Shown: one piece after another, positions 1 through 64,000 of the stretch
Position numbering within the stretch: position 1 is the first letter of the stretch
Layout of the letters: each line of letters starts with the position of its first letter
IMG/VR virus record: IMGVR_UViG_3300044591_002613
From: a virus
Length of the DNA stretch: 64,000 nucleotides
Direction: 5' to 3' (one strand)
Program-made: the position numbers and the translations under genes
The notes under the pieces: model-generated
Seen by the model: only the letters and a program-made list of their open reading frames with translations
Told to the model about the DNA's origin: nothing
Databases searched by the model: none

Positions 1-2595
1 GCTTTCCATTGCTGGAGCAGAAATAGCTTTTTTAACGCAAGAGCCTTTGGAATAAGGTTTCTTACCGGGCACTGGTTCATATCCTTCCCAACATCTTTTT
101 TCTAGCTCATCGGCTAATCCAGATGTTTTGAGTTTTGAATAATAATGTGGATCTTCTGTTAAATGATCTAAGGCGATTTCTTCGGCAATTTTAGAGTCTT
201 TCGTATGCTCTAGTTCTACTTTCATTCCATCGGCAAGTTGCCTAGCTGAAAAGTCGGATCTGCGACTTTCGTCACCTTTTCCGCCTTTGAGCTTATTGCT
301 TTTTACAAAAGACTTATTTGCAGCATCATAATTTTGTAACAATGCTTTGGCTTTTGCGGCATCTGGGCCATAAAAATTACCCATAGAACTACCGCTTGTA
401 GATTCTCGAGAGTAGGACGCTGCTGGATGTGAAGGATCAGCTTTTAACTGACCGGGTTCTTTAAGAACAGCTTTAGATCCAGTTTTTGGCGTGTGATACT
501 CGCCCATAACATTTAAGTTAGACATCTGTGAGTGCAAATCAGATTCAGGAGATGCCTGAGCACCACCAGCTAATGCGCTTGCGCCTAGAGCTCCAGCCGT
601 CAACATGCCTTTTAAAGAAAGCTTTTTTTCTAGGCTTTTATCCGTCGGCTCAACAACATCTGCACCCGACTTTTTTCTTTTATTAGTCAACAAAACTCTA
701 GTAGCTCGCTCAATCAATGGATGCGAGCGACCGCTCATTAATGCTTCAGTTACTTCTTGTTTTTTGTCGGCAGGAATCAAACTAAAGTCTACAGATTTAA
801 TAGGCTGTTTTCTGTTTAGCTCTGTCAATTTTTTAGATTCAAGCTCTGCCTGGTCTTTGATAGTTCCATGCAAAGCGTTTCCTCTTTGCTGAACCGCTGT
901 ATTTGGGCCAAGACCTTCGGCTTCTAGTCCCACACGACCAAGTTTTCTTCCAAGATTGGCAGTGTTGTCATAAACATTTGTGCCAAATGGCTTTAGATTG
1001 TTACTCTTAACAACTTTACTAAGGCTTTTAAGAACACGCTGCGCTCTTAGTTCAAGTGGGACGGATTCGCTTTTGTTTAAAGACTTGCTGCAACGCCATC
1101 TTTTAAGAGCTGCACCCTTTGGAGTCAACTTTCCTTTTTTAGACGTTGGGCCTTTAACGCCACTCATTCTTGCGCAGAATGATTTACGACGTTTAGCTGC
1201 TTTAGAGCCAGGTTTTACGTTTTTCTTAGTAACTGGACGTTTAAGATTTGAGCCAGTTTCGCGGTTTAGCTTCTTGCGATAAGAATCGTTTAAGCCCCCA
1301 CTACGAGCGTGTTTCTTTTTGCTATATCCGTGAAATGGTTTTTTCTTTTTAGAAGACTTTTCGAGTTCTTGTTCAGATTTATCAAACTCATTATTAGGAT
1401 TCTGGTCAACTCCTTGTAAAAGCCTTTTGACTTGTTGCTTTACTTGTATTTTATTACGTTCATCGTAATCAATAGGAACAGGAGTTGTGTTATTTTGATT
1501 TACATTTAATCCTTGTTTGCGTTGAATGTAATCTTGTCGTCTTTTTTCAGTTCCTGGCTGAACTACTTTCCGCCTTCCCTCTTCATTCGTAACTATAAAA
1601 TTTCTTTTTGTTTTTCCTGGGCCTGCATAGTCACCAAGACGACCCCTGTTGCCCTCATAAGTATTTTGAGGGCCAGTGTATTGACCTGTTGCCTCATATT
1701 GGCTCACAAAATTAGGGTCGGCTCTCTTTCTACTTCTAAGTTTTAGAGCAGATTCCAAATCTTTTTCTAAGTTCTCTTTTGAACTTTTCATACACTTGAT
1801 GCAATCTTCAACCTTAGCAAGCAAAGACTTTGGATCAGCCAATGCTTCCATAGATTTAGCCGCAGGAAGAGCTGGAGGCTTAATTTCTTGAGCTTGAACT
1901 TTTGGTCTGTCAATTAAATGGCCAGGGATTCTAGGAGGAATATCTTGTGGGCCAACACCATGCCCGACTGTCAATTGTCCACGAGCAGCGTGATAAGCAT
2001 CAGCGCGGTCGGCTGGAATCTTTCTCCCACCAGCAATATCCATGATGGTTGAACCGTGTTGACGGCGGAATTCTTTCATTTGGTTACGGAAGTCTAGAGC
2101 ACCTTTAGCCTTCTTTTCGTAATCGCCTATTTCATCATCGGCCTTGGCAATACCGTCAACTGTATTGGCAATTCTATCCGGTGTAAATTCACTTCCGTGA
2201 ATAGACTTTTCTGCTTTTTGTTTCTTTTTACTAAGCATTTCGCAGCATTCTTTTGCCTTGGCAAGAATGTTTTTATTATGCTTAAGATAGCCAGAAATAT
2301 CTGATAAATCGGTTTTGGCTCTGTTTATTTTGCCGTCAACCCAATCTTCAAGTTCTTGTTTACCATCAATCATCGAATTGATTTTTTCGGACATTTCGTT
2401 GATTTCTGCCAAGAACTGTTTGGCCATATCACTGCCATCACCCTCGCCAGCTTTCTCAACTTTTTCTGGCAGCTTGCCGGGTTCATCGTGCGAAACCATT
2501 CTTTTTGCTTCCGCTTGACTGATATCAGCTTTAGTGTCTTTTCCTGCTGCTGCGGCATACATTAATCTACGTTGAGCTTCGCTTTGAAATGGCAT
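1..2595 (-). CDS. Large multi-module virion/internal head protein (3' end runs off window; missed by ORF track)
   Basis: Stop-free frame read by hand from ATG 2595 (MPFQSEAQRRLMYA...) to base 1; contains DUF6321-like (GGLN...KRRKSFCARM), DUF5661-like (EHT..EIALDHLTEDPHYY) and CWEGY..GSC modules. Confidence 0.85.
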   Translation of the reverse strand, partial: MPFQSEAQRRLMYAAAAGKDTKADISQAEAKRMVSHDEPGKLPEKVEKAGEGDGSDMAKQFLAEINEMSEKINSMIDGKQELEDWVDGKINRAKTDLSDISGYLKHNKNILAKAKECCEMLSKKKQKAEKSIHGSEFTPDRIANTVDGIAKADDEIGDYEKKAKGALDFRNQMKEFRRQHGSTIMDIAGGRKIPADRADAYHAARGQLTVGHGVGPQDIPPRIPGHLIDRPKVQAQEIKPPALPAAKSMEALADPKSLLAKVEDCIKCMKSSKENLEKDLESALKLRSRKRADPNFVSQYEATGQYTGPQNTYEGNRGRLGDYAGPGKTKRNFIVTNEEGRRKVVQPGTEKRRQDYIQRKQGLNVNQNNTTPVPIDYDERNKIQVKQQVKRLLQGVDQNPNNEFDKSEQELEKSSKKKKPFHGYSKKKHARSGGLNDSYRKKLNRETGSNLKRPVTKKNVKPGSKAAKRRKSFCARMSGVKGPTSKKGKLTPKGAALKRWRCSKSLNKSESVPLELRAQRVLKSLSKVVKSNNLKPFGTNVYDNTANLGRKLGRVGLEAEGLGPNTAVQQRGNALHGTIKDQAELESKKLTELNRKQPIKSVDFSLIPADKKQEVTEALMSGRSHPLIERATRVLLTNKRKKSGADVVEPTDKSLEKKLSLKGMLTAGALGASALAGGAQASPESDLHSQMSNLNVMGEYHTPKTGSKAVLKEPGQLKADPSHPAASYSRESTSGSSMGNFYGPDAAKAKALLQNYDAANKSFVKSNKLKGGKGDESRRSDFSARQLADGMKVELEHTKDSKIAEEIALDHLTEDPHYYSKLKTSGLADELEKRCWEGYEPVPGKKPYSKGSCVKKAISAPAMES

Positions 2596-2599
2596 GAGA

Positions 2600-3484
2600 T
2601 TAGTCCCTCATATAAACGGGCATACTGTTAGAAAGTTCATCTGCGAATTTAACATCTTCAATTTCGTTTTGATGATGTTCAGTTACAGAACCGTCGGGAC
2701 GACGGATAGAGTACATATTTCCACCGCCTTCTTCCAATGGCTTTTTATTGTCAACAATATCTACAAGCGGGTGATATTCTTCCGAACCAGATAATTTAAT
2801 CATCCATCCCCTGGATTTATCATCTTCAGCCTTTTTCATATATGTGGCTGGATTGCCAGAAACAGTATTTGTGGCATGAAAAACCAAGTTTTTTTCCGCT
2901 TCAGCTTGGCTTCGGTGATCAGAAGTAGGCATCATAGCGTTTAGCTCTTTGCCGCTCATTGTGCCGACGTGTTCGCTGCCTTGATAGATGTGGTAATCTA
3001 TGTGGTCGTGAAAACCTTTGCCGTCATTTTCACTTTTACGAAGCGGTGCTCTTTTAAGCGCAGAAATTACTTCATGTAGCCTATTCATAGAATGAGCATG
3101 CAAGCCAGATTCAGCCATATCTGTGGGCGAACCGCCCCAAACAGAGTACATATATTTTTCAAAGTCTTCTGGAACAGAAGGGTATAGCTCTTTAATCTTT
3201 TCATAAAGAGCTTCGATTAGGCCAATGGTCTTGTGTTCGTTTTGGAATATACCGAGTTTTACAATAGAGGGAATGCGACTAGACTCCCATACAGTAAACG
3301 CACCAATCACTGAATCAGAATACGGGTGACGTACTTCATAGTGGTCAAGACTATTAACGCCTCTTGCCAAGTCAGTGTATGGCGGTAATTGCGAAGAAAC
3401 CTTAATTAGAATATAGTTGTCTTTAAGAGCGTGCTCTTTTCCAAGACTTTTAGCTAAACTCAAGACTTGTTTTATTTTTTTCAT
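2600..3484 (-). CDS. Hypothetical protein, possibly head-associated
   Basis: Long ORF directly upstream of the 1-2595 gene; start reassigned to MKKIKQ; LAKS/LRKS/MKKA motifs. Confidence 0.7.
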   Translation of the reverse strand: MKKIKQVLSLAKSLGKEHALKDNYILIKVSSQLPPYTDLARGVNSLDHYEVRHPYSDSVIGAFTVWESSRIPSIVKLGIFQNEHKTIGLIEALYEKIKELYPSVPEDFEKYMYSVWGGSPTDMAESGLHAHSMNRLHEVISALKRAPLRKSENDGKGFHDHIDYHIYQGSEHVGTMSGKELNAMMPTSDHRSQAEAEKNLVFHATNTVSGNPATYMKKAEDDKSRGWMIKLSGSEEYHPLVDIVDNKKPLEEGGGNMYSIRRPDGSVTEHHQNEIEDVKFADELSNSMPVYMRD

Positions 3485-3493
3485 AGGTTTCTC

Positions 3494-4879
3494 GTGATAA
3501 AGAATATTCCAAACACACAAGGTTATTATACATCTAATCAAGAGTTGATTATTCAGGGTACGCCCGAATCTTTAGCTCTAATTAAAAATTACCTAACAAT
3601 TAAGAATAAAGCAATCGACAAAAGGCTGAAAGAACTAAAAAGAACCTCTGCTTTTAATGCTAAACACGCTCATGTTTTGAAGCAACAAATTAAAGAGTTA
3701 GAGGAACAACTCGTCACTAAAGCCTACGCAGAAGTCGATGATGGTATTAGCACCCTCCCAGGATTTTGGTTCTTATGCAATAAAGTTGAGGGACATACGG
3801 CCTCAACCAAAGCAATAACCTTCGGCGATGAACGCTATTATCAACTAGAATCTGTGCAAACCGCCCTTCAATATAAGAGATCGTGTATAGTAGCAGCCAC
3901 GGGTGTTGGCAAGAGTCGTATCATTCGTAACTTAGCAGCCTCACACGTTGCTCAAGGTCGCCGGGTTATCGTTATTGTGCCGAGCATCGAGCTGTTGCAC
4001 CAGACTTATAAAACCGTAGTCAGCGGCATGGACAAAATTGGCTGTAAGAAAGTCGGCAAACTTGGTGGAGGAACCACCCCCCCAGACGGGGTGATGTGTT
4101 TGGTATCTACAGCCCAAAGCTGCCTCAATTATATTGATCGTTTCCAGACCATCATAGTAGACGAAACTCACACGATGGCAGCTCCGTCTTACCAAGATAT
4201 TGCGATTGCAGGTATCAACGCCGAGTTCTTCCACGGCCTTACTGCAACTATTGAAAGACCAGATGGCATGACGCCTCTTATTTACGGTTGGGCTGGCGCA
4301 CCAGTGTACGTCTACCGATACTCTGATGGCGTCCAGGATGGCTTCCTGAGTCCTGTTAAGTACATACCCAAGGTAGTGTCGACGTGTAGCGTCAAAACAA
4401 GCAAGAATATGCACTCAACAAAAGAATATATCAAGCTTCATTCTGACCCAGAATATATTAAGTTTGTCAAAGAAACTACCGAAAAGGCTCTGGCCGCTAA
4501 TCGTAAAGTCTTAGTTTTGTTTAAGTCTGTAGAATGTGCTAATGCTTTGGCTTCTGCGCTTGAAACAGACGCAGCTAATGGCGAGTATAGACTGCCAATT
4601 AAAAAGTTTAAAGACGGTGATACAAATGTTCTAATTGGTAATTGGCATCTATTAGGAACTGGAATTGACCTACCAGAAATATCGGCTATTTTGCTCTGTA
4701 TGGCAAGCACCAGTGAAATTATGCTTATGCAGGCTATCGGAAGAGGCACAAGAATTTGCGAAGGAAAGAAAGACTGTGTTGTAATTGATATAAGCCCAAA
4801 TCATGCTAAATATATCAATCAATTGGCTAGGAGAGATGAGATTGTTCGGTCGTTTGGGATTGACTCTGTCGGTCTATAA
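3494..4879 (+). CDS. Superfamily II DNA helicase (UvsW-like)
   Basis: Walker A ATGVGKS, DETH, TAT, GTGIDLP, QAIGRGTR; GTG start at 3494 assumed. Confidence 0.9.
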   Translation: MIKNIPNTQGYYTSNQELIIQGTPESLALIKNYLTIKNKAIDKRLKELKRTSAFNAKHAHVLKQQIKELEEQLVTKAYAEVDDGISTLPGFWFLCNKVEGHTASTKAITFGDERYYQLESVQTALQYKRSCIVAATGVGKSRIIRNLAASHVAQGRRVIVIVPSIELLHQTYKTVVSGMDKIGCKKVGKLGGGTTPPDGVMCLVSTAQSCLNYIDRFQTIIVDETHTMAAPSYQDIAIAGINAEFFHGLTATIERPDGMTPLIYGWAGAPVYVYRYSDGVQDGFLSPVKYIPKVVSTCSVKTSKNMHSTKEYIKLHSDPEYIKFVKETTEKALAANRKVLVLFKSVECANALASALETDAANGEYRLPIKKFKDGDTNVLIGNWHLLGTGIDLPEISAILLCMASTSEIMLMQAIGRGTRICEGKKDCVVIDISPNHAKYINQLARRDEIVRSFGIDSVGL

Positions 4880-5081
4880 ACAAAGCGTGTAGTTTGAAGT
4901 TTACAAAGATTAAGTTTTGGTCAATATGGGCAATATAATCCGTATTCTTAGTGCCATATTTCTTAGCACTAGAAACTTTTTCGCGCTTGGCATATGAATG
5001 GAGTAGTTTTCTGTTGATACGGGTTTTCACACCTTGCCCCATAGTCTTCATCTTTCTACTCCAATCATAGCATAAGTATTA

Positions 5082-5381
5082 TTAGTCAATCATTTCATCA
5101 AACGTATGAACAACTTCTTGCAATTTATCTTGTGGAATATTCTGCATTAAGCTAATTGCAATCGTCAACACATTTGGGTTTGTGAACGAATAACTAAGAA
5201 TATCTTTAATGGCTTTAACTTCTTCTCCACTTAGTTCTGGATATGAAATTCCACCTCCCGCTTTGGGTAGACTAATTGCAAAACCACCTCTTGCTTTTTG
5301 TGCAATGTTCAGCAGCGGCTTGCCATAGTGAGTTGAGTTTTCGTGATCAACGGTTGCAGATTTGTAATATGTTTTGATCAT
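5082..5381 (-). CDS. Hypothetical protein
   Basis: ORF with GAGG RBS in operon. Confidence 0.6.
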   Translation of the reverse strand: MIKTYYKSATVDHENSTHYGKPLLNIAQKARGGFAISLPKAGGGISYPELSGEEVKAIKDILSYSFTNPNVLTIAISLMQNIPQDKLQEVVHTFDEMID

Positions 5382-5383
5382 AA

Positions 5384-5581
5384 TTACCTCGAATTGGTAG
5401 TACGAAGTTCTTCCATAAGTTTGTTAATTCTTTGAATACTTTCTCTAATATTCTTCAACCGCATAGCCATTTCTGGCGATACTTCAGTTTCGGTTGGTGT
5501 GACAGTTACTGTTTTCAGTTCTTTAACAGCCTCCAGCGTTTTGCTTTTACGATACTTTTCAAAATCAATTACGTTGCTCAT
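5384..5581 (-). CDS. Small protein with N-terminal NVIDFxxYRK motif and C-terminal coiled coil
   Basis: MSNVIDFEKYRKSK; start overlaps the NifU stop; GGAGG RBS. Confidence 0.7.
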   Translation of the reverse strand: MSNVIDFEKYRKSKTLEAVKELKTVTVTPTETEVSPEMAMRLKNIRESIQRINKLMEELRTTNSR

Positions 5582-5805
5582 ACGACCTCCACGTCTTCGA
5601 CGAGTTCTGGGAACTTGTTTTGCAGGGCTGCAAAGATAACACCATACGTTGTCATAAGGCTGCTTGGACAATTAGCACACGCACCAATCAAACGAATTTG
5701 CAAAGTTTTACTTGATGGATTGTAACCAGTAACCTCTACCGACCCCCCATGCTGACTTAAAATTGGTACAATTTCGGAATCAACAAAGCTAGTAATCGCG
5801 TCCAT
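5578..5805 (-). CDS. NifU/NfuA-type Fe-S scaffold domain protein
   Basis: PILSQHGGSVE...RLIGACANCP (CxxC) NifU-C signature. Confidence 0.85.
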   Translation of the reverse strand: MDAITSFVDSEIVPILSQHGGSVEVTGYNPSSKTLQIRLIGACANCPSSLMTTYGVIFAALQNKFPELVEDVEVV

Positions 5806-5806
5806 G

Positions 5807-6097
5807 TTATTCTCCTTTTAGCGAAACATGAATATGTGTTTTATACAAACCATCGCCTGATAAAATAAATCCTGGAGAACAGGGGCAAGGACACCCTGCA
5901 TATTGACTCCACTTAGCTTTTGTGCCTTCTGGCAAATTAAGTTCTTGGATAACTTTTGGAAGAATATGTTTGCGATAAAGCTCTTGTGGCCTATTGCCGC
6001 GATTCATTAAATTTTCTTCTAAGGTTTCTTCGGAATGGTGGATAAACACTCTTGTGTTTGAATACCGCGCTTTGTGGCGTTGCTTGGTTATTTTCAT
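5807..6097 (-). CDS. Conserved phage hypothetical protein (WSQYAGCPCPCSPGF)
   Basis: ORF with GGAGG RBS directly behind a sigma28-type promoter. Confidence 0.7.
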   Translation of the reverse strand: MKITKQRHKARYSNTRVFIHHSEETLEENLMNRGNRPQELYRKHILPKVIQELNLPEGTKAKWSQYAGCPCPCSPGFILSGDGLYKTHIHVSLKGE

Positions 6098-6111
6098 TGC
6101 ATTTTCCTCCT

Positions 6112-6393
6112 TTACTTACTTATCGGAGGTTTGCTTTCTAACTTTAGGCGTTTCGACAAAAAATCCGTCATTTTTATTGTTAATTCTGCCAAGCGATTAG
6201 CATCATAGCCGGCCAACTTTTCTGCGTTTGGTATTGACGATGCCGGAATTTTTACCAATTCTTTTTCGTTATCTTTATATACAAGAACTGTCCATAACAT
6301 TTCTTGTTCACTAAATTCCCATACAACTTCAATGCCAGTGTCTTGGTGTGTGAACGAAAAATAACGATTATCTTCCGATGCTTCGGATTTCAT
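6112..6393 (-). CDS. Hypothetical protein
   Basis: ORF; 3' end reads through the promoter repeat. Confidence 0.6.
   Translation of the reverse strand: MKSEASEDNRYFSFTHQDTGIEVVWEFSEQEMLWTVLVYKDNEKELVKIPASSIPNAEKLAGYDANRLAELTIKMTDFLSKRLKLESKPPISK
6117..6146 (-). promoter_or_regulatory. sigma28-type promoter repeat 1
   Basis: TAAAGTTA-GAAAGCAAACC-TCCGATAA. Confidence 0.8.
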
Positions 6394-6638
6394 AATAGCG
6401 ACTCAAACTCTTGTTTTGGTTCAAAACAAACCATAAACTCTTCGGTATTCAGAAGTTTATCCGTTTCTTTATTTCCATCGTAAATAGACTTTTCAATATA
6501 CCCATAACATTGAAGTCCGTGAAGATTGCAATAATTCACGCAGGCAAGTTTTTTATTGACAGGTTTTACAGGTTTTACTGAAATTGGTATCAAAAAGATT
6601 AGACCTATTACAACAAAGTATTTAACAAATCTAACCAT
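6390..6638 (-). CDS. Small membrane/secreted Cys-rich protein
   Basis: Hydrophobic N-terminus, four Cys. Confidence 0.55.
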   Translation of the reverse strand: MVRFVKYFVVIGLIFLIPISVKPVKPVNKKLACVNYCNLHGLQCYGYIEKSIYDGNKETDKLLNTEEFMVCFEPKQEFESLL

Positions 6639-6651
6639 TTTAATACTCTTA

Positions 6652-6867
6652 TTATTTAATTCTAATTGGCGTTGAGTCTTTATCTAGAACGTGTTTTCTG
6701 AATGCTTTACCAATCGACTCGGCAGAAAAAACTTTCTTAACTGTCGATGCGGAAATATCTTGATACAAATAAACAGATTTATTATGGTATTCGATAAGCA
6801 GAGCTTGGGTTTCGTCATTGTAAAAGTAGCCCGCAACAACGCTAGAATCAACCTTTGTCATTTTCAT
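6652..6867 (-). CDS. KTSC domain protein
   Basis: VDSSVVAGYFY..L.IEY....YLY......AESIGKAF. Confidence 0.85.
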   Translation of the reverse strand: MKMTKVDSSVVAGYFYNDETQALLIEYHNKSVYLYQDISASTVKKVFSAESIGKAFRKHVLDKDSTPIRIK

Positions 6868-6999
6868 TTTTATACACCCTCACGCTTTTAATATAATTAT
6901 CAAAGTTTTTGGCAATAGACAACCAAATAAGTATAGACCCAACACCCTTCAGTATTCCTGCAAGAACTACGAGTAACAATAAGGTGGAGGTTTCCATTA

Positions 7000-7227
7000 T
7001 TATTTTTCTACCCTTTTCTTTTTGCTTGGCGTGGGTGTTTGAGCAATTTCTGGATTAGGACAATGTGGTTGTATTGTTACTGGCTTGTCGCGTTCTGGTT
7101 TTATTCTGCCATTTTTGTCTGCTGGTTGAACACAAACTTTAGTTTCGGTAGATGACTTTTTACCAATATCACGATCTTTATAACCAACAAACAATAATGA
7201 AGAGACTGCAATAATTACTTTCAACAT
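7000..7227 (-). CDS. Small secreted hypothetical protein
   Basis: Hydrophobic N-terminus, GAGG RBS. Confidence 0.5.
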   Translation of the reverse strand: MLKVIIAVSSLLFVGYKDRDIGKKSSTETKVCVQPADKNGRIKPERDKPVTIQPHCPNPEIAQTPTPSKKKRVEK

Positions 7228-7235
7228 GATTTACC

Positions 7236-7616
7236 TCACTCAAAATATTCTTTTGCCCAACCGTTTTCTGTTGTGTACCAAACTTCTTTGATATTATTTT
7301 GTTTAATAATTGATTGACAACCCGAACACGGTCTAGCCATTCCAAGTTCTCCGTTGCGTTTAATTCTCGCAACAACCAAAATCATTCCATCAAGCGATTC
7401 CACAAAATTCTTGGCTCTAATAATTGCTTGCATTTCTGCATGAACTGTTACTGGACGCCCATAGAACTTCGACAGAGGATGCGTTTTAGCATTGTTAGTG
7501 CCCACACTAATTAGCCTCTTTTTTGCAAAGATTGCCGCTCCTAGCTTGTATTGATAGTCTGTGCTTTCCATTGCCGCTGCGACCGCTGCTCGGAATTGAC
7601 TTGGCATTTTTGTCAT
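7236..7616 (-). CDS. Cytidine/deoxycytidylate deaminase-family zinc protein
   Basis: HAE and PCxxC (ARPCSGC) motifs. Confidence 0.85.
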   Translation of the reverse strand: MTKMPSQFRAAVAAAMESTDYQYKLGAAIFAKKRLISVGTNNAKTHPLSKFYGRPVTVHAEMQAIIRAKNFVESLDGMILVVARIKRNGELGMARPCSGCQSIIKQNNIKEVWYTTENGWAKEYFE

Positions 7617-7634
7617 AAAAGAGAAAGGTCGGGA

Positions 7635-8003
7635 TTACCCGACCAGTTCCTTTGAGCGGCGTGCTGAAGCTCGCTTCGAGCTTTCTTGAACATGGCCCTC
7701 TTTCGAGGAAACAAAATAGCGAGTCTTGCCGTTAGGCCCACCCCATGATGCATCAATAAGGTTAACACCGCAGAAGGAGCTATATGTTCCACAGAAGCGT
7801 TCAATGAGCGAGGTTGCTCGCCCCTTTGAAAGGCCAGTGTTCACCAAAAGCTGCTGCAAAGAAGAGTTTGTAACTCCTTCAGTTGGAAGCGCAGAAAGTA
7901 CAGTGTAAGCGGCTGATGGTAGCTTGGCGGAAACCGACTCTCCTGTCTTAGAATTAGTGTAAGTGACGGTGGCAACAGAATTATTATGGGAAACAGTCAA
8001 CAT
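7635..8003 (-). CDS. Putative winged-helix protein, family A (distant member)
   Basis: NSSLQQLL..SKGRATSLIERF..GPNGKTRYF resembles 30877/32690. Confidence 0.6.
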   Translation of the reverse strand: MLTVSHNNSVATVTYTNSKTGESVSAKLPSAAYTVLSALPTEGVTNSSLQQLLVNTGLSKGRATSLIERFCGTYSSFCGVNLIDASWGGPNGKTRYFVSSKEGHVQESSKRASARRSKELVG

Positions 8004-8062
8004 ATTTATCTCCTTTATTGATTGACTAACATAGTCTTAAACGTGAATCATTTTACTGAGTA

Positions 8063-8407
8063 TCATTTTTCAGGGGAGGCTTCTTCAACTTTCATCAAAA
8101 CTTTTTTGCCATCTGGACGAACGCATTGGCGTTCAAGAAGAGCACTGCCTTCTGTTAGTGAAAGAGTAACAAAAAGAGTCTTTTTCATGCCCATCATAGC
8201 AACAACCGCTTCTTCTTCGGTGTCTTTAATAGGAACAACTGCGAGTGGCTTAATTTGATCTGCAAGAACTGTCATTCGCGCATGGCAACTCATTTTACCG
8301 TCAGCAAGTCTGCTTGCCGCACCGTTAGAAACTAATACTGTCAACCCTCCAAGCAAAACCAACAAACCAGATTTATACGCTTGATTCATATACACATACC
8401 TCATCAA
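8063..8407 (-). CDS. Secreted hypothetical protein
   Basis: Signal-peptide-like N-terminus. Confidence 0.55.
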   Translation of the reverse strand: MMRYVYMNQAYKSGLLVLLGGLTVLVSNGAASRLADGKMSCHARMTVLADQIKPLAVVPIKDTEEEAVVAMMGMKKTLFVTLSLTEGSALLERQCVRPDGKKVLMKVEEASPEK

Positions 8408-8970
8408 AAAATTGGGATTTCTTTATCATCGACTACATCATGTTCATCTGCAAGAACAAAGCTCAGTACGATTGCAAATAATTCTTTTTGTAACCTATCC
8501 CAATTTGTGACGTATGTTTTTTCATCGAACAAATAAGGACTCATCATCATTTTGGACTCTGGATTTGCGTGTCCTAAATCAAGCAGACAGTGGCCTAGCT
8601 CATGGAAAATAAGTCCACGTTCTTGCATACTGCCAACTTTAGTAATGTTTCTTTTAATTTCCACCCTTCGACTGTTTCTTGCCCACCAGCAAACACCAGC
8701 AACAGAACCATGTGGGTCAGTTTGTTCATCAAAGCCGTCTACAAATTTGATGGACTTGAGCTTTTGCAAATTATCTTCACATCTATTTGCTGCGGTGGTT
8801 TGAACACACAATCCGTAGAAATGCTTTAAATAATCAGCCAAATATGAATCGCTTGTAGTTGTTTCACCTCCTGTTTTTGTTTTTGTTGTTGGTGCAATAA
8901 CGCTAATATCTTGAGTGCCACAGCCAATCATGGTAATTGCAGTCAACAACGATGTAATAGTAGTTTTCAT
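8404..8970 (-). CDS. Lipoprotein zinc metallopeptidase (HExxHxxxxxxH)
   Basis: Lipobox-like MIGC; FHELGHCLLDLGH followed by a Met-turn-like MMSP. Confidence 0.8.
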   Translation of the reverse strand: MKTTITSLLTAITMIGCGTQDISVIAPTTKTKTGGETTTSDSYLADYLKHFYGLCVQTTAANRCEDNLQKLKSIKFVDGFDEQTDPHGSVAGVCWWARNSRRVEIKRNITKVGSMQERGLIFHELGHCLLDLGHANPESKMMMSPYLFDEKTYVTNWDRLQKELFAIVLSFVLADEHDVVDDKEIPIF

Positions 8971-8977
8971 GTAAGCC

Positions 8978-9139
8978 TCAGTTAGTGGTTGTGTAGTATT
9001 CTTGTCGAAGAACTACAAACAATCCGCCTTCTTTTTCTTTTGCTTTTAGTTCGTCGATCAAAACTTCGATTGCATCTCTTTCTTTAAGAATTCGCTGCAA
9101 CTGGTCAACTAATTCTGGGGGCAATTCGTTAGCGTTCAT
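8978..9139 (-). CDS. Small hypothetical protein (53 aa, below track cutoff)
   Basis: MNANELPPELVDQ...; fills the gap in the operon. Confidence 0.5.
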   Translation of the reverse strand: MNANELPPELVDQLQRILKERDAIEVLIDELKAKEKEGGLFVVLRQEYYTTTN

Positions 9140-9732
9140 TAAATTAGTCCCTCTTTTTTCAAGACTTTTTCAATATGTTCGACATCTTCAAGTGTAAGAT
9201 CATCGGTATTCAAGTCATTAGGATCAATACCGAGGTAAGAAAATGCACGATTAAAGCGTGCCTCTATCAGTTGATCTTCGGTTAAAGCTGTCGCATCAAT
9301 ATGCCACTTTGACTGCACTGGTGTTGCTGTTACCTGCACTTGCAAAACCGGAACGTCTTTTGGTGGCTTGACGTTTAGCATTTCTGTTTTATGCACTGGT
9401 GAAAAATCGGGAGCGTTTTCGTTAAACTTAAAGTGACGTTTGCCATTAATGTTTACGCCAATCAACAATGCGCACCAGCCGTTGAAATTTGAAAACCCAA
9501 ACGTGTACTTTTCAATAATTGCTGACGCTTTTCCGCTTCTCCCCCCTGCCGTACTCACACCCAAAGCTGTAGCAATCACACGTTGAAGTTCACCATTACT
9601 AATCGGCTCGGCAATCTTGGAAATGGCATCATAAACATTGCGATCAATCTTTGTAGTTTTGGTTTCCTCGCCAAGAGTGCGTTGGATCACAACTTTGTTG
9701 TTATCGTCAGTATAAAAAACCTTAAAGCTCAT
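9139..9732 (-). CDS. Putative winged-helix protein, family A (distant member)
   Basis: NGELQRVIA..SGKASAIIEKY..NGKRHF; GAGGAGG RBS before MSFKV. Confidence 0.65.
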   Translation of the reverse strand: MSFKVFYTDDNNKVVIQRTLGEETKTTKIDRNVYDAISKIAEPISNGELQRVIATALGVSTAGGRSGKASAIIEKYTFGFSNFNGWCALLIGVNINGKRHFKFNENAPDFSPVHKTEMLNVKPPKDVPVLQVQVTATPVQSKWHIDATALTEDQLIEARFNRAFSYLGIDPNDLNTDDLTLEDVEHIEKVLKKEGLI

Positions 9733-9742
9733 AGTAACCTCC

Positions 9743-10114
9743 TCAAACAAGTTCGTCAGGTACAAGGACAATCAGGGGGCGATTTTCTTCGAACTCTGCG
9801 TGGATTTCTGCTGCGCGATCATTTGTTTCGAGAACATTATCAATAAATGAACTTGCCGTTTCAGCAGAAACTTTGCGCCATCCACTCTTTCCACTTTTTC
9901 TTTTAATGAGTGCCTCGAAGCATGAATCGCCATAGTCAACATCCCTCATTCTTACTTTTGTGTATGCACAGTTAATGTCGCCCACAGTGAAATGCCCATT
10001 GCTCATCAAGGTGTACGCCTTGTATGTGAAATTGCTTTCTCCTCCACTCTTGCTATTAGTAGCTTTTTGGATCATGCGAACACCGAGCACAGAAACCTTG
10101 TTAACCGTCTTCAT
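9743..10114 (-). CDS. Hypothetical protein
   Basis: First ORF after sigma28-type promoter 10146. Confidence 0.65.
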   Translation of the reverse strand: MKTVNKVSVLGVRMIQKATNSKSGGESNFTYKAYTLMSNGHFTVGDINCAYTKVRMRDVDYGDSCFEALIKRKSGKSGWRKVSAETASSFIDNVLETNDRAAEIHAEFEENRPLIVLVPDELV

Positions 10115-10145
10115 ACTACCGTTCCTTTACTGTTGGGTGGCATTA

Positions 10146-10175
10146 TACTTATCGGAACCTTGGGGTCTAACTTTA
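10146..10175 (-). promoter_or_regulatory. sigma28-type promoter repeat 2
   Basis: TAAAGTTA-GACCCCAAGGT-TCCGATAA. Confidence 0.8.
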
Positions 10176-10595
10176 CAGGAAATTGGAAACAAATTGCTCA
10201 AGTTTTTGGTTGGCTACGTTCTCCTTATCAAAATGTGCAATACTAAGCAAGAAATTAAGCATCATCTCGCGGTCGTGCGATGTAGTGAAGAACGAAACCT
10301 GTGATCGAGTTTCAAAGTCGTTGCAATGCAGGTTCTTAAAAACCTCGTTAGCATCACACTTTAGATTGCCAAAGGATGCAAACGGGCCAAAGATTGGTGG
10401 ACAGTTTTTGGTCTTGAGTGTAAGTTCACCAACTTGTTTGTATCTGTTGAATATAAACACAACATCACATTTTGTAAGATCTTTTTCGGAAGTTTCATAA
10501 GCGCAGCCACCGCCAAGAGGTATGCTTCTAGTTTTTTCTAAATTCCAATAACAAATAAGACTGCGTTGATCATAAATAGGCTTGTGGTACTGCAT
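10173..10595 (-). CDS. Hypothetical protein
   Basis: GGAGG RBS; stop overlaps next promoter. Confidence 0.65.
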   Translation of the reverse strand: MQYHKPIYDQRSLICYWNLEKTRSIPLGGGCAYETSEKDLTKCDVVFIFNRYKQVGELTLKTKNCPPIFGPFASFGNLKCDANEVFKNLHCNDFETRSQVSFFTTSHDREMMLNFLLSIAHFDKENVANQKLEQFVSNFL

Positions 10596-10618
10596 GACTT
10601 ACTCCTCCTGCTTACATA

Positions 10619-10648
10619 TACTTATCGGAAGTGCGGAGTCTAACTTTA
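10619..10648 (-). promoter_or_regulatory. sigma28-type promoter repeat 3
   Basis: TAAAGTTA-GACTCCGCACT-TCCGATAA. Confidence 0.8.
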
Positions 10649-10830
10649 TAGCCACAACGAAATAAATTTGTCAAAATTGTTGTGTGTGTTCTTGAGTCTT
10701 CGTCCAGAGAGACTGCGTAAGTAGGCGGATGCATGCCTTGCTGTTCCAAGAAGTCAATATTGAAATATAGCATAGTTTGTTATCCTAAAATAAGAGGTTG
10801 CGTTGTTTTAGTACAAGATGTAGGTATATA

Positions 10831-11187
10831 TTAACAAGTACCGACATTTTGTTGATGACCATTCGGCTCTGCTAGTACGGCGCGGACTGTATATGACATA
10901 TTGCAACTATTTTTATAAATGTGTCCACTACTGCCACTGAAGTACCATACGCTATATGTATATGAAGTATCAAAGTACACCGAAGCCGTCCAGTAATATG
11001 TATCCTGACAACTCTTCCTGAACTCCTCGTTATGGTCATAAAGGTCACACCACTCACCGCGAGTCAGGAGGCGCAGGCCGCGTGTCTTTGCCCATTCCAT
11101 CGCCTCATCGTAGGTCATCTTGTCTTCCGGCTCGAAGTAACCGATACCGTCTATAGTCATGTAACTTAATTTGTAAACTGCTTTCAT
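10831..11187 (-). CDS. DUF1566/Lcl-like domain protein
   Basis: EA..WA...GLRLLT..E...L....YWTAS.....W.......VRAV. Confidence 0.7.
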   Translation of the reverse strand: MKAVYKLSYMTIDGIGYFEPEDKMTYDEAMEWAKTRGLRLLTRGEWCDLYDHNEEFRKSCQDTYYWTASVYFDTSYTYSVWYFSGSSGHIYKNSCNMSYTVRAVLAEPNGHQQNVGTC

Positions 11188-11891
11188 ACCGGCTCCTTCT
11201 CTACCTCGTAGTGCGTGACCACAAAGCGCAGTCCTACCAGACCGTCTTCCTTGTAGGCATACAGCCCACCCGTGCCGACGTATTGGTTGTTGCCCTTGAG
11301 TAGTTCCTGCAGTAGTCCTCTTGCCATACGCCGCAGGTCACCGATGCTTGGCGATTCAACCGAACCATGCCAAGTCCATTCAAGTGCTTTCATGGTACGA
11401 TGGACTAGCTCGAAGTCAAACTCGTCAAGAATCTCGTCAATTATTTCGGTACTCATTCCTCGTCCTCCGGTTCCCACATCAAAATTGTTGTGGATTTCTT
11501 CTTTTTTTGGATAGGTATTGATTGTGTACAACAGTTTAAATAATTGGTCTAATTCAATTGGTTTAGTATGAAATTTAGTTGATATAGATCTCGAGCCGTA
11601 ATCAACATGCCCACCCATACTTTGAATGCCTTGGGCATCTCCTCTTGGTATAAATTGGCGAAGAATATTGGCTATTTCTTCATATTGTTGCCTATTTAGA
11701 TCTAATGACATCCTTTCAAATTCTGCAAATATCAATGTTCCACCTCTCATCATAAAAAATATAGAAGCCGAATGAATAGACGTTTCGGCCACTTCTTTTA
11801 AGAAAGAAGCATGGATAGTGCAGTCGAATAAATCTTTTTTTAAGTGGGGAAACAGACTATTTGGTTTTAAATTCCAATAATAATGAGGCAT
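11184..11891 (-). CDS. Apparent in-frame fusion of two hypothetical genes (second starts at 11456)
   Basis: Internal GGAGG RBS and ATG at 11456; C-half is paralogous to 35321-35665. Confidence 0.6.
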   Translation of the reverse strand: MPHYYWNLKPNSLFPHLKKDLFDCTIHASFLKEVAETSIHSASIFFMMRGGTLIFAEFERMSLDLNRQQYEEIANILRQFIPRGDAQGIQSMGGHVDYGSRSISTKFHTKPIELDQLFKLLYTINTYPKKEEIHNNFDVGTGGRGMSTEIIDEILDEFDFELVHRTMKALEWTWHGSVESPSIGDLRRMARGLLQELLKGNNQYVGTGGLYAYKEDGLVGLRFVVTHYEVEKEPV

Positions 11892-11906
11892 AACTTTTCC
11901 TCCTAT

Positions 11907-11936
11907 TACTTATCGGAGGCAAGGGATCTAACTTTA
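11907..11936 (-). promoter_or_regulatory. sigma28-type promoter repeat 4
   Basis: TAAAGTTA-GATCCCTTGCC-TCCGATAA. Confidence 0.8.
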
Positions 11937-12302
11937 GGGCCAAAAGTTTTTAATATATCTATCTGCAAAATCATCCGCATCTTTTTCGGCTATTGCTTTA
12001 TCTTTATCATCGACACAATAGATATAATCTAAAAACTTTTTATTATCTGCCTGCCATGCGTGGCGATATTCATGTGCAAGTATCCAAGCAACTTTTTTGA
12101 TAGAGCGTGGATAATAAATCTCTCGGTCAGTTGATGCACAAACGTATATCTTTCTTTGTTTTGCATTGCAGCAACCATCTGTTTCTTTATTGATCCACCG
12201 TACAAACTCAACCTTCCACCCCTTCTCTTTCAAACGAAGGAGAAGGGGTTTCACCGCTGGATGGTTTCGTATTTCTTGCTTGTACTTTACAGTCCATCTC
12301 AT
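11934..12302 (-). CDS. HExxH zinc metallopeptidase-like protein
   Basis: ILAHEYRHAWQ ... AEKDADDFA. Confidence 0.75.
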   Translation of the reverse strand: MRWTVKYKQEIRNHPAVKPLLLRLKEKGWKVEFVRWINKETDGCCNAKQRKIYVCASTDREIYYPRSIKKVAWILAHEYRHAWQADNKKFLDYIYCVDDKDKAIAEKDADDFADRYIKNFWP

Positions 12303-12553
12303 TTCTGAAATGTCTTTGACAAAAGTTTGATGAACTGGGAAAAGTCAATGTTAGTTGGTTGTTCTACTTGCTGGCCGTTAACTTCATAAACCACTTCGTG
12401 CTGAAGGCTTCGATCATTAACGCGCAATGTAGTTTTGTCTTTGTGCAAACGCTTCACCGTAACTGTTCGCTTTTTTACATTAAACTCAAGGTACTCGTAG
12501 CTAAACCCTTCAACTGCGCGAATCAATTTTCTGAAAACTACTGCTTTCTTCAT
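12299..12553 (-). CDS. Hypothetical protein
   Basis: RBS; behind promoter 12583. Confidence 0.6.
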   Translation of the reverse strand: MKKAVVFRKLIRAVEGFSYEYLEFNVKKRTVTVKRLHKDKTTLRVNDRSLQHEVVYEVNGQQVEQPTNIDFSQFIKLLSKTFQK

Positions 12554-12582
12554 GCCGTACTCCTTTTTTGTTGGTGGCCATT

Positions 12583-12612
12583 TACTTATCGGAACTTGGA
12601 AATCTAACTTTA
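12583..12612 (-). promoter_or_regulatory. sigma28-type promoter repeat 5
   Basis: TAAAGTTA-GATTTCCAAGT-TCCGATAA. Confidence 0.8.
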
Positions 12613-13092
12613 GTCGTAACCGTAAAAATAATAATCATCCTCGTAAGACGTGTAGCGTGGTTCTGCTGGCGGCTCCTCTTGCTTTACTACCGGCTCTTGT
12701 TCTTTTGGGAAAAAGGCTTCATAAATTGTTGGGCAGGCAGAAACGATAGTCAACAAATCTAAAACATTAGGGCATGGTTGGCCTTTGAGCCAAACAAGGC
12801 CACCGTCTTCGTCTTGACCAACGGCCAGTCGCTTCTTTTGTTTTTTATTAGATTCATACATTTCAGTAAAAAGAGGATTGTCGTTCCAATTATCAATAAA
12901 GAAACGTATGTGTGTAACAAAAGACTGATAATCAGGAATAATTTTGTTTAGGTATTTAGCGGTCTGATAATGCTGACCCCCACCAGCCGCCAGTTGGTCT
13001 TTTATGTTAGCAGAAAGCACTGTCCAAGATTTATCTAATGTTTCCGAAGGCACTCTGATTTTGATGTCGCCTTGAAAGTCAATATATTTCAT
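12610..13092 (-). CDS. Hypothetical protein
   Basis: ORF; stop overlaps promoter. Confidence 0.6.
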   Translation of the reverse strand: MKYIDFQGDIKIRVPSETLDKSWTVLSANIKDQLAAGGGQHYQTAKYLNKIIPDYQSFVTHIRFFIDNWNDNPLFTEMYESNKKQKKRLAVGQDEDGGLVWLKGQPCPNVLDLLTIVSACPTIYEAFFPKEQEPVVKQEEPPAEPRYTSYEDDYYFYGYD

Positions 13093-13518
13093 TCACGCTC
13101 CTAACTGATAAATCTCGAACTTGTTCTTTTTACAATAAATGACGGGCAAGTCTAGCGTTACATTTCGTTGGTAAGTATGCTTACTCGTTAAGCCTTCAGC
13201 AATTAAGTCTCGCCGCACTGTGATATACACTTTTCCGTTTGTTGATAACAAGGCTTTTATATTATTTAATACTTGTTCTTGTTCGGAAACACTCATCACA
13301 TTTACCACAAACGTACACAGAATGGTATCGAACTTGCCTTCTGGCATTTGAGGTCGCCAATAAGGGTCATAGCCTTCGATGTTCAGCTCTTCGCAATCTT
13401 TGCCGTGTCCACACCCATAATCAAGAACACGGCCAGTCAATAACTTTTGTTGTCTCAGGAATCGGGCGGGAGCAGATATAGAATTACGTTTAATTGCGGT
13501 CTTATGGCTGTTGTTCAT
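13093..13518 (-). CDS. Class I SAM-dependent methyltransferase
   Basis: VLDYGCGHGKD motif I, GYDPY, FDTILCTFVVNV. Confidence 0.85.
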   Translation of the reverse strand: MNNSHKTAIKRNSISAPARFLRQQKLLTGRVLDYGCGHGKDCEELNIEGYDPYWRPQMPEGKFDTILCTFVVNVMSVSEQEQVLNNIKALLSTNGKVYITVRRDLIAEGLTSKHTYQRNVTLDLPVIYCKKNKFEIYQLGA

Positions 13519-13928
13519 ACGCACTCCATAAGTTGCATCATAAACTTTCGACGAGTATCTTCGGAAAAATGTCTTTTTGTAACTTTAAGAGCGCGAACTA
13601 CTTCTTCCATTTTTGTTAAGAAAATTTCGCGGTTTTCTATCAATCGTCCTCTTTGCCCATAACCCCAATACGTCACAATATGATCAGTTTGCTCAAAAAT
13701 ATGTTTCATTTCAAGAAAAACATCATAACCAATACGCGCACTGCTATGAGTAAATTGCACAAGAGTTTTTTCTTGCCAACCATCTCTGGAGACACTCAGT
13801 TCGGCAGAAGCCGGTATCAACGGATTGCCAGGTTCTAAATATCTGCACTCATTTATTTCTATTCTGTAGACTCGTTTATTGGTTTGCTTGCAGTCTCTTA
13901 AGATTTTTACTTTGTAACTGCCAATCAT
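13515..13928 (-). CDS. Hypothetical protein, family D
   Basis: MIGSYKVKILRD..QTNKRVYRIEINEC; RHFSEDTR. Confidence 0.7.
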   Translation of the reverse strand: MIGSYKVKILRDCKQTNKRVYRIEINECRYLEPGNPLIPASAELSVSRDGWQEKTLVQFTHSSARIGYDVFLEMKHIFEQTDHIVTYWGYGQRGRLIENREIFLTKMEEVVRALKVTKRHFSEDTRRKFMMQLMECV

Positions 13929-13947
13929 TTGAGCCTCCGCTTATATT

Positions 13948-13977
13948 TACTTATCGGAAGTTCCAAGTCTAACTTTA
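13948..13977 (-). promoter_or_regulatory. sigma28-type promoter repeat 6
   Basis: TAAAGTTA-GACTTGGAACT-TCCGATAA. Confidence 0.8.
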
Positions 13978-14355
13978 TATATTTGATGTTAATTGACGCA
14001 ATAAACTTTCACGGGTTTTTTCGGAGAAAAGTCGTTTTTGCACAGGAATTTCCATGATTGCCTGTTTGGTTTTCATAAGTAAGGTTTCATGGTCAAGTAA
14101 TTCATTTGAAGTGTCAGGTCGGCCAAAATACCTGATTGCATTTTCAGGAAACTGGTCAACCATTTTATCTAGTAGCTCATAGCCAATTCTACGATTGTTG
14201 GTATAAAGTTTGATGACTGAATTTTCTTTATATTCCATAATGTTCGGAAATATTTCTTTATCTGTAGTAAAACACTCCGCAATTTCAATCAGATACCGTC
14301 GTTTGTTTTGTTGATCATAATCACGAAAAACTGTTAATTTATATCCGCCATTCAT
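13975..14355 (-). CDS. Hypothetical protein, family D
   Basis: MNGGYKLTVFRD..QQNKRRYLIEIAEC; RLFSEKTR; start moved downstream of promoter/RBS. Confidence 0.7.
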   Translation of the reverse strand: MNGGYKLTVFRDYDQQNKRRYLIEIAECFTTDKEIFPNIMEYKENSVIKLYTNNRRIGYELLDKMVDQFPENAIRYFGRPDTSNELLDHETLLMKTKQAIMEIPVQKRLFSEKTRESLLRQLTSNI

Positions 14356-14375
14356 CACAGGCTCCTCCTTATACT

Positions 14376-14405
14376 TACTTATCGGAGCTTTGGAATCTAA
14401 CTTAA
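14376..14405 (-). promoter_or_regulatory. sigma28-type promoter repeat 7
   Basis: TTAAGTTA-GATTCCAAAGC-TCCGATAA. Confidence 0.8.
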
Positions 14406-14845
14406 ATAAATTCCGCAACAGACTTAAATAAGTTTTTTGTTTTTCTGGGGGAATAGCAGAGGTCGGATGCAGCTTGGTTCAACGCCCAAATAATATCTTC
14501 GGTGGTAATGTCTTGTAGTTGTTCTTCCGATTCAATTTCAGAATTGTGTATTTCAATTGGTGCTAACTTCTTGTCATATGCTTTTACAAAATAGAAAAAG
14601 AACCGTCTAAGTTCTTTTTTGTTAGAAAATTTTATCTTAAATAAGAGGCTTTCTTTCTTTTGTTGACCGCTTTGAACTAAAAAGTTAAACCCATAGATCC
14701 AGTATTCATATTTTTCATAGTATGAACCAGCCTGAGATTTAGCGATTTGAGAACGGCTGTATGCCACACACTGATTATAGCTAAAATTGCTCCATCTTCG
14801 TTTGCTCCACAAATCATTTATATGATCAATCACCTGTTGTGGCAT
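14402..14845 (-). CDS. Hypothetical protein (family D-like C-terminus)
   Basis: ORF; stop overlaps promoter. Confidence 0.6.
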   Translation of the reverse strand: MPQQVIDHINDLWSKRRWSNFSYNQCVAYSRSQIAKSQAGSYYEKYEYWIYGFNFLVQSGQQKKESLLFKIKFSNKKELRRFFFYFVKAYDKKLAPIEIHNSEIESEEQLQDITTEDIIWALNQAASDLCYSPRKTKNLFKSVAEFI

Positions 14846-14854
14846 AACAACATC

Positions 14855-15064
14855 CTAATTCAAAATTGAGTGGGCAGCCAGTTTTCTAACCTTATTAGCT
14901 AAATCTTCGCGGTTGTGGTGTTCTAATAGAACGGCTAGCTGTTCTGCAGATTTAATATCTAAACATGTAAATTCTTCTGATTCAACTAGAGCTACACTTT
15001 TTACACTCAACTTTACTTCTTGATCATTTTCATCTATCGCAATAACAGTAATCATTTTTTTCAC
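14855..15064 (-). CDS. Hypothetical protein
   Basis: ORF in operon. Confidence 0.55.
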   Translation of the reverse strand: MKKMITVIAIDENDQEVKLSVKSVALVESEEFTCLDIKSAEQLAVLLEHHNREDLANKVRKLAAHSILN

Positions 15065-15085
15065 TCCTTAGGTGAATTGAGGGGT

Positions 15086-15361
15086 TCAAAAATTCTCATA
15101 ATTATAATAATTATTTTTATTGTTTTTTTCCAGCTCTTCTTGTTCAATTTGATCTTGAACATCAAGAATACGCATTATGATGTTTGAGTTGTGCTCTCGA
15201 GAGTCGAGAACTTCTTGAATAACAAGGCCGTCGTGGTCTTTTGGGTCAATTTCGGAAGCATGTTCAAGGATTTTAACCAGTAGTTGAGCATCGTTGGCAT
15301 TATCTTCAACGTCAATTTCAAGCGTGACGGGCATTGTAACAGTGACAGTTAGTTTTCTCAT
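15086..15361 (-). CDS. Hypothetical acidic protein
   Basis: GGAGG RBS behind promoter 15381. Confidence 0.65.
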   Translation of the reverse strand: MRKLTVTVTMPVTLEIDVEDNANDAQLLVKILEHASEIDPKDHDGLVIQEVLDSREHNSNIIMRILDVQDQIEQEELEKNNKNNYYNYENF

Positions 15362-15380
15362 AGCGAATCCTCCTTATATT

Positions 15381-15410
15381 TACTTATCGGAAGTTTGGAA
15401 TCTAACTTTA
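15381..15410 (-). promoter_or_regulatory. sigma28-type promoter repeat 8
   Basis: TAAAGTTA-GATTCCAAACT-TCCGATAA. Confidence 0.8.
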
Positions 15411-15412
15411 GC

Positions 15413-15892
15413 TTAAAAGTTGCTCATATAACTGTCAACAGCTTTTTGGCGATTCTTTTTACTAAAAGTTTTTGGTGGTAGAGTGTCAAGAGCATTTTGT
15501 AAGACTTGCATAAATTCTTCGTCGGATAAAAGCGTTCTGGCATTGATAATAAATTCATGGGGTTTGTCATTAAAATGGTATCCCCATTTTGATAATGTTA
15601 AACCGCTTGGCAGAAATTTTTCTACATTGCTCCAAATTCTTGAGCATGTGGGCCAATTTGCATCAATTGAAAATACAGTTTTTCTTTGCATACCAAAAAT
15701 CTTAATCAGAAAGTCAGATGCGCCGTAGTAATAAGCCACGGATGGTTCTGCCTGCTCATACGCTTTCCATTTTTCTTCGACAGATTCTGGGGAAAGATCA
15801 TCTACAATTTCTTTGTAGCAAAAAAGAGTATATTTATGGCTCGTGTTTTGGCTTCTGTTACGATTTATTGTTAATTGATAATAACCCTTCAT
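15413..15892 (-). CDS. Hypothetical protein, family D
   Basis: MKGYYQLTINRNRSQN...KTFSKKNR. Confidence 0.65.
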   Translation of the reverse strand: MKGYYQLTINRNRSQNTSHKYTLFCYKEIVDDLSPESVEEKWKAYEQAEPSVAYYYGASDFLIKIFGMQRKTVFSIDANWPTCSRIWSNVEKFLPSGLTLSKWGYHFNDKPHEFIINARTLLSDEEFMQVLQNALDTLPPKTFSKKNRQKAVDSYMSNF

Positions 15893-15913
15893 ATTAAATT
15901 TCCTCCTTATATT

Positions 15914-15943
15914 TACTTATCGGAGTTTTAGGTTCTAACTTTA
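15914..15943 (-). promoter_or_regulatory. sigma28-type promoter repeat 9
   Basis: TAAAGTTA-GAACCTAAAAC-TCCGATAA. Confidence 0.8.
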
Positions 15944-16273
15944 TAGTGTTGATGTAATAAAGTTTTCAACTTGTGGATAAATTATTTTATCGGAGAAAAA
16001 CCCCCATTCGTATTTATCTTCAGATATATGCTTTAGTTCATGTAGCAGTTCTTCAACGGAAGAGGAATGATAAATAACGTATGCCGTTTTGAATTTGCCG
16101 ATTGTCCACTTTAAATCAGCTTTTCCTGGCCACATGTATTCTATATGAGCGTATCCGTCAACGCCCATAATTAGTTGTTTCCCATTCTGCAAAAGAAGTG
16201 GGTTTTCGGAACGGGCGAGCCAGATCTTTTTTAGCTTTTTACTGTAATTATCTTGTAAAAGATAATAATTCAT
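15941..16273 (-). CDS. Hypothetical protein
   Basis: ORF; stop overlaps promoter. Confidence 0.6.
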   Translation of the reverse strand: MNYYLLQDNYSKKLKKIWLARSENPLLLQNGKQLIMGVDGYAHIEYMWPGKADLKWTIGKFKTAYVIYHSSSVEELLHELKHISEDKYEWGFFSDKIIYPQVENFITSTL

Positions 16274-16476
16274 CGCTTGATCTTGTATGTTAGTTTGTTA
16301 GGTTCAATCTTAACCACTTCGGCAGCGCGGTCAAACCTTTCTAAGTCGCCCTCAATTTCGGATCTAAACAAGCCCGTCAGCAATTCCACTTCATAAATAT
16401 CGGTGAACTTAAAATCACTGAGGGTACTTTCAACCAATTTAGCGCGGTTAAAATCAACCATGTTTTTAAGTTTCAT
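16270..16476 (-). CDS. Hypothetical protein
   Basis: Overlapping operon ORF. Confidence 0.55.
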   Translation of the reverse strand: MKLKNMVDFNRAKLVESTLSDFKFTDIYEVELLTGLFRSEIEGDLERFDRAAEVVKIEPNKLTYKIKR

Positions 16477-16792
16477 CTTTTACAATATCCTCATGCGTAT
16501 CTTTTATGAATGGATCTAAATTCGTATTCATTAGCTTGTCCATAAAACTATTTGCAGCTCTGTACGCCATCTCTCGAACCTCGTCATCGCTGCTGGAATA
16601 TATTTTTACAAATTCATCTTTTTCGTATTGTTTGACAAAAGCGTTTGCCATATCTAATACCCACAGTTCTCGAAAAGATGGATATTGTTCAAACGTCTCT
16701 CGTACTTCTTTCACCAAAGATGCGTAAATCGAAATGGTAGAAAATCCTAACTCTGTAAAAAACTTGCGAGCCATAAGAATGCAACCACCCAA
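16466..16792 (-). CDS. Hypothetical protein
   Basis: Operon ORF; start uncertain. Confidence 0.55.
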   Translation of the reverse strand: MGGCILMARKFFTELGFSTISIYASLVKEVRETFEQYPSFRELWVLDMANAFVKQYEKDEFVKIYSSSDDEVREMAYRAANSFMDKLMNTNLDPFIKDTHEDIVKDET

Positions 16793-16926
16793 ATCATGAT
16801 TTTAAATAAAAAAACGCCTAAGTTAAAAACTAATTCTGGTAATTGATTTTCTTTTTCTTCTTCATTATCTTGCACGTTACCTCCCTATGATTGGAGCAGT
16901 GCGATTGGCGGGAAATTGCTCCGATA

Positions 16927-16956
16927 TACTTATCGGAGGTTTTGGTTCTAACTTTA
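16927..16956 (-). promoter_or_regulatory. sigma28-type promoter repeat 10
   Basis: TAAAGTTA-GAACCAAAACC-TCCGATAA. Confidence 0.8.
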
Positions 16957-17544
16957 ATAAAATTCGCAAAAAACATTAAAAGAAACAGACACTTTATTCC
17001 CATCTGTTGAGGGAGAATAATGTTTTAATGACGAGGGAAATAAAAAAGTTTCTCCTTCTTGTGCATAATTTGTATTATGTAATTTTTCAAAATCTAAACA
17101 ACCATCGGGAGAAGAAAACGCAGTCAGATTTTTGCCTTCTAAATTTAGAAGATAAAAACCGCTTATTTTAATTTTTTTAAAGAAAACAGATTCACCGTGG
17201 TCATGTAAATAAACATGATCTCCAGTGTCATAAACATTCCACCATATTTTATTCAAACCAGCGGTTTTAATTTCTTGGTTTTTGTAAATTTGGTGTTTGC
17301 GGAGCAGTTCATTTAATGGTTCAAAAATAACATTATCAAAGAAAAATTTATCAAAAACGCTTGGCGGTTTTTCAATGTTTGAATGACATAAATTGGTTTT
17401 TCTTCCACCAAAATAATATTCATCTTTTAATTTATTTTTTTCAAATTCTTCTAATATCTTAGGAAGATATATTTGCTTTACCTCTTCATGCCTGTTCACT
17501 TTTGTGTGGAAGACAAAGGGGGGTGTAAACTCAAATATATCCAT
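16954..17544 (-). CDS. 2OG-Fe(II) oxygenase (TIGR02466-like)
   Basis: WWNVY..GD...HDH..ISG..YL..EG...LFPSSLKH..SVSFN. Confidence 0.85.
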   Translation of the reverse strand: MDIFEFTPPFVFHTKVNRHEEVKQIYLPKILEEFEKNKLKDEYYFGGRKTNLCHSNIEKPPSVFDKFFFDNVIFEPLNELLRKHQIYKNQEIKTAGLNKIWWNVYDTGDHVYLHDHGESVFFKKIKISGFYLLNLEGKNLTAFSSPDGCLDFEKLHNTNYAQEGETFLFPSSLKHYSPSTDGNKVSVSFNVFCEFY

Positions 17545-17560
17545 ATTTCCTCTTTTATGT

Positions 17561-18298
17561 TTATTTTGGTGTTAAAATCTGCCGTTGTCCTTGACCACCC
17601 CCACCTGCGCCACCATAAACAAGAGGACAAGCGGCTTTTTTAGTTTCTTGGACAGGAGGTGTTGCGAGCAGTTCTTGAGAACATGTTACAAGAACGATTT
17701 TGTCTGCAGTTTTGTTTTTAATTGCATCTTCGCCAACAATCCACCAATCGTGAGCAATTTTTTCTTGGAGTTCTTTTACAGTTAATCCAAGCCGTTTAGC
17801 TATTTGAGCATCCATCACATCTACAAGGCGTTTCACAAAGGCAATTTGTGAATCCATGCTTCTTAGCTGACCCCGTGTACCGCCACTTACCTGATGGTGC
17901 ATCAAGATGGTGGTTGGAGCAACAAACCTGTCATCGCAAGCGGCCTGAAGAAAGTAAAAGGCCATAGAAGCAGCCGAACCGACCAAGCAAGTGACTCGAA
18001 GATTTGAGTTTGCAGCTTTGGCTGCGCGAACAGTCTCGATTGCTCTAAGGCCGTCCATGACGCTTCCGCCAGGAGAATCAATATAAACAGTGATTTCGTT
18101 TGAACTTTGGCTCAAAAAGTCTCTAATAAACCTAGAAACGCTATCCGTATTAAACTCTTCTGTAAATGTAACAAAAGAATTAGGTTTTAAGACCACAACC
18201 TCTGGCTGCTGTGGAGGTGGTTGTACTTCTGTTTTTGCCGCAGCAATAGCAGAAGCACTTAAAAGACTAAATGCAACAAGTTTCTTAAAAAAGTTCAT
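17561..18298 (-). CDS. clpP: ClpP-family protease with N-terminal signal peptide
   Basis: IDSPGGSV, AASMA (Ser), MHHQ (His), HDWW (Asp); N-terminus MNFFKKLVAFSLLSASAIAA. Confidence 0.85.
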   Translation of the reverse strand: MNFFKKLVAFSLLSASAIAAAKTEVQPPPQQPEVVVLKPNSFVTFTEEFNTDSVSRFIRDFLSQSSNEITVYIDSPGGSVMDGLRAIETVRAAKAANSNLRVTCLVGSAASMAFYFLQAACDDRFVAPTTILMHHQVSGGTRGQLRSMDSQIAFVKRLVDVMDAQIAKRLGLTVKELQEKIAHDWWIVGEDAIKNKTADKIVLVTCSQELLATPPVQETKKAACPLVYGGAGGGGQGQRQILTPK

Positions 18299-18664
18299 GC
18301 AAGATTCTCCTTATTAAACCAAGTTAACAAGAAGAGGTTACAAAAACAATGCTAGAAATTGCCATCTAGCTCATCTTTTGTTAGATAACCACCATTTTTA
18401 TGCAGATATTCTAAAAAGTCCCCAAGTCGTTCTGCCTTACGTTGTATTTCTCGACTGGCTAATAGCATTTCTATGCTATCTTTGTAATGCAAGTTATCGG
18501 TGGATACAGAAAGTTCATATATTTTATTGACGATGTTCTGCTTTGTTTCTTTGATTGTTAACTCTATTTGCACACCATCCTCCAAGAAAACTTATTATGA
18601 ACACATAAACAAAAATCAAAACTGTTAAAATCAACGGCTGCCATATAAAAAACATAACCGCACC

Positions 18665-18988
18665 TCAAATACGGCTTGGATCTAAAATCAATATCAGTTT
18701 TTCAATTTTTGCAACTAATTCTTCACAGGAAACTTTAGTCTTTTCAAAATGGGGATAAATTTCATAGTAAAAATTCACTTTGTCGCTATCCGAGATGCTT
18801 TTCAGCACCGAAATATTTTCAGACAACTCTTTCGAAGTATATTTTGCTGTGTTCTCTGGCATGTTTTCTTCGGAATAATAAAATCTAAATAACACTTCTG
18901 TATTTTCTGGAACTTTAATTACAATCTCCGCAGGATTGTTGATAAAAAGCCTACTTGTATTGATAGTAGGATACGTTTCGAGCTTCAT
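18665..18988 (-). CDS. Hypothetical protein
   Basis: GGAGG RBS behind promoter 19010. Confidence 0.65.
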   Translation of the reverse strand: MKLETYPTINTSRLFINNPAEIVIKVPENTEVLFRFYYSEENMPENTAKYTSKELSENISVLKSISDSDKVNFYYEIYPHFEKTKVSCEELVAKIEKLILILDPSRI

Positions 18989-19002
18989 GCTGTTCCTCCC
19001 AT

Positions 19003-19383
19003 TTACATATACTTATCGGAAGTTTTGGCTCTAACTTTAATACTATTGCAATCAATTTTTAGCGTTATTCCTTCTAAAACATTGAATTTTCCTACAGTGG
19101 AAGACAAGCCTGAATCCCATTTATTATTATCTAAACGCCAACGATAATAATATCTTTTATTTTTATGGTCAATTTTTTCAACGCGAACAAAATGCCTAGA
19201 CTTCCAAACATTAGATGTTGGATCTACTAACATTAGACAATCGCCAATAGCGTACTTGCTTGTCGGTTCTTTGAGTGCGTCTTGAGGAACAATAGGCGCT
19301 TCTGTTGGTTTGTTAGAAACACATGCCGCCAGTAGGCCAAACAACGCTATCTTACTAAATGTATTCAACCCATCCGTCCTCAT
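19003..19383 (-). CDS. Lipoprotein
   Basis: Lipobox LAAC; C-terminus reads through promoter repeat (KVRAKTSDKYM). Confidence 0.65.
   Translation of the reverse strand: MRTDGLNTFSKIALFGLLAACVSNKPTEAPIVPQDALKEPTSKYAIGDCLMLVDPTSNVWKSRHFVRVEKIDHKNKRYYYRWRLDNNKWDSGLSSTVGKFNVLEGITLKIDCNSIKVRAKTSDKYM
19010..19039 (-). promoter_or_regulatory. sigma28-type promoter repeat 11
   Basis: TAAAGTTA-GAGCCAAAACT-TCCGATAA. Confidence 0.8.
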
Positions 19384-19552
19384 AGTTGCGAAATATCTTA
19401 TTGATTAAAGTAGTGACTTCGCCTCTTTCCATATTCATGTCATGAATTGTTGACATATCGTAAACATTATCTTCAAGGTAGAAGAGCGCAACTTTAAGAA
19501 GGTCAATTTCTTTTTCGGTCAAAAATTCGAGCACTTCTGAATTTTTCATAAA

Positions 19553-19942
19553 TCACCAACTTGCTTGATAGTAAATGGCGCGGGTTTCGATTTCTGGGCT
19601 TGACCTAATCCATCGTATAGCTTGCTGCAAAACTTCTATTGAATATGGCCGATCATCAGACGAGCTAACGCCAAAGAAAAACCCTTTTGTATCTGGCAGT
19701 GCCTCCATCTTTACAGCATCCAAAATTGTTTCTAGTGCCTTTTCATTCAGATAAATTTTCTGGCAATTGTCTTCTCCATTGCCGAACTGTTGAACTATAA
19801 ACCCATGCAGGTCTGGATGTTTTCTCCAGTAAGCCAATTCAACTTCCATTGAAGTTATCTGATAACCATCTTCACATTTTAGCGGTCTTGTGCTATAATA
19901 CGCTGGAAATTTAAGACCGCGCAAGTACATATCAAGGCCCAT
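19553..19942 (-). CDS. Conserved phage protein (MGLDMY/YWRK/YYQASW family)
   Basis: Characteristic motifs. Confidence 0.75.
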   Translation of the reverse strand: MGLDMYLRGLKFPAYYSTRPLKCEDGYQITSMEVELAYWRKHPDLHGFIVQQFGNGEDNCQKIYLNEKALETILDAVKMEALPDTKGFFFGVSSSDDRPYSIEVLQQAIRWIRSSPEIETRAIYYQASW

Positions 19943-19954
19943 AAATCACCTCCC

Positions 19955-20416
19955 TTAAAGACTTTGTGCATAATCGTCAATTTGATATTCGTAAAAACTA
20001 CTTTCTAATTGAAACTCATCTTCAAACTCTTTCGGTAGCGTTTCAAAACATTCTGGCGTATGTGGGTAGTTATACTCAGTCATATGTCCGTTGTCATATT
20101 TGCCTAAAATACAACCACCCGATTCATCCCACAGGGCATAAACGTCAAAGCCTAGTTCGTTCATTTTGAAATAAAATTGAACTGGAGGACTCCATGCAGT
20201 CATAAAATATAGTTTCATCATGTTATTTTCTTGGATAGCAACAGTGGGTTCGCTAATCTCCCACTTTGTTCCCCAATGATCAAAATGGCTCTGGCCTTCT
20301 GGAACTGAAGCAAACGTACTAAATAAGTTCTCTTGATTACTCGCATCAACTGCTTTTTTGATCATCGACTGATCATAATGCCTGAGTGTTAAAACATTCG
20401 TACACCAGTTTGGCAT
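19955..20416 (-). CDS. DUF1281/YubB ferredoxin-like domain protein
   Basis: MPNWC.N, WGTKW, F.TAWSPP. Confidence 0.8.
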   Translation of the reverse strand: MPNWCTNVLTLRHYDQSMIKKAVDASNQENLFSTFASVPEGQSHFDHWGTKWEISEPTVAIQENNMMKLYFMTAWSPPVQFYFKMNELGFDVYALWDESGGCILGKYDNGHMTEYNYPHTPECFETLPKEFEDEFQLESSFYEYQIDDYAQSL

Positions 20417-20439
20417 TGATGGTTCCTCCCGCTTACATA

Positions 20440-20469
20440 TACTTATCGGAAGTTTGCAATCTAACTTTA
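20440..20469 (-). promoter_or_regulatory. sigma28-type promoter repeat 12
   Basis: TAAAGTTA-GATTGCAAACT-TCCGATAA. Confidence 0.8.
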
Positions 20470-20470
20470 A

Positions 20471-20821
20471 TTAAATTTTTTCAAGGTCTCTTTGTAGAAT
20501 ATGTTTTCCACAAGCTACATATCGCCATTCACTGTCAACTATAGATCCTGGTTGTCCGCATCTTTCGCAAGTTGTTTGGCTTCTTTTACACGCTTCGCTG
20601 ATCAACTCATAGTCTTCGTCGGAGTATAGAGCCGCATATATTCTCATAGAGCCAAACTTTTCTTTTATTTGCCTAAAATAAATATCTTTATTATGAGACA
20701 ACTGCTCGCACAGATCCCATATAATTTCATACCAGCCTTCATTTATTTCAAACGAACACTTTTTCAGTTTCTTTGGGAAGGCTTCCATTAAGTCTTCGTA
20801 GGTTATTTTTTTAGGTTTCAT
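20471..20821 (-). CDS. Conserved phage protein (QIKEKFG + CxxC)
   Basis: EGW, QIKEKFGSMRIY, TCERCG. Confidence 0.75.
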   Translation of the reverse strand: MKPKKITYEDLMEAFPKKLKKCSFEINEGWYEIIWDLCEQLSHNKDIYFRQIKEKFGSMRIYAALYSDEDYELISEACKRSQTTCERCGQPGSIVDSEWRYVACGKHILQRDLEKI

Positions 20822-21476
20822 TGGTAGTCCACGCTTTTGATGGTGCGCCATGATAAATCAGGCCGATATTTGGAGAATCCCCCAAGCCCGCCACTAGGTC
20901 ATCTTCACTCGCATCAACGTATCCGGCAGCAAGCAATTCTTCTCGAGAACCAAAAACTCTGGAGTGAGGTTTTGAACGGTCGATTTCTTTATCGAACAGG
21001 CCACCCTCACTAAATATGAGCTTGAAGTTTTGTGGAACGGTGATAGCGCGAAAGAATCGAACCATCTTTGTATAGGCATAGAACCTAATGTTTGGATTAG
21101 CCTCCATGATTTGTTTCCACTTGCGCCAGTAGTTGAGCGCATAGAAGTCGCCGGAATCATGTATTCTAATAACAACCTGTGTATTCTTTTTAGATGCTTT
21201 TCTTACAATTTCGTTAATTTCAAGCTGCATTAGTTCTGGAAAGCTTTCTAATGTAGTTTGAGTATATCGCCATTCATAAACAGAGGCTACATTTGAAAAT
21301 CTATATGCACCTTGCTGAGCATAACAACCGTTTTCTTTGGCACAGATGCCAGCGGCAGGGCAAGTTATCTTGCCATCTCGTGTTTTATAGGCGGTGATAC
21401 CAAAATTCCACAACTGAATATCATGTTTTTTGCCAGACTTTCTGATTTTGGCATTTTTAGTCAAGAGCGTTGGCAT
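20811..21476 (-). CDS. GP88-family protein
   Basis: TCP.A..C....CYA..G, IRIHDSGDFY, YAYTK. Confidence 0.85.
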   Translation of the reverse strand: MPTLLTKNAKIRKSGKKHDIQLWNFGITAYKTRDGKITCPAAGICAKENGCYAQQGAYRFSNVASVYEWRYTQTTLESFPELMQLEINEIVRKASKKNTQVVIRIHDSGDFYALNYWRKWKQIMEANPNIRFYAYTKMVRFFRAITVPQNFKLIFSEGGLFDKEIDRSKPHSRVFGSREELLAAGYVDASEDDLVAGLGDSPNIGLIYHGAPSKAWTTNET

Positions 21477-21492
21477 GTTATTTCCTCCACTA

Positions 21493-21522
21493 AACATATC
21501 GGAGTTTTACAATCTAACTTTA
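21493..21522 (-). promoter_or_regulatory. sigma28-type promoter repeat 13
   Basis: TAAAGTTA-GATTGTAAAAC-TCCGATAT. Confidence 0.8.
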
Positions 21523-21798
21523 TAGTTCAAACGAAAGGCTTAAATCATTTTTAAGCTGTTCTATATCGCCATGAATCAAAACTTTTTCTTCCCAATTATG
21601 TTCAAAAATGGGTAAACCCTTGGCATCTCTAATTAATCTTTTGTTTCCATCTAGTTGGTAATAGCCAAGTTCTCCAAGAGCCTCTGACATTTCTGTAAAT
21701 CTATTTATCCACTTAATCTTTTGATCACCCAGTTTAACAAACGCCCATCTATGTGCATCCATTATGACAGCTTTAGTTCTTGCTTGATATATCATCAT
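21520..21798 (-). CDS. Hypothetical protein
   Basis: Stop overlaps promoter. Confidence 0.55.
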   Translation of the reverse strand: MMIYQARTKAVIMDAHRWAFVKLGDQKIKWINRFTEMSEALGELGYYQLDGNKRLIRDAKGLPIFEHNWEEKVLIHGDIEQLKNDLSLSFEL

Positions 21799-22003
21799 CG
21801 CTGTAAAATCCTCTTTCGATTAAAGCATTTGTAAGATGTTTTTCAAAATAAACTTGTACATCACGTCTTTGCAGTGGGCTCCAGCACTGCGGCAAAGATG
21901 TTTCCAGCTCTTCGATCAACATATCAAATAGAGATATAACGGCTTTATATTCATTAAATACCGATTCTTTTGACGGGCTAGTAGTATCGTTTTTCATAAA
22001 CAT
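21773..22003 (-). CDS. Hypothetical protein
   Basis: GGAGG RBS behind promoter 22019. Confidence 0.6.
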   Translation of the reverse strand: MFMKNDTTSPSKESVFNEYKAVISLFDMLIEELETSLPQCWSPLQRRDVQVYFEKHLTNALIERGFYSDDDISSKN

Positions 22004-22018
22004 TTCCTCCCTTACATG

Positions 22019-22048
22019 TACTTATCGGAAGTTTGCAATCTAACTTTA
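22019..22048 (-). promoter_or_regulatory. sigma28-type promoter repeat 14
   Basis: TAAAGTTA-GATTGCAAACT-TCCGATAA. Confidence 0.8.
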
Positions 22049-22049
22049 G

Positions 22050-22661
22050 TTAATGAGTGGCAAATTTCCAATCTTCTGGGTATAAGAAAATATTTCCAGA
22101 AATTGTGCAACGATTTGTATCTTGTTTTTGCATATGAACGCCGTGGCTGAGGTGAGATGGGAAAATAATCATTTGCCCCTCCTTCACTTGTGGCGAAAAA
22201 ATATCTGGCCAATGCGTTTTGCTAAATAAACTCAAAATTCGATTTAAACCAGAGGCCGAGTAATTTTTAGCCTTATCATTTACGAAATAAAACTCTGCAT
22301 CATTTTCATTAAGATTCATAAAATAAACATAAGAAAAATTTGAAATTGGAGATACGTGATGATGAATTTCTTGCCAACAGCCTTGGTTATAAATATTCAT
22401 CCAAACAGATTCTATGTTGTATTTAAGTTCTTTATGTGCCCCAAAATCATTAACCATCTTTAACACTGCAAAATGTAATTGTTTTAAAAACAATTCGTAA
22501 TCTATTTCTTTATTTTTTGCGCGACTTGTGAATACTTTGCAGGGCCACATCAATTGTTCTTGGCATTTTTCTTTTGCAATTGGTAAGAAATGATCTTTTA
22601 AAGATTCGTGGTTAGTAACTTCATAAATGTAATAAAACTCTGGAAATAATTGTTGAATCAT
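22050..22661 (-). CDS. 2OG-Fe(II) oxygenase (TIGR02466-like)
   Basis: WMNIY..G..QEIHHH..FSYVYF..EGQMIIFPSHLSHGV..RCTISGN. Confidence 0.85.
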   Translation of the reverse strand: MIQQLFPEFYYIYEVTNHESLKDHFLPIAKEKCQEQLMWPCKVFTSRAKNKEIDYELFLKQLHFAVLKMVNDFGAHKELKYNIESVWMNIYNQGCWQEIHHHVSPISNFSYVYFMNLNENDAEFYFVNDKAKNYSASGLNRILSLFSKTHWPDIFSPQVKEGQMIIFPSHLSHGVHMQKQDTNRCTISGNIFLYPEDWKFATH

Positions 22662-22679
22662 ATATTAAACTCCCACATA

Positions 22680-22709
22680 TACTTATCGGAAGTTTGGAGT
22701 CTAACTTTA
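22680..22709 (-). promoter_or_regulatory. sigma28-type promoter repeat 15
   Basis: TAAAGTTA-GACTCCAAACT-TCCGATAA. Confidence 0.8.
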
Positions 22710-22710
22710 G

Positions 22711-23031
22711 TTAAATATATTTTTCGATTTGGTAAAAGATTACATGATCTTTGTAGGTGTGCCAGAATGGACTGCTGAATATATCGGCAAGGTTTTCAAA
22801 AAGTTCCATGTTGTGATGAAACCTTGAAGCCATAAAATACTTTATTGATATGTCTGGATAGCGGTTGTAAAGTTGTACTGGCCCTTCTTTTGCATATACC
22901 TCTGCAGACGCAAAGTCGGGAGCATCAAACTTAAAAAAGATTAATTCTCCATATGGAAATTTCTGTAAATCAAAATAAGCGGGCTTTCTTGACCCAAAAT
23001 CTATAGATATTCCATAGTAGGTTGGCATCAC
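22711..23031 (-). CDS. Hypothetical protein
   Basis: Operon ORF. Confidence 0.55.
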   Translation of the reverse strand: MMPTYYGISIDFGSRKPAYFDLQKFPYGELIFFKFDAPDFASAEVYAKEGPVQLYNRYPDISIKYFMASRFHHNMELFENLADIFSSPFWHTYKDHVIFYQIEKYI

Positions 23032-23432
23032 AGACCCTTTAACAGTTCTTCAAAGTCGGGGCAGGCGAGGATGTTACTCCGAAGTTCTGGATATTTTTCT
23101 AGGGCTTTCTTGTAGGCTCTGCGATAAACAAAAGAGTGGTACGGCACTATTAGCTTGTTTAAGTATTTCATAATGAAAGATCCGTACTTCAAGTCTAGAC
23201 CGTATAACCACTTTGGCCACGTCACATAAACATGGCGTGGTTTGAACAATTGATAAAAAGAATAGCAACCAATAGAGCAATACACTCTAATGGTTCCAAA
23301 CTTTGATTTAGTTTGTCGAACGTTGATGCGACCATATTTAACAAGATAATCACCAATTTCATCGGCTATAACGCTGCATTGCCATTCATCGTAATCGTTG
23401 TTTAGCTCGTATTCTTCTGTTTCCATGACCAC
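23028..23432 (-). CDS. Conserved phage protein (QTKSKFGTIRVY)
   Basis: Motif shared with 20471-20821. Confidence 0.6.
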   Translation of the reverse strand: MVMETEEYELNNDYDEWQCSVIADEIGDYLVKYGRINVRQTKSKFGTIRVYCSIGCYSFYQLFKPRHVYVTWPKWLYGLDLKYGSFIMKYLNKLIVPYHSFVYRRAYKKALEKYPELRSNILACPDFEELLKGL

Positions 23433-23437
23433 TTCCT

Positions 23438-23632
23438 TTATACCAGCTCAAGCTCAACAAAGTCATATCCAAAATGACCCCCCATGGCCCACCCCTTTTG
23501 ATTATATTCTTTTACAAGTTCTAAATTGAGTAGGTTTACTTGTGTTTGGGCCTTCTCTTTATTTGTAAATACAGGCTGACCAGCTACAAGTTCTAAGGCA
23601 TCGCCAATAAATACAATCACATAAACTAACAT
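23438..23632 (-). CDS. Small protein, family E
   Basis: VYVIV..VF.NKEKA..ELEL; like 27092 and 27304. Confidence 0.6.
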   Translation of the reverse strand: MLVYVIVFIGDALELVAGQPVFTNKEKAQTQVNLLNLELVKEYNQKGWAMGGHFGYDFVELELV

Positions 23633-23641
23633 AACTCTTTC

Positions 23642-24103
23642 CTACTTTGTAAGAGTAAAAAGTTCTCGAAACCTTTTAGCTTTTGTTAACGGCAAATCTC
23701 CTGTGTAAACGTCATAAGTTTTGCCGTTCAATTTACATTGGCGTTCTTTGTTTAGCATTTGTTTGATTTTTGTGACGATGTTTAACGGAATTGTTTCGTC
23801 AACCAACGCCTTAGCAGAAGTTTTAACAGGATTTGTCGTGGTAAGAACCCCAGAAACAAAAATAACGCCATCGGTCTTGTAGGTTGTTGTTCTCGAACGA
23901 ACATGAGGCCGGAGCATGTTTATGATCGATTGAGGAGCTAATAGTTCTGGAGCAATAATTGTAGAGGCATTTGCAAGCTGTGCAATTTCATCAATAACAC
24001 AGTTAGTATCTGCCGCTTTATTTTGGTTCACTGGAGCCATAGCTACTGAGCCAACAGTTCCAACGCAAACACCAAGAATAAATACAATCACATAAACGGG
24101 CAT
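23642..24103 (-). CDS. Membrane-anchored/secreted protein
   Basis: Hydrophobic N-terminus. Confidence 0.6.
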   Translation of the reverse strand: MPVYVIVFILGVCVGTVGSVAMAPVNQNKAADTNCVIDEIAQLANASTIIAPELLAPQSIINMLRPHVRSRTTTYKTDGVIFVSGVLTTTNPVKTSAKALVDETIPLNIVTKIKQMLNKERQCKLNGKTYDVYTGDLPLTKAKRFRELFTLTK

Positions 24104-24114
24104 GATTATTTCCT

Positions 24115-24477
24115 CTATAACATATATGCCAATACTTCCTGCATCATATTTTTAACAGTATCTACGTCGTCGTAGTCAACACTCATTATTGGAGAACGCT
24201 GTAGGTTTTTTAGATGTTCGGGCATAGTGGCAGAATACTGCAGACATAAAACGCCAAAAGTAATCTTGCCTCCACGTTCATGGAACAAAATTCTCATTTC
24301 AATTGGCGCTTTCCAATTGACGTATATTTGGCCGCCCAACTCTCCTGTTATACTGTCTGGTTCTGGAATAACACCCCCCTCCATGAGGCGGGTTAGAAAT
24401 TTTTCAATTTTATGTTTGTGGTTGATCTTAGCTATATGACGACTTTCGGCAATCTGTAAGAGTTCGTTATATGACAT
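24115..24477 (-). CDS. Hypothetical protein, family C
   Basis: FLTRLME..IPEP..I....GQIYVNW. Confidence 0.65.
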   Translation of the reverse strand: MSYNELLQIAESRHIAKINHKHKIEKFLTRLMEGGVIPEPDSITGELGGQIYVNWKAPIEMRILFHERGGKITFGVLCLQYSATMPEHLKNLQRSPIMSVDYDDVDTVKNMMQEVLAYML

Positions 24478-24886
24478 AAGAATATATACCCGAAATTATT
24501 TTCTTAACATGATCGTGTTGCGATAGACCATACAGTTTTGTAAATGATGGTGACCATAGTTCGGCATATTCATCAGCTATAATTGTCCATTCTTTTGTAC
24601 TAAAACCAGGAGAGTATATTTTAAGGCTAATTTCGTCATGGATTCTTAGATCAAAATGTATTTGAATTTGTATATAGAGTTTTGGCCAGAACCAATATGC
24701 TTGTACAATGCCGTCTGGCGCAACTTGAATCCCCGGAACCGGAATCTCACTATCTTCAATCATTTTGATTAAAAACGTTTCTATATCTTTCCAATGAGGC
24801 TCGCGCTCAATTAAATTGAGGCGGTGTTTAATTTTTTGTTCGTTTGTCATATTTCTTTCAGCAGCAGATATATACTGATTATTCAT
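24467..24886 (-). CDS. Hypothetical protein, family C
   Basis: FLIKMIE..IPVP.I..APDGIVQAYW. Confidence 0.65.
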   Translation of the reverse strand: MNNQYISAAERNMTNEQKIKHRLNLIEREPHWKDIETFLIKMIEDSEIPVPGIQVAPDGIVQAYWFWPKLYIQIQIHFDLRIHDEISLKIYSPGFSTKEWTIIADEYAELWSPSFTKLYGLSQHDHVKKIISGIYSYVI

Positions 24887-25113
24887 TTTTTTAGCTCTCC
24901 GTCTTCAGGCTCCCACAACGCATAATAATGCGATTCTTCAACTTCTTTTAATCCACTTTCTGGAAATAGTTGTTCTAATTTGATGCCTGGCGGTTGCATA
25001 CCAAGTTCTTCTAAAAAACGTAATAGCTTATCTGCGCCATCTTCATATTCGAGCTTGACACCTTCCTTAAGAATATAATTGCTTAAAAGATGAACGAGTG
25101 CGCTGCGTTTCAT
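24883..25113 (-). CDS. Hypothetical protein
   Basis: LEELGMQPP. Confidence 0.55.
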   Translation of the reverse strand: MKRSALVHLLSNYILKEGVKLEYEDGADKLLRFLEELGMQPPGIKLEQLFPESGLKEVEESHYYALWEPEDGELKK

Positions 25114-25172
25114 AATTTGTACTCAACATAAACATTTGTTGGTTGATATGTCGATAAAAACTGATTTTGTAA

Positions 25173-25391
25173 TCATTCAACTGTTTCGATTTGATAACCA
25201 TAGGCCCAATGACCGTTGTCGAGGGAAAAGACTGTACGGTTCTTATCTTTAAGATCAATTGCATCAACTAGCTCACCGTATTTTTCTCGTTCGCTTTCAC
25301 AAAGTTCCATTCTTACAACAACAGCTTTTTTGGGTGATTGAGCACCCCATCCGCCTCTCCAAATAACAACATCACCTTCTTTAATAGCCAT
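25173..25391 (-). CDS. Small SH3-like hypothetical protein
   Basis: IKEGDVV.WRG.WG...LDNGHWAYGYQI. Confidence 0.65.
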   Translation of the reverse strand: MAIKEGDVVIWRGGWGAQSPKKAVVVRMELCESEREKYGELVDAIDLKDKNRTVFSLDNGHWAYGYQIETVE

Positions 25392-25400
25392 TTCAATCTC

Positions 25401-25667
25401 CTAATCAACCCATTCGTATTCAAACACGTCTACTTTACAACCAAAAATGCCATACAAAATACCCGGAAGACAAAACGGATTAAACGGAACTTCTTTAAGC
25501 CGCTTAGTGTCATCTGAATGAACATTGCATTTATAAATAAAATTTTTTGTTGGATAACCCTTCAAAAGAGTCACATCTTCAAAATTGTCATCCAATTGAA
25601 TCACAACTTCTGCGGGTCTGGAAACCCGATAGTTAGTCCACTCAATGTTGAATATCCGAATTATCAT
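25401..25667 (-). CDS. Small protein, family B
   Basis: MIIRIFNIEW...FEYEWVD. Confidence 0.75.
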   Translation of the reverse strand: MIIRIFNIEWTNYRVSRPAEVVIQLDDNFEDVTLLKGYPTKNFIYKCNVHSDDTKRLKEVPFNPFCLPGILYGIFGCKVDVFEYEWVD

Positions 25668-25688
25668 TCCGCTGCTCCTTCCTGCATA

Positions 25689-25718
25689 TACTTATCGGAA
25701 CTTTGGAATCTAACTTTA
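25689..25718 (-). promoter_or_regulatory. sigma28-type promoter repeat 16
   Basis: TAAAGTTA-GATTCCAAAGT-TCCGATAA. Confidence 0.8.
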
Positions 25719-25724
25719 GCGTTT

Positions 25725-26015
25725 TTATTTTATAAATGAAGTATTTTTGCGATCTAAATAAACAACGTGTGGAGAAAATTCTTCTTCGTTGTTTGTTTTT
25801 TCTTGGTGCTGGCGGTGGAGGTCAATAGCTTTTGTAAGTGCCTCACCATCTTCAAGCAATGAACTCCAGTCAAGAGGTTCGCTAACTTGCTGATCTACAT
25901 AGCCATACAAATCTTCAAGATCATGAGCAAACGTGTAATACGATAATTCATTATTTTTGGCTCTGATAAAAAATACGCGAGGAGCTATTCTTTTGGGGTT
26001 AGATTGTTTCTGCAT
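25725..26015 (-). CDS. Hypothetical protein
   Basis: Operon ORF. Confidence 0.55.
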   Translation of the reverse strand: MQKQSNPKRIAPRVFFIRAKNNELSYYTFAHDLEDLYGYVDQQVSEPLDWSSLLEDGEALTKAIDLHRQHQEKTNNEEEFSPHVVYLDRKNTSFIK

Positions 26016-26385
26016 ATAATTCCAACATATGATAGCGCAATGCTTTTACGTCTCTGTAACTCCATTCCATAGCAAATGAGCTTGCCTGACGCAACCAGTT
26101 TTCGCTTTTAATCTTTTTACCCGCTGTGACCATAACATCAACATATTCGCAAAACACCATTTTGACCCCTCCGTTGATCCATTCTTGTTCTCCGTCCAAA
26201 TACCAAAATACATTGATGTAACTTGGTTTTTTATCTACTTTTGAAATAGCAATCTGAGAAGGGTAAGGCAAATCATCGCCAATTAATTCTGTTAAAAATT
26301 TTATGACCGTTTCGTTATCGGCAGCATGAGGAAACGTGGCCACGGCTTCAATATCGCTTTTTATTTTCTCATAAAGTTTTTGCAT
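25999..26385 (-). CDS. Hypothetical protein, family C
   Basis: FLTELI..DLPYP..I...YINVFW; MLELYAETI. Confidence 0.7.
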   Translation of the reverse strand: MQKLYEKIKSDIEAVATFPHAADNETVIKFLTELIGDDLPYPSQIAISKVDKKPSYINVFWYLDGEQEWINGGVKMVFCEYVDVMVTAGKKIKSENWLRQASSFAMEWSYRDVKALRYHMLELYAETI

Positions 26386-26734
26386 ATAACTCCGTCATAT
26401 ATTTTTTTATTTTTAAAACCTCTTCATATTTCCAATGTTTTGTTAATAAATGATTAATTTGTTCTGGCTTATAAACATCAAAAAGAGAAACGCCCGCAGG
26501 ATAATTGCTTGCGATCAAGTAAATTTCAAGCCAGTCGTGATAACGGAAGTTGATTGCAACACCTAAATCATCCCATTGAACAAATATACGTTCATCTTTG
26601 GCACCAACTTCTGGTGGCGGCAAACCACCGGATAATAGTTCAGAAAGAAACAATTTTACTTTCTTTTTCTGGTCAACAGCCCATCCATCTGAGCCAAGGC
26701 TATCAATTTGTTTGCCTAATTCTTTAGATAACAC
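26369..26734 (-). CDS. Hypothetical protein, family C
   Basis: FLSELL..GLPPP....RIFVQW; MTELYAKTL. Confidence 0.7.
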   Translation of the reverse strand: MLSKELGKQIDSLGSDGWAVDQKKKVKLFLSELLSGGLPPPEVGAKDERIFVQWDDLGVAINFRYHDWLEIYLIASNYPAGVSLFDVYKPEQINHLLTKHWKYEEVLKIKKYMTELYAKTL

Positions 26735-27095
26735 GAGAATATATGTCCACCATAAGTTTTTTGATTATTGGCAAATCTTCGTAGCAACGATCTGCCCTAA
26801 ATTCATATAAAATATGTCGAAACACTGGATCTGTTAACTCTTCTAGAAAATAGGCATACGGTGCTATCGACGTCTGATAAAACTCTAAAAGAATAGACTG
26901 GTATCCGTCTTCCCCATTACCATTAAATCTCCACCTGACTGATATTGGAATACCATCTGCTGGAATGATTATGTTTGTTGGGAGCGGAAGGTCGGTATTC
27001 TCCAATAACTGCTGCACAAAGCGTTCTGCTTTTTCTTTGAGGATCTTTTTATCCTGTTCAGATATTTTTAGGTGGTCGGGAAGATCGTATTTCAT
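26724..27095 (-). CDS. Hypothetical protein, family C
   Basis: FVQQLLE..LPLP..I..PADG.PISVRW; MVDIYSRVI. Confidence 0.7.
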   Translation of the reverse strand: MKYDLPDHLKISEQDKKILKEKAERFVQQLLENTDLPLPTNIIIPADGIPISVRWRFNGNGEDGYQSILLEFYQTSIAPYAYFLEELTDPVFRHILYEFRADRCYEDLPIIKKLMVDIYSRVI

Positions 27096-27307
27096 ACGTC
27101 TACCCAACTACCGACTAAATCAAACTGTTCAATATCATAGCGATGGGCATAAGAATCCCAACCTTTTTCTTTACATTGTTGTATGTGACTTTGTCGAACT
27201 TCTTCTAGTTTGCGCTCGGCATCTTCCCTTTGAAGGAAAATTGTGGATTCTAGGCCGTCAACAAACTCCCATCCTGCTCCGTCAAATAAAACCATATAGG
27301 CTTTCAT
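27092..27307 (-). CDS. Small protein, family E
   Basis: MKAYMV..IFLQREDA..LVGSWVDV. Confidence 0.65.
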   Translation of the reverse strand: MKAYMVLFDGAGWEFVDGLESTIFLQREDAERKLEEVRQSHIQQCKEKGWDSYAHRYDIEQFDLVGSWVDV

Positions 27308-27546
27308 ACGTCTATCCAGCTTCCTTTTAATTCAAGTTGAATGTGGCTAAATTCATAATGTTCTCTTTCTTTGTATCTTTCACAAAAAGACTTATGAGCC
27401 TCGGTAAGATGTTCTACTCGCTTAAGAGCATCTTTTTCTTGCAAGAAAACAAAGTCGTCAAACCAGTTATCGGGAAATCGGGTGACGTTTCCCATAACAT
27501 CCATATCATGATGGATTCTCATTCGATACACCATAAAAACTTTCAT
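27304..27546 (-). CDS. Small protein, family E
   Basis: MKVFMV..VFLQEKDA..LKGSWIDV. Confidence 0.65.
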   Translation of the reverse strand: MKVFMVYRMRIHHDMDVMGNVTRFPDNWFDDFVFLQEKDALKRVEHLTEAHKSFCERYKEREHYEFSHIQLELKGSWIDV

Positions 27547-27572
27547 GAAGACCACCCTTTGTTCCTTATATA

Positions 27573-27602
27573 TACTTATCGGAACAATACAATCTAACTT
27601 TA
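27573..27602 (-). promoter_or_regulatory. sigma28-type promoter repeat 17
   Basis: TAAAGTTA-GATTGTATTGT-TCCGATAA. Confidence 0.8.
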
Positions 27603-27665
27603 GGATATGTTTATTTCATCGACACATAAGAATGGATTTGTCGATAAATTGACAATTTATGAACA

Positions 27666-27881
27666 TTAACTGACCCATTCGTAATCAAAATTTTTGATCT
27701 CGTAGCCAAATTCATTTATCAAAATTCTTATTGCCCGCCATTTGTATTGAGCAAATTGAGCAAGCATGGGGATTTGTTCTTCCGTCCATACGACTTCTTT
27801 AGGCAAGGAAGTAGTGTCTCGAAGGTAGTATTCATGGATAGGGTCTTCCGACCATTCGATATTAAAGATTCGAATTATCAT
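27666..27881 (-). CDS. Small protein, family B
   Basis: MIIRIFNIEW..LPKEVV..FDYEWVS. Confidence 0.75.
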   Translation of the reverse strand: MIIRIFNIEWSEDPIHEYYLRDTTSLPKEVVWTEEQIPMLAQFAQYKWRAIRILINEFGYEIKNFDYEWVS

Positions 27882-27886
27882 TCCCA

Positions 27887-28144
27887 TCAATTCACCCATT
27901 CAATATCAAATGAATCTACTCCGTACCAGCTATACAATTCATTCAAATACTCAACGGCAACTTGTTCGTTGAACAGCTTGTCGTGTTTTTCGTCTTGTTC
28001 GATAAATATGCGTTCTTTTGGGAGTTGATGATATATTTCCAAATCTCTCTGCCAACCCCCATAATTGAATTCACCGCTATGATAGACGTAATCTTCTTGT
28101 TTGGGCTTGCACCAAACAATGTTATAGAAGCGAACTACAAGCAT
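27887..28144 (-). CDS. Small acidic protein, family B
   Basis: MLVVRFYNIVW..LPKE..FDIEWVN. Confidence 0.75.
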   Translation of the reverse strand: MLVVRFYNIVWCKPKQEDYVYHSGEFNYGGWQRDLEIYHQLPKERIFIEQDEKHDKLFNEQVAVEYLNELYSWYGVDSFDIEWVN

Positions 28145-28154
28145 AGACTCTCCG

Positions 28155-28367
28155 TTAGTCTACCCATTCAACGTCAACAGATTCAACGCCACACCAGTTG
28201 TACATTTCAAGGAATGAGATGGCCATTTTTGCATCAAATTGGTTTTTGTGTTCTGGTTCAATAAACAAATCCAAAACCACCTCTTTAGGTAGTTGGTCGT
28301 ATGCGGTTAAGTCTTGTTGTTCTGGTAATCGCCAGACGATGTTATAGAATCTTACTAAATAGTGCAT
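28155..28367 (-). CDS. Small acidic protein, family B
   Basis: LVRFYNIVW..LPKEVV..VDVEWVD. Confidence 0.75.
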   Translation of the reverse strand: MHYLVRFYNIVWRLPEQQDLTAYDQLPKEVVLDLFIEPEHKNQFDAKMAISFLEMYNWCGVESVDVEWVD

Positions 28368-28375
28368 AGACCCCC

Positions 28376-28591
28376 CTAGTCCACCCATTCGATATCTGCT
28401 TTATCAACACACCAATTAAATTTATAAGACAAGGCATCAAGCCAAGAATCAAGGTCGTTCATTTCTTTTTCATCAAATTTTGCATCAAACTCCATGACGT
28501 GTTCATTGGGAAGATCATTTGGGCGGCTGCCTTCCTCAGAACAATCTGGACAGCCATAATCCCATTGAATGTTATAAAAACGAACTATCAT
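28376..28591 (-). CDS. Small acidic protein, family B
   Basis: MIVRFYNIQW..LPNE..ADIEWVD. Confidence 0.75.
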   Translation of the reverse strand: MIVRFYNIQWDYGCPDCSEEGSRPNDLPNEHVMEFDAKFDEKEMNDLDSWLDALSYKFNWCVDKADIEWVD

Positions 28592-28833
28592 TTTTTGGAC
28601 TCGTCATCTTGCGGGACATCGGGAACGCGTGACCACACTCCTCGTTTGAACATCCATAAAGTATTGTCATCACACAATACTAAGTCTGCTTCCTCGCAAG
28701 AGGCTATTTGTACAATCTGGCGTTTCTTTTTGGTAACAAGAGGCAATATTATTAGATTAATAGTAAACCAAATACAAAAAACAATTATAAATATACAGCC
28801 CGTGATCGGCAGAAGCATTCTGGCAATTTCCAT
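28588..28833 (-). CDS. Small membrane protein
   Basis: N-terminal TM; LCDDNTLW..W..VPDVPQ. Confidence 0.6.
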   Translation of the reverse strand: MEIARMLLPITGCIFIIVFCIWFTINLIILPLVTKKKRQIVQIASCEEADLVLCDDNTLWMFKRGVWSRVPDVPQDDESKK

Positions 28834-28845
28834 AAGACCCTCTCG

Positions 28846-29055
28846 TTAATCTACCCATTCGACATCGACTGATTTAACCAAATAGCCATAGATCTCGGAA
28901 AGAACCTCTGGGGCATCTTCGGCATCAAACTCAATGCCCTCTGCCCACTCCCCCACAACAGATTTAGGAAGTTCGTCACGGGGCCGTATGTAATCCACAT
29001 AGTCAAACGACTCGTCAACATCCCCCCATACAATGTTGTAGAAGCGGACTATCAT
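28846..29055 (-). CDS. Small acidic protein, family B
   Basis: MIVRFYNIVW..LPKS..VDVEWVD. Confidence 0.75.
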   Translation of the reverse strand: MIVRFYNIVWGDVDESFDYVDYIRPRDELPKSVVGEWAEGIEFDAEDAPEVLSEIYGYLVKSVDVEWVD

Positions 29056-29067
29056 ATCCACCCCCCC

Positions 29068-29319
29068 TTAGCTGATCCACTCCACCTTTACGCTCTTAAC
29101 ATAAAAGCCATATATTTCTGACAGGTGTTCTGGGGCACTTTCTACATCGTATTCTGTGTGATAGTCGTCATCAAGTTCAAAAATAGTTTCTTTGGGCAAG
29201 GCTTCAAAATCATCGCAGGCTTGATAATACTCCACCCATTCATCATGAGTGCTTTGGTAAATATAATCATATTTAGTTGGATTGATCCATTCGATATCAT
29301 AAAACCTAACTGTCAACAT
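29068..29319 (-). CDS. Small acidic protein, family B
   Basis: MLTVRFYDIEW..LPKE..VKVEWIS. Confidence 0.75.
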   Translation of the reverse strand: MLTVRFYDIEWINPTKYDYIYQSTHDEWVEYYQACDDFEALPKETIFELDDDYHTEYDVESAPEHLSEIYGFYVKSVKVEWIS

Positions 29320-29336
29320 AATACAGACCTCCCGTA

Positions 29337-29630
29337 TCAGCCCACCCTCTTACCAGCACGGCTCTCGAGGTACACGGTGTTATCAGCAATAACCATTTTC
29401 TCCATGATGGCCAATCCAAGAACACCCGAAACTGATATTCCGTCAGCGGCTAATTTAGCTAGTGAAGTAGAACCCAAATACTCATTGCCAGCCCCATGAG
29501 TCTTGGGATTAAATTCACCAACCAATTCAAAATTACAATCAACAACAAGCCAGCAAGTATCAGGGCGACCAACCAACAAGAGCTTATTACCATTGCTCAA
29601 CTTAACCATTCCAATTCCACGGTCAATCAT
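29337..29630 (-). CDS. Hypothetical protein
   Basis: First ORF after promoter 29677. Confidence 0.6.
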   Translation of the reverse strand: MIDRGIGMVKLSNGNKLLLVGRPDTCWLVVDCNFELVGEFNPKTHGAGNEYLGSTSLAKLAADGISVSGVLGLAIMEKMVIADNTVYLESRAGKRVG

Positions 29631-29676
29631 AATGGCCCCCTTGTTTTATTCCTTAAAGGAAACATTTCCTTCCCTA

Positions 29677-29706
29677 TCCTTATCGACCAAAACAAATCTA
29701 ACTTTA
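29677..29706 (-). promoter_or_regulatory. sigma28-type promoter repeat 18
   Basis: TAAAGTTA-GATTTGTTTTG-GTCGATAA; A/T-rich upstream. Confidence 0.75.
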
Positions 29707-29769
29707 ACTAAAAAAACGAACAAATAAATCATTTTAATAAATAAAACAATAAAATGTCTATAGGGGAAA

Positions 29770-30069
29770 ACAATTGGTTAAGACCTAGCCAATCTGTGGG
29801 ATGTATAGATCGTTAATGGGCATATGGTAGTAACGGAATCACCTTTATATCTTTAAGGGGTTCATGCCTATAAGACGACCAACGAAGAGTGGTTACAAGC
29901 CACAGGACTTCGCTATACCAAGGATCTATATATAAGGAAATTTCTAGATTGCTTTAGCAATCAATTCTTAGGGAGTAACTTCTAGCCTAAACGCCCAGAA
30001 GTAGCTTCAAACTCAGGGCGATCTTGACCACTCCCAAGACGCTACTAGCTTAAAGATCTTCTTTTTTTT
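29770..30069 (+). ncRNA. Candidate structured ncRNA
   Basis: No ORF; at least seven nested or adjacent stems; ends in T8 tract; strand inferred only from the T tract. Confidence 0.4.
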
Positions 30070-30085
30070 GTGTCGAAAATAACCC

Positions 30086-30115
30086 TAAAGTTAGATTTAA
30101 TAGTGCCGATAAGTA
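30086..30115 (+). promoter_or_regulatory. sigma28-type promoter repeat 19
   Basis: TAAAGTTA-GATTTAATAGT-GCCGATAA (perfect -10). Confidence 0.85.
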
Positions 30116-30136
30116 TAGGGAGGGAGGAAATAAGCC

Positions 30137-30367
30137 ATGAATAACAGCTTAATAGACAGCTTTTTAGCAGCGATCAATACGGTATCTTACCATAATGCAG
30201 CAGAAGGCAAAAGCTATACAGAGGAAACAACCGCTAGAAATAAAGCCAAGGTGCAACTTCAAGAGCTAAAGCGGCAAATGGTAGAACAATACGGTGTAAA
30301 GGAGACGCTGAGAATAGCTAGTAGTAAGCCACATCTTGCATTTGCCGAGTTGTGTGACCTAGAATAA
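30137..30367 (+). CDS. Hypothetical protein
   Basis: GGAGG RBS behind sigma28 promoter 30086. Confidence 0.7.
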   Translation: MNNSLIDSFLAAINTVSYHNAAEGKSYTEETTARNKAKVQLQELKRQMVEQYGVKETLRIASSKPHLAFAELCDLE

Positions 30368-30392
30368 TTTTTCCCTATAGGAGATTTTTACT

Positions 30393-30494
30393 ATGGAAGA
30401 AGTTTACGACGAACTAGAAGATATTCCTGTATGGGGTGACGGTGTTACTATCCATGATTTATACGACTTTGTAGATTTCGAGTGGGAAGATTAA
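30393..30494 (+). CDS. 33-aa extremely acidic peptide
   Basis: AGGAG RBS; MEEVYDELEDIPVWGDGVTIHDLYDFVDFEWED; followed by terminator. Confidence 0.6.
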   Translation: MEEVYDELEDIPVWGDGVTIHDLYDFVDFEWED

Positions 30495-30556
30495 TCCCAC
30501 TATTCCCCTTTTAGAACTGGGGGCATGGAAATAAGTTCTATACTCCCCTGTTAGTA

Positions 30557-30593
30557 GACATCCCCTAGTTGCTGGGGGGTGTCATTTCTTTTT
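30557..30593 (+). terminator. Rho-independent terminator
   Basis: GACATCCCCTAG/CTGGGGGGTGTC stem then T-rich tail. Confidence 0.75.
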
Positions 30594-30716
30594 ATATATA
30601 GGAAAAAGTCTGTTTAGTTGGTTGATTAGATTAGGCATCTAGAGTTGATACTAGGTTTAGACGTCTTTTTTGTTGACTATAGGGAGACATCTTGTGGTTG
30701 GTTGACCAGATTTTGT

Positions 30717-30732
30717 TGGCATAAAGATTGCT
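30717..30732 (+). promoter_or_regulatory. sigma54 -24/-12 box
   Basis: TGGCAT-AAAGA-TTGCT. Confidence 0.65.
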
Positions 30733-30782
30733 ATAGGGAAATTTCTGTACAGGGGAAAATCTACTATAGGGGAAAATTGGGC

Positions 30783-30830
30783 TGGCACGGTACTTGCTAG
30801 GATTTAATGTTTTTGGAAATGCTCCGATAC
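30783..30830 (+). promoter_or_regulatory. Composite sigma54 + sigma28 promoter
   Basis: TGGCAC-GGTAC-TTGCT-N5-TTAATGTT-N11-TCCGATAC. Confidence 0.75.
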
Positions 30831-30876
30831 CTTTAATGTAGGAAATATATCCTACTACAAAAAACGGGGTGCTATT

Positions 30877-31278
30877 ATGTTTAGCAAGAAAAATACCGAC
30901 CACGTTGATACAGTTATGGCTGCAATCATGCTTGCTTTTGCTGGCAAGACTGTCCACAATGCAGAACTTAAAGCCTTCCTGACCACCACATTGCCTGAAC
31001 TATTTCCATCGGGTCGTGCTGATGGCTGCATTGAGTTCCTGTCCAATGTTGATTTTAGCTCCACAATGTCCAAGAAGTCGGGCGCTGCAGGAGTCGCTTT
31101 CCTTGAGGGCATTAAAGATGGTGGCAAACGCTACTGGAAAGTTCCAGAATCGCTCGACAATGTAGTTGCCAAGAGCGACTGCACAGAGCTTTCTGCTCCT
31201 ATTCCAACCAAGAAGCGGGTAAATATCCGCTTTGGAGAATATGTTGCTCGCCAAAAAGAGGAGGCTATTGGGGAATAA
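30877..31278 (+). CDS. Putative winged-helix protein, family A
   Basis: Close paralog of 32690-33091; behind composite sigma54/sigma28 promoter. Confidence 0.75.
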   Translation: MFSKKNTDHVDTVMAAIMLAFAGKTVHNAELKAFLTTTLPELFPSGRADGCIEFLSNVDFSSTMSKKSGAAGVAFLEGIKDGGKRYWKVPESLDNVVAKSDCTELSAPIPTKKRVNIRFGEYVARQKEEAIGE

Positions 31279-31295
31279 TAGATTCCCCCTATAAA

Positions 31296-31350
31296 AATAT
31301 CTTATGGGCTGCCAAGAACGGTAGCCTGTAAGATATTCCTTTACGTTTTT
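31296..31350 (+). terminator. Terminator-like hairpin
   Basis: AATATCTTATGGGCTGCC/GGTAGCCTGTAAGATATT stem. Confidence 0.65.
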
Positions 31351-31417
31351 ATTGTAGACGTCTGGTGGAATTGTGACAAGATGGTCCGGCTTATCGCCTA
31401 GACGTCTATAGGGAAAT

Positions 31418-31452
31418 AAAAAAAAGACCCGGAGTTGTTACTCCGAAGTCTT
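31418..31452 (-). terminator. Rho-independent terminator
   Basis: AAGAC..GGAG/CTCC..GTCTT stem next to an A8 run, at the stop of the 31438 gene. Confidence 0.6.
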
Positions 31453-31668
31453 GTCTCCCCTAGGAGGGGGTGGGGGTGTAGGATTCTTACGTTGTATCTT
31501 AAAAGACTCCATTACTCTTTTGTTGTGGGCGGCTCTATCAAATTTGTTGTCAATAGGTTGCGTAGTCTGTACAAGATTTTGCTGTGGTTGGTTGTCAAAT
31601 CTAAGTTCTTCTTTAGGCTCAGTTTTCTTTTTGCGATACTCGTTAAGGTCAATAACATTGTTAGCCAT
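31438..31668 (-). CDS. Small protein with NVIDLxxYRK N-terminus and poly-Pro tail
   Basis: GGAGG RBS; MANNVIDLNEYRKKK...PTPPPPPRG. Confidence 0.7.
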   Translation of the reverse strand: MANNVIDLNEYRKKKTEPKEELRFDNQPQQNLVQTTQPIDNKFDRAAHNKRVMESFKIQRKNPTPPPPPRGDKTSE

Positions 31669-31699
31669 ACTGCTTCCTCCCTTGTTTTGTCCATTATAT

Positions 31700-31747
31700 A
31701 TATCGGAACAATTAAAATAAACTAAAATGTAAGCAAATAGCGTGCCA
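31700..31747 (-). promoter_or_regulatory. Composite sigma54 + sigma28 promoter
   Basis: TGGCAC-GCTAT-TTGCT-N5-TTTAGTTT-N11-TCCGATAT. Confidence 0.75.
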
Positions 31748-31938
31748 AATATTTTTGTGTCCAGACGTCCGTCCAAGATTCGCCTAGGAAATTTTGCTTA
31801 TTGGGGTACCAACCAACCAAAAACTATAAACAGATCCCTATAAAAATTAACCAGAAAGGTATTTAATTTAGTTGGTTGTTACAGTATGTTACACACCCCC
31901 TCTCCTTGGGGGGTGGGGCTAGACGTCTGCACAATTGG

Positions 31939-31954
31939 TGGTATAAATCTTGCT
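31939..31954 (+). promoter_or_regulatory. sigma54-like box
   Basis: TGGTAT-AAATC-TTGCT. Confidence 0.5.
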
Positions 31955-31988
31955 TATATTAAGGCGAGGCGTCTGACAAGACCAGACA

Positions 31989-32136
31989 AGATTTGTGACT
32001 AGCCCAAATTAACTGGCCAACCAACCAATAAACTGGCTAGCCAGCCAACGCAGACGACCTTGGCACAAAGATTGCTATAGCAAAAACCATGCCAACAGAT
32101 TTGTGACTCGCAAAAATTAACTGGCCAGCCGACCAA
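31989..32136. repeat. 40-bp direct repeat (31989-32028, 32097-32136; 35/40 identical) flanking an inverted pair of sigma54 boxes
   Basis: AGATTTGTGACT-N5-AAATTAACTGGCCA.CC.ACCAA twice. Confidence 0.85.
32061..32094. promoter_or_regulatory. Face-to-face pair of sigma54 boxes
   Basis: TGGCAC-AAAGA-TTGCT-AT-AGCAA-AAACC-ATGCCA. Confidence 0.7.
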
Positions 32137-32159
32137 AACGTGGGCAAAAATAGAGGAGG

Positions 32160-32336
32160 TTACTCCTCCTCGGTTTCCTCCAACACTTCGACCTTACAAA
32201 ATTCGCTTGTCGGGGTATCGTGGTGTATCCGTAGGGTGGTGCCCCCACGGGAAAATTTAATTAACATTGCCCCCGTATCGGGGCACTCGTCGATTGTTGC
32301 ATTTTCGGTTATAAAAATTGGAATAAACTCGTCCAT
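32160..32336 (-). CDS. Small acidic protein
   Basis: GGAGG RBS before MDEFIPIF; hairpin at stop. Confidence 0.6.
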   Translation of the reverse strand: MDEFIPIFITENATIDECPDTGAMLIKFSRGGTTLRIHHDTPTSEFCKVEVLEETEEE

Positions 32337-32355
32337 ATCCACCTCCCGTGGGGGC

Positions 32356-32577
32356 TTAGTGCCCCAGGAAATTTTGCATTTTTGTGTCGATTTCGAAACC
32401 CTGCTCCACCGACCCGGGGCCTGCGTGGAGGATTTCGACGACGTTACCCGTATCGTCGGTACCAAGGATAAGCTCCTCCCCCGTGGGGGCATGGATGTGG
32501 ATAACACTCCTCCCGTGGGCACCCTGTGCAACGGAAATTTGGCACTGTTCCAAAATTTCGAGCAAGCTGTTAACCAT
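32356..32577 (-). CDS. Small acidic protein
   Basis: AGGAGG RBS behind composite promoter. Confidence 0.7.
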   Translation of the reverse strand: MVNSLLEILEQCQISVAQGAHGRSVIHIHAPTGEELILGTDDTGNVVEILHAGPGSVEQGFEIDTKMQNFLGH

Positions 32578-32620
32578 AGCATCCTCCTGTAGGGGGGAAC
32601 TACCCGCCCCCCTGTATTTA

Positions 32621-32668
32621 GTATCGGAACATCCACGGAAAACTTAAACACTAGCAAGTACCGTGCCA
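32621..32668 (-). promoter_or_regulatory. Composite sigma54 + sigma28 promoter
   Basis: TGGCAC-GGTAC-TTGCT-N5-TTAAGTTT-N11-TCCGATAC. Confidence 0.8.
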
Positions 32669-32689
32669 GCCCCCCGGAGGGGGAGGGCC

Positions 32690-33091
32690 TTAGCCCTCGT
32701 CCGCTACCTTGCCCTTAGCCACATACTCGCCAAACCGGATGCAACGGCGGGCCTTGGTGGGGAGGGGGGCTTGCATTGCATCCACATCGGCCATGTGCTT
32801 AGCGTCGGCTGCCGTGGTGGTGGGGACTCGCCAAAAACGCTTGCCACCGTCCTTAATCCCTTCGAGCAGGGCGATGCCCCGGGGGCCGGCCTTGGTGTAG
32901 CAGGATGCAAAGTCCACGGATGCGAGGAACTCGATAGCCGCATCGGCCCGTCCCCCCGGGAACAGCTCGGGAAGTCCCTGTACCAGGGCCTCCTTTAGGG
33001 CGGCATTGTGGACAACGTTTCCGCCGAATTTTTCGACAATGTAAGCTGCAACGACTTCGATGTTTTCGCGCCAAGCTGCTTGTTTTGCCAT
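32690..33091 (-). CDS. Putative winged-helix protein, family A (GC-rich copy)
   Basis: Paralog of 30877-31278; start MAKQAAW after GGGGG RBS. Confidence 0.75.
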   Translation of the reverse strand: MAKQAAWRENIEVVAAYIVEKFGGNVVHNAALKEALVQGLPELFPGGRADAAIEFLASVDFASCYTKAGPRGIALLEGIKDGGKRFWRVPTTTAADAKHMADVDAMQAPLPTKARRCIRFGEYVAKGKVADEG

Positions 33092-33135
33092 GGTAGCCCC
33101 CTGTTGTTTTGTGGGACACATTTCCCACATTATTA

Positions 33136-33183
33136 GTATCGGAACAAAACCCAAAACCTTAAATCCTAGCAGGAAGCGTGCCA
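33136..33183 (-). promoter_or_regulatory. Composite sigma54 + sigma28 promoter
   Basis: TGGCAC-GCTTC-CTGCT-N5-TTAAGGTT-N11-TCCGATAC. Confidence 0.75.
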
Positions 33184-33243
33184 ACACACACGCGCTTGCA
33201 TGTTTGCCGCGCTTGCTTGCTTGCTGCATTTCCCACATTATTA

Positions 33244-33291
33244 ATATCGGCACTCGCGCAAAAATATAAAATTTAAGCAAGCTCCGTGCCA
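33244..33291 (-). promoter_or_regulatory. Composite sigma54 + sigma28 promoter
   Basis: TGGCAC-GGAGC-TTGCT-N5-TTTATATT-N11-GCCGATAT. Confidence 0.7.
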
Positions 33292-33319
33292 AGCCTGTTA
33301 GTCGGCCAGCCAGCCAACA

Positions 33320-33470
33320 GGGTGTGTCGAATTTTTATACAGGGATGCCCAAATCGTGGACAGTGTGTCGAATGTTTAAACAGTGTATAAAAAGTTTACA
33401 ACTGTACAAAAAATATACAGTGTCCAAACCTTAAACAGTGTAAAAAAGTTATACAGTGCAAAACTTTTAG
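33320..33470. repeat. Iterated ACAGTG/TGTGTCGAAT motifs
   Basis: ACAGTG at 33360, 33380, 33417, 33435, 33453; TGTGTCGAAT twice. Confidence 0.7.
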
Positions 33471-33571
33471 TCAGTAGCGGGGGCTGGGTAATCGGTATAT
33501 ATAGTTTTCAAAGAGCAAGGGGCAGGATATTACCCCTCAAGTATTTGCCAAAATTACATCAAACGCAATAT

Positions 33572-34150
33572 TTAAAAAAGAGTTCGGACGTTAAACGAAA
33601 CGGTTGTTCGCTCGTTTTGCACCATAGGTACATAATGTCCAAGGGATGACGGAAATAAAAGAATACTTCCTTCTGCTGCGTAGTCGGTTCTGTGTAGTTC
33701 GTTTTCATAAAAACCGTTTGTTAAAACAAATGTAGTTGGATTGTTTTCGGTAGATTCTAATACATATAATCCGCTTATTCCGGTTGATAAACCGTGTGAA
33801 TGAAAGTCTGCACAATCGCCATGATTATAAACATTCCACCAGATATTTTGTATTTTAGTTTTCACCTGCTTTTGGCTCAGCACGGGATGGGAAGTAATGA
33901 GCTCGTCTATTGCTTTATAAATAACTTGGTCGCAAAAATTTGCATCAAAAAATACATTATTGTCAATGTGGTAACTTGTTTTCATATTCGACACCGTAAC
34001 TGCCGACCAGTTGTATTTAGCATCGCTTTGGTGCTGTTTGTAAAAATCTTTTATTTGAGGCAGATAACGCTGTTTTATTTCATTATGATTTGGCAGTCGA
34101 TAATGAAAAACATATGGTGGGGTAAATTGGAATAAGTTTCCCATCATCAT
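33572..34150 (-). CDS. 2OG-Fe(II) oxygenase (TIGR02466-like), paralog of 16954
   Basis: FQFTPP, WWNVY..GD...HSH, ISGLY, LFPSSLGH, RTTVSFN. Confidence 0.85.
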   Translation of the reverse strand: MMMGNLFQFTPPYVFHYRLPNHNEIKQRYLPQIKDFYKQHQSDAKYNWSAVTVSNMKTSYHIDNNVFFDANFCDQVIYKAIDELITSHPVLSQKQVKTKIQNIWWNVYNHGDCADFHSHGLSTGISGLYVLESTENNPTTFVLTNGFYENELHRTDYAAEGSILLFPSSLGHYVPMVQNERTTVSFNVRTLF

Positions 34151-34608
34151 TGCTTCCTAACAAACACTTCTTTTTGTAGGCGGCGAAAGACTTTTTCGAC
34201 ATAGAAGTCAAAGTGGTTCATGATTTCTTGGTCGTTGCTTGAATCTGTATTCATAATGTCGATGTCTTCGGTGTAGTGGTCGACATCAAAAACACAATGA
34301 ATAAGCTCATGGAATACTACTAGACGGCGATTGCTTTCGGTTAACACTTCTTTATCGATAATCACTCTAAGTTTTTTATCGGAGTAAATAGTACACTCAC
34401 CAATAGAGGGCCCCGGTAGTCGACCTACATATACTTTTAGATCGGTATTGGGAATACAAAACATTGCGGGAAAGTATAGTTGACATGTATCAAAAAATTC
34501 CACTACATCTTTCTGTAGCCGTGCATCTATTGTGTGGACGTTGCCAATATCCAATGTACGGCACGAAGACGACAACAACAGCAATGCCAGTAAAATTATT
34601 TTTCCCAT
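34147..34608 (-). CDS. Lipoprotein zinc metallopeptidase
   Basis: Lipobox-like SSSC; FHELIHCVFDVDH..IM; paralog of 8404. Confidence 0.75.
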   Translation of the reverse strand: MGKIILLALLLLSSSCRTLDIGNVHTIDARLQKDVVEFFDTCQLYFPAMFCIPNTDLKVYVGRLPGPSIGECTIYSDKKLRVIIDKEVLTESNRRLVVFHELIHCVFDVDHYTEDIDIMNTDSSNDQEIMNHFDFYVEKVFRRLQKEVFVRKQ

Positions 34609-34959
34609 TGTTCAAACCTTAATTCGTCTACGGACATAGGGCACTCTAGTATTGCTAGAGCTGTTTTTGCAATTATGAGGGCCAAACAATACATACTTTA
34701 GCCAAGTAGCAATACAAACAAAACAACTGCCAAGCCGACGATTACAAGTTCTACTGTCATTGTTTTATCCTCAAATGTTTGAATACGCCTCTTCCTTGTG
34801 GATAGGCAATTATTCCTTCTTGGCGGAGTAGGCGACACAAGTCTTCTATAAGATAGTCGGTTAATGCATTGCGTGACAAGCTGGCTTTTCGCTCTAGGTC
34901 TTCTATGCCAATCACTTTTTTATTGGCAGCTTTTATTATCTCGACCAATTCCTCTAGCA

Positions 34960-35343
34960 TCAAATTTCCTCGGCCAAGTTTTCTAAAAATTTGGCTTTTA
35001 GTTTTGATGCCGCTTTACCGTCGATAATTATTTCCTGCATAAGATTCATCCGCGCTTCGGCCACTTTTGCCCACTCATGTAGGGCTGCAATATATACAAT
35101 CAAACTTTCGTTTTCGGGCGTAGCGGGAAGGTCAATTAACGTATCAAGGTCGGAAGAAAGCTCTACCGTAGCAGGCTTATGATCTTTTGGATTCAATACG
35201 TACAGGACACTAAAGTTGTGCTCCATCCAATTGATTGAACCTTTGCAGCTTTCGTCTAGATCCTTCTTTCGGCGGTTATATAGGTCGAACATTATCTCTT
35301 TATACATCAGTCGGTCGTCCTTAAAGAGAGGCGCTGGCTTCAC
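34960..35343 (-). CDS. Hypothetical protein
   Basis: Operon ORF. Confidence 0.55.
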   Translation of the reverse strand: MKPAPLFKDDRLMYKEIMFDLYNRRKKDLDESCKGSINWMEHNFSVLYVLNPKDHKPATVELSSDLDTLIDLPATPENESLIVYIAALHEWAKVAEARMNLMQEIIIDGKAASKLKAKFLENLAEEI

Positions 35344-35665
35344 ATATGATAAATGTGAGGCTCAAATATTTGTGCACCTTATGGAATTCTGCTTGGAAGT
35401 GGTTATGGGTCACAACGTCAAACATATCGGTGTCGGCTACGGTACGCAACAAGTCGGCAGCAAACTCTCGCATTTCTTCTATAGACGGGGTGTAATCTAC
35501 TTTTTTGAGGGACAAGGGCTTAGAAGAAACAAACAGGCGGTCCCATTTTAGATTGAGCGTTGTGATAACTTTGTGAGCAGTTTCAAAATCAAACTCGGCC
35601 AAACACTGGTCAATAAGCTTGTCAACATCGGCTCGCGTAAGTGTTTGTATTAATTGAGAGTTCAT
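35321..35665 (-). CDS. Hypothetical protein
   Basis: EFDFE..HK....L..KW..PSIEEMR; paralog of 11184-11456. Confidence 0.65.
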   Translation of the reverse strand: MNSQLIQTLTRADVDKLIDQCLAEFDFETAHKVITTLNLKWDRLFVSSKPLSLKKVDYTPSIEEMREFAADLLRTVADTDMFDVVTHNHFQAEFHKVHKYLSLTFIICEASASL

Positions 35666-35692
35666 TTTTATTTTTTCCGCGTTGCCGTCTTA

Positions 35693-36106
35693 TTATTTAT
35701 CTTTATTTTCGTCATCTTTGACAATTTTTAAATGTTTTGCATCTGGTTTTTTAAGTTTTTCTAAAGGACGTTTTTTAGGCGGGGGAGGTGTTGGACGTTT
35801 TTTATTTTCGGTTTGTGGTGGGGCAATAGCCTTTTCTAAAAAAACTGCCTCAAAAATAAAATTGTACCAATCAGTTGCCTCTTCTTTAGAAGAAAAGAAA
35901 ATTCTATCAACGTTTTGAACCCCTTTTTCATTTTTATAGGCAAACTTTAGGAACCACGCGAGAGGTAATAGTTGTATACCTATCAGTTTGGCAAGAAATA
36001 TCAGTATAGGGTTAGTTTTTTTATGATTTATTTCTAATAGAACGGGCTGTACGTTTTTATATGCTACGTTGTATATTCTAAATGAAAACAATCTCATATT
36101 TGCCAT
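35693..36106 (-). CDS. Hypothetical protein with poly-Pro linker and HLKIVK tail
   Basis: RPTPPPPK...HLKIVKD. Confidence 0.6.
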   Translation of the reverse strand: MANMRLFSFRIYNVAYKNVQPVLLEINHKKTNPILIFLAKLIGIQLLPLAWFLKFAYKNEKGVQNVDRIFFSSKEEATDWYNFIFEAVFLEKAIAPPQTENKKRPTPPPPKKRPLEKLKKPDAKHLKIVKDDENKDK

Positions 36107-36202
36107 TATAAAAGCGCCTTCTAATAATCTGTAGATTATTTTAATAATAACATTTTACATACGCCTATAACTGCCTATAAATAAATGAAAATAAATAACC
36201 GA

Positions 36203-36466
36203 TTACAAGATATTCTTATTTTTCAACGCTATTCCAAAATTTGGATCTGCTTTGATTGATGTAAATGTATCATCAAGAATTTCCACTATTCTTAGCTTTT
36301 TATTTAGGTCGGGTTCACAGACCCATGCGCGGGCAAGATCGTAAAAATGGTCGTGTAAAACGGCATAATAAGTCAAATCGTCAATGAATTCACTCGAAAC
36401 ATTTTGATAGTTCATCATCTTGGCGATAAAATCCATTTGTCTTTTTTTAACTTGTAATGGAACCAT
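36203..36466 (-). CDS. Hypothetical protein
   Basis: Operon ORF. Confidence 0.55.
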   Translation of the reverse strand: MVPLQVKKRQMDFIAKMMNYQNVSSEFIDDLTYYAVLHDHFYDLARAWVCEPDLNKKLRIVEILDDTFTSIKADPNFGIALKNKNIL

Positions 36467-36832
36467 TTATTTTTTCCAAAATGTGCTACCAAGCAGCCTA
36501 ACTGCGGCCCAGTATGAATAAATAATGGGTGTATTTACCATTTTTGAATACCATTTATGCTGAGCTAAATTTTTCTTCATAAGTTCTAGAAAAATATCAT
36601 CAGCCTCTTTACGAGAAAACTCTGACTGGTTTGAATAGATACTATATAGATAGTCGTGAACATTAGCGCCAAGCGTTACGGAAAATTTAAAAAACCATTT
36701 ATCGCGTACCCAGTTTCCAAATTTTTGCGGACCCGCACCATTTATATGCTCTTTATATAAATCAGGATAGTTCTGTTTGAATTTTAAATATTCTATAACC
36801 GCTTGGTCTGTTTTATTGCCATTAATTTTCAT
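36467..36832 (-). CDS. DUF1353-like phage protein
   Basis: HDYLY...SRKEADDIFL...AVRL.G. Confidence 0.7.
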   Translation of the reverse strand: MKINGNKTDQAVIEYLKFKQNYPDLYKEHINGAGPQKFGNWVRDKWFFKFSVTLGANVHDYLYSIYSNQSEFSRKEADDIFLELMKKNLAQHKWYSKMVNTPIIYSYWAAVRLLGSTFWKK

Positions 36833-36988
36833 TTAGCCTCTTCTGCATCTCTAATAACCTTGATAATTTCCTGTATTTTTGCGGGACTCATCCCTTTTTG
36901 GATCAGAAGTAGTGATAAATGTGCAATGGTTTTATTTAATATTTTTATTTCTTTTTTCTTTTTACCGAATAAATCTAACATATTAGCC

Positions 36989-37291
36989 TCATGTAATTTT
37001 TGCTGGTGCAGTTGTCATGCCGGTGCCAGGACCAACAGTCACTTGGCTTGCTGGAGAACCCGCTGTTGGTATTCCTGGATTAACTGTAACTGCAATCCCG
37101 GGAAGAATTTCCGCATCTGTTTGGATAGCAAGCACAATATCTTCTGCAATTTCGGAAATTGCCGTGGCCATTTTCTCCCAAGAAGCGGAGGCTGTTTTAT
37201 TTTCCGCTTGGTCGCCTTGAAATTGTGATTGAAAAGACTGTAGTAGACGTGCCTTCATGGCTGCTTTTAGTTTTGCTGCTACTAATGGCAT
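36989..37291 (-). CDS. Putative tail spike/baseplate-associated small protein
   Basis: ATAI...V.PGI.....G.G pattern typical of small spike-associated proteins. Confidence 0.45.
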   Translation of the reverse strand: MPLVAAKLKAAMKARLLQSFQSQFQGDQAENKTASASWEKMATAISEIAEDIVLAIQTDAEILPGIAVTVNPGIPTAGSPASQVTVGPGTGMTTAPAKIT

Positions 37292-38332
37292 ATTTACTCC
37301 TTTAAATCTAAAATTTCAGCTGTTTTGTTGCCTATCATTTCGTTGTCATAAATCACAACACTTAATGGGCCTAAAGCATATATCTTTAGACATTCTCCGC
37401 TACGAATATACCAATTCCAATGCGTAAAACTTATAGTAATTTCGTAATTTTTTTTCTTAGTATCAACGCATAAGGTGCAAAAAAAGTGAACACTCATGGA
37501 TTAATTCTCAAAAAAAGAGTACCGTTGTTTTGTAAATCGTAAATATTTACAACTGGTTTAAACCATTTATCATTAATACGGTGAATTCTATAGTCACTTA
37601 TGTCCATGTAGTAACTTAGATGTGGTTTAATCGTTTGAAAAATTTCTTGATTAGTTGGAAATTGGCTCATACGTACAGTTTCTAAATATTCTTCGGATGA
37701 ATATTTAATATTAAAAACTTTGTAATCATGTTTATCTGCAAAAGACATACATTCTCCAAAATTAATCGATGTCAGATGTAGCTTTATTACATTCACTCCA
37801 AATTTCTTGTATCATCCTAGACATTTTTTGAGCCCACTCGTTAAAATCTTGTCCTTCTTCTGGCGGATCGATTCCCATATCGTATTTTTCAAATGCTCGA
37901 ATTTTCTGGCTTATATCGTATAGAGAAATATAAAGATTTCTAGCACGAGTTGTTAATATATATTCATTATTATCTTCGGGAAGATTAAATTCCAAAATAG
38001 CTTTCATCTTCGTCACCCTCGTATAAATATTTGTCATAATAAAGATGCAATTCACGCAAGGAGCAGCCAATCATGCCAGCACATTTACCTTGGCTTATAT
38101 ATCCATTGCGATACAAATATTTAATGATTGTAAATGAGGTACATACTTTGTACATGCGAAACAGTTCTTCTAACTGACTTTCAGGAGCGTCTGGATCACC
38201 CAGCACGGAAAATAACACACTGCGTGCCATGTTTTGACGCAATATTACTGCTTTTCTTTTATAGAGATTCATGAAAAAGCTCCCGTAATACCGCTGCAAT
38301 AACAAGGATAATAAAAATTACAAATATGTCTG

Positions 38333-39388
38333 TCATATAGACTCACATAGATTAAACAAATACATGTTTAATCTAAACATAGCTTCGTTCCAATTTTCTG
38401 ACGAGGCACACAAGTTTATGCGTAAAAACCCTTTCTTATCAGCTCCGCATTTTCGACCGTCCATGAAATTGATTTCAGAGTACAAAAACGCATTATGTTC
38501 ATCATTAATCCAGCCAAACATACCATTATCAATCATAAAATTTTTATTATTGAATTCCATTCCATGAATATCGGAAAATTTTTTTAACACCTCACGCAGC
38601 TCATCTTTTCTTGCGTCTAGAAGTTTTTTATATTCACTTCCAATATCTTTTTCCATAAATACTTCTAGCACTGTGGCAGCACGGGCCTGAGCTTCTACAG
38701 ATACTCCGCTAGTATCGTATTCAACGTATGAGTTTAAATAGTTGGCTAAATGGTGATCGCTGTTAATTACCGCCCATCCAATTCGAGATCCACAATGTCC
38801 TGTGCATTTTGAAAGACTAAAAATAGCAATTTCTGGAATTGGCGGCAGAGGATTCTTTTCCCAGTCAGATTGATTTCTAAAATACCATGGCCAATGATAA
38901 ACAGCGTCGTACCATACATTTGGCCAACTTCCAAAATTACCTAAAATTTTTCCGTCGGGATTATTTGGATATGTAATTAGTTGTACTTGACTTTCTGTTT
39001 GAATCTGATCTGTGATATTGGCATGTTGCATTTTTGCCATGTCTGGAATTCTAAACCAATATGGTTTTGGAACATAAACAGAAGAATAAGTATCGGCAGC
39101 CAATGCAAGCAATGCCATTAGCATATGTGTTGCGCCGTTTGACACAATAATTTTGGAGCCAGGCATGATTATATTTGGATGATATTTTTCGTGAAGCCGT
39201 CTAATCTGCAACTCAAGTTCTGGTAAAATTCCAGTTTTGTTATACGGCATCAGTTCGTGCATTTTAATAGATTTACTAGCCCCGGCTTCAAACAGCCCCG
39301 GCGAGGATTGCAGATATTCTTTGAATAAATCTGGGGCTCCAATCAATAAATCCGCACTCATTCTTTTCACCCTACTTATTTTTTGCAC
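38333..39388 (-). CDS. PLP-dependent enzyme, alliinase/TAA1-like (Alliinase_C)
   Basis: PNNPDG, YDAVYHWPWY, SLSKCTGHCGSRIGWA (PLP Lys). Confidence 0.8.
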   Translation of the reverse strand: MQKISRVKRMSADLLIGAPDLFKEYLQSSPGLFEAGASKSIKMHELMPYNKTGILPELELQIRRLHEKYHPNIIMPGSKIIVSNGATHMLMALLALAADTYSSVYVPKPYWFRIPDMAKMQHANITDQIQTESQVQLITYPNNPDGKILGNFGSWPNVWYDAVYHWPWYFRNQSDWEKNPLPPIPEIAIFSLSKCTGHCGSRIGWAVINSDHHLANYLNSYVEYDTSGVSVEAQARAATVLEVFMEKDIGSEYKKLLDARKDELREVLKKFSDIHGMEFNNKNFMIDNGMFGWINDEHNAFLYSEINFMDGRKCGADKKGFLRINLCASSENWNEAMFRLNMYLFNLCESI

Positions 39389-40104
39389 CTTAAATTTCTT
39401 TTTCGTCTATAATCTGCAATGTACCATCAAAAATAAAACCAGCGCCACGCAATGTTTGCTCAAAACAACGAATAAGTTCGTGGAGAGATTCGTTGTAATT
39501 TTCTGCGGTATATTTTTCAACCGTTTGATTATTTAGATTTCGGTGTTCAATTATGATTGTGGTTTTCATAGAAAATATTTCTTCTTGATTGGCTTGATAA
39601 CTTTTATTTTTCATATAAGCTCCATACAAAATTTAATGAACGATTTAATTGAGTATCTATTTTTTGTCGGGTTATTCCAGTTTTGAAAATATACTGCATC
39701 TTCCATTTTGGCCAGTAAAGATATTCCTTCTTCTATAGACAAAGTTGTGTCTTTTGTAAAAAGATATGCGTACTCTGGAGTTTTTTGCGCAAAACACACT
39801 TTTTTTGTAAGAGTTTCTCGAAAGTCATCGTCATTTGGGCCTTTTGGATAATATTTAACTAAAAGTATTTGATTGTAATTTAAATCTGGAGAATCTTTTA
39901 GAAAAATAATGCCATATTTATCCACAGCTACCATCCTTTGGCAGGATGATTACTTCACGTTTTACAATCCATATATTGTATTTATATATTTCATGTAAAC
40001 CTAAAATTGAATAATCAGCTAGGCAATCTTCTACCGAAGAATAAACATGATTGAAGTTTAGATCTTGAGCATCTCTTATAGGATCAGGAGTATAAATGGT
40101 TACT

Positions 40105-40575
40105 TCAATTAACTCGTTTTCGTTTTGATTTATGGCCATTTGTACGTGACTCCTTAGCTCGTAGGTCAACGTACTCGTTATGGTACACACCACTATGACC
40201 TTTGACCCATTCCCAGCTTATATTTTGGGATTTGACGAGTGGTAAGAGTTGTTGCCATAAATCTTTATTACGCGCCGGCTTGCCATTACAGGTTTTCCAC
40301 TCGTTCTTTTCCCAACGCTCTACCCATTTATTTGTAAACGCTCTTATAAGATATTGACTATCTGTTTTAATAACCACCGAGCTGTTTTTAGGCAGGCATT
40401 TAAGGGCTTCTAGAACTGCAACTATTTCCATACGGTTGTTTGTGGCGTGCTCATGATGACCGGCGCCTTCTGTAAGAGTACTGCCGTCTTCTTTTAGAAT
40501 AATAAAAGCGTACCCTCCTGCCCAAGAGTTGTGGTGCCCTTGAGAAGATGATCCATCCGTATATATAATGAACAT
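40105..40575 (-). CDS. rnhA: Ribonuclease HI
   Basis: IYTDGS, TNNRMEI, TDSQY, WVKGHSG..NE..D. Confidence 0.95.
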   Translation of the reverse strand: MFIIYTDGSSSQGHHNSWAGGYAFIILKEDGSTLTEGAGHHEHATNNRMEIVAVLEALKCLPKNSSVVIKTDSQYLIRAFTNKWVERWEKNEWKTCNGKPARNKDLWQQLLPLVKSQNISWEWVKGHSGVYHNEYVDLRAKESRTNGHKSKRKRVN

Positions 40576-41417
40576 TAAATCCCCGCAAACTCGCAGGTAA
40601 TCTGTTTTCCGTAGTAGCCGGAAACTAACTGTTTATTTTTTTCAATTCGCATAAGTAGCGAATTTAACCGAGCCTCAAATATGCGAGGACCAGGAAGTTG
40701 GCCAGATTGCGAAAGGCTATCCATACTTACAGTAATCCCCGTTGTTGGAAACAACAATGGGCCTAGTTCGGACAACATGTTGTATGTTGTTAGATCCAAA
40801 ATAAGCTGCCATACAATTACTGGTAGCTTATCCTGATCAAAGCCTGCTTGATAAGCCATGCGAATGCCAGAAGGCCGGTAGGATGTAAGTGAGAGGTTGA
40901 ACATAGGAATGTTTGCACTGCCTTGTACAACAGTTGGGGCTAGAACACCTGTAGTTGCAATTACGTTTACCTTGCTGATATTAGGTTCCCAGCTAATCCA
41001 TGAATCAGGAATTCTATAAACTAAGGTAGATGGGTCGCGAGTACCATTAGGGAATCGCAATTCGATGTATTCAACTTTTCTTAACGGATACTTTTTAGGC
41101 AACATTGGAAAGAAGCGAGTTCCTCCCAAGCCCTCATCATTGAAGTCTTCAATCATATAAGTGATGATTGGGCTGAGGATCATTCCTTGCATTTCTAGCT
41201 GAGAAATTGCCGCCTGAAGATGGAAGGCAACGTACTCTTCAGTAATCTGTTCATTAGTCATTGGGAATGTTTTAGGAATACCAACAAGACCAAATTGCAA
41301 AACATCGCTAGGAGTTACCATTTCTTTAAAACGTTTAAAACTACCTTCGATTTCTACAAATTCATTATCATCTGTGTTTGAATAATGTGGAAATGTAGAA
41401 CCGATATTAATAGTCAT
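40575..41417 (-). CDS. Putative head-tail adaptor/neck protein
   Basis: Y.AGF...LP..., GI...S.DSLSQS pattern; structural context. Confidence 0.55.
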   Translation of the reverse strand: MTINIGSTFPHYSNTDDNEFVEIEGSFKRFKEMVTPSDVLQFGLVGIPKTFPMTNEQITEEYVAFHLQAAISQLEMQGMILSPIITYMIEDFNDEGLGGTRFFPMLPKKYPLRKVEYIELRFPNGTRDPSTLVYRIPDSWISWEPNISKVNVIATTGVLAPTVVQGSANIPMFNLSLTSYRPSGIRMAYQAGFDQDKLPVIVWQLILDLTTYNMLSELGPLLFPTTGITVSMDSLSQSGQLPGPRIFEARLNSLLMRIEKNKQLVSGYYGKQITCEFAGI

Positions 41418-41750
41418 TTAAACACCAAACAAAATTTTTACAAGTAATGCTATGCCGCCAGACACAAGAATGCCAATACCCCATTTAATAAAACTCACTA
41501 CGGATTTAAATCCAATTGAATCTTTTTCAAGAAGATCTGTACGGCGCATGTGTTCTTTTAGTGATTCGGTATTTTGCTCAAGAATTTTTTCTTGTTGTTC
41601 TAGAATGAAATTTTGTTTTACCCCGAGGACAGCTAGAGTGTTTATCGTTTCATTAATTTTTACTAATTGTTCATCAATATTATGTATTTTGTCAGAAATA
41701 TTACAGATTTTTTCTGCAAGAACTAAATTATTAACAGATTTTTTTTCCAT
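41418..41750 (-). CDS. Coiled-coil protein with C-terminal TM (holin/XhlA-like)
   Basis: Heptads then GIGILVSGGIALLV. Confidence 0.5.
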   Translation of the reverse strand: MEKKSVNNLVLAEKICNISDKIHNIDEQLVKINETINTLAVLGVKQNFILEQQEKILEQNTESLKEHMRRTDLLEKDSIGFKSVVSFIKWGIGILVSGGIALLVKILFGV

Positions 41751-41807
41751 AATATAAATCCATGCAAAATTAATTATTAATTATAATAACATATTCATTG
41801 ATTATAA

Positions 41808-42365
41808 TTAATCTTTTACAACTATGGTAACGACTTCTCCAGGTTCTACCGCTTGATTTCCGCTCTGAGTAAGATCATTTATAAAATAAAGATATTTTCT
41901 AGAACCTAGAATTTGTAATTCATAGTCAATGTTTTGTACTAAACAAACTCTATCTAGAGCCAACATCAAAATAGAAAAATTTCCATCTTGAGTGACATCG
42001 ATTCTGTTTTCGACACATTGTTCGGGCGTAAGAACATATTGGAGTTGCCGTGTATTTGATTCTGTTGCTACGGAATTATATACAAAAGTAAGAACTTCAC
42101 CAGCTTCTAGAGCTGAAATGCCAGAAGGCGCTAATTCATTCATAAATTGAATGAATGTTGAAGAATTTTCTTTAACGATTTGATAATCTATGTTCTGGAC
42201 TAGGCACAATCTGTCTAAAGTCAGAAATAGCGGTGTGATTTCATGAAAATAAGTAATATCAATTCTTCCAGAATTGGCATTTTCTTCTGTTATATATATA
42301 AGCGATTGCTCAGTTGTATTGAATAAGCTGGGATTTATCGCATATGATATAAACGGAGCTGGCAT
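41808..42365 (-). CDS. Virion protein with internal duplication
   Basis: LDRLCLVQNIDY / LDRVCLVQNIDY. Confidence 0.65.
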   Translation of the reverse strand: MPAPFISYAINPSLFNTTEQSLIYITEENANSGRIDITYFHEITPLFLTLDRLCLVQNIDYQIVKENSSTFIQFMNELAPSGISALEAGEVLTFVYNSVATESNTRQLQYVLTPEQCVENRIDVTQDGNFSILMLALDRVCLVQNIDYELQILGSRKYLYFINDLTQSGNQAVEPGEVVTIVVKD

Positions 42366-42751
42366 TAGCTAAGTTCTCCAACAGAAATCTGGCCCGTTCC
42401 TGTTACAACTTTAGCGTAAAGTGTAATGTTTGACCCACAGGGGAGCATTACAAATTGATTTTTAAAAATATCAAAAGGTTGACTTTCTTCTGAAAAGCCC
42501 CAGACAACAGAATTAGTTAATCCCTGAAGAATTATGTATTTTCTGTTTTCTAAATTAGAAACGTTTATTCGTAAGGGCACCGGGGTAGAAGTGAGAGATA
42601 TAACTCCGCTGACTGCGGCTGTGTTCATGATATCTGTAGTTTGTAGATCGCCATTGGGTGACGCATTTACAAAATTAGTTTCTTGACCAGAGCCATTAGC
42701 TCCCGCAATTTTTATGGTATCAGAGGATTCTAGAGAATTTAAATCACCCAT
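42365..42751 (-). CDS. Putative virion structural protein
   Basis: Beta-rich, structural cluster. Confidence 0.55.
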   Translation of the reverse strand: MGDLNSLESSDTIKIAGANGSGQETNFVNASPNGDLQTTDIMNTAAVSGVISLTSTPVPLRINVSNLENRKYIILQGLTNSVVWGFSEESQPFDIFKNQFVMLPCGSNITLYAKVVTGTGQISVGELS

Positions 42752-42778
42752 TGAAAATAATACCTTTCAATAAAGTTA

Positions 42779-42813
42779 TAGCCGAGTGATTTCTCCTCGG
42801 CTACTACTTTTTT
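42779..42813. terminator. Terminator hairpin
   Basis: TAGCCGAG/CTCGGCTA stem with T tract, downstream of the 42838 gene. Confidence 0.6.
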
Positions 42814-42837
42814 GCATTAATTATTAATTAATGACTA

Positions 42838-43599
42838 TTAAATTTCGTGGCCGCAAATTGTGCAGTACAAATCCATGGGAGAAGTATCTCTATTGGTAAT
42901 TGTAACGCGAACTTTAGCGCCGGCAGAAACTGAAACGTTTTCATGAATGGATGCAAGAATGTTGGGGTTTGCAGAAGAGTTGAACATAACAAATTTAGTG
43001 ATAAAAGAACCAGATCCGGCAGCTGATTCAACTTTGATTTCTGCCTTAACTTTTCCTGATGCAGAAACATGAATTTGGGATAATTTTAAAACCTTACTCG
43101 CAGAAACGACATACTCGACATCAGCAGAAGATCCGGCAGCAACGGAGGCGGCGGAATCAAATGCATTTACTTCATCCCCTTCTGAGTCTACAGAGGTTAC
43201 GGGGAGAGGATTTGATGCAGAAAATACTTGACCATTTTCGTCATGGATAGAGACATCAAGTAAACGTTTGCTGCCTTGCGTAACGGAAGTTAGCCTTTGA
43301 GTCTGGGTGTTATGATCCGGACTTTCGCTACGTTCACTTGCGACCAAACCAACGTTACCTGGCTTGCTGTTACCAGTAGCGCTGTAAACGCCGTCAGGTG
43401 TTAATGCGCCTTCTTCGCTTAATCTTAAAACTTGGTCAGATGAAGATGGATCATTGCCATGCATTTCTACATGAGAATTGCCGTCAGCATCAACGATCTG
43501 GCCCTTAGAAGGGTCAGTAAAGTCAACAATTTTAGACTGTACCTTTTCTTGTGGATCGCCTTCGGTTCTAATAGGGAGACTTGAATTATAATCAGCCAT
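42838..43599 (-). CDS. Putative virion structural protein
   Basis: Ser/Ala/Val-rich beta protein, AGGAG RBS, own terminator. Confidence 0.6.
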   Translation of the reverse strand: MADYNSSLPIRTEGDPQEKVQSKIVDFTDPSKGQIVDADGNSHVEMHGNDPSSSDQVLRLSEEGALTPDGVYSATGNSKPGNVGLVASERSESPDHNTQTQRLTSVTQGSKRLLDVSIHDENGQVFSASNPLPVTSVDSEGDEVNAFDSAASVAAGSSADVEYVVSASKVLKLSQIHVSASGKVKAEIKVESAAGSGSFITKFVMFNSSANPNILASIHENVSVSAGAKVRVTITNRDTSPMDLYCTICGHEI

Positions 43600-43647
43600 T
43601 TTATAAAACTCCTAAAAAAATGTCTAAAGAATGATAGCATAAATTAA

Positions 43648-43833
43648 TCAAGGATTCATTTTTTGTCTCAGCTCTTCTTCTTTTTGGCTTTGAATACCAA
43701 TTTCTTTTTTAATCCTTTCAATCGCTTCTTCTAACTCGCAAAGTTTTACTTCCATTTCTAATCTAGCCGCTATAACACGAGCCAGTTCGGCGGATGCTTT
43801 CTTTTTTTGAATTTCAAGAGACATAACATACAC
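43648..43833 (-). CDS. Small coiled-coil protein
   Basis: Heptad pattern. Confidence 0.55.
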   Translation of the reverse strand: MYVMSLEIQKKKASAELARVIAARLEMEVKLCELEEAIERIKKEIGIQSQKEEELRQKMNP

Positions 43834-43835
43834 CT

Positions 43836-44576
43836 TTATACGACTGTGATTTGTTCTACTATCTGAATTCGTCCATCGAACTGACCTAGTCCTGGGCGAT
43901 TATGCACGACTGTGATCTTAACAGTCGATCCACCGGGGGCAATCATACCCGAAGAAATTGCATCTGTAAAATCAAACTGGCCTGTTAACCCAATTCCATG
44001 ATGAGTGCGCCTGGCTGCCTGTTGGATATTATCTATATAAACTTTATATAATCCAATTTGTTCGCCAGAATATTCGGCACGAACGATAACCGCTCTTTTC
44101 CCCGGGGGTACTACGTATTGTACAATCTGAGTTTCAATGTTTGCCGGCACTCCAGTTACAGAACCAAAAAAGTTTCTGGAAATGTCAGAATCTTCAACTG
44201 ATGTTGCAGAAATATTTACATTAATTGAGCCATCTTGATTGATTTTTGGTGTAACGTTGCTAGTATCACCCTTCCAATAAATCTGGTATGGCGTTCCAGA
44301 AAAATTATCTGGTTTAATTTTTGCATAAACCCAATTATGAACCGAGCAGAAAAATGGCGTATTTCCCATAACTGTTTGAATGGTAGAAAAATTTATACCA
44401 TCCATTGACACCAGAACTGAAATACTATCAGTAGAAAGTGCGCCTATCGCCTGAATTCGTATGGCGTTCAAGCCAGTGCAATTAAAAATTATTTGATCGT
44501 TTATGCCGCCAATAGTAGAGCTGCTTGCCTGCGTAAGCTCAAAGCTTGGCGGAATATTTATTGCATAACCGCCCAT
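43836..44576 (-). CDS. Putative virion structural protein
   Basis: C-terminal domain resembles that of 42838 (YVV...K.....G..V..T). Confidence 0.55.
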   Translation of the reverse strand: MGGYAINIPPSFELTQASSSTIGGINDQIIFNCTGLNAIRIQAIGALSTDSISVLVSMDGINFSTIQTVMGNTPFFCSVHNWVYAKIKPDNFSGTPYQIYWKGDTSNVTPKINQDGSINVNISATSVEDSDISRNFFGSVTGVPANIETQIVQYVVPPGKRAVIVRAEYSGEQIGLYKVYIDNIQQAARRTHHGIGLTGQFDFTDAISSGMIAPGGSTVKITVVHNRPGLGQFDGRIQIVEQITVV

Positions 44577-44579
44577 CGA

Positions 44580-44984
44580 TTAACCCCATGTAAATAGTCT
44601 GATACGCGTATTTGGGTAAGAAAGAGCAGATCCACCGCCGCTGTAACTGACATAAATTTCAGTTCCGGCTTCTAGCAGAAGATTATTTGATGCTAAATCA
44701 AAGTTAAATGCTTGACCAGGACCAATCGACATCCATCGTTGTCTAGTTTTAGCTGGGTCTGTCGCAACAACCCAAATATCAAGTTCTACATTCATACCGT
44801 TGTGAATATAAAGAATTTTAGATTCTTGGGATGTTTTAAGAAGGCGTTTTGCGGTAGAAGAATCAACAGCTGTAAGAGGCAGAAGGGCTGCAGATGGTGG
44901 AATTGATGTTGCACCGGGGGCCCATAACTCTGCATACTCGCTTCTGATTTGTGAGTTATCTTTAATAAATAGTCCTGAAGACAT
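44580..44984 (-). CDS. Putative virion structural protein
   Basis: Structural cluster. Confidence 0.55.
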   Translation of the reverse strand: MSSGLFIKDNSQIRSEYAELWAPGATSIPPSAALLPLTAVDSSTAKRLLKTSQESKILYIHNGMNVELDIWVVATDPAKTRQRWMSIGPGQAFNFDLASNNLLLEAGTEIYVSYSGGGSALSYPNTRIRLFTWG

Positions 44985-44996
44985 TTTTTAATCCTC

Positions 44997-45758
44997 TTAA
45001 TCAGCTTTTTGGCACATAGCTTTATAAATATCGGACATAGTAAATCGTTCATTACATGCAGAACACCTATTGGGTAGCCTGCTTTTCATAAACATTTTAC
45101 CTTCACCACAATTCCAACACTTCATTACAGTAGCACCAAAAATTTCTGGTTCATTATTTGATTTAGCTAAATCTGTTAATTCTTTTAATAACTCACTCTT
45201 TGCTAAGAGCCTTTTTGCCTTAGAAGGCAGTTCACGGAATTGTTTTCGGCTGTCGTGTACATTTTTGTACTTTTCTGGCAAATCAACTTTTTCAAAGTTT
45301 TTAGTTAAATCTGTTTTAGCAAAGATTTTGCATTCTGGGTTTGCGGGTTTGATAGTGAGGGAAACGTTTTTAACTTTTGTCTTTAATAATTTATTCCCTT
45401 GTCTCTCAACAGTCATCCCTTCTACAGAAAGACCAACGGGATAATTAGGGTTTTGAATGCTGTATTTAATCAACGCGGCTGCACTTTGAGCATTTGGATG
45501 ATCGTCCATCAACTTGCCGGCTATATATAAAAATGGTTTTTTTAAAGCATTCCAGCACTTACGTTGGTATTCGTCTTCGCAATCTTTTTCAGAAAAGATT
45601 TTTTTAGCTTCATCAATGTAGCCAAGAATTTCAAAAAAGCGATCAGAGCTGTGCTCGTCATTTAGAAGGCGGACGTCAGAAATATCCATTCCGTTCAAGT
45701 CGATGGATTCACCTGTGCGGTCTTTTGTTTCGGTGGCGGCAATTCCATAAATGAGCAC
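44997..45758 (-). CDS. Prohead (capsid maturation) protease with C-terminal Zn ribbon
   Basis: IYGIAATE.KD..GE....G.D, LNDEH, GLSVEG, VSLT.KPANP; CxxC..CxxC. Confidence 0.8.
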   Translation of the reverse strand: MLIYGIAATETKDRTGESIDLNGMDISDVRLLNDEHSSDRFFEILGYIDEAKKIFSEKDCEDEYQRKCWNALKKPFLYIAGKLMDDHPNAQSAAALIKYSIQNPNYPVGLSVEGMTVERQGNKLLKTKVKNVSLTIKPANPECKIFAKTDLTKNFEKVDLPEKYKNVHDSRKQFRELPSKAKRLLAKSELLKELTDLAKSNNEPEIFGATVMKCWNCGEGKMFMKSRLPNRCSACNERFTMSDIYKAMCQKAD

Positions 45759-45797
45759 GGTTACTCCTTGAGCTTTTTGATAACATTATATCAGGGA

Positions 45798-46292
45798 TTA
45801 TTGTGGATTATTATGCCCTGAAGTATTTTTATCAATAAAAACTAATTCATCATTAAAATATACCACTTTATCTGAATGTGTTGCAATATGGTTATTTAAT
45901 TCTGAAACGTTACCCATTTTTTTTATTGTTAAAATTTCCCCATTATCTGATTTCACATACATGTTTTCTGTGTTTCGGCTATAATTCACGCCTAAATAAA
46001 TCTTAGGCTCTTCGTTTAACATCCGAAGTTCTTCTTCCAAACATTTATCTGTTCGGCCAATCAAAATTTTTCGTTTTAATGAAGAAATATTGTTTTTAGC
46101 AATGTCGGATGCGTAGTCTGGAATGCCTGATTCATAGATAAGATTACATCTGTCTAAAAGATGAACAACTTCTTTCAATAATTCATTGTCAACGCCAGAT
46201 GCTTCAAGCTCTTCAAGAACTGGGGCAGATTCAACTCCTGTCGTTTTTTGAATTATAGACGCCACGAGAGCTTTTGCGATTTTTGAGTACAT
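45798..46292 (-). CDS. Hypothetical protein
   Basis: ORF. Confidence 0.6.
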   Translation of the reverse strand: MYSKIAKALVASIIQKTTGVESAPVLEELEASGVDNELLKEVVHLLDRCNLIYESGIPDYASDIAKNNISSLKRKILIGRTDKCLEEELRMLNEEPKIYLGVNYSRNTENMYVKSDNGEILTIKKMGNVSELNNHIATHSDKVVYFNDELVFIDKNTSGHNNPQ

Positions 46293-46788
46293 ATTCTTCT
46301 ACCTCAGTTTCGTCTAAAAACATATCTTCATGACGTTTTTTATTATTATTTTTATTTTTAAATTCCAAATTTTGCAACTTGGATTTAATCTCTGCTTGTT
46401 CGGCTGCATCTATTTCGGGAGATCTTGCAAATTTTTTAGGTCTGGCAACGTAGACAACGCTCCCCATTTTTGCCACCATATGGTCGCCCATGAGTGTTTC
46501 TACGTTCCAAAGGATTTTCTGCGTTAGTTCTATGCTAAAAACTTCTTTTCTTTCTGGGCTAGAAAGAATTGCCGCTACATTTTCTAGATCTAAGCTTTCA
46601 ATTGTGCCTAAATATTCCGCTTCTTCTAGACAAAATTCATTATCAAATAAGACCTCTTGGATTTCATCAATTTCGTAAGCCCAAATGATTTTTTCGTTTT
46701 TTGTTTTTGTGATAAAGACCCTTGGTAGATTTTCGTAAAGTGGATTTGAATGGACAAGATAAATTTGAAAAGAAGGCTTTGAAGACAA
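46231..46788 (-). CDS. Hypothetical protein
   Basis: ORF. Confidence 0.6.
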   Translation of the reverse strand: MSSKPSFQIYLVHSNPLYENLPRVFITKTKNEKIIWAYEIDEIQEVLFDNEFCLEEAEYLGTIESLDLENVAAILSSPERKEVFSIELTQKILWNVETLMGDHMVAKMGSVVYVARPKKFARSPEIDAAEQAEIKSKLQNLEFKNKNNNKKRHEDMFLDETEVEEYVLKNRKSSRGVYNSKNDRS

Positions 46789-46901
46789 GTCCGTACCCCC
46801 AATTAGAGAGTTTATTTTTAATAGTATGTATCATTTCAATTGAAAATAAATACCAGCCCCCTGATAAATTGTGTGTGATAATAGAAAATAAGAGGTAATT
46901 C

Positions 46902-47774
46902 ATGGTCGATAAAAAACCCCCAAATTTTTTGACTGGCGTAAAAACGGCAAACGAATATAAAGGACTGCCGGGAGGATTCCATCCGTATGGTCCAGCGGTA
47001 CCGGGGGGAATTTTTAGCGACGAAGCGCATGACAACTTAGTTAGGTCTAAGGGATTTAAAGCTCTGCACTGGAGACACGCATTAGTAGCTAACAGAGAAA
47101 CTCCTGCGGCTGGTGTCTTTCTAGACGAGAAGACAGATATTCCTGGTTATAACCTCTATGACCCTAAACCTTTTTATATTGCCATCCAACAACTTAACTG
47201 GCAAGACCAATACATCATCCAAGGTGTACATGGCACTCATGCAATTTCTTCGGTTAATTACACGTCTTACTACGAAGAAGATCGACCTGACAAAGAACGA
47301 GTTTATTTAAGAAAAAATGATATTATTACAATCGATAATGATGTTACAGTGTTAACTCAAGAACTGTTTGAATATAAACCAAACGGTTTACAAAGATTAA
47401 AGTTTCCTATTATCGATGTCGATTATTTAGTTGATAGCCGCAACAATCGTTACGAAAACGGTATTGATTTTGTTATCACCAATAATATGATTGAATGGAT
47501 TGGCCAAAAGCCACTCTGGGATTCCGGAAAGGGGCGTGGTGAAAGTTTGTCGATAGTATATTGGACCAAGCCCTACTTTTCTGTCCTATCTACTCCCAGA
47601 GTGTTTAGAACAGTATTTTCAAACGAGTCTGGAAACGATTCAAAACCTAGTTTTCCTACTTACGTTGCGGGATCAGCTGTGCTAAAAATGTTATGGATTG
47701 ATTCTGCTGGGATTGATTTACCAGAGTGGCCAAAAAATATTGAACCTGAAAGAACTTCGAACTCAAGGAGCTAA
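46902..47774 (+). CDS. Putative head-closure/neck protein
   Basis: Y..G.DF.I....IEW.G..P......SI.Y; structural context. Confidence 0.5.
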   Translation: MVDKKPPNFLTGVKTANEYKGLPGGFHPYGPAVPGGIFSDEAHDNLVRSKGFKALHWRHALVANRETPAAGVFLDEKTDIPGYNLYDPKPFYIAIQQLNWQDQYIIQGVHGTHAISSVNYTSYYEEDRPDKERVYLRKNDIITIDNDVTVLTQELFEYKPNGLQRLKFPIIDVDYLVDSRNNRYENGIDFVITNNMIEWIGQKPLWDSGKGRGESLSIVYWTKPYFSVLSTPRVFRTVFSNESGNDSKPSFPTYVAGSAVLKMLWIDSAGIDLPEWPKNIEPERTSNSRS

Positions 47775-48376
47775 TGATGAAAGATCCAAAAATCCTCTCC
47801 ATGAAGGTTTACACCATGCACGACAAGCCGGTTTACTACGGCCATGGTGAGAACGAAGATGGTCTTTATAGCCTTTTGGAAAAGAAGCACGTTCCGATTC
47901 CCATGTTCTTTAACTTGCTTCAATCTCGTGATGTTATGCCTGAAGACCTTGGCGATCTCATTCTTCACGACCAATTAAGCTATCACGATTTTAAAGCTTT
48001 AAGAGATCAAGAGCTAATGCCAAAAGATTTGGAAATTTTATTTAATAAAATCCAAGATCTAAAACGTGAAGTGAACATGCTCAAGCGCACTATGACAAAA
48101 GAAAAGAAAGCTCATGAACAAGCGCTTGCGGATGCTTCCGCCCCAAAACTAGAAGATCTTGCTCAATCAGCGACGACCGAACCGATGGTTAAAAATGTTG
48201 AAGAAGCTAAACCACAATCTCTTCTTGAAGCTGTGTCTGCCATGATTGGAGTTGAGGCTTCGCCTGATGCCGGTGATAACATCTATCAAAAAATTATCGA
48301 CAGCTGCACCGGTTTGACAGATCAAGAGAAACAAGTTCTAGAGTTAGTTAAAAATAATCTATTGAGTTTATCTTGA
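47774..48376 (+). CDS. Hypothetical protein
   Basis: AGGAG RBS. Confidence 0.65.
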   Translation: MMKDPKILSMKVYTMHDKPVYYGHGENEDGLYSLLEKKHVPIPMFFNLLQSRDVMPEDLGDLILHDQLSYHDFKALRDQELMPKDLEILFNKIQDLKREVNMLKRTMTKEKKAHEQALADASAPKLEDLAQSATTEPMVKNVEEAKPQSLLEAVSAMIGVEASPDAGDNIYQKIIDSCTGLTDQEKQVLELVKNNLLSLS

Positions 48377-48454
48377 TAGATTACTTTCTTTTCCTTAGCT
48401 ATCCTTCACAGTTGGCTTTAAGTAATATGGGGTATATATATAAGGAAATGAAAG

Positions 48455-49309
48455 ATGGCAAAAGATAGAATAGACGAACTCTATGAACAACAATCTTTCT
48501 ACGAAGAATACATAAGATACATCCAAGCATTCGAGACAGATCAAGTCAAAAAGACAATCCAAGACATTACACAAGAGATAGTCAAAACTCGACTAGAACA
48601 GGCAATTTTTGCAATTGTCTTACAGAGTGTGGATAATCCCGACCTAATTGGTTCCTATGTTGCCTCGTTCCAAATTTTTACAGTTGGAAACAGAAACCAA
48701 ATTTATTTCTCACCAGCAACACCCTTGGTTGGTATGACCGAGTATGGTGTCAAGCCATTTAGCATGAAAGAAAAATTGCTTAGCACTGGAAGCGTAAAAA
48801 TCTCAAAACAGGGCCACCCCTATAAAACTGTTCCAATATCTAGAGAAATGCCGGGCAAAAATGCAAAACTAGATACTTTGCGTAGTGTGCAAAAAAGAAG
48901 CATACCGGTTTCTAACCAACAGTCGGTTATTTCTTCTAAAGAAATACAAATGCAGGCACGAGTGAACGCTGTTTTGCAAAACGCAAAATTTTCATTTGTT
49001 TCTAAGGCCAAGGATGCCGAGGGGCGGACAATACAAAGATCTGTGGCAAGAGACTTAGACGTCGGAACGCTCATCAAAGAAGAAACTTTTGACGTAGCAA
49101 CCAAAACGGCAAAACCAATCAAGACAAAATACGTAATCTTTAGGACTATGAGTGCCAAGCCAGGTTCCGCTGACTGGATGAACCCGGGCTTTTCAGGAAA
49201 AGACCTATACGCTAAAGTTTTAAATTGGCAAAGTGAAAATGAGGAAAGAATTTTTGAACAGACGTACAATGAAATAATAAGCAAGGCTATTCGAGGCGAT
49301 GAGTCATGA
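48455..49309 (+). CDS. Putative neck/tail-completion protein
   Basis: E.G..PF.MK..LL, Y..VP, Y..FRT.S......W..PG pattern. Confidence 0.55.
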   Translation: MAKDRIDELYEQQSFYEEYIRYIQAFETDQVKKTIQDITQEIVKTRLEQAIFAIVLQSVDNPDLIGSYVASFQIFTVGNRNQIYFSPATPLVGMTEYGVKPFSMKEKLLSTGSVKISKQGHPYKTVPISREMPGKNAKLDTLRSVQKRSIPVSNQQSVISSKEIQMQARVNAVLQNAKFSFVSKAKDAEGRTIQRSVARDLDVGTLIKEETFDVATKTAKPIKTKYVIFRTMSAKPGSADWMNPGFSGKDLYAKVLNWQSENEERIFEQTYNEIISKAIRGDES

Positions 49310-50220
49310 TTCTTTTGCCACATCTTTATATTTTGCAATATCTTAAAAAACAATTCTCTTTTTTAAGAGACAAACCCGAGCATCTTGAGTTTTTGCTTAG
49401 AGGTTTTTTGATAAATGACGAAATGAACGATATTTATGGAGCGCCTTATATCGATAAGGCTATGAAGTGGATTTCTGAAAACGAGTTTTACTTTACGCTG
49501 GGTTATAGGCTAGATTTGGATAAATTACCAAATATTTGTGTTACTTATGAGGGTGGCTCAGAAGAACGACAGTTTATTGGTGACTATGCCGATACACAAA
49601 AAGTAACAATAAATTCTAAAACTTACGCATCTTTTGATATTAAAAGCATTGATGCGGATGGCAATTTGGTCGTAAGTAAGGATTTAAACTTAACAAATAA
49701 GGTTTGGCGAAGATTATTAGCTAAAAATAAGAAATTTGAATCACAAATTATTGACCTACAAACCAATGCAGATGGCGATTTAGTTTTAGTTTTAGACCTA
49801 AAAGCAGACGCATCATTACCATTAATGGATTGGAAGGCGATAAGTCCTCTTAAAGCAAAAAACCTAGTAGTTGGAAGCTCTTTTGACCGCGCTCGCGTGA
49901 CTGTTTATATGAATATTGCGGGAGATCCCGAACTAGCAGAGCTAATGTCTTGTATTGTTCGCTACTTATTAAAACAAAGTCGTCCATATCTTTTAAAAAA
50001 TGGCATGGAGGATATTTCTTATTCGCATTCAGCGTTAAGTCGTAGCGCGGATTTTCCGGAATCAAATGTTTGGATAACGCAACATTCTATAAATGGCGCT
50101 TTACAAGACCAGTGGATTATTACAGAATCGAATGGTGCGGATAAAATTGAATTGACTGTTAAAGCAAAACAGAAGACCGAGCCCGACACTGTAATCGTCT
50201 ACGACCAGGGAATTATCTAA
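49306..50220 (+). CDS. Putative tail terminator/completion protein
   Basis: Position upstream of sheath; LP.I.V....SE. Confidence 0.45.
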   Translation: MILLPHLYILQYLKKQFSFLRDKPEHLEFLLRGFLINDEMNDIYGAPYIDKAMKWISENEFYFTLGYRLDLDKLPNICVTYEGGSEERQFIGDYADTQKVTINSKTYASFDIKSIDADGNLVVSKDLNLTNKVWRRLLAKNKKFESQIIDLQTNADGDLVLVLDLKADASLPLMDWKAISPLKAKNLVVGSSFDRARVTVYMNIAGDPELAELMSCIVRYLLKQSRPYLLKNGMEDISYSHSALSRSADFPESNVWITQHSINGALQDQWIITESNGADKIELTVKAKQKTEPDTVIVYDQGII

Positions 50221-50792
50221 TGGCAAAAGTGGTTATAAAAAATAACATACTTTGGATTCCAGAAGATATTGAGACTTACAAAGATCTTCAATTTGTCTAT
50301 AATCGTTTTTATGAGCTACAAAACGATCCAAAGATCCCATGGATACTCATGAACATTAATTGTTCGGGATCTTCAAACGTAGAATTTGCTAAACCTGTTT
50401 ATCATTTGCTCAGTAGCAGCAAAAAACCTATCAAAACTCAAGTTATGTCAGTAGCTCAAAGCTATGGCCTTGTTCTTGCCTGTATAGGAGAAGAGCGTGT
50501 TGCATGGCCTGAAGCTCAATTCATGCATCATAATTACATCGTGAGTTACGAAGACGCTAATTTTGAAAAGGTCAAAAAAGATATACAAAATCTTGAAAAC
50601 GAAGAAAAAGTATTTTTAAAATACGTTGAAAAATACATTGGCGTTAAAAATTACAAAAAATTTATTCAGGATTTTAAAAAGAACGGATCTGTGGATATGT
50701 TTTTTGACGCTAAAAAAGCAGTGGATTATAATATAGTTAACCGAATAGGTATTATTGAACCATTTTATTACGAGGAAATAACAGATGGCTAA
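50220..50792 (+). CDS. ClpP-like protease
   Basis: INCSG, AQSYG, FMHH, DMFFDAKKAVDYNIV. Confidence 0.75.
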   Translation: MAKVVIKNNILWIPEDIETYKDLQFVYNRFYELQNDPKIPWILMNINCSGSSNVEFAKPVYHLLSSSKKPIKTQVMSVAQSYGLVLACIGEERVAWPEAQFMHHNYIVSYEDANFEKVKKDIQNLENEEKVFLKYVEKYIGVKNYKKFIQDFKKNGSVDMFFDAKKAVDYNIVNRIGIIEPFYYEEITDG

Positions 50793-51051
50793 GGAAAAGA
50801 AAACCAAAAAGGTGGCCGAAGAACAATCACAGGTCGTTGAAAATAAAGCCAGTGAAGCAGAGCCAGCGCAGCCACAAGTACTTTCTCTAGAGCAAGTTGC
50901 CACTATGGCTGCTGACAAACTTGTGCCAAAATACAAACCAAGCCATCTCAATGGCTTACTCGCCTTTTGTAATCATAAAGGGTACCCTACTAGCGGAACA
51001 TCTGAACAAATGCTGGATGTTATGAAACAGTACGGGTATATTCTTAAGTGA
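50785..51051 (+). CDS. Hypothetical protein
   Basis: ORF. Confidence 0.6.
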   Translation: MAKEKKTKKVAEEQSQVVENKASEAEPAQPQVLSLEQVATMAADKLVPKYKPSHLNGLLAFCNHKGYPTSGTSEQMLDVMKQYGYILK

Positions 51052-51128
51052 TTAAAAACAAAAGCATCATTATATTATTGACTATAATATTTTAGATACT
51101 AATCTTAACCTTAAATGGGGTTTTTTCA

Positions 51129-53981
51129 ATGACTTTATCTGCTGTAATCAATGGAACAAGAGTTGTAGTTCCAGGAGTTTATTCTTCTGTAAAAGTGGAA
51201 GACAACCTTGCAAACGTTGCTCCTGGTCCAAGAAATATCCTAATTATCGGTGAAGCGACTAAAGGCGTTCCTGGTGCTCTACTCGATCTTGGAAGAACCT
51301 TTTTCACTGATTATCAGTCTGTAAAAAATTATTACGGCTCTGGCCCAATCGTTGATGCGGCAAGAATGCTTTTTTCAAACCAAGCAAGCCCTGTATTTGC
51401 TGGATCACTTAATAGCCTTTATGTTTATAAAACGAACGATTCAGGCTTAGCTTCAATGAACATCATGCGCGGAGCTAGCCTCTACGCAACTATCGCTGCT
51501 GCTGAATATGGCGAAGACGGTAATGCAATTTCTGCAAAAATCGAGCAAGCCTCTGCTGAGATTAAGCCTAAAGCAACCGCTAGAGCTTTAATGAGTACAG
51601 GAGGTGGTGCTTATAAAGTTCGTGTATCTGGTGGTGCTGAACAAGAATTTATTGCTCCCCCAGAAGCAACTGTCGCTGAAGTAGTAGCCGTTTTCAATGC
51701 GACAGCAGTCGGATTTTCCGCTACCGGTGGTGAATTAAAATCACTAGCTCTTGTTGATGGTCAAACTTTGACTCTTTCACCAGATGTCGATCACCCAACA
51801 AAAATAACAATTTCTAGATCGGCAGGATCTTTTCCAGCTTCTATTGTTGCGGGAGACATTGTTTATATTCCCGTGGGTTCTGCTCTTTCCGGCCCAGCTG
51901 ACGAAAATTGTGGTAATTACGAAATTCAATCTACTTCTTCCGCGTCCATGGTTCTAGACCGTCTCGATGCTTGCGTCGCTGCTGGCCAAAGGACAATCCA
52001 AGAATGTGTTGCAATCTCAGGTGCTGTTTCTGGTGACCAAACAGCAGTAGCAACTGCTGAGATGATGGTTTTTGCTCCAGTTACGATTGAAGTGACAGAA
52101 GCTACAAAAAATGGTGCCGCTGCATCCCTAGAAATTTATGCTCCAGACGGACAGATTTGGGCGCCTTCTAAATTTATGGCAACTTCTGCTAAAAAGGCAG
52201 CAGTTTCAAGCAATGTTTCTCTCTCTGCATCTATTTCATTGACAATGAACGGTTCCGAAGGATCGTTTGCTCTTAGCAGTGGTGCTTTTGCTGTAGCTCC
52301 TAAAGTTGGTGAATTACTTATAGTGCCTTCTGACAGTGTTCTTAAGGGAGACGATTCTAAAAACGTCGGCGCTTGGTTGGTTGTATCAGCGGGTGCTTCT
52401 GTTATCAAGGCTGTTAAGTGCATTACTGGATTCCCAGTTAGCAATCCAGTTTCTGTTGCAGCTGTAGCTTTAGACGGCCAGACAATGCCCTTTTATATTA
52501 AAGAAAACGGTATTAGTTCTGTAGTTGGTCCAGTAATTATTCGTTCTGCTACTGAAAAACAAGTAAGAATCATTGCTTCTCGCTTGACTGACGGTGCTCA
52601 ATTTCCTAATTCACCAGTTGGCGGTCGCGTTGTCCTCGAATTAGGATATGCAGGTACTTCTGGTACAGTTACAATTACAAAAGATAAACGACTAAAAACT
52701 TCTGTTGTAGGCGGTTCTGGTGTTAATCTTGATGTATTGTTATCAAAATATAATACAATTGGCGATTTAATTGCATTTATCAATACAAAAACAGGTTATT
52801 CAGCACGCGTTTCAGACAGCCGCTGGCGCAGCCTTAGTCCATCAGTAATTGACCAAGTTGAAGCTGTTGGTATTTGCGCAGGCCACGAATCTAATTCATT
52901 CCCAGGGCTCTTGAAATCAGACTATTTTGATTTCAAATCACTTGTCGATAACAATTTTGGTTTGATTAGCTTTGTTGAGAACTCTGCATCTCCTGCTTTT
53001 GCTGGTCTTCCAGATGTAATGTCAGCACCCAAATTCCTTGAAGGTGGTTCGGTAGGAGCAACTTCTGGTATTGCCATTCAAGCAGCTCTTGATGCAGCTC
53101 TCAAAATTGATGTATCACAAGTGATCCCCTTGTTTAGCCGCGATTCCGACAAAGATATCGAAGACGGCCTAACAGACCAAGCAAGTGAATACGCAATTGA
53201 TGCTATTAACTCTGCCGTAAGAGGTCACGTTCAAACAGCTAGCTCTGTACAATTCCAACGTGAACGTTTTGCACTATGTAGTGTCCACAGCTCTTTTGCC
53301 ACTGCTAAGCAAAAAGCTGCAGAATTAAGCAGCGAACGTGTTCAAATGGCATTCCAGCAGGTTCGTTCTATTAATTCAAACGGCGATGTCCAATGGTTCT
53401 TACCATGGATGCTTGCATGTGCAATGGCAGCCGGTCGTGCTCAGGCAATTCTCGGTACATCTCTTCTTAGAAAGAGCTTCCAAGTTTCTAACGTTAAACA
53501 CGTTGGCGACCTTAGCCTCTTCTCTGATGTTTTTGTTCCCGACTTTGATGCCGATACTAAAGAATTGGACGAGGCAATCGAAGCTGGTTTGATTGTTCTA
53601 AGATCAGTAACTGGCTTTGGTGTTCGTATGGAATCGCCAGATCTTTCTACTCGTTCAAGACAAAACGATCCAAAAGGCTGGTACTACGAGCGCGTTAACG
53701 TTCAGTTTGTTGTTGATGAAGTTGTAAAAACACTTCGCTCAACCCTCGATAACTTCATTGGCGAAAGAACAACGGATGTTTCACCAACCGTAGTATCTAA
53801 GTCAGTACAAGATATCTTGGCAAGTTTTGTTGCTCAGGGCGCTCTTAGACAATTCAGTGTTGATTCAATCATTCTCGATGGTAATACATACAAAGTGACA
53901 ATTAGTGTATTCCCAGTAGAAGCTGTTGAATTTATCACGGTAGATGTTCTTGCCCGTAGATCAACTGGCGTAACGGCTTAA
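51129..53981 (+). CDS. Contractile tail sheath protein
   Basis: N-term PGVYS...IIGEA.KG.P; C-term ..FIG....V.PV..VEFITV. Confidence 0.9.
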   Translation: MTLSAVINGTRVVVPGVYSSVKVEDNLANVAPGPRNILIIGEATKGVPGALLDLGRTFFTDYQSVKNYYGSGPIVDAARMLFSNQASPVFAGSLNSLYVYKTNDSGLASMNIMRGASLYATIAAAEYGEDGNAISAKIEQASAEIKPKATARALMSTGGGAYKVRVSGGAEQEFIAPPEATVAEVVAVFNATAVGFSATGGELKSLALVDGQTLTLSPDVDHPTKITISRSAGSFPASIVAGDIVYIPVGSALSGPADENCGNYEIQSTSSASMVLDRLDACVAAGQRTIQECVAISGAVSGDQTAVATAEMMVFAPVTIEVTEATKNGAAASLEIYAPDGQIWAPSKFMATSAKKAAVSSNVSLSASISLTMNGSEGSFALSSGAFAVAPKVGELLIVPSDSVLKGDDSKNVGAWLVVSAGASVIKAVKCITGFPVSNPVSVAAVALDGQTMPFYIKENGISSVVGPVIIRSATEKQVRIIASRLTDGAQFPNSPVGGRVVLELGYAGTSGTVTITKDKRLKTSVVGGSGVNLDVLLSKYNTIGDLIAFINTKTGYSARVSDSRWRSLSPSVIDQVEAVGICAGHESNSFPGLLKSDYFDFKSLVDNNFGLISFVENSASPAFAGLPDVMSAPKFLEGGSVGATSGIAIQAALDAALKIDVSQVIPLFSRDSDKDIEDGLTDQASEYAIDAINSAVRGHVQTASSVQFQRERFALCSVHSSFATAKQKAAELSSERVQMAFQQVRSINSNGDVQWFLPWMLACAMAAGRAQAILGTSLLRKSFQVSNVKHVGDLSLFSDVFVPDFDADTKELDEAIEAGLIVLRSVTGFGVRMESPDLSTRSRQNDPKGWYYERVNVQFVVDEVVKTLRSTLDNFIGERTTDVSPTVVSKSVQDILASFVAQGALRQFSVDSIILDGNTYKVTISVFPVEAVEFITVDVLARRSTGVTA

Positions 53982-54004
53982 TTAGGTTAAGTTGTTTTTT
54001 TAAC

Positions 54005-54047
54005 AATGGCTCTGAGGGCAGAAAAGTCTTCAGAGCCATTTTATTTT
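54005..54047 (+). terminator. Rho-independent terminator
   Basis: AATGGCTCTGA/TCAGAGCCATT stem plus T tract. Confidence 0.8.
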
Positions 54048-54086
54048 CTCTAAAAATACTATATATTTAAATAAAATTTTTGAGGT

Positions 54087-54800
54087 TTGGTTGTGAAAAA
54101 GAATAATAATAAAAACGGAATTACACCAAATTATTCGGAATCGTCATTTATCAAAAGAGAAGATCCTCTTAGTTGCTTTGATGAGCGACCCGTAGATATG
54201 ACTGCAGAAGAATTTGAGCTTGCAAAAACTACAGCTAAGAATATAGGCAGTCGATTACCCTCTCAAGTAGAACAATCTGCTTTTTACTTTTATTACATGG
54301 GTGCAAGCTGGGAAGAAATTGCCAATAAATTAAACATTCCACTTGGAATTCTTCTTTACACAGGTATTTTTTATAAATGGCAAGAGCGAAAGAAGCTAGT
54401 CACTAGTGTGCGTGCAGGCGAGAAGGTTACTAGAGCAGACGCTGCAGCTATCGATTTAGTTACTGACGCTATTGTTGCGACCGCCGCCTTATATAAGCAA
54501 CAAATAGCAGAAGTCATCAAAGATCCTACGCAGGCAAAAAACTGTCCGCTTATACCTAAAAACTATCGGGATTTTATGACTTTGTTAGATATGTTGCAAT
54601 CTTTGCAGACTAAAGAAGCAGAAGGCAAGTCAGCAAGCGGCACTGTAGTTAATGTGAACGTTGCAAATTTAAATAATTCTCCAAAAAATAAAGTCGAAAC
54701 AATTGAAGCACAACCAGTTGATGCTCTTTTAATTGAAGAAAAATCAGATAAAGACCGATTAGAACTTTTAGAATTACTGGAAAAGGTAAAAACTAGATGA
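54087..54800 (+). CDS. Probable terminase small subunit (HTH)
   Basis: Y.MGASWEEIANKLNIP....W HTH, helical core, NVNV tail; upstream of TerL. Confidence 0.5.
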   Translation: MVVKKNNNKNGITPNYSESSFIKREDPLSCFDERPVDMTAEEFELAKTTAKNIGSRLPSQVEQSAFYFYYMGASWEEIANKLNIPLGILLYTGIFYKWQERKKLVTSVRAGEKVTRADAAAIDLVTDAIVATAALYKQQIAEVIKDPTQAKNCPLIPKNYRDFMTLLDMLQSLQTKEAEGKSASGTVVNVNVANLNNSPKNKVETIEAQPVDALLIEEKSDKDRLELLELLEKVKTR

Positions 54801-55726
54801 GCGCAAAATCTAAGGCTTTAAATCTATATAAACATTTTGATCAATATCAAGAATTTGCATGGATGGATGGCCGAGAAGTTGCGATAGATTCAGTAATAGA
54901 GCAAAAATATTGGGATTTTGCCATTGAAAGAATGAAAATTTTTCATCTTAAAGACAGTGGTCAGCCTAGACCTTGGACCGAAGATGTAATTTTAAATAGA
55001 AATTACTTCACAAACTGTTACAGAGAACTTGATAAAGTTTCTTTGTGGATTCACGAGTGGCTACAACCATGCCTTTATGATAAGAAGATAGCTTTACTTA
55101 ATATTATGTTCGCTAGATATATCAATTTACCCCAAACTCTTGAAATTGTAGGGAACATTTCTTTAGATAAATCTGAAAATTTAGAATCTCGAGCTAGATT
55201 TGCCGCCATCGAAGGACCTAAATTTAACACAGCTTATTTGTTTCCTCAAGCAGGGTTATCTATTATTGGGGCTAAAACTCGCGAAGAGTTTTTATACGAA
55301 AAACTACCAGAGCTTGTTCATCCTATTTATGAACTGTTGATGTCCGATAAAAAACATAGTATTCAGCATCTTACAAACAGCATTCATGCAATTTTAGGGT
55401 TTAAAAATCCATTCCATATGACAGAAATTATGATGGATTTTGGTTACCAATTTCCTGAATATATTGATGAATTTAAATATTTGGAAATGGGTCGTGGAGC
55501 AGCACCCACTTGTAAGATACTCAATCCTAAAGCTAAGCCAGAAGATGTAGCATTCACTTTAATGAAACATCAGCCGGTAGAAAGTTTTCCTTATCTTACA
55601 CTTAATGATAAAAAGATATTAATTACAACATGTAACATTGAAGGGATTGCCTGTGAATTCAGAAAATATTGCAGCCTTCTTGAAGGAAAAGGAAGAAACC
55701 GCAAGTATTATGGGCAGCCCCTTTGA
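54797..55726 (+). CDS. aGPT-Pplase1 / amino acid:DNA transferase (thymidine hypermodification)
   Basis: ER..I...K..G.P.PWT.D.IL...FTN.YRELDKVS; C-term IEG.ACEF.KY. Confidence 0.8.
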   Translation: MSAKSKALNLYKHFDQYQEFAWMDGREVAIDSVIEQKYWDFAIERMKIFHLKDSGQPRPWTEDVILNRNYFTNCYRELDKVSLWIHEWLQPCLYDKKIALLNIMFARYINLPQTLEIVGNISLDKSENLESRARFAAIEGPKFNTAYLFPQAGLSIIGAKTREEFLYEKLPELVHPIYELLMSDKKHSIQHLTNSIHAILGFKNPFHMTEIMMDFGYQFPEYIDEFKYLEMGRGAAPTCKILNPKAKPEDVAFTLMKHQPVESFPYLTLNDKKILITTCNIEGIACEFRKYCSLLEGKGRNRKYYGQPL

Positions 55727-56288
55727 AAAAACTAATCTTGGCTCATGTATTACCGAGTACATTCTTCCATCTGAATATGAAAATGTTTTTAAACAGTTAA
55801 TTAAAAATATGCCAGATGAACTTTGGGAAAAAGCAGCTATAGGAGCGGGCCAAAGGCTTGTTCCATCTGCCAGACAATGCGATATATTATTTTTAACCGC
55901 CGGAGCTCAAAATAATAGTATTCTAAAAACATTAGATACCTATGTTTTAAACGTTTTTAAAAAAGTTATGAATTCTTATCAAGAAGAAAATCATGTTCTA
56001 ATCACCGCAGATGAAGGCTTCCAGATACTCAAATATCATGAAGGCGGCTTTTATAAAGTTCATGTTGATGGTGGTGAAAACTTTTTATATAGAAAAGTTT
56101 CTGGTATTTTATATATAAACGATGATTATGATGGAGGCGAATTAGAATTTACTAAATTTAATTTAAAAATTAAACCCAAAAAAAATTCAATTTTATTATT
56201 TCCATCAAATTATGCATACGAACATATTGCTCATACGGTTACAAAAGGTGAAAAAATATGTATAGTTTCGTGGTTTTTTTCAAGATAA
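55710..56288 (+). CDS. 2OG-Fe(II) oxygenase (prolyl-hydroxylase-like)
   Basis: LKY..GG.Y..HVD, RKVS.ILYINDDYDGGEL.F, FPSN..Y.H....V.KG.K. Confidence 0.9.
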   Translation: MGSPFEKTNLGSCITEYILPSEYENVFKQLIKNMPDELWEKAAIGAGQRLVPSARQCDILFLTAGAQNNSILKTLDTYVLNVFKKVMNSYQEENHVLITADEGFQILKYHEGGFYKVHVDGGENFLYRKVSGILYINDDYDGGELEFTKFNLKIKPKKNSILLFPSNYAYEHIAHTVTKGEKICIVSWFFSR

Positions 56289-56294
56289 ATAAAT

Positions 56295-58214
56295 ATGAGT
56301 AAAAAACAGCAATTAACAAATGAAAATCAATTAAATGCAGCACTAAACCAGCTGTATGAAGAGCAGTTTTTTGCTGTTTGTGAAAGTAAAGCCCAGCTTA
56401 AACAATGGATTAAGACATTTTTAGATATTGATTTGCCAGACTGCACTGTGGATGAAAACAGTAACTCTAATCCAATGGATTTTATTTGGGATGTCTACTC
56501 AGCAGCTAAAGACGGCGACCCTAACAGAACTACATTTGTAGTAGCTGCGAGTCGTAACTCGGCAAAAACGCTCGCATCTTCTATCATTGAATTCTTATTA
56601 ATGGTGCATTTTGCCCGAGACATAGTACACATGGCAGCAATTTTGGACCAATCTTTAGCGGCGATTCGATACTTAGATAAATATCTAGCTCTGCCGATTA
56701 TTTCTAATTTTGCCAAAACCGACAGCAAACGTATTAAAGAGCTTAATAGACTACCGCCGTCGCCTCATCGACCCGTTGGTTACAGCAAACTACAAGTCGT
56801 TGTGTCGACTAAAAAATCTGCAAACGCGCAACGTGCGTCTTGTTTGATATTTGATGAGCTAGATCTTATTGATAAAGACATTCTTTCCGAGGCCACTTTT
56901 ATTGCAGACCCAGACCGCTCTGGTAAACCTCCAATATTTATTTACCTTTCATCTCGTAAATCCGGTTCTGGACCAATTCAACAAAAAATTGACGAAGCAG
57001 ATATGCCAAATTCGGGCATCAGATTGCACAAATGGTCGATTGTAGATTGGATGCAAGCTTGTCCGTCAGAGCGCCATAAGCCAGAATTGCCACAAAGCAT
57101 GCTCCATGTCCATCCCGAAACGCTAGAAGTATTGCCAAATAATGCATTCAATGCTCTTAATCCGGAATCTAAGGCTGTATATTCGTCTATTTTGGCATAC
57201 GAAGGGTGCAAAACCTGTCCAGTGTTTTCTATTTGTCGCACCAAATCTGTTAAACAACAGTCTAAATCAAAAATGTTACGCGATTTAGGCTTTGTTAAGA
57301 ACACTTTACTCAATGCTGGTGATCCAGATAAGATTAATGCACAGATTCTTAATTTAAAACCTGAGTCTTCGGGCATTGTTTTTAACAAATTTAATCGAAA
57401 TATTCACGTAAAATCAGCACAAGAATGCTGGAATTTCGCTTTCAATAGTTTTCCAACAGACCGTTTTGGTAATATACGAGATATTTCAAAAGACGAGTTG
57501 GTTAGGGAGCTCAGAGCAAATGGTTGGCGATTGCATTGTGGTGTAGATTTTGGATTCATTGACCCAGCAGTAGCCGTTTTAATAGCGTATAAAAAATCCG
57601 ATGATAAAGTACTTGTTCTACACACAGAACATTCAACTGGATACGCTAACCCAGACTGGCTAGCTTTTGTAAAAGAAAACGTATATTTGCGATATGGATT
57701 TGATTTGTTATGCCCAGATACTGCAGATAAGTCTTCAACTTCTGTAGCGGGTAGCATGAATATGCCAGCTAGGGGCGAAAAACCATTAACAATCGATACA
57801 GGTGTATCGTGGATTCGTTCAAAATTGTGGAATGCAATGAGACAACAAGCCCATTTCATTATTTTAGATGACCCTAAAAATTTGTTTTTGATTAAATGCA
57901 TGGAAAATTGGACATACGCAAAAGGCGCCATGGGGTATGATTACTCCCGTTTTGCTGACGACGACTTTACTCACGGACCTGACGCCCTTCGTTATGCAAT
58001 TGACCCATTTATAACCAGCAATGCATCTGTTATTCAAGCTTCTCAAGCCGATCAGTTTGATTATACTAAAAAGCCTAGCTTTACTACTGTCGAAGGCATG
58101 CAAGAAGCGTTGCGTATGCATTATGCTGCTGAATACAATATAGATATTAAGAAAAAGAACCAAGAAGACGAAGAAAAAATGTTAAAATCGGGTAGCGCAA
58201 CTATTTTATTTTAG
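56295..58214 (+). CDS. terL: Terminase large subunit
   Basis: SRNSAKT Walker A, LIFDE Walker B, GVDFGF.DP and HGPDALRY nuclease motifs. Confidence 0.9.
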   Translation: MSKKQQLTNENQLNAALNQLYEEQFFAVCESKAQLKQWIKTFLDIDLPDCTVDENSNSNPMDFIWDVYSAAKDGDPNRTTFVVAASRNSAKTLASSIIEFLLMVHFARDIVHMAAILDQSLAAIRYLDKYLALPIISNFAKTDSKRIKELNRLPPSPHRPVGYSKLQVVVSTKKSANAQRASCLIFDELDLIDKDILSEATFIADPDRSGKPPIFIYLSSRKSGSGPIQQKIDEADMPNSGIRLHKWSIVDWMQACPSERHKPELPQSMLHVHPETLEVLPNNAFNALNPESKAVYSSILAYEGCKTCPVFSICRTKSVKQQSKSKMLRDLGFVKNTLLNAGDPDKINAQILNLKPESSGIVFNKFNRNIHVKSAQECWNFAFNSFPTDRFGNIRDISKDELVRELRANGWRLHCGVDFGFIDPAVAVLIAYKKSDDKVLVLHTEHSTGYANPDWLAFVKENVYLRYGFDLLCPDTADKSSTSVAGSMNMPARGEKPLTIDTGVSWIRSKLWNAMRQQAHFIILDDPKNLFLIKCMENWTYAKGAMGYDYSRFADDDFTHGPDALRYAIDPFITSNASVIQASQADQFDYTKKPSFTTVEGMQEALRMHYAAEYNIDIKKKNQEDEEKMLKSGSATILF

Positions 58215-58222
58215 GGGCAATC

Positions 58223-59209
58223 ATGGCTCTTTTGAATTTTTATATGTCAAGACTTTGCTACAATGACGCAAATCCGTCGCAAAGTCCAAAACAACGTAAT
58301 TTTGACTTTTTGTCTTCTGTAGAAGGCTTGTCGGTTACTAACCCTATTAGCGAAACGCGGTCTATTCTGCCTGGCCAGACTATTTTGCTACAGTCAACTG
58401 CACGATCTATCGCCCCTAATCTTGCCGCATCTGAGTTCTCTATAACCCTTCCTAAAATGGGAGCAGATTTAGCTAGATTGCGTTGGACAGGTGTTGGACC
58501 TGCCCCCGCATTTAGAACAGCACGAAGTACTGCCCATTCTGCGACAACGCAGTATTCTGCTCAAAGAATGAGCCCTTCTGCGGTGCAAATTTTGCTTGTC
58601 GGAGGTGGAGTTAACTTAGCCTCAGTGGTTGAAGGCGATATAGTTTATTTGCAGGAAAGCGATTCATCGTTTACGTCACCACTAAACCCCTCTTCGGTTG
58701 GTCGCAGTTACGTAGTTTTATCCAAAGACGCTAACTCTGTTATCGTCCGAGATAATGGCATGATTTCTGAAGAAGTAAATATTGTGTTGGGAGCCGATTT
58801 TTCCTCGGTCATTAGGTTTTTCTCTGCCGATGGTGTACAAGTTGGCGATAAAATTAGAATTGCCAAAAATTCTGCATTTAATTCTGAAAATAAAGTAAAA
58901 GATTTTCAGGTAATTGATGTTACAGATAGAGATATTATCTTTTATAATCCACAAGTTATCCCGGAAACAAAAGTAGCTGGCGTGGCATCTCCGTTTTTGT
59001 TTTATTCTAGATTGATTAATTTTGTTTGTATTGAAGCCGATAGCACAATCTATTTAGATTTTGATAGTTCAGGAAATGAATTTCCAGTTATTAATGGAAA
59101 TTCAGGTTCTGCATTATTTTCAGCCACAACTAATTTAATTAGTATTGCTGCTACAAATAAAAACTCAGAACCAATAACTGTGTCGGTTCAGAGCTGCACT
59201 ATTGAATAA
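58223..59209 (+). CDS. Putative virion structural protein
   Basis: Between TerL and portal; beta-rich. Confidence 0.55.
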   Translation: MALLNFYMSRLCYNDANPSQSPKQRNFDFLSSVEGLSVTNPISETRSILPGQTILLQSTARSIAPNLAASEFSITLPKMGADLARLRWTGVGPAPAFRTARSTAHSATTQYSAQRMSPSAVQILLVGGGVNLASVVEGDIVYLQESDSSFTSPLNPSSVGRSYVVLSKDANSVIVRDNGMISEEVNIVLGADFSSVIRFFSADGVQVGDKIRIAKNSAFNSENKVKDFQVIDVTDRDIIFYNPQVIPETKVAGVASPFLFYSRLINFVCIEADSTIYLDFDSSGNEFPVINGNSGSALFSATTNLISIAATNKNSEPITVSVQSCTIE

Positions 59210-59220
59210 TAGGTGTTAAG

Positions 59221-61239
59221 ATGGGACTTTTTGACTTTTTGAAGAAAAATAAAAAAGGGGAAGTCTCCTTTTATGTTGATGATTTATCAAAATCAGTCAA
59301 ACCGCTCGAAGACAACGAGCTTATTAAAGATAAAATTGAACAAAGCAAAGCTGTATTTAGTCTAGAATCTAGAAATGCTAGTTCAAATAGCCTTTTTGAG
59401 AAAAAAGGGCGCATGTCCGATAAGGAATTGCGTGAGTTAGCATATTACGACTCCATAATTTCGTTAATCATTGACACCCGCGCTAACCAATCCATGTCGT
59501 TTGGAAGAAAATCTGCAAATAAATATGATCGTGGATTCGTTTTGCGAGAAGTAATCCCTGTTCAAATTGATAGTATGATTTCCCAACAAGAAAAAGAAGA
59601 GGAAATCAAATTTCGTACAGAGCTTTCAAATGTAATTTTTAAATATGTTTTAAACTGCGGCTCAACCAATAGGTCAATTCTTGACCATGTGTTCCAAGGC
59701 TCTGATACTACGTTTAAAACATGTAATTTAGCCGAATTTTTAGGCGCTCAATCGCGCAACCTACTCGTCTATGGTCGTTGTGCTACGCAAATAATTAGAA
59801 GTAAAGAAGGTGTGCCTGTTCTTTTCCGTCCAGTTCCGGTTGAGTCTATTTTTAGAGTTTTAGACCAAGCAGATGTAGCTTTGTCTGGTAACGATAGAGA
59901 TGTTGCAGACCAATCAGAAGATGACCTAAAAGATTATAAAAATATCGAAAAAGGTCGTCGCCCAATTGCATATGTTCAAAGAATTGATGGTAAAAACGTA
60001 GCATTCTTTACGGAAGATGATTTGGTCGTCACCTATCTTCAAAAACAAGCACATGAAAACCTTGATGGTTATCCAATGGCACCAATCGAAAAGGCTTTTT
60101 ATGCCGTTTCGATGCATTTCTATGCTCAACAATACCTCCAGAATTCTTTTACTAAGGGTTTAGCGACTAAAGGTATTATTAACCTTAAAACACAAGAAAC
60201 CGGCGTAGTAAGCCCAGAGCAAGCGGAAGCTTTTAGAAAACTTTTCAGCAATTATGTAGCTCGAAATGATAACTCTGCTACTATTCCAATTGTTGCTGGT
60301 CCAATTGACGTAGAATTTGTGCCGCTTAACATTACTGCCAAAGATCTTGAATTTAATAATTTATATCAACGCGTTTTAATGATTGTTTGTGGAGCATTCC
60401 AAATTTCCCCACAAGAAATTGGCTTTGGTGCCCTTGATTCCGCCAAACCAACTATGGGCGATGCTGGAAAACAAGAGCAGATTGTCCAAGGCGAAGAGCG
60501 CGGCCTCCGTCAGCTTATGGAAACTTTGTTCGATTTGCTTAATGACCTAGTTGCAGATTCGTTTCCTCAATCAAAAGACATTCTTCGATTAGAGCCTATT
60601 GGTTTAGGCCAAAACACTAAAGAAGCCGATCTAGCTATTTACAAAGAAGAGCTACAAACTTCTGGTACATTTGGAAAAATTTGGTCCGACAGCGAGCGGC
60701 TGGACGTGTTTCCTTTTGGTGGTGACGTGCCAACATCGCCCATTTTTCATCAATCTGTTGCTAAATACATGAAAATGTCTGAGTTAAGACATTATTTTTT
60801 TAAAGAAAAAGATGCATTAAAAAAACCAGAATTTGATTTTTTCATTGATCCAGCAATTAACGACGCTTATCAAAAACAAAAAGGCAAAGTTCCGCAAATG
60901 CAAGCAGAGCAGATGAAGCTGCAAACAGAGCAGCTAGAAATGCAAGCTCAGCAGATGGAAACTCAAATGCAAGCTCAGCAACAGCAGGGTGGGCAACAAC
61001 AGCAAAATGAACAACAAGGCGAGCAAGCTCAGACTGAAAACGAGCAAAACGAGAGTGAAGAGCAATTAAAACAAATGCAGGAAAAGCATGAGCAAGAAAT
61101 GAAAATGAAAAAAGAGCAGCATGAGCAAAAAATGCAACATGCAGAAGAAAAACATTCGGCTACGATTGAATCAAAAGGCAAAAAGTCTATAGGTAAATCC
61201 CTAAAACAACTCCTAGAAGAAGCCGCTAAACCCAAATAA
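59221..61239 (+). CDS. Portal protein
   Basis: II.TRANQ, RN.L.YG, GYPMAPIE, F..G...KGI, KDLEF, FQISPQEIG; Q/E-rich tail. Confidence 0.9.
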   Translation: MGLFDFLKKNKKGEVSFYVDDLSKSVKPLEDNELIKDKIEQSKAVFSLESRNASSNSLFEKKGRMSDKELRELAYYDSIISLIIDTRANQSMSFGRKSANKYDRGFVLREVIPVQIDSMISQQEKEEEIKFRTELSNVIFKYVLNCGSTNRSILDHVFQGSDTTFKTCNLAEFLGAQSRNLLVYGRCATQIIRSKEGVPVLFRPVPVESIFRVLDQADVALSGNDRDVADQSEDDLKDYKNIEKGRRPIAYVQRIDGKNVAFFTEDDLVVTYLQKQAHENLDGYPMAPIEKAFYAVSMHFYAQQYLQNSFTKGLATKGIINLKTQETGVVSPEQAEAFRKLFSNYVARNDNSATIPIVAGPIDVEFVPLNITAKDLEFNNLYQRVLMIVCGAFQISPQEIGFGALDSAKPTMGDAGKQEQIVQGEERGLRQLMETLFDLLNDLVADSFPQSKDILRLEPIGLGQNTKEADLAIYKEELQTSGTFGKIWSDSERLDVFPFGGDVPTSPIFHQSVAKYMKMSELRHYFFKEKDALKKPEFDFFIDPAINDAYQKQKGKVPQMQAEQMKLQTEQLEMQAQQMETQMQAQQQQGGQQQQNEQQGEQAQTENEQNESEEQLKQMQEKHEQEMKMKKEQHEQKMQHAEEKHSATIESKGKKSIGKSLKQLLEEAAKPK

Positions 61240-61289
61240 CCTTGCTTTATTTCCTTTTATGAATAAAAAATTTGTAAGAGGAAATAAAC

Positions 61290-61760
61290 ATGTCTAATAT
61301 TTTTGAATTTAAGCAAAAAGATAAATCAAAAAAAGAAGACGATTCTAGTTACGAACTCAGTCTTGCCAAACAAATGATTCAATCCGATAAGCAGCTTTCA
61401 GGTAATATCGAAAAACTTGGTATTGATAAAACACAGGCGGCTAAATGGATAGTTTGGCTATCCGATATGATTCGTGAAATTGATGAGGTTGTTTTAAAAT
61501 ACACCGATAAAGCCGAAGACGATAAAAAATTCAGCGTTTTAGCAGTTAAAGCTTTGACCGCATCCCTCACATCACAAATCGCTTTTATTGGATCTCTTCA
61601 GGACATTGAACTTGAGCAGTTTGAAGCTATGAAACAAGATGTTATTGCAGATGTATTTCTTACAACGTATGCTGGTATGGATGTACAAGACTATTTAGAC
61701 AAACTAGATATTCAAACTGTTTTAGAAACCGATAAAGAAGGAGAAAATCAAAATGTCTGA
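61290..61760 (+). CDS. Hypothetical protein
   Basis: GAGG RBS. Confidence 0.65.
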   Translation: MSNIFEFKQKDKSKKEDDSSYELSLAKQMIQSDKQLSGNIEKLGIDKTQAAKWIVWLSDMIREIDEVVLKYTDKAEDDKKFSVLAVKALTASLTSQIAFIGSLQDIELEQFEAMKQDVIADVFLTTYAGMDVQDYLDKLDIQTVLETDKEGENQNV

Positions 61761-62001
61761 ACAATCAACCGAACAAACACAAGAACAACTTTCAGAGCAG
61801 TTTTCCAATACACTAAACCAGTTTATCGCCAATTCTTACCAGCTTTTCGCTCGTTTAGAAGAAGTAGAAAAAGCTGTAGCGTATCTTTTATCTAAAGATA
61901 AGGATTGGATGGCAGCATTTAATGCTAGCATGGCTCAACAAGAACCAAAGGCGCAAGAAAATGGACAACAACAAGAAATTATCATGCCAGTCTCAGACTG
62001 A
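61753..62001 (+). CDS. Hypothetical protein
   Basis: AGGAG RBS. Confidence 0.6.
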   Translation: MSEQSTEQTQEQLSEQFSNTLNQFIANSYQLFARLEEVEKAVAYLLSKDKDWMAAFNASMAQQEPKAQENGQQQEIIMPVSD

Positions 62002-62527
62002 GGATGATAATAAATCGCGATTTAAAAAATGTTGTCCTCTTAAATTAGATGATTATCCAACAGGCATCTGCAATCTTGGTTTGCAAAAAGCTCAATGGTA
62101 CAAAGATAACCCCGGACATATGATGTCGGAAGATATAAATTCTGGCGGATGTGTTTGGGGTATTATTTCTGAAGATGAGGCTAGTTATTGTTTTTTTAAA
62201 TTCATGAATATTCATGAAAATGAACAATTTTCTGAAACAGAAATATCAAAAAGACTCGGAATCACTAAAGAGCAAGTAAAAGCAGCCTACGATTCAGGCA
62301 TAGAAAAGCTTAAAAAACAAAAAAATATTCAAGAAATCATGGAAATTCATAAAAAACAGGGCGGAATTTTAACCGAAGATACCGATAACGATTATATTTA
62401 TTTCCCAATTAATTCCGTGACAGAAGGGTTTATGCCCTCTACAGCCGAAGAAGAAATTGATGACAATCTTATTTCTAGTGTTACAGCTAAAAAGAAAAGA
62501 GGGCGCAAAAAGCGCCCTAAGAATTGA
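61961..62527 (+). CDS. Cys-rich protein with sigma region-4-like HTH
   Basis: CCP..C..C..YCFF then SETEISKRLGITKEQV.......IEKLK. Confidence 0.65.
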   Translation: MDNNKKLSCQSQTEDDNKSRFKKCCPLKLDDYPTGICNLGLQKAQWYKDNPGHMMSEDINSGGCVWGIISEDEASYCFFKFMNIHENEQFSETEISKRLGITKEQVKAAYDSGIEKLKKQKNIQEIMEIHKKQGGILTEDTDNDYIYFPINSVTEGFMPSTAEEEIDDNLISSVTAKKKRGRKKRPKN

Positions 62528-62873
62528 GTATTCTTTGAATTTTAAAATTTGAAGGCCACGACCTAAATATCTTGATATCCGAAGCGTTCTTATCGAACGC
62601 TTTTATTGTATTTAAAACAGATTCTTTCCAAGAAAAGACTCCAAACAACTCGGCCATTTTTATCTTCATATACGCCCATACGCTTATATTTAAGATAAAA
62701 ACATACATAGTCTTATGATACAAGACTCGAACTGATGGAAATCCATTAGATCTTAGCAGCGATTCAATCTGAAAGCACAACGCCGAACGAAACATTTCTT
62801 CATTTTTTTCAAATGGCGCATGTGCAATAGATTTTTTGTTTTTAACATATTCGTTAATATCTATTACGTTCAT
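62517..62873 (-). CDS. Hypothetical protein (MNVIDINEY)
   Basis: ORF. Confidence 0.6.
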   Translation of the reverse strand: MNVIDINEYVKNKKSIAHAPFEKNEEMFRSALCFQIESLLRSNGFPSVRVLYHKTMYVFILNISVWAYMKIKMAELFGVFSWKESVLNTIKAFDKNASDIKIFRSWPSNFKIQRILNS

Positions 62874-63388
62874 TTACCCCCCACGCAGGGTAGAAAAATA
62901 TCATCAAGTGCGCTCACAAATTTTTCGTCCTGAAGAATATTAGTTGCGGGAAGAGGCAGGACACGAACAGTACCATCTTCTGCTGTGTATTCAAACGGAA
63001 CTTCTAGTTTAGAGAACTCTTCTGGGTCTTCCACCATATGAATAACCTGTTTCAGATCAGCAGTTTCAAGCTTGGGCAATTCTTCGCTGTCCAGCGTAGC
63101 CTTAAGACTTTCTGCTACTCTTCCTAAAAATCTTTCATGAGCTTTTAGACGTAGCGGACTTTCTGGAACTTTAACATTTTCAAACAACTTCCAAAGCATG
63201 TTTTCTAAAGTTAGCTTCAAGCTAACAACGGAATCAACTTCTCTTACTTTAAAGAAGTCCTTTACTGCAGAAAGTTCTTTTTCTACGTTTTCATCGGAAA
63301 GACCGCTTGCCAATTTTTCCTTAGAGTTTGAAGAAAGAAATGATTTAACAGAAGCACGTAGTTCTAGACTTTTTGCCATTGCGAACAA
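62870..63388 (-). CDS. Hypothetical protein
   Basis: AGGAGG RBS (start probably MAKSL). Confidence 0.65.
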   Translation of the reverse strand: MFAMAKSLELRASVKSFLSSNSKEKLASGLSDENVEKELSAVKDFFKVREVDSVVSLKLTLENMLWKLFENVKVPESPLRLKAHERFLGRVAESLKATLDSEELPKLETADLKQVIHMVEDPEEFSKLEVPFEYTAEDGTVRVLPLPATNILQDEKFVSALDDIFLPCVGGK

Positions 63389-63448
63389 ACCTCCTTTAGG
63401 TATTTAATAATAGTAATCGTTTAAGCTAACTGAGCAATAGTTGACAAT

Positions 63449-63799
63449 ATGAAAATTGAAATATTCCATTTGACACAACTTTCCGATTGGTCCAACTATC
63501 GGAATCATATTGTTATTATGTATAATAGACAAACTATTATTAGTGAGCCCATTTCTTATCTCAAATTTAAAGATCGATATAAACTTTGCAAATTATTAAA
63601 ACTATCTTTCTTAGATACCATTAAATTTATTTCAAATTATTATACGAGATACCCAGAATATAAACACTATGCGCTGTTGTGGTCAAGTATTGATATATCT
63701 GACGTAATTCCATTTCTTAAAATTATTTGTAAAGACGCAACTCGATTTAAAGACAGGGAATATGACTTAATTATCAATTCCTTGGTAGATCGTATATAA
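63449..63799 (+). CDS. Hypothetical protein
   Basis: ORF. Confidence 0.5.
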   Translation: MKIEIFHLTQLSDWSNYRNHIVIMYNRQTIISEPISYLKFKDRYKLCKLLKLSFLDTIKFISNYYTRYPEYKHYALLWSSIDISDVIPFLKIICKDATRFKDREYDLIINSLVDRI

Positions 63800-63856
63800 A
63801 CGCTATTCAATTAATTAAAAGCTGTTTATCGTAAATAAAATTGCCGAGGAAACAAC

Positions 63857-64000
63857 ATGACTATTTATGTGGCATTTGACTGTGAAACTACATCATTGCA
63901 TCACAGAACTCCAGAATCATTAATCAATGCATCATGGGTAATTTTTGATTCTACAGAACTTTCTATCCCTCCCGAAAAACTGCCTCATTATTCTGTTTAT
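63857..64000 (+). CDS. DEDD 3'-5' exonuclease (partial)
   Basis: GAGG RBS; MTIYVAFDCETTSL ExoI motif. Confidence 0.7.
   Translation, partial: MTIYVAFDCETTSLHHRTPESLINASWVIFDSTELSIPPEKLPHYSVY

Follow-up and report, generated by a model that had tools for sequence, protein, structure and literature searches.

An array of sigma-28-type promoter elements along the small-gene block of a large uncultured phage

A 30-bp element, TAAAGTTAGA-N9-TCCGATAAGTA, is present in 19 copies in the window that we analysed, a stretch of 64 kb from the 164-kb genome of an uncultured freshwater phage, and these copies are best explained, judging from their sequence, as promoters of the sigma-28 (FliA/SigD/WhiG) class. 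Eighteen copies lie on the minus strand (6117-29706) and one on the plus strand (30086). The 18 leftward promoters serve a co-directional block of about 66 small genes on the minus strand (4827-29630; median 106 aa, mostly of unknown function), with 1-12 genes for each promoter and a mean spacing of 1.39 kb. Sigma-70-type promoters and terminators inside the array are at chance level, which leaves the element as the only recurrent start signal there. No published description of such a phage array was found in the literature searched.

Copies and position of the array

A pattern scan recovered a copy at each of the 19 coordinates listed in the preliminary description of this DNA, which had also claimed a constant spacing, an orientation following the downstream gene, a usual location before the ribosome-binding site and an absence from the structural region. 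All of these claims hold: the octamers are 11 nt apart in 19/19 copies, every copy is co-oriented with its downstream gene (19/19), the end of CCGATAA lies 18-34 nt from an SD-led start codon in 16 of the 19, and the structural region (33.5-64 kb) carries no array copy. Identity to TAAAGTTAGA-N9-TCCGATAAGTA at all 21 specified positions was found in 15/19 copies, the others having one (14376-14405 and 30086-30115), two (21493-21522) or three mismatches (29677-29706). The pattern TAAAGTT-N13-CCGATAA, with up to two mismatches allowed, was compared with 100 dinucleotide-preserving shuffles of the window, giving 23 matches in the window versus 0.93 +/- 0.96 in the shuffles (maximum 3). These 23 comprise the 19 array copies, one degenerate copy in the control region (32621-32647) and three matches at chance level (7115, 42890 and 61484).

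Following the minus strand in the direction of transcription, the first leftward promoter (29677-29706), a GTCGATAAGGA variant, heads an eight-gene run, the copy at 27573-27602 precedes the gene at 27304-27555, and the one at 25689-25718 heads a nine-gene run. Further copies lie before a 2OG-Fe(II) oxygenase gene (promoter 22680-22709, gene 22050-22661), before the gene at 21773-22003 (promoter 22019-22048) and, as a CCGATAT variant (21493-21522), before a GP88-family gene (20811-21476). The promoter at 20440-20469 stands before the gene at 19955-20416, and that at 19010-19039 before the gene at 18665-18988, in the same operon as a ClpP-like gene (17561-18298); the copy at 16927-16956 has a long leader of 54 nt. 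Next come the promoters at 15914-15943 (gene 15413-15892), 15381-15410 (gene 15086-15361), 14376-14405 (a TTAAG variant; gene 13975-14358), 13948-13977 (gene 13515-13928), 12583-12612 (gene 12299-12553), 11907-11936 (gene 11184-11891, 235 aa) and 10619-10648 (gene 10173-10595). At 10146-10175, before the gene at 9743-10114, the TAA of the promoter is at the same time the stop codon of the upstream gene, a double use of the -35 box that is seen in 8-9 copies. The leftmost promoter (6117-6146), with the exact consensus, precedes the gene at 5807-6097 (96 aa). The sole rightward copy (30086-30115, plus strand) is divergent from the one ending at 29706, has GCCGATAA and is thus the nearest to the E. 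coli -10 box; it precedes the gene at 30137-30367.

Promoter class and conservation between phages

In E. coli and Salmonella, the class 3 flagellar promoters, which are read by sigma-28/FliA, have the consensus TAAAGTTT-n11-GCCGATAA (PMC2859248). The array element agrees with this E. coli consensus at 14/16 positions with the same 11-nt spacer, in 19/19 copies, and like the class 3 promoters it sits just upstream of a gene. The -35 box is TAAAGTTA in 18/19 copies and TTAAGTTA in one, all within the sigma-28 form TAAA(GTTT), and the -10 box is TCCGATAA (n = 16), TCCGATAT (n = 1), GCCGATAA (n = 1) or GTCGATAA (n = 1), all within (G)CCGATA(A/T). The sigma-28 spacing, with 11 nt between the octamers and 15 nt from TAAA to GCCGATAA, is found in 19/19 copies and in 18/18 of a sister phage. 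Orientation and distance to the SD sequence and start codon likewise agree with a promoter placed upstream of its transcription unit. Both boxes and their spacing fit the sigma-28/FliA class proposed in the preliminary description. A sigma-70 reading was rejected, because the best sigma-70-like hexamers that can be read in the element are only 12-13 nt apart. Unlike the E. coli and Salmonella promoters, those described here are phage-borne, stand as 19 near-identical copies in 24 kb and have a sigma-28 dependence that is predicted; moreover, the -10 octamer begins with T in place of G, and additional conserved letters follow TAAAGTT (AGA) and CCGATAA (GTA).

The sister phage, G001, is a collinear UViG of 169,059 bp (CheckV 100% complete) and was the only close relative found in an IMG/VR helicase search. 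Its 18 copies of the element are confined to 106.7-135.4 kb and are all co-oriented with their genes, and outside this array plain TATAAT boxes are found. Another 42 distinct copies, in one-strand arrays, were detected on metagenome contigs. Eight promoters precede genes that are homologous in both phages; here identity is 99% and 88% in the two boxes, 51% in the spacer and 39% and 42% in the flanks. The element thus behaves as a selected bipartite promoter, in line with the promoter reading proposed earlier, and in this sequence comparison selection is seen to act on the two boxes only.

The reader of the promoters

In the textbook picture, lytic phages either rely at the outset on sigma-70 promoters read by the host or supply a sigma factor or polymerase of their own. 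For the phage described here, we consider it probable that the array is read by the host RNA polymerase with the host sigma-28, which assumes that the host possesses a sigma-28. As no sigma-factor gene was found in the inspected parts of the phage or in its sister, the host motility sigma factor is the most likely reader. The preliminary description had reached the same reading; its promoter class and geometry fit and no phage sigma was detected, yet the host sigma-28 as the reader, like the early timing and the tie to motility that the description also proposed, is a step that we still infer. RNA polymerase with host sigma-28 would bind TAAAGTTA as the -35 box and, after a gap of 11 nt, TCCGATAA as the -10 box, and transcription would start a few nt downstream of the -10 box, giving short SD-containing leaders. 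The 18 leftward copies would re-initiate transcription every ~1.4 kb along the ~24.6-kb block, which has no terminators between its genes, and the single rightward copy would fire into the control region. The block may be expressed on phage entry; if both the reader and this timing are as proposed, expression would depend on a sigma-28-active host state, motile or equivalent. Two observations argue against host sigma-28 as the reader: the G of GCCGATAA is replaced by T in 17/19 copies, and most sigma-28 regulons of bacteria are less uniform than this 30-bp element, in which even the spacer is weakly conserved (recent copy-and-paste duplication would give such uniformity as well).

That uniformity, which extends over 30 bp in two phage lineages and includes the extra GTTAGA and GTA, would suit a specificity factor of the phage's own, which might be a highly divergent sigma or a protein redirecting a host sigma, with the block forming a middle class that is switched on after the factor is made. 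SPO1 gp28, SPO1 gp33/34 and T4 MotA/AsiA are examples of such phage factors. The nearest cultured phage, Myxococcus phage Mx1, encodes a sigma-family protein, and candidate winged-helix regulators are located in the control region. Yet the array motif was not found in the Mx1 genome, and it would be a striking coincidence if a factor unrelated to sigma-28 recognised both boxes of that class with the spacing of that class. In addition, the complete G001 genome gave no sigma-70 region 2, no match to a FliA model, no FlgM and no sigma-54 activator, while the identical TIGR02937 search recovered the known sigma genes of the positive controls, two for SPO1 and one for Mx1. When the sigma proteins of SPO1 and Mx1 were used as phmmer queries against G001, nothing was obtained below E = 0.2, and no sigma-factor PHROG was among the matches listed for 103 mid-size G001 ORFs (family lists complete for 52). 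One 188-aa protein does contain a helix-turn-helix with weak similarity to sigma region 4 (E = 0.005); however, this protein is encoded among head genes and lacks a region 2, and its AlphaFold model (pLDDT 42.8) is unusable. As its alternative, the preliminary description had offered a sigma-28-like gene of the phage located beyond the window; none was found in the complete sister genome or in the ~34 kb that adjoin the window on its right. With the window itself, also without a sigma gene, these ~34 kb make ~98 kb of the 164-kb genome. The negative was obtained with sequence models only and covers the sister genome and these ~98 kb of the phage's own. As for a polymerase, PF00940 of the T7-type RNA polymerase had no match in G001, a search that is uncontrolled, as 14/14 control genomes were without a match as well, and the DFDxD polymerase catalytic motif in G001 was absent outside the tail sheath. 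On balance, a phage-encoded factor is unlikely, although a cryptic and very divergent one may escape sequence searches.

It is highly improbable that the repeats are not primarily promoters, the sigma-28 likeness being incidental to recombination joints for cassette shuffling, operators of a phage protein or RNA processing sites: the contact with the preceding stop codon in 8-9 cases, the many array copies that precede genes absent from the sister phage, as at cassette borders, and a weakly conserved spacer (ttcCAAAct, seen across copies including those of metagenome contigs) would suit it, but neither box repeats the other in direct or inverted orientation, conservation is limited to the boxes and the interval is not kept, orientation and position before the SD and start codon are strict, an Rfam search of the window matched no family, the agreement with a bipartite promoter already known, spacer length included, is too specific, and any recombination between promoter repeats would come as a by-product rather than as an alternative function.

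The host itself was sought by several routes. Scanning bacterial genomes for the exact pattern yielded one match, at chance level, and hence no clue, homologues of an IMPDH-like gene gave no pointer, and the nearest atlas clusters of the RNase H fall partly in Bacillota and partly in Pseudomonadota. A near DNA match to the phage was found in none of 50,697 isolated phages.

Control region and comparable systems

To the right of the array, at 30.8-33.3 kb, five degenerate sigma-28-like boxes were found that had been absent from the preliminary listing. The only one on the plus strand, TTAATGTT-N11-TCCGATAC (30804-30830), starts 5 nt after a sigma-54-type box and precedes a winged-helix gene (30877-31278). 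On the minus strand, boxes likewise follow a sigma-54-type box at 31700-31726, before the gene at 31438-31668, at 32621-32647, with the form TTAAGTTT-N11-TCCGATAC, and at 33136-33162, before a winged-helix paralogue (32690-33091), upstream of which a second and more degenerate box stands in tandem (33244-33270). The TTAAG variant is found once in the array and three times among the control-region copies. A 133-aa protein of this region has a predicted fold with pLDDT 85; its winged-helix matches are weak (best E = 0.23), and the label is given because they form a consistent run, making winged-helix a putative assignment.

All the promoter signals seen (sigma-28-type, TATAAT and sigma-54-type) are of host type, which also speaks for the host sigma-28 as the reader of the array. 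Perhaps, and this is a possibility that we regard as doubtful, the phage belongs to a clade without a promoter-choice factor of its own, in which the genome is split among three host sigma classes, with TATAAT boxes alone serving the genes for replication and structure, boxes of the sigma-54 type the control region, and the sigma-28 array the block of about 66 accessory genes. Such a phage would make use of the flagellar cascade that runs from sigma-54 to sigma-28 in a host that is a polar flagellate or a Bdellovibrio-like predator, and infection would be gated by the motile or attack stage. If the array is read by the host sigma-28 as proposed above, a quarter of the genes of a large phage would be given to a host motility sigma, and infection would be coupled to the life stage of the host (swimming, attack or transmissive phase), a regulatory logic for which no description was found in the literature searched. 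It would also provide a clue to host physiology, from sequence alone, for uncultured phages, and the element itself is a compact part of 30 bp.

In Bdellovibrio bacteriovorus, the FliA-driven attack-phase regulon has TTAAG-N16-CCGATA in 92/140 attack-phase promoters (PMC3627812). As in the phage, sigma-28-type promoters there serve a large set of non-flagellar genes, and the TTAAG variant is shared. Unlike the phage array, that regulon is chromosomal and in a known host, and the sole hint of Bdellovibrionota for the phage is its nearest cultured relative, Mx1. Many copies of one non-sigma-70 promoter define a gene class in SPO1 too, a large myovirus whose portal is distantly related. The SPO1 middle and late promoters are read by sigma factors that the phage itself encodes (gp28 and gp33/34), whereas the clade described here has none detectable and carries a host-type sigma-28 promoter. 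Hyperplastic early regions of T4-type phages contain small ORFs, each with its own host sigma-70 early promoter. They resemble the array in their long run of small accessory genes, in their repeated strong promoters and in a gene content that differs between relatives, and they differ from it in promoter class, the array being sigma-28-type with sigma-70-like sites at chance level.

The sigma-28-type element and its conservation

Written in the direction of the genes, the element is cTAAAGTTAGA-N9-TCCGATAAGTA, with an SD and a start codon after it. Searching the window for TAAAGTT-N13-CCGATAA with up to 2 mismatches gave 23 matches, compared with 0.93 +/- 0.96 (maximum 3) in 100 dinucleotide-preserving shuffles, and all 19 copies listed in the preliminary description are among them and can be considered real. 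Of the 19 copies, 15 are identical to the 30-mer at each of its 21 specified bases, the remaining ones carrying 1–3 differences. Eighteen copies point leftward on the minus strand (6117–29706) and a single one points rightward on the plus strand at 30086, forming a divergent pair with the copy at 29706. The pattern search detected no copy at 33.5–64 kb, in agreement with the earlier claim that the element is absent from the structural region.

As for the sigma class, the phage element TAAAGTTA-n11-TCCGATAA shares 14 of 16 positions and an identical 11-nt spacer with the E. coli sigma-28 consensus TAAAGTTT-n11-GCCGATAA (PMC2859248); the proposed sigma28/FliA-type match holds. Attack-phase promoters of Bdellovibrio were reported as TTAAG-N16-CCGATA (PMC3627812). 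A sigma-70 reading of the element was rejected because its best hexamers are only 12–13 nt apart.

The exact 30-mer pattern matched 14 metagenome stretches, many of them with 2–10 copies, all on one strand. In the sister phage G001 (IMGVR_UViG_3300020204_000007), a complete viral contig (169,059 bp, CheckV 100%) collinear with the window at 65–80% nucleotide identity, we identified 18 copies with the consensus TAAAGTTAGA-N9-TCCGATATGTA, confined to 106.7–135.4 kb and all 18 co-oriented with the genes. Comparison of the eight promoters preceding genes homologous in both phages showed 99% identity in the -35 box and 88% in the -10 box, but only 51% in the spacer, 39% in the 40 nt upstream and 42% in the 20 nt downstream. 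Conservation of the boxes and not of the spacer and flanks indicates selection for a pair of boxes held at constant spacing, as is characteristic of promoters recognised by a sigma factor.

Placement of the promoters in the gene block

All 18 leftward copies lie in a block at 4.8–29.6 kb that comprises about 66 genes, all in the same direction (median product 106 aa), with 1–12 genes per leftward promoter and a mean promoter spacing of 1.39 kb. An SD-led start codon follows 18–34 nt past the end of the -10 box in 16 of the 19 copies, so that the element does usually sit just before an RBS, as had been described. In 8–9 copies, the TAA of TAAAG doubles as the stop codon of the gene before it, indicating that the promoters are fitted tightly into the junctions between genes. 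Upstream of the elements, the adjoining 25 nt are 72% A+T, against a background of 62%. Within 5–25 kb, sigma-70-like sites (53 observed, 57 expected) and terminator-like hairpins (16 observed, 14 expected) are at chance level, which leaves the element as the sole recurrent start signal there. Hairpin terminators are enriched at 25000–35000 (22 versus 9.2 expected), where those inspected by eye each come after one small gene in the control region (29.7–33.5 kb). Most block products have no family assignment; those having one include a ClpP-like protease, two 2OG-Fe(II) oxygenases, a SAM methyltransferase and a GP88-family protein. Judging from position and gene type, the block would be expressed early.

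The factor reading the array

The array is probably read by the host's RNA polymerase carrying the host's own sigma-28, which is the most economical explanation. It would then represent a phage promoter regulon served by the host polymerase, but through the flagellar sigma factor; no description of a phage with a sigma-28 promoter class was found in the literature searched.

That a cryptic phage factor reads the array seems rather unlikely. The test was a set of six-frame searches of the complete G001 genome, where sigma-70 region 2, FlgM and a sigma-54 activator were not found, the FliA/WhiG model had no match and the general sigma model gave only a region-4 fragment (E = 0.0045). Applied to SPO1, the latter model recovered two sigma genes (E = 6e-19 and 1e-9), and applied to Mx1 it recovered one (E = 2e-10), so the method is able to see divergent phage sigmas. 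Moreover, phmmer at maximum sensitivity with these three SPO1/Mx1 sigmas as queries gave no match with an E-value under 0.2, whether in G001, in the window or in its right flank. No sigma factor appeared among the matches listed when every ORF of the window was scanned against Pfam and PHROG, nor among those listed in a PHROG scan of 103 mid-size G001 ORFs (match lists complete for 52 in the region syntenic with the window), nor in precomputed Pfam lists for ~34 kb right of the window. A T7-type polymerase had no match in G001, in a search where control genomes gave none either, and the DFDxD motif did not occur outside the tail sheath. The earlier alternative of a sigma28-like phage gene outside the window therefore found no support in the complete G001 genome or the ~34 kb right flank. 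The one weak candidate for a phage factor is a Cys-rich 188-aa protein among the head genes of the window (~61960–62527, +), restricted to this phage clade, with a weak sigma region-4-like helix-turn-helix, no region 2 and an unusable predicted structure. A non-promoter role for the element is very improbable; 30-bp repeats at gene junctions may additionally favour cassette exchange.

Other start signals and phage identity

G001 replication and structural genes carry plain TATAAT boxes 5′ (e.g. upstream regions at 52903, 61106, 66214 and 81504), with no conserved -35 hexamer and sometimes a preceding TG, which suggests -10-only promoters or activator dependence. The control region of the window carries perfect sigma-54-type -24/-12 boxes, TGGCACG-N4-TTGCT, spanning 30717–33291 (30783+, 31747-, 32061+/32094-, 32668-, 33183- and 33291-), and degenerate sigma-28-like boxes lie exactly 5 nt downstream of five of them. 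The small genes here each have a hairpin terminator of their own. Sigma-54-type boxes head two genes for paralogous 133-aa proteins (30877–31278, +; 32690–33091, -), found only in this clade (20 homologues) and probably regulators of the control region. Their AlphaFold model is good (pLDDT 85), but resembles winged-helix folds only weakly (forkhead, PadR, ROQ; best E = 0.23). In G001, the boxes are mostly half-sites of 36-bp palindromes upstream of TTAAGTTT...CCGATAA promoters. With winged-helix-like proteins encoded nearby, the boxes may thus be operators of these proteins rather than sigma-54 promoters; in either case, all start signals seen are of host type.

The motif CTATAGGG(G/A)AAA, present in seven copies within 1.7 kb (29758–31406), resembles T7-type promoters in their start region; it is not conserved in G001 and a T7-type polymerase gene was not found. 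The control region is separated from the following module by a cluster of iteron-like ACACTGT/ACAGTGT repeats (33330–33470; G001 ~101.85–102.1 kb), possibly an origin of replication or an array of binding sites for a regulator.

The window comes from a large phage with a contractile tail, which has no near DNA match among isolated phages; the same phage is present in Logan assemblies and, as a contig of 164,116 bp, at JGI/NCBI. Its portal shares 23–28% identity with those of SPO1-like phages and Myxococcus phage Mx1, and its sheath 32% with that of Mx1 (E = 2e-50), the nearest cultured phage, in which the sigma-28-type motif was not found. The window holds no tRNA genes or Rfam matches. A 5-hmdU DNA kinase (54797–55726, +) and an alliinase-like PLP enzyme (38333–39388, -) make hypermodified DNA probable and, together with three 2OG-Fe(II) oxygenases (16954–17544, 22050–22661 and 33572–34150, -), point to hypermodified thymidine. 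Right of the window (including L047:3581-5191) lie phage genes for a GroEL-like chaperonin, SbcCD, a RecA-like protein and RNR, in addition to DnaB, primase, a VanY/M15 endolysin and a DnaE-type polymerase.

Follow-up and report, generated by a model that had tools for sequence, protein, structure and literature searches.

A large, uncultured freshwater phage, of which a stretch of 64,000 nucleotides (hereafter the window) was analysed, carries in its control region five composite promoters, each consisting of a near-consensus sigma-54-type box placed 5 bp upstream of a weak sigma-28-type promoter. The layout is conserved in close relatives and rearranged in more distant ones, and the boxes are restricted to this region. 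The reading favoured here, with a probability of roughly 0.4, is that host sigma-54 polymerase would occupy the box in a silent form and compete with sigma-28 polymerase for the adjoining promoter.

Architecture of the composite units

The 47-nt pattern TGGCACG-N4-YTGCT / N5 / TTWANNTT-N11-KCCGATA occurs exactly five times in the window (Table 1), at the places where a preliminary description had reported promoters of shared architecture, and it had no match in 100 shuffles, even with two mismatches. Both halves agree with the consensus as that description had held, the upstream one with the extended sigma-54 site YTGGCACR-N4-TTGCT and the downstream one with the FliA site TAAAGTTT-N11-GCCGATAA. 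The GG (-24) and GC (-12) are exactly 10 bp apart inside TGGCAC-N5-TTGC in all five units and in three further boxes that lack an adjacent sigma-28 part, so that eight sigma-54-type boxes of mixed orientations cluster within 2.6 kb. In all five composites the -35, TAAA(GTTT), has one to three mismatches and is followed by the -10, (G)CCGATA(A), with 11 nt between the 8-mers.

Stand-alone promoters of the form TAAAGTTAGA-N10-(T/G)CCGATAAGTA number about 21 in the window, on the minus strand at 6126-27582 and on the plus strand at 30106. Their -35 box is the near-invariant TAAAGTTA and their -10 ends in AAGTA, whereas the composite units have TTAATGTT, TTTAGTTT, TTAAGTTT, TTAAGGTT and TTTATATT as -35 boxes and a -10 ending in C/T; the greater degeneracy of the composite -35 had been recognised correctly. 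The sigma-54-type box is present at 5/5 of these weak promoters and at none of the roughly 21 strong ones. Sigma-70-type promoters were not enriched in the region (5 versus 6.9 expected), and a reading of the boxes as sigma-70 promoters, with TTGGCA as -35, was rejected since only one unit has a passable -10.

Counting along the unit, transcription initiated by sigma-54 about 12 nt past the GC would begin inside the -35 box, as had been proposed, and about 28 nt upstream of the sigma-28-type start; the first letter of the -35 box corresponds to -5 in the numbering of the sigma-54 promoter. Published sigma-54 closed-complex footprints extend to about -5 to +1, and the predicted sigma-54 footprint therefore overlaps the sigma-28 recognition elements.

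Table 1. Features of the control region (positions in the window).
Feature	Position	Strand	Description
Composite unit 1	30783..30829	+	Box 30783-30798, 5-bp linker, -35 TTAATGTT, N11, TCCGATA; predicted target ORF 30877-31278; orthologous units in L015, L016, L017, L020
Composite unit 2	31701..31747	-	Predicted target ORF 31512-31694; orthologues L015-2110, L016-2003, L022-683
Composite unit 3	32622..32668	-	Predicted targets ORFs 32356-32577 and 32160-32336; orthologues L016-2627, L022-1306
Composite unit 4	33137..33183	-	Predicted target ORF 32690-33091; orthologue L022-1820
Composite unit 5	33245..33291	-	In tandem with unit 4, 108 bp farther upstream; orthologue L022-1928
Extra sigma-54-type box	30717..30732	+	TGGCAT-N5-TTGCT; 50 bp upstream of unit 1, then CTATAGGGAAA repeats
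Mirrored sigma-54-type pair	32061..32094		TGGCAC-N5-TTGCTATAGCAA-N5-ATGCCA; boxes 32061(+) and 32094(-); 34 bp
133-aa protein	30877..31278	+	Conserved family, PELFPSGRADG motif; winged-helix-like predicted fold
Paralogue of the 133-aa protein	32690..33091	-	Winged-helix-like; direct and inverted repeats between both genes
60-aa ORF	31512..31694	-	Downstream of unit 2
73-aa ORF	32356..32577	-	After unit 3; GGAGG-type ribosome-binding site
58-aa ORF	32160..32336	-	After unit 3; GGAGG-type ribosome-binding site
5' leader hairpin, unit 1	30838..30855	+	Starts about 8 nt past CCGATA
Equivalent leader hairpin	33110..33129	-	Other stem letters
Equivalent leader hairpin	about 32591..32613	-	Other stem letters
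Terminator-like hairpin	31296..31337	+	Ends predicted unit 1 transcript
Terminator-like hairpin	31428..31447	-	
Terminator-like hairpin	32153..32171	-	
Repeat array	33320..33460		ACAGTGT / GTGTCGAA; just upstream of unit 5

Genes and neighbouring elements

The structural model of the 133-aa protein (pLDDT 79) matched winged-helix domains exclusively, although weakly (Z 5-6.6; Foldseek E >0.1), and a paralogue of this gene is also present in G001, a complete relative of 169 kb (L023). Family searches with the 60-, 73- and 58-aa products returned no match. Leader hairpins begin 8-10 nt past CCGATA with differing stem letters and recur in relatives, a placement that fits the predicted sigma-28-type start as the real 5' end. 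Terminator-like sites are frequent in the region (18 versus 4.4 expected). Since no ORF lies between units 5 and 4, unit 5 would read into unit 4.

The box at 30717 is kept as a second upstream box in L015, L016 and L017, where its gap to the -35 is 44-55 nt, compared with 71 nt in the window. The mirrored pair is flanked by 40-bp direct repeats (31989-32028 and 32097-32136), and the mirrored element also occurs in relatives. The position of the repeat array is conserved in distant relatives (L002 3400-3650; L011 5570-5830).

Conservation among relatives

Among metagenomic relatives at 78-95% protein identity, the N5 layout was recovered in 19 distinct sequences from at least five related genomes, all of which keep TGGCAY, TTGCT, the -35 box and CCGATA. 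The distance from box to CCGATA is identical in 18 of the 19; the linkers themselves differ in sequence (aggat, taaat, agtgt, tacat, aacca, gtgta, aggca). The 10-bp spacing of GG and GC within TGGCAC-N5-TTGC was found in every one of these boxes, as were the Y before TGG, the R after TGGCAY and the T after TTGC (19/19 each). Box orientation agrees with gene direction in all five window units and in all 19 of these sequences. Samples containing close relatives include JGI 3300023179, those that yielded contigs Ga0214917 and Ga0129333, and ENA ERZ27275033.

At 47-63% protein identity, box and promoter are still paired in a changed arrangement, with upstream distances of 11-12 bp for reversed boxes, 10-38 bp for mirrored ones and 35-45 bp for those in forward orientation. 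Reversed or mirrored boxes precede orthologous genes in L018, L011, L002 and L008, the reversed geometry being that of L018 and L011; within its clade the reversed distance is 11-12 in 5/5. The asymmetry of the box remains sigma-54-like in all clades (TGGCAY then TTGCT, a pyrimidine before TGG, a purine after TGGCAY), and in over 40 boxes TGGCAY precedes TTGCT without exception, neither motif occurring twice. The 5-bp spacing that had been called invariant thus holds in the close clade, where boxes and N5 are kept while the spacer drifts, and is confined to it, because the layout is rearranged beyond. The search for N5 in relatives, which the preliminary description had proposed with lack of conservation as contrary evidence, accordingly gave a divided answer.

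The complete relative and other genomes

In G001, 11 of the 12 boxes are concentrated in a stretch of 2.8 kb adjoining the array of stand-alone promoters, and a reversed-pattern control gave 0; some of its weak promoters have no box. This complete relative is without a detectable sigma factor, sigma-54 or enhancer-binding protein: searches for Sigma70_r2, the Sigma54 DNA-binding and core-binding domains, and Sigma54_activat gave no match, and Sigma70_r4 gave only weak helix-turn-helix matches below threshold. The two matches, corresponding to window ORFs 61922-62527 and 54087-54800, were considered as a phage-encoded sigma factor and not accepted, since they are below threshold and lie in the virion-gene (portal, tail-sheath) region. 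A T7-type promoter reading of CTATAGGGAGA was also considered; no T7-type RNA polymerase match was obtained in G001, nor in the control genomes.

Mirrored pairs of the same box were present in at least 119 unrelated viral contigs with a GC content of 30-68%, in which 452 boxes occur in 1.09 Mb, compared with about 2 expected. No member of the winged-helix family was found near the mirrored pairs in these contigs. Such a wide occurrence of the element argues that the binder is a widely shared host factor and points to host sigma-54 as a candidate for that role. A search of 185,579 bacterial species genomes with the composite pattern itself gave a single match, in a Syntrophaceae MAG, as expected by chance, and IMG/VR gave 0 matches; hence there is neither a bacterial precedent for the exact pattern nor a prophage that would identify the host.

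Interpretation of the composite units

In the favoured interpretation, each unit would be a two-part control element whose readers would be sigma-54 and FliA, both presumably possessed by the host. The downstream half would be a deliberately weak FliA/sigma-28-type promoter and the source of mRNA, and the spacing of the 5' hairpin and the ribosome-binding site is suited to it; host sigma-54 RNA polymerase would bind the near-consensus site of the upstream half. As the phage group apparently has no enhancer-binding protein and every box carries the "locking" GC at -12, bound sigma-54 polymerase would be expected to remain silent, in a closed complex. Since TTGCT and the -35 are separated by only 5 bp, this complex would cover the -35 and the upstream contact zone, and binding of the two polymerases should therefore be mutually exclusive. 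The box would place five short cassettes, predicted to encode two winged-helix-like proteins and three small proteins, under a gate or brake supplied by the host. Relief could come by titration of sigma-54 on replicating phage DNA, by its displacement, or by a host activator that fires it. Several points count against a gate: why a brake should be placed on promoters that are already weak is not obvious, some weak promoters of G001 have no box, and the box geometries of distant relatives rule out occlusion there, so that a single group-wide mechanism would have to act differently in them.

Among the possibilities raised in the preliminary description was a dual-entry promoter. Here sigma-54 polymerase, fired by a host activator such as a flagellar one of the FleQ/FlrA/FlrC type, and sigma-28 polymerase would both produce the same mRNA from starts about 28 nt apart, giving expression of the cassette with or without free FliA. 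Polar flagellar cascades use this pair of sigma factors, and the agreement of box orientation with gene direction in the window and the close relatives is as dual entry would have it. The reversed and mirrored boxes of distant relatives, in contrast, would transcribe away, into non-coding or antisense DNA, and being unfit for dual entry they suggest that the box is there to be bound and not to start the downstream mRNA. The phage relative, moreover, has no activator gene, no shared upstream activator site was recognised, unit 3 starts only 22 nt past the stop of the preceding gene, and the leader hairpins are positioned for a sigma-28-type start. The proposal that either sigma factor starts the same mRNA thus fails across the group, and dual entry is considered unlikely; that the genes are the first expressed and sense the developmental state of the host likewise found no support in the form given.

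The other two alternatives, both of which are judged slightly less likely still, keep the box as a binding site. It could be an operator for a protein other than sigma-54, such as the winged-helix-like product of the cassettes, which would regulate itself from two TKGCW half-sites. TGGCA and TTGCT are indeed similar half-sites 11 bp, or one helical turn, apart, the boxes, like operators, are found in both orientations and as four-part palindromes, and two cassette genes encode proteins of this kind; against this, the order of the two motifs is fixed, the mirrored element is abundant in viruses without the family nearby, the agreement with the sigma-54 consensus extends over 13-14 positions, the flanking Y and R among them, and the fold match is weak (Z <7). 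Alternatively, the boxes could only soak up host sigma-54 polymerase and shut down sigma-54-dependent host responses, adjoining promoters because intergenic space is found there, with an N5 that is functionless and inherited through cassette duplication. Such a sink would accommodate the clustering of boxes in any orientation in the window and in G001, the lack of an activator gene in the relative, the similar clusters that are widespread in unrelated phages, and the plasticity of orientation and distance among clades. A pure sink, however, would have no need to abut a -35 box, nor does it account for distances that stay fixed within a clade despite spacer divergence, or for boxes confined to the weak promoter class.

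Comparison with known systems

The upstream half shares with bacterial RpoN -24/-12 promoters (glnAp2, pspA, flagellar class II/III) the YTGGCACR-N4-TTGCT consensus with GG and GC 10 bp apart and, in this clade, the direction toward the downstream gene. Sigma-54 promoters require an AAA+ enhancer-binding protein that acts from an upstream activator site, and neither a gene for such a protein in the complete relative nor such a site was recognised here; the phage box further differs in abutting another promoter and in having reversed and mirrored copies in distant relatives. The downstream half has the two boxes and the spacing of FliA/SigD (sigma-28) promoters, 30-50 nt before the start codon, and is distinguished by its occurrence in about 26 copies in a lytic phage, five of them composites with weakened -35 and -10.

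Overlapping sigma54/sigma70 promoters occur at glmY. The likeness of the phage units to such overlaps in E. coli would lie in a silent closed complex on shared DNA, with the GC at -12 retained. In E. coli, sigma-54 polymerase competes for binding at sigma-70 promoters that overlap its own sites and so represses them, as at argT, chaC, mdfA and patA, and this repression correlates with C at -12 (PMC4551910). The competition is an E. coli finding, and the phage arrangement differs in that the partner is sigma-28-type, the box is fixed 5 bp upstream of the -35, and the unit is phage-borne and repeated five times. At Po/Pr of Pseudomonas putida CF600, Johansson et al. reportedly found in 2008 that sigma-54 polymerase at Po stimulates a divergent, non-overlapping weak sigma-70 promoter. 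This resembles the reversed geometry of L018 and L011, with a divergent sigma-54 site just upstream of a weak promoter, but it is not the geometry of the window, the distances are different and the effect is positive. The PeSL (promoter-early stem-loop) cassettes of T4-type phages are likewise short, terminator-bounded units of one or two genes with a repeated promoter module and stem-loop in many copies; the units described here are sigma-28-like instead of sigma-70 and have the sigma-54 box in addition.

Implications

Phage early transcription is usually described in terms of sigma-70 promoters or of phage-encoded polymerases and sigma factors. In the present lytic group, FliA-type promoters appear to drive the non-structural genes and consensus sigma-54 sites to be kept in a small head region, and neither factor nor an activator appears to be encoded. 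If sigma-54 polymerase binds the boxes, the units would provide a clear example from nature of a promoter of one alternative sigma factor being controlled in cis by the holoenzyme of another, in five repeats with conserved geometry, and would be linked to a much wider pattern in which control regions of diverse phages contain sigma-54 boxes; no description of this pattern was found, and a literature search on phage sigma-54/sigma-28 promoters gave nothing relevant.

A broader speculation, regarded as improbable, is that many unrelated phages, the present one among them, use the silent host sigma-54 polymerase as a ready-made DNA-bound regulator. High-affinity single, reversed or mirrored boxes by early promoters would then lock polymerase, and phage replication would titrate the limited sigma-54 pool; the boxes would serve both as a copy-number timer and to shut down the sigma-54 stress regulons of the host, and the N5 composite would be the most tightly coupled version. 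As the two consensus sequences are universal, the units could be studied on synthetic DNA with standard proteins from E. coli, Salmonella or Vibrio despite the uncultured host.

Regarding the phage itself, no tRNA genes and no cyanobacterial HIP1 sites were detected in the window, and a megablast of the window against a phage collection gave no match. The portal gene showed only a distant likeness to those of Mx1 and SPO1-type phages. A 5-hmdU kinase domain is located at 54797-55726, and the DNA of this phage may contain hypermodified thymidine, which could change its recognition by host factors.

Results

Composite promoters in the head region

A search of the window for TGGCACG-N4-YTGCT / N5 / TTWANNTT-N11-KCCGATA, which joins a sigma54-type -24/-12 site (the box), a 5-bp linker and a weak sigma28 (FliA)-type promoter, returned exactly five matches, against none in 100 shuffles even with up to two mismatches permitted; the five promoters of shared architecture proposed in the preliminary description are thus confirmed, far beyond chance. 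Their -35 elements were, as had been claimed, more degenerate than those of the stand-alone copies, and the -10 elements likewise. Three sigma54-like boxes in the window had no adjoining sigma28 part, and the mirrored pair lies between 40-bp direct repeats (31989-32028 and 32097-32136). The exact composite pattern had a single match in 185,579 bacterial species genomes, as expected by chance, and none in IMG/VR. Adjacent or overlapping sigma54 and sigma70-family promoters are already known in bacteria; a repeated sigma54/sigma28 unit in a phage is apparently unreported, literature searches having found no such report.

Promoters, boxes and winged-helix-like genes in the window and in metagenomic relative contigs (L numbers)
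Feature	Position	Strand or orientation	Basis and remarks
Composite unit 1	30783-30829	+	exact pattern match; drives 133-aa protein 30877-31278
Composite unit 2	31701-31747	-	exact pattern match; drives 60-aa ORF
Composite unit 3	32622-32668	-	exact pattern match; drives two small ORFs
Composite unit 4	33137-33183	-	exact pattern match; drives 32690-33091, paralogue of 133-aa protein
Composite unit 5	33245-33291	-	exact match; in tandem with unit 4, 108 bp upstream of it, no ORF between
Extra sigma54-like box	30717	+	pattern scan; sigma28 part absent
Mirrored pair, overlapping boxes 32061+ and 32094-	32061-32094 (34 bp)	both	TGGCAC-N5-TTGCTATAGCAA-N5-ATGCCA
Stand-alone promoters	6126-27582; 30106	-; +	pattern TAAAGTTAGA ... 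CCGATAAGTA
Winged-helix-like family, window	30877-31278; 32690-33091	+; -	sequence
Winged-helix-like family, L002	3788-4216; 7038-7559		sequence
Box, L018 and L011	11-12 bp upstream of -35 box	reversed	5/5 cases
Box, L002	10, 20 or 38 bp upstream	mirrored pair	contig comparison
Box, L005	35-45 bp upstream	forward	contig comparison
Box, L008	40 bp upstream	reversed	contig comparison

The window belongs to a large, uncultured tailed phage and encodes a portal protein (PF04860) and a tail sheath; the portal showed distant likeness only to Myxococcus phage Mx1 and SPO1-type phages, and no near match to the window was found among sequenced phages. The 3.7-kb head region (29600-33300) is rich in repeats and poor in genes, is flanked by a minus-strand gene block (33572-46788) on one side and by a long array of small genes, likewise on the minus strand, on the other, and has a GC peak of 48% compared to about 38% elsewhere; sigma70-type promoters were not enriched in it. 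The protein encoded at 54797-55726(+) matches PF18723 (5-hmdU DNA kinase, helical domain; E 1.5e-22), which suggests that the phage DNA probably carries hypermodified thymidine, a modification that could change recognition by host proteins and is relevant to binding tests on synthetic DNA.

Every composite starts a short cassette closed by a terminator-like hairpin (18 such sites found vs 4.4 expected). No cassette protein had a Pfam match. The predicted fold of the 133-aa family is a winged-helix-like domain (pLDDT 79), and its structural matches, all winged-helix domains, were weak (Z 5-6.6; Foldseek E above 0.1). The family carries an invariant PELFPSGRADG and has 2-3 paralogues per genome, always within the head region; the GC of some copies is far above that found elsewhere in the phage. 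A hairpin beginning 8-10 nt past CCGATA is present in three of the five window leaders and in both L017 leaders that were folded, with stem letters varying by copy (GUAGGA, GUGGGA, GGGGGG, GUAAGC). This placement is consistent with transcripts that begin at the sigma28-type promoter and carry a stem-loop at the 5' end.

About 21 stand-alone promoters, TAAAGTTAGA-N10-(T/G)CCGATAAGTA, stand at the head of the small-gene array, with exactly the FliA consensus spacing (TAAA-N15-GCCGATAA). In the window, the box was present at all five weaker promoters and at none of the stand-alone ones. The latter have 10 + 10 invariant letters, exceeding what the FliA consensus needs, and both extensions are missing from all five composites. 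The two look like distinct promoter classes, which may differ in reader or timing.

Conservation in relatives

Metagenomic homologues of the 133-aa protein formed 20 clusters (47-90% identity), whose contigs were fetched as relatives. The close clade (L015, L016, L017, L020, L021 and L022; 78-95% identity) contained 19 different composite sequences, corresponding to the five window promoters and to further ones. The conserved parts were TGGCAY, TTGCT, the -35 box and CCGATA, and the distance from box to CCGATA was the same in 18 of the 19, the remaining one having a 12-nt sigma28 spacer, while the internal N5, the linker (seven versions) and the N11 spacer varied freely; this is the pattern that would be expected under selection on both boxes and their distance. 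In distant relatives, box and sigma28-type promoter are still paired before orthologous genes but in reversed, mirrored or more distant layouts, and some weak L002 promoters have no box. The 5-bp spacing, previously described as invariant, thus holds as a property of one clade and not of the whole phage group.

In G001, a 169-kb IMG/VR contig that contains L002 and is complete according to CheckV, 11 of 12 boxes fell inside 2.8 kb (102123-104938), followed by 17 stand-alone promoters (106679-135427); reversed-pattern controls gave none. G001 had no match to Sigma70_r2, Sigma54 DNA-binding, Sigma54 core-binding or Sigma54_activat domains, and none to T7-type RNA polymerase, a search made uninformative by control genomes that likewise gave none. 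Two weak, below-threshold Sigma70_r4-like helix-turn-helix matches correspond to ORFs 61922-62527 and 54087-54800 of the window, which lie among its virion genes (portal, tail-sheath). Given the lack of sigma or activator domain matches in G001, both elements would most simply be read by host factors.

Discussion

The box agrees with the sigma54 consensus at 13-14 positions, flanking pyrimidine and purine included, and its asymmetry is constant, with TGGCAY always preceding TTGCT. In IMG/VR, the mirrored form (TGGCAY-N5-TTGC-N4-GCAA-N5-RTGCCA) was found at no fewer than 119 loci in unrelated contigs whose GC spans 30-68%, and more boxes usually lay close by. Among the matches listed, 452 boxes occurred in 1.09 Mb, compared to about two expected, and neither the winged-helix family nor a nearby sigma28-like promoter was found. 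Since the element is common to such different phages, its binder is best explained as a widely shared host protein, namely sigma54. That another protein binds the box seems improbable, being disfavoured by the strict asymmetry and the spread across unrelated phages.

Counted from the GC at -12, the sigma54 start falls within the sigma28 -35 box, as the preliminary description had predicted; numbered on the sigma54 promoter, the -35 box starts at -5, so that in this clade the two polymerases should exclude each other. Host sigma54 polymerase on the box would form a silent complex that occludes the sigma28-type promoter, a tentative reading to which we assign a probability of about 0.4. A silent complex is preferred to a second productive promoter because no activator gene was found in G001, because all boxes share the consensus GC at -12, and because the leader hairpins suit a sigma28-type start. 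In E. coli, GC at -12 goes with locked sigma54 complexes and local repression (PMC4551910). The earlier interpretation is supported in part. A dual-entry promoter, with both halves productive, agrees with the co-orientation of box and promoter here but not with those relatives in which the box is reversed or mirrored, and is unlikely. Slighter still is the chance that the boxes merely act as a sink for sigma54 with incidental spacing, which would leave unexplained both the fixed within-clade distances and the limitation of boxes to weak promoters. The reversed-box geometry of relatives resembles the Po/Pr pair of Pseudomonas putida, in which sigma54 polymerase reportedly stimulates a divergent weak promoter, and by this analogy the sign of the effect of the box may differ between clades.

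Other repeats were also observed. In L002 (4860-5960), the order in each head cassette is terminator, palindrome TTAACAGAATTCTGTTA, mirrored box pair, one to three CTGTTAT boxes and promoter; its minus-strand head cassettes have AACAGAG boxes and no sigma54 box. All six copies of CTATAGGG(A/G)A lie in the head region (29758, 30380 on the minus strand, 30677, 30731, 30764 and 31406), the copy at 30677 being CTATAGGGAGA, with letters identical to the T7 promoter core. The palindrome AGACGTCT has four head-region copies (30659, 31356, 31400 and 31921) and a fifth half-copy (31763); two of the 11 AGACGTC matches in the window fall outside this region. An array of ACAGTGT / GTGTCGAA / TGTACA, about 20 nt apart (window 33320-33460; L002 3400-3650; L011 5570-5830), marks the border at which the head region meets the late-looking gene block, a position kept in distant relatives; it may serve as a landing pad for an activator or as an origin of replication, or may be a genome end.
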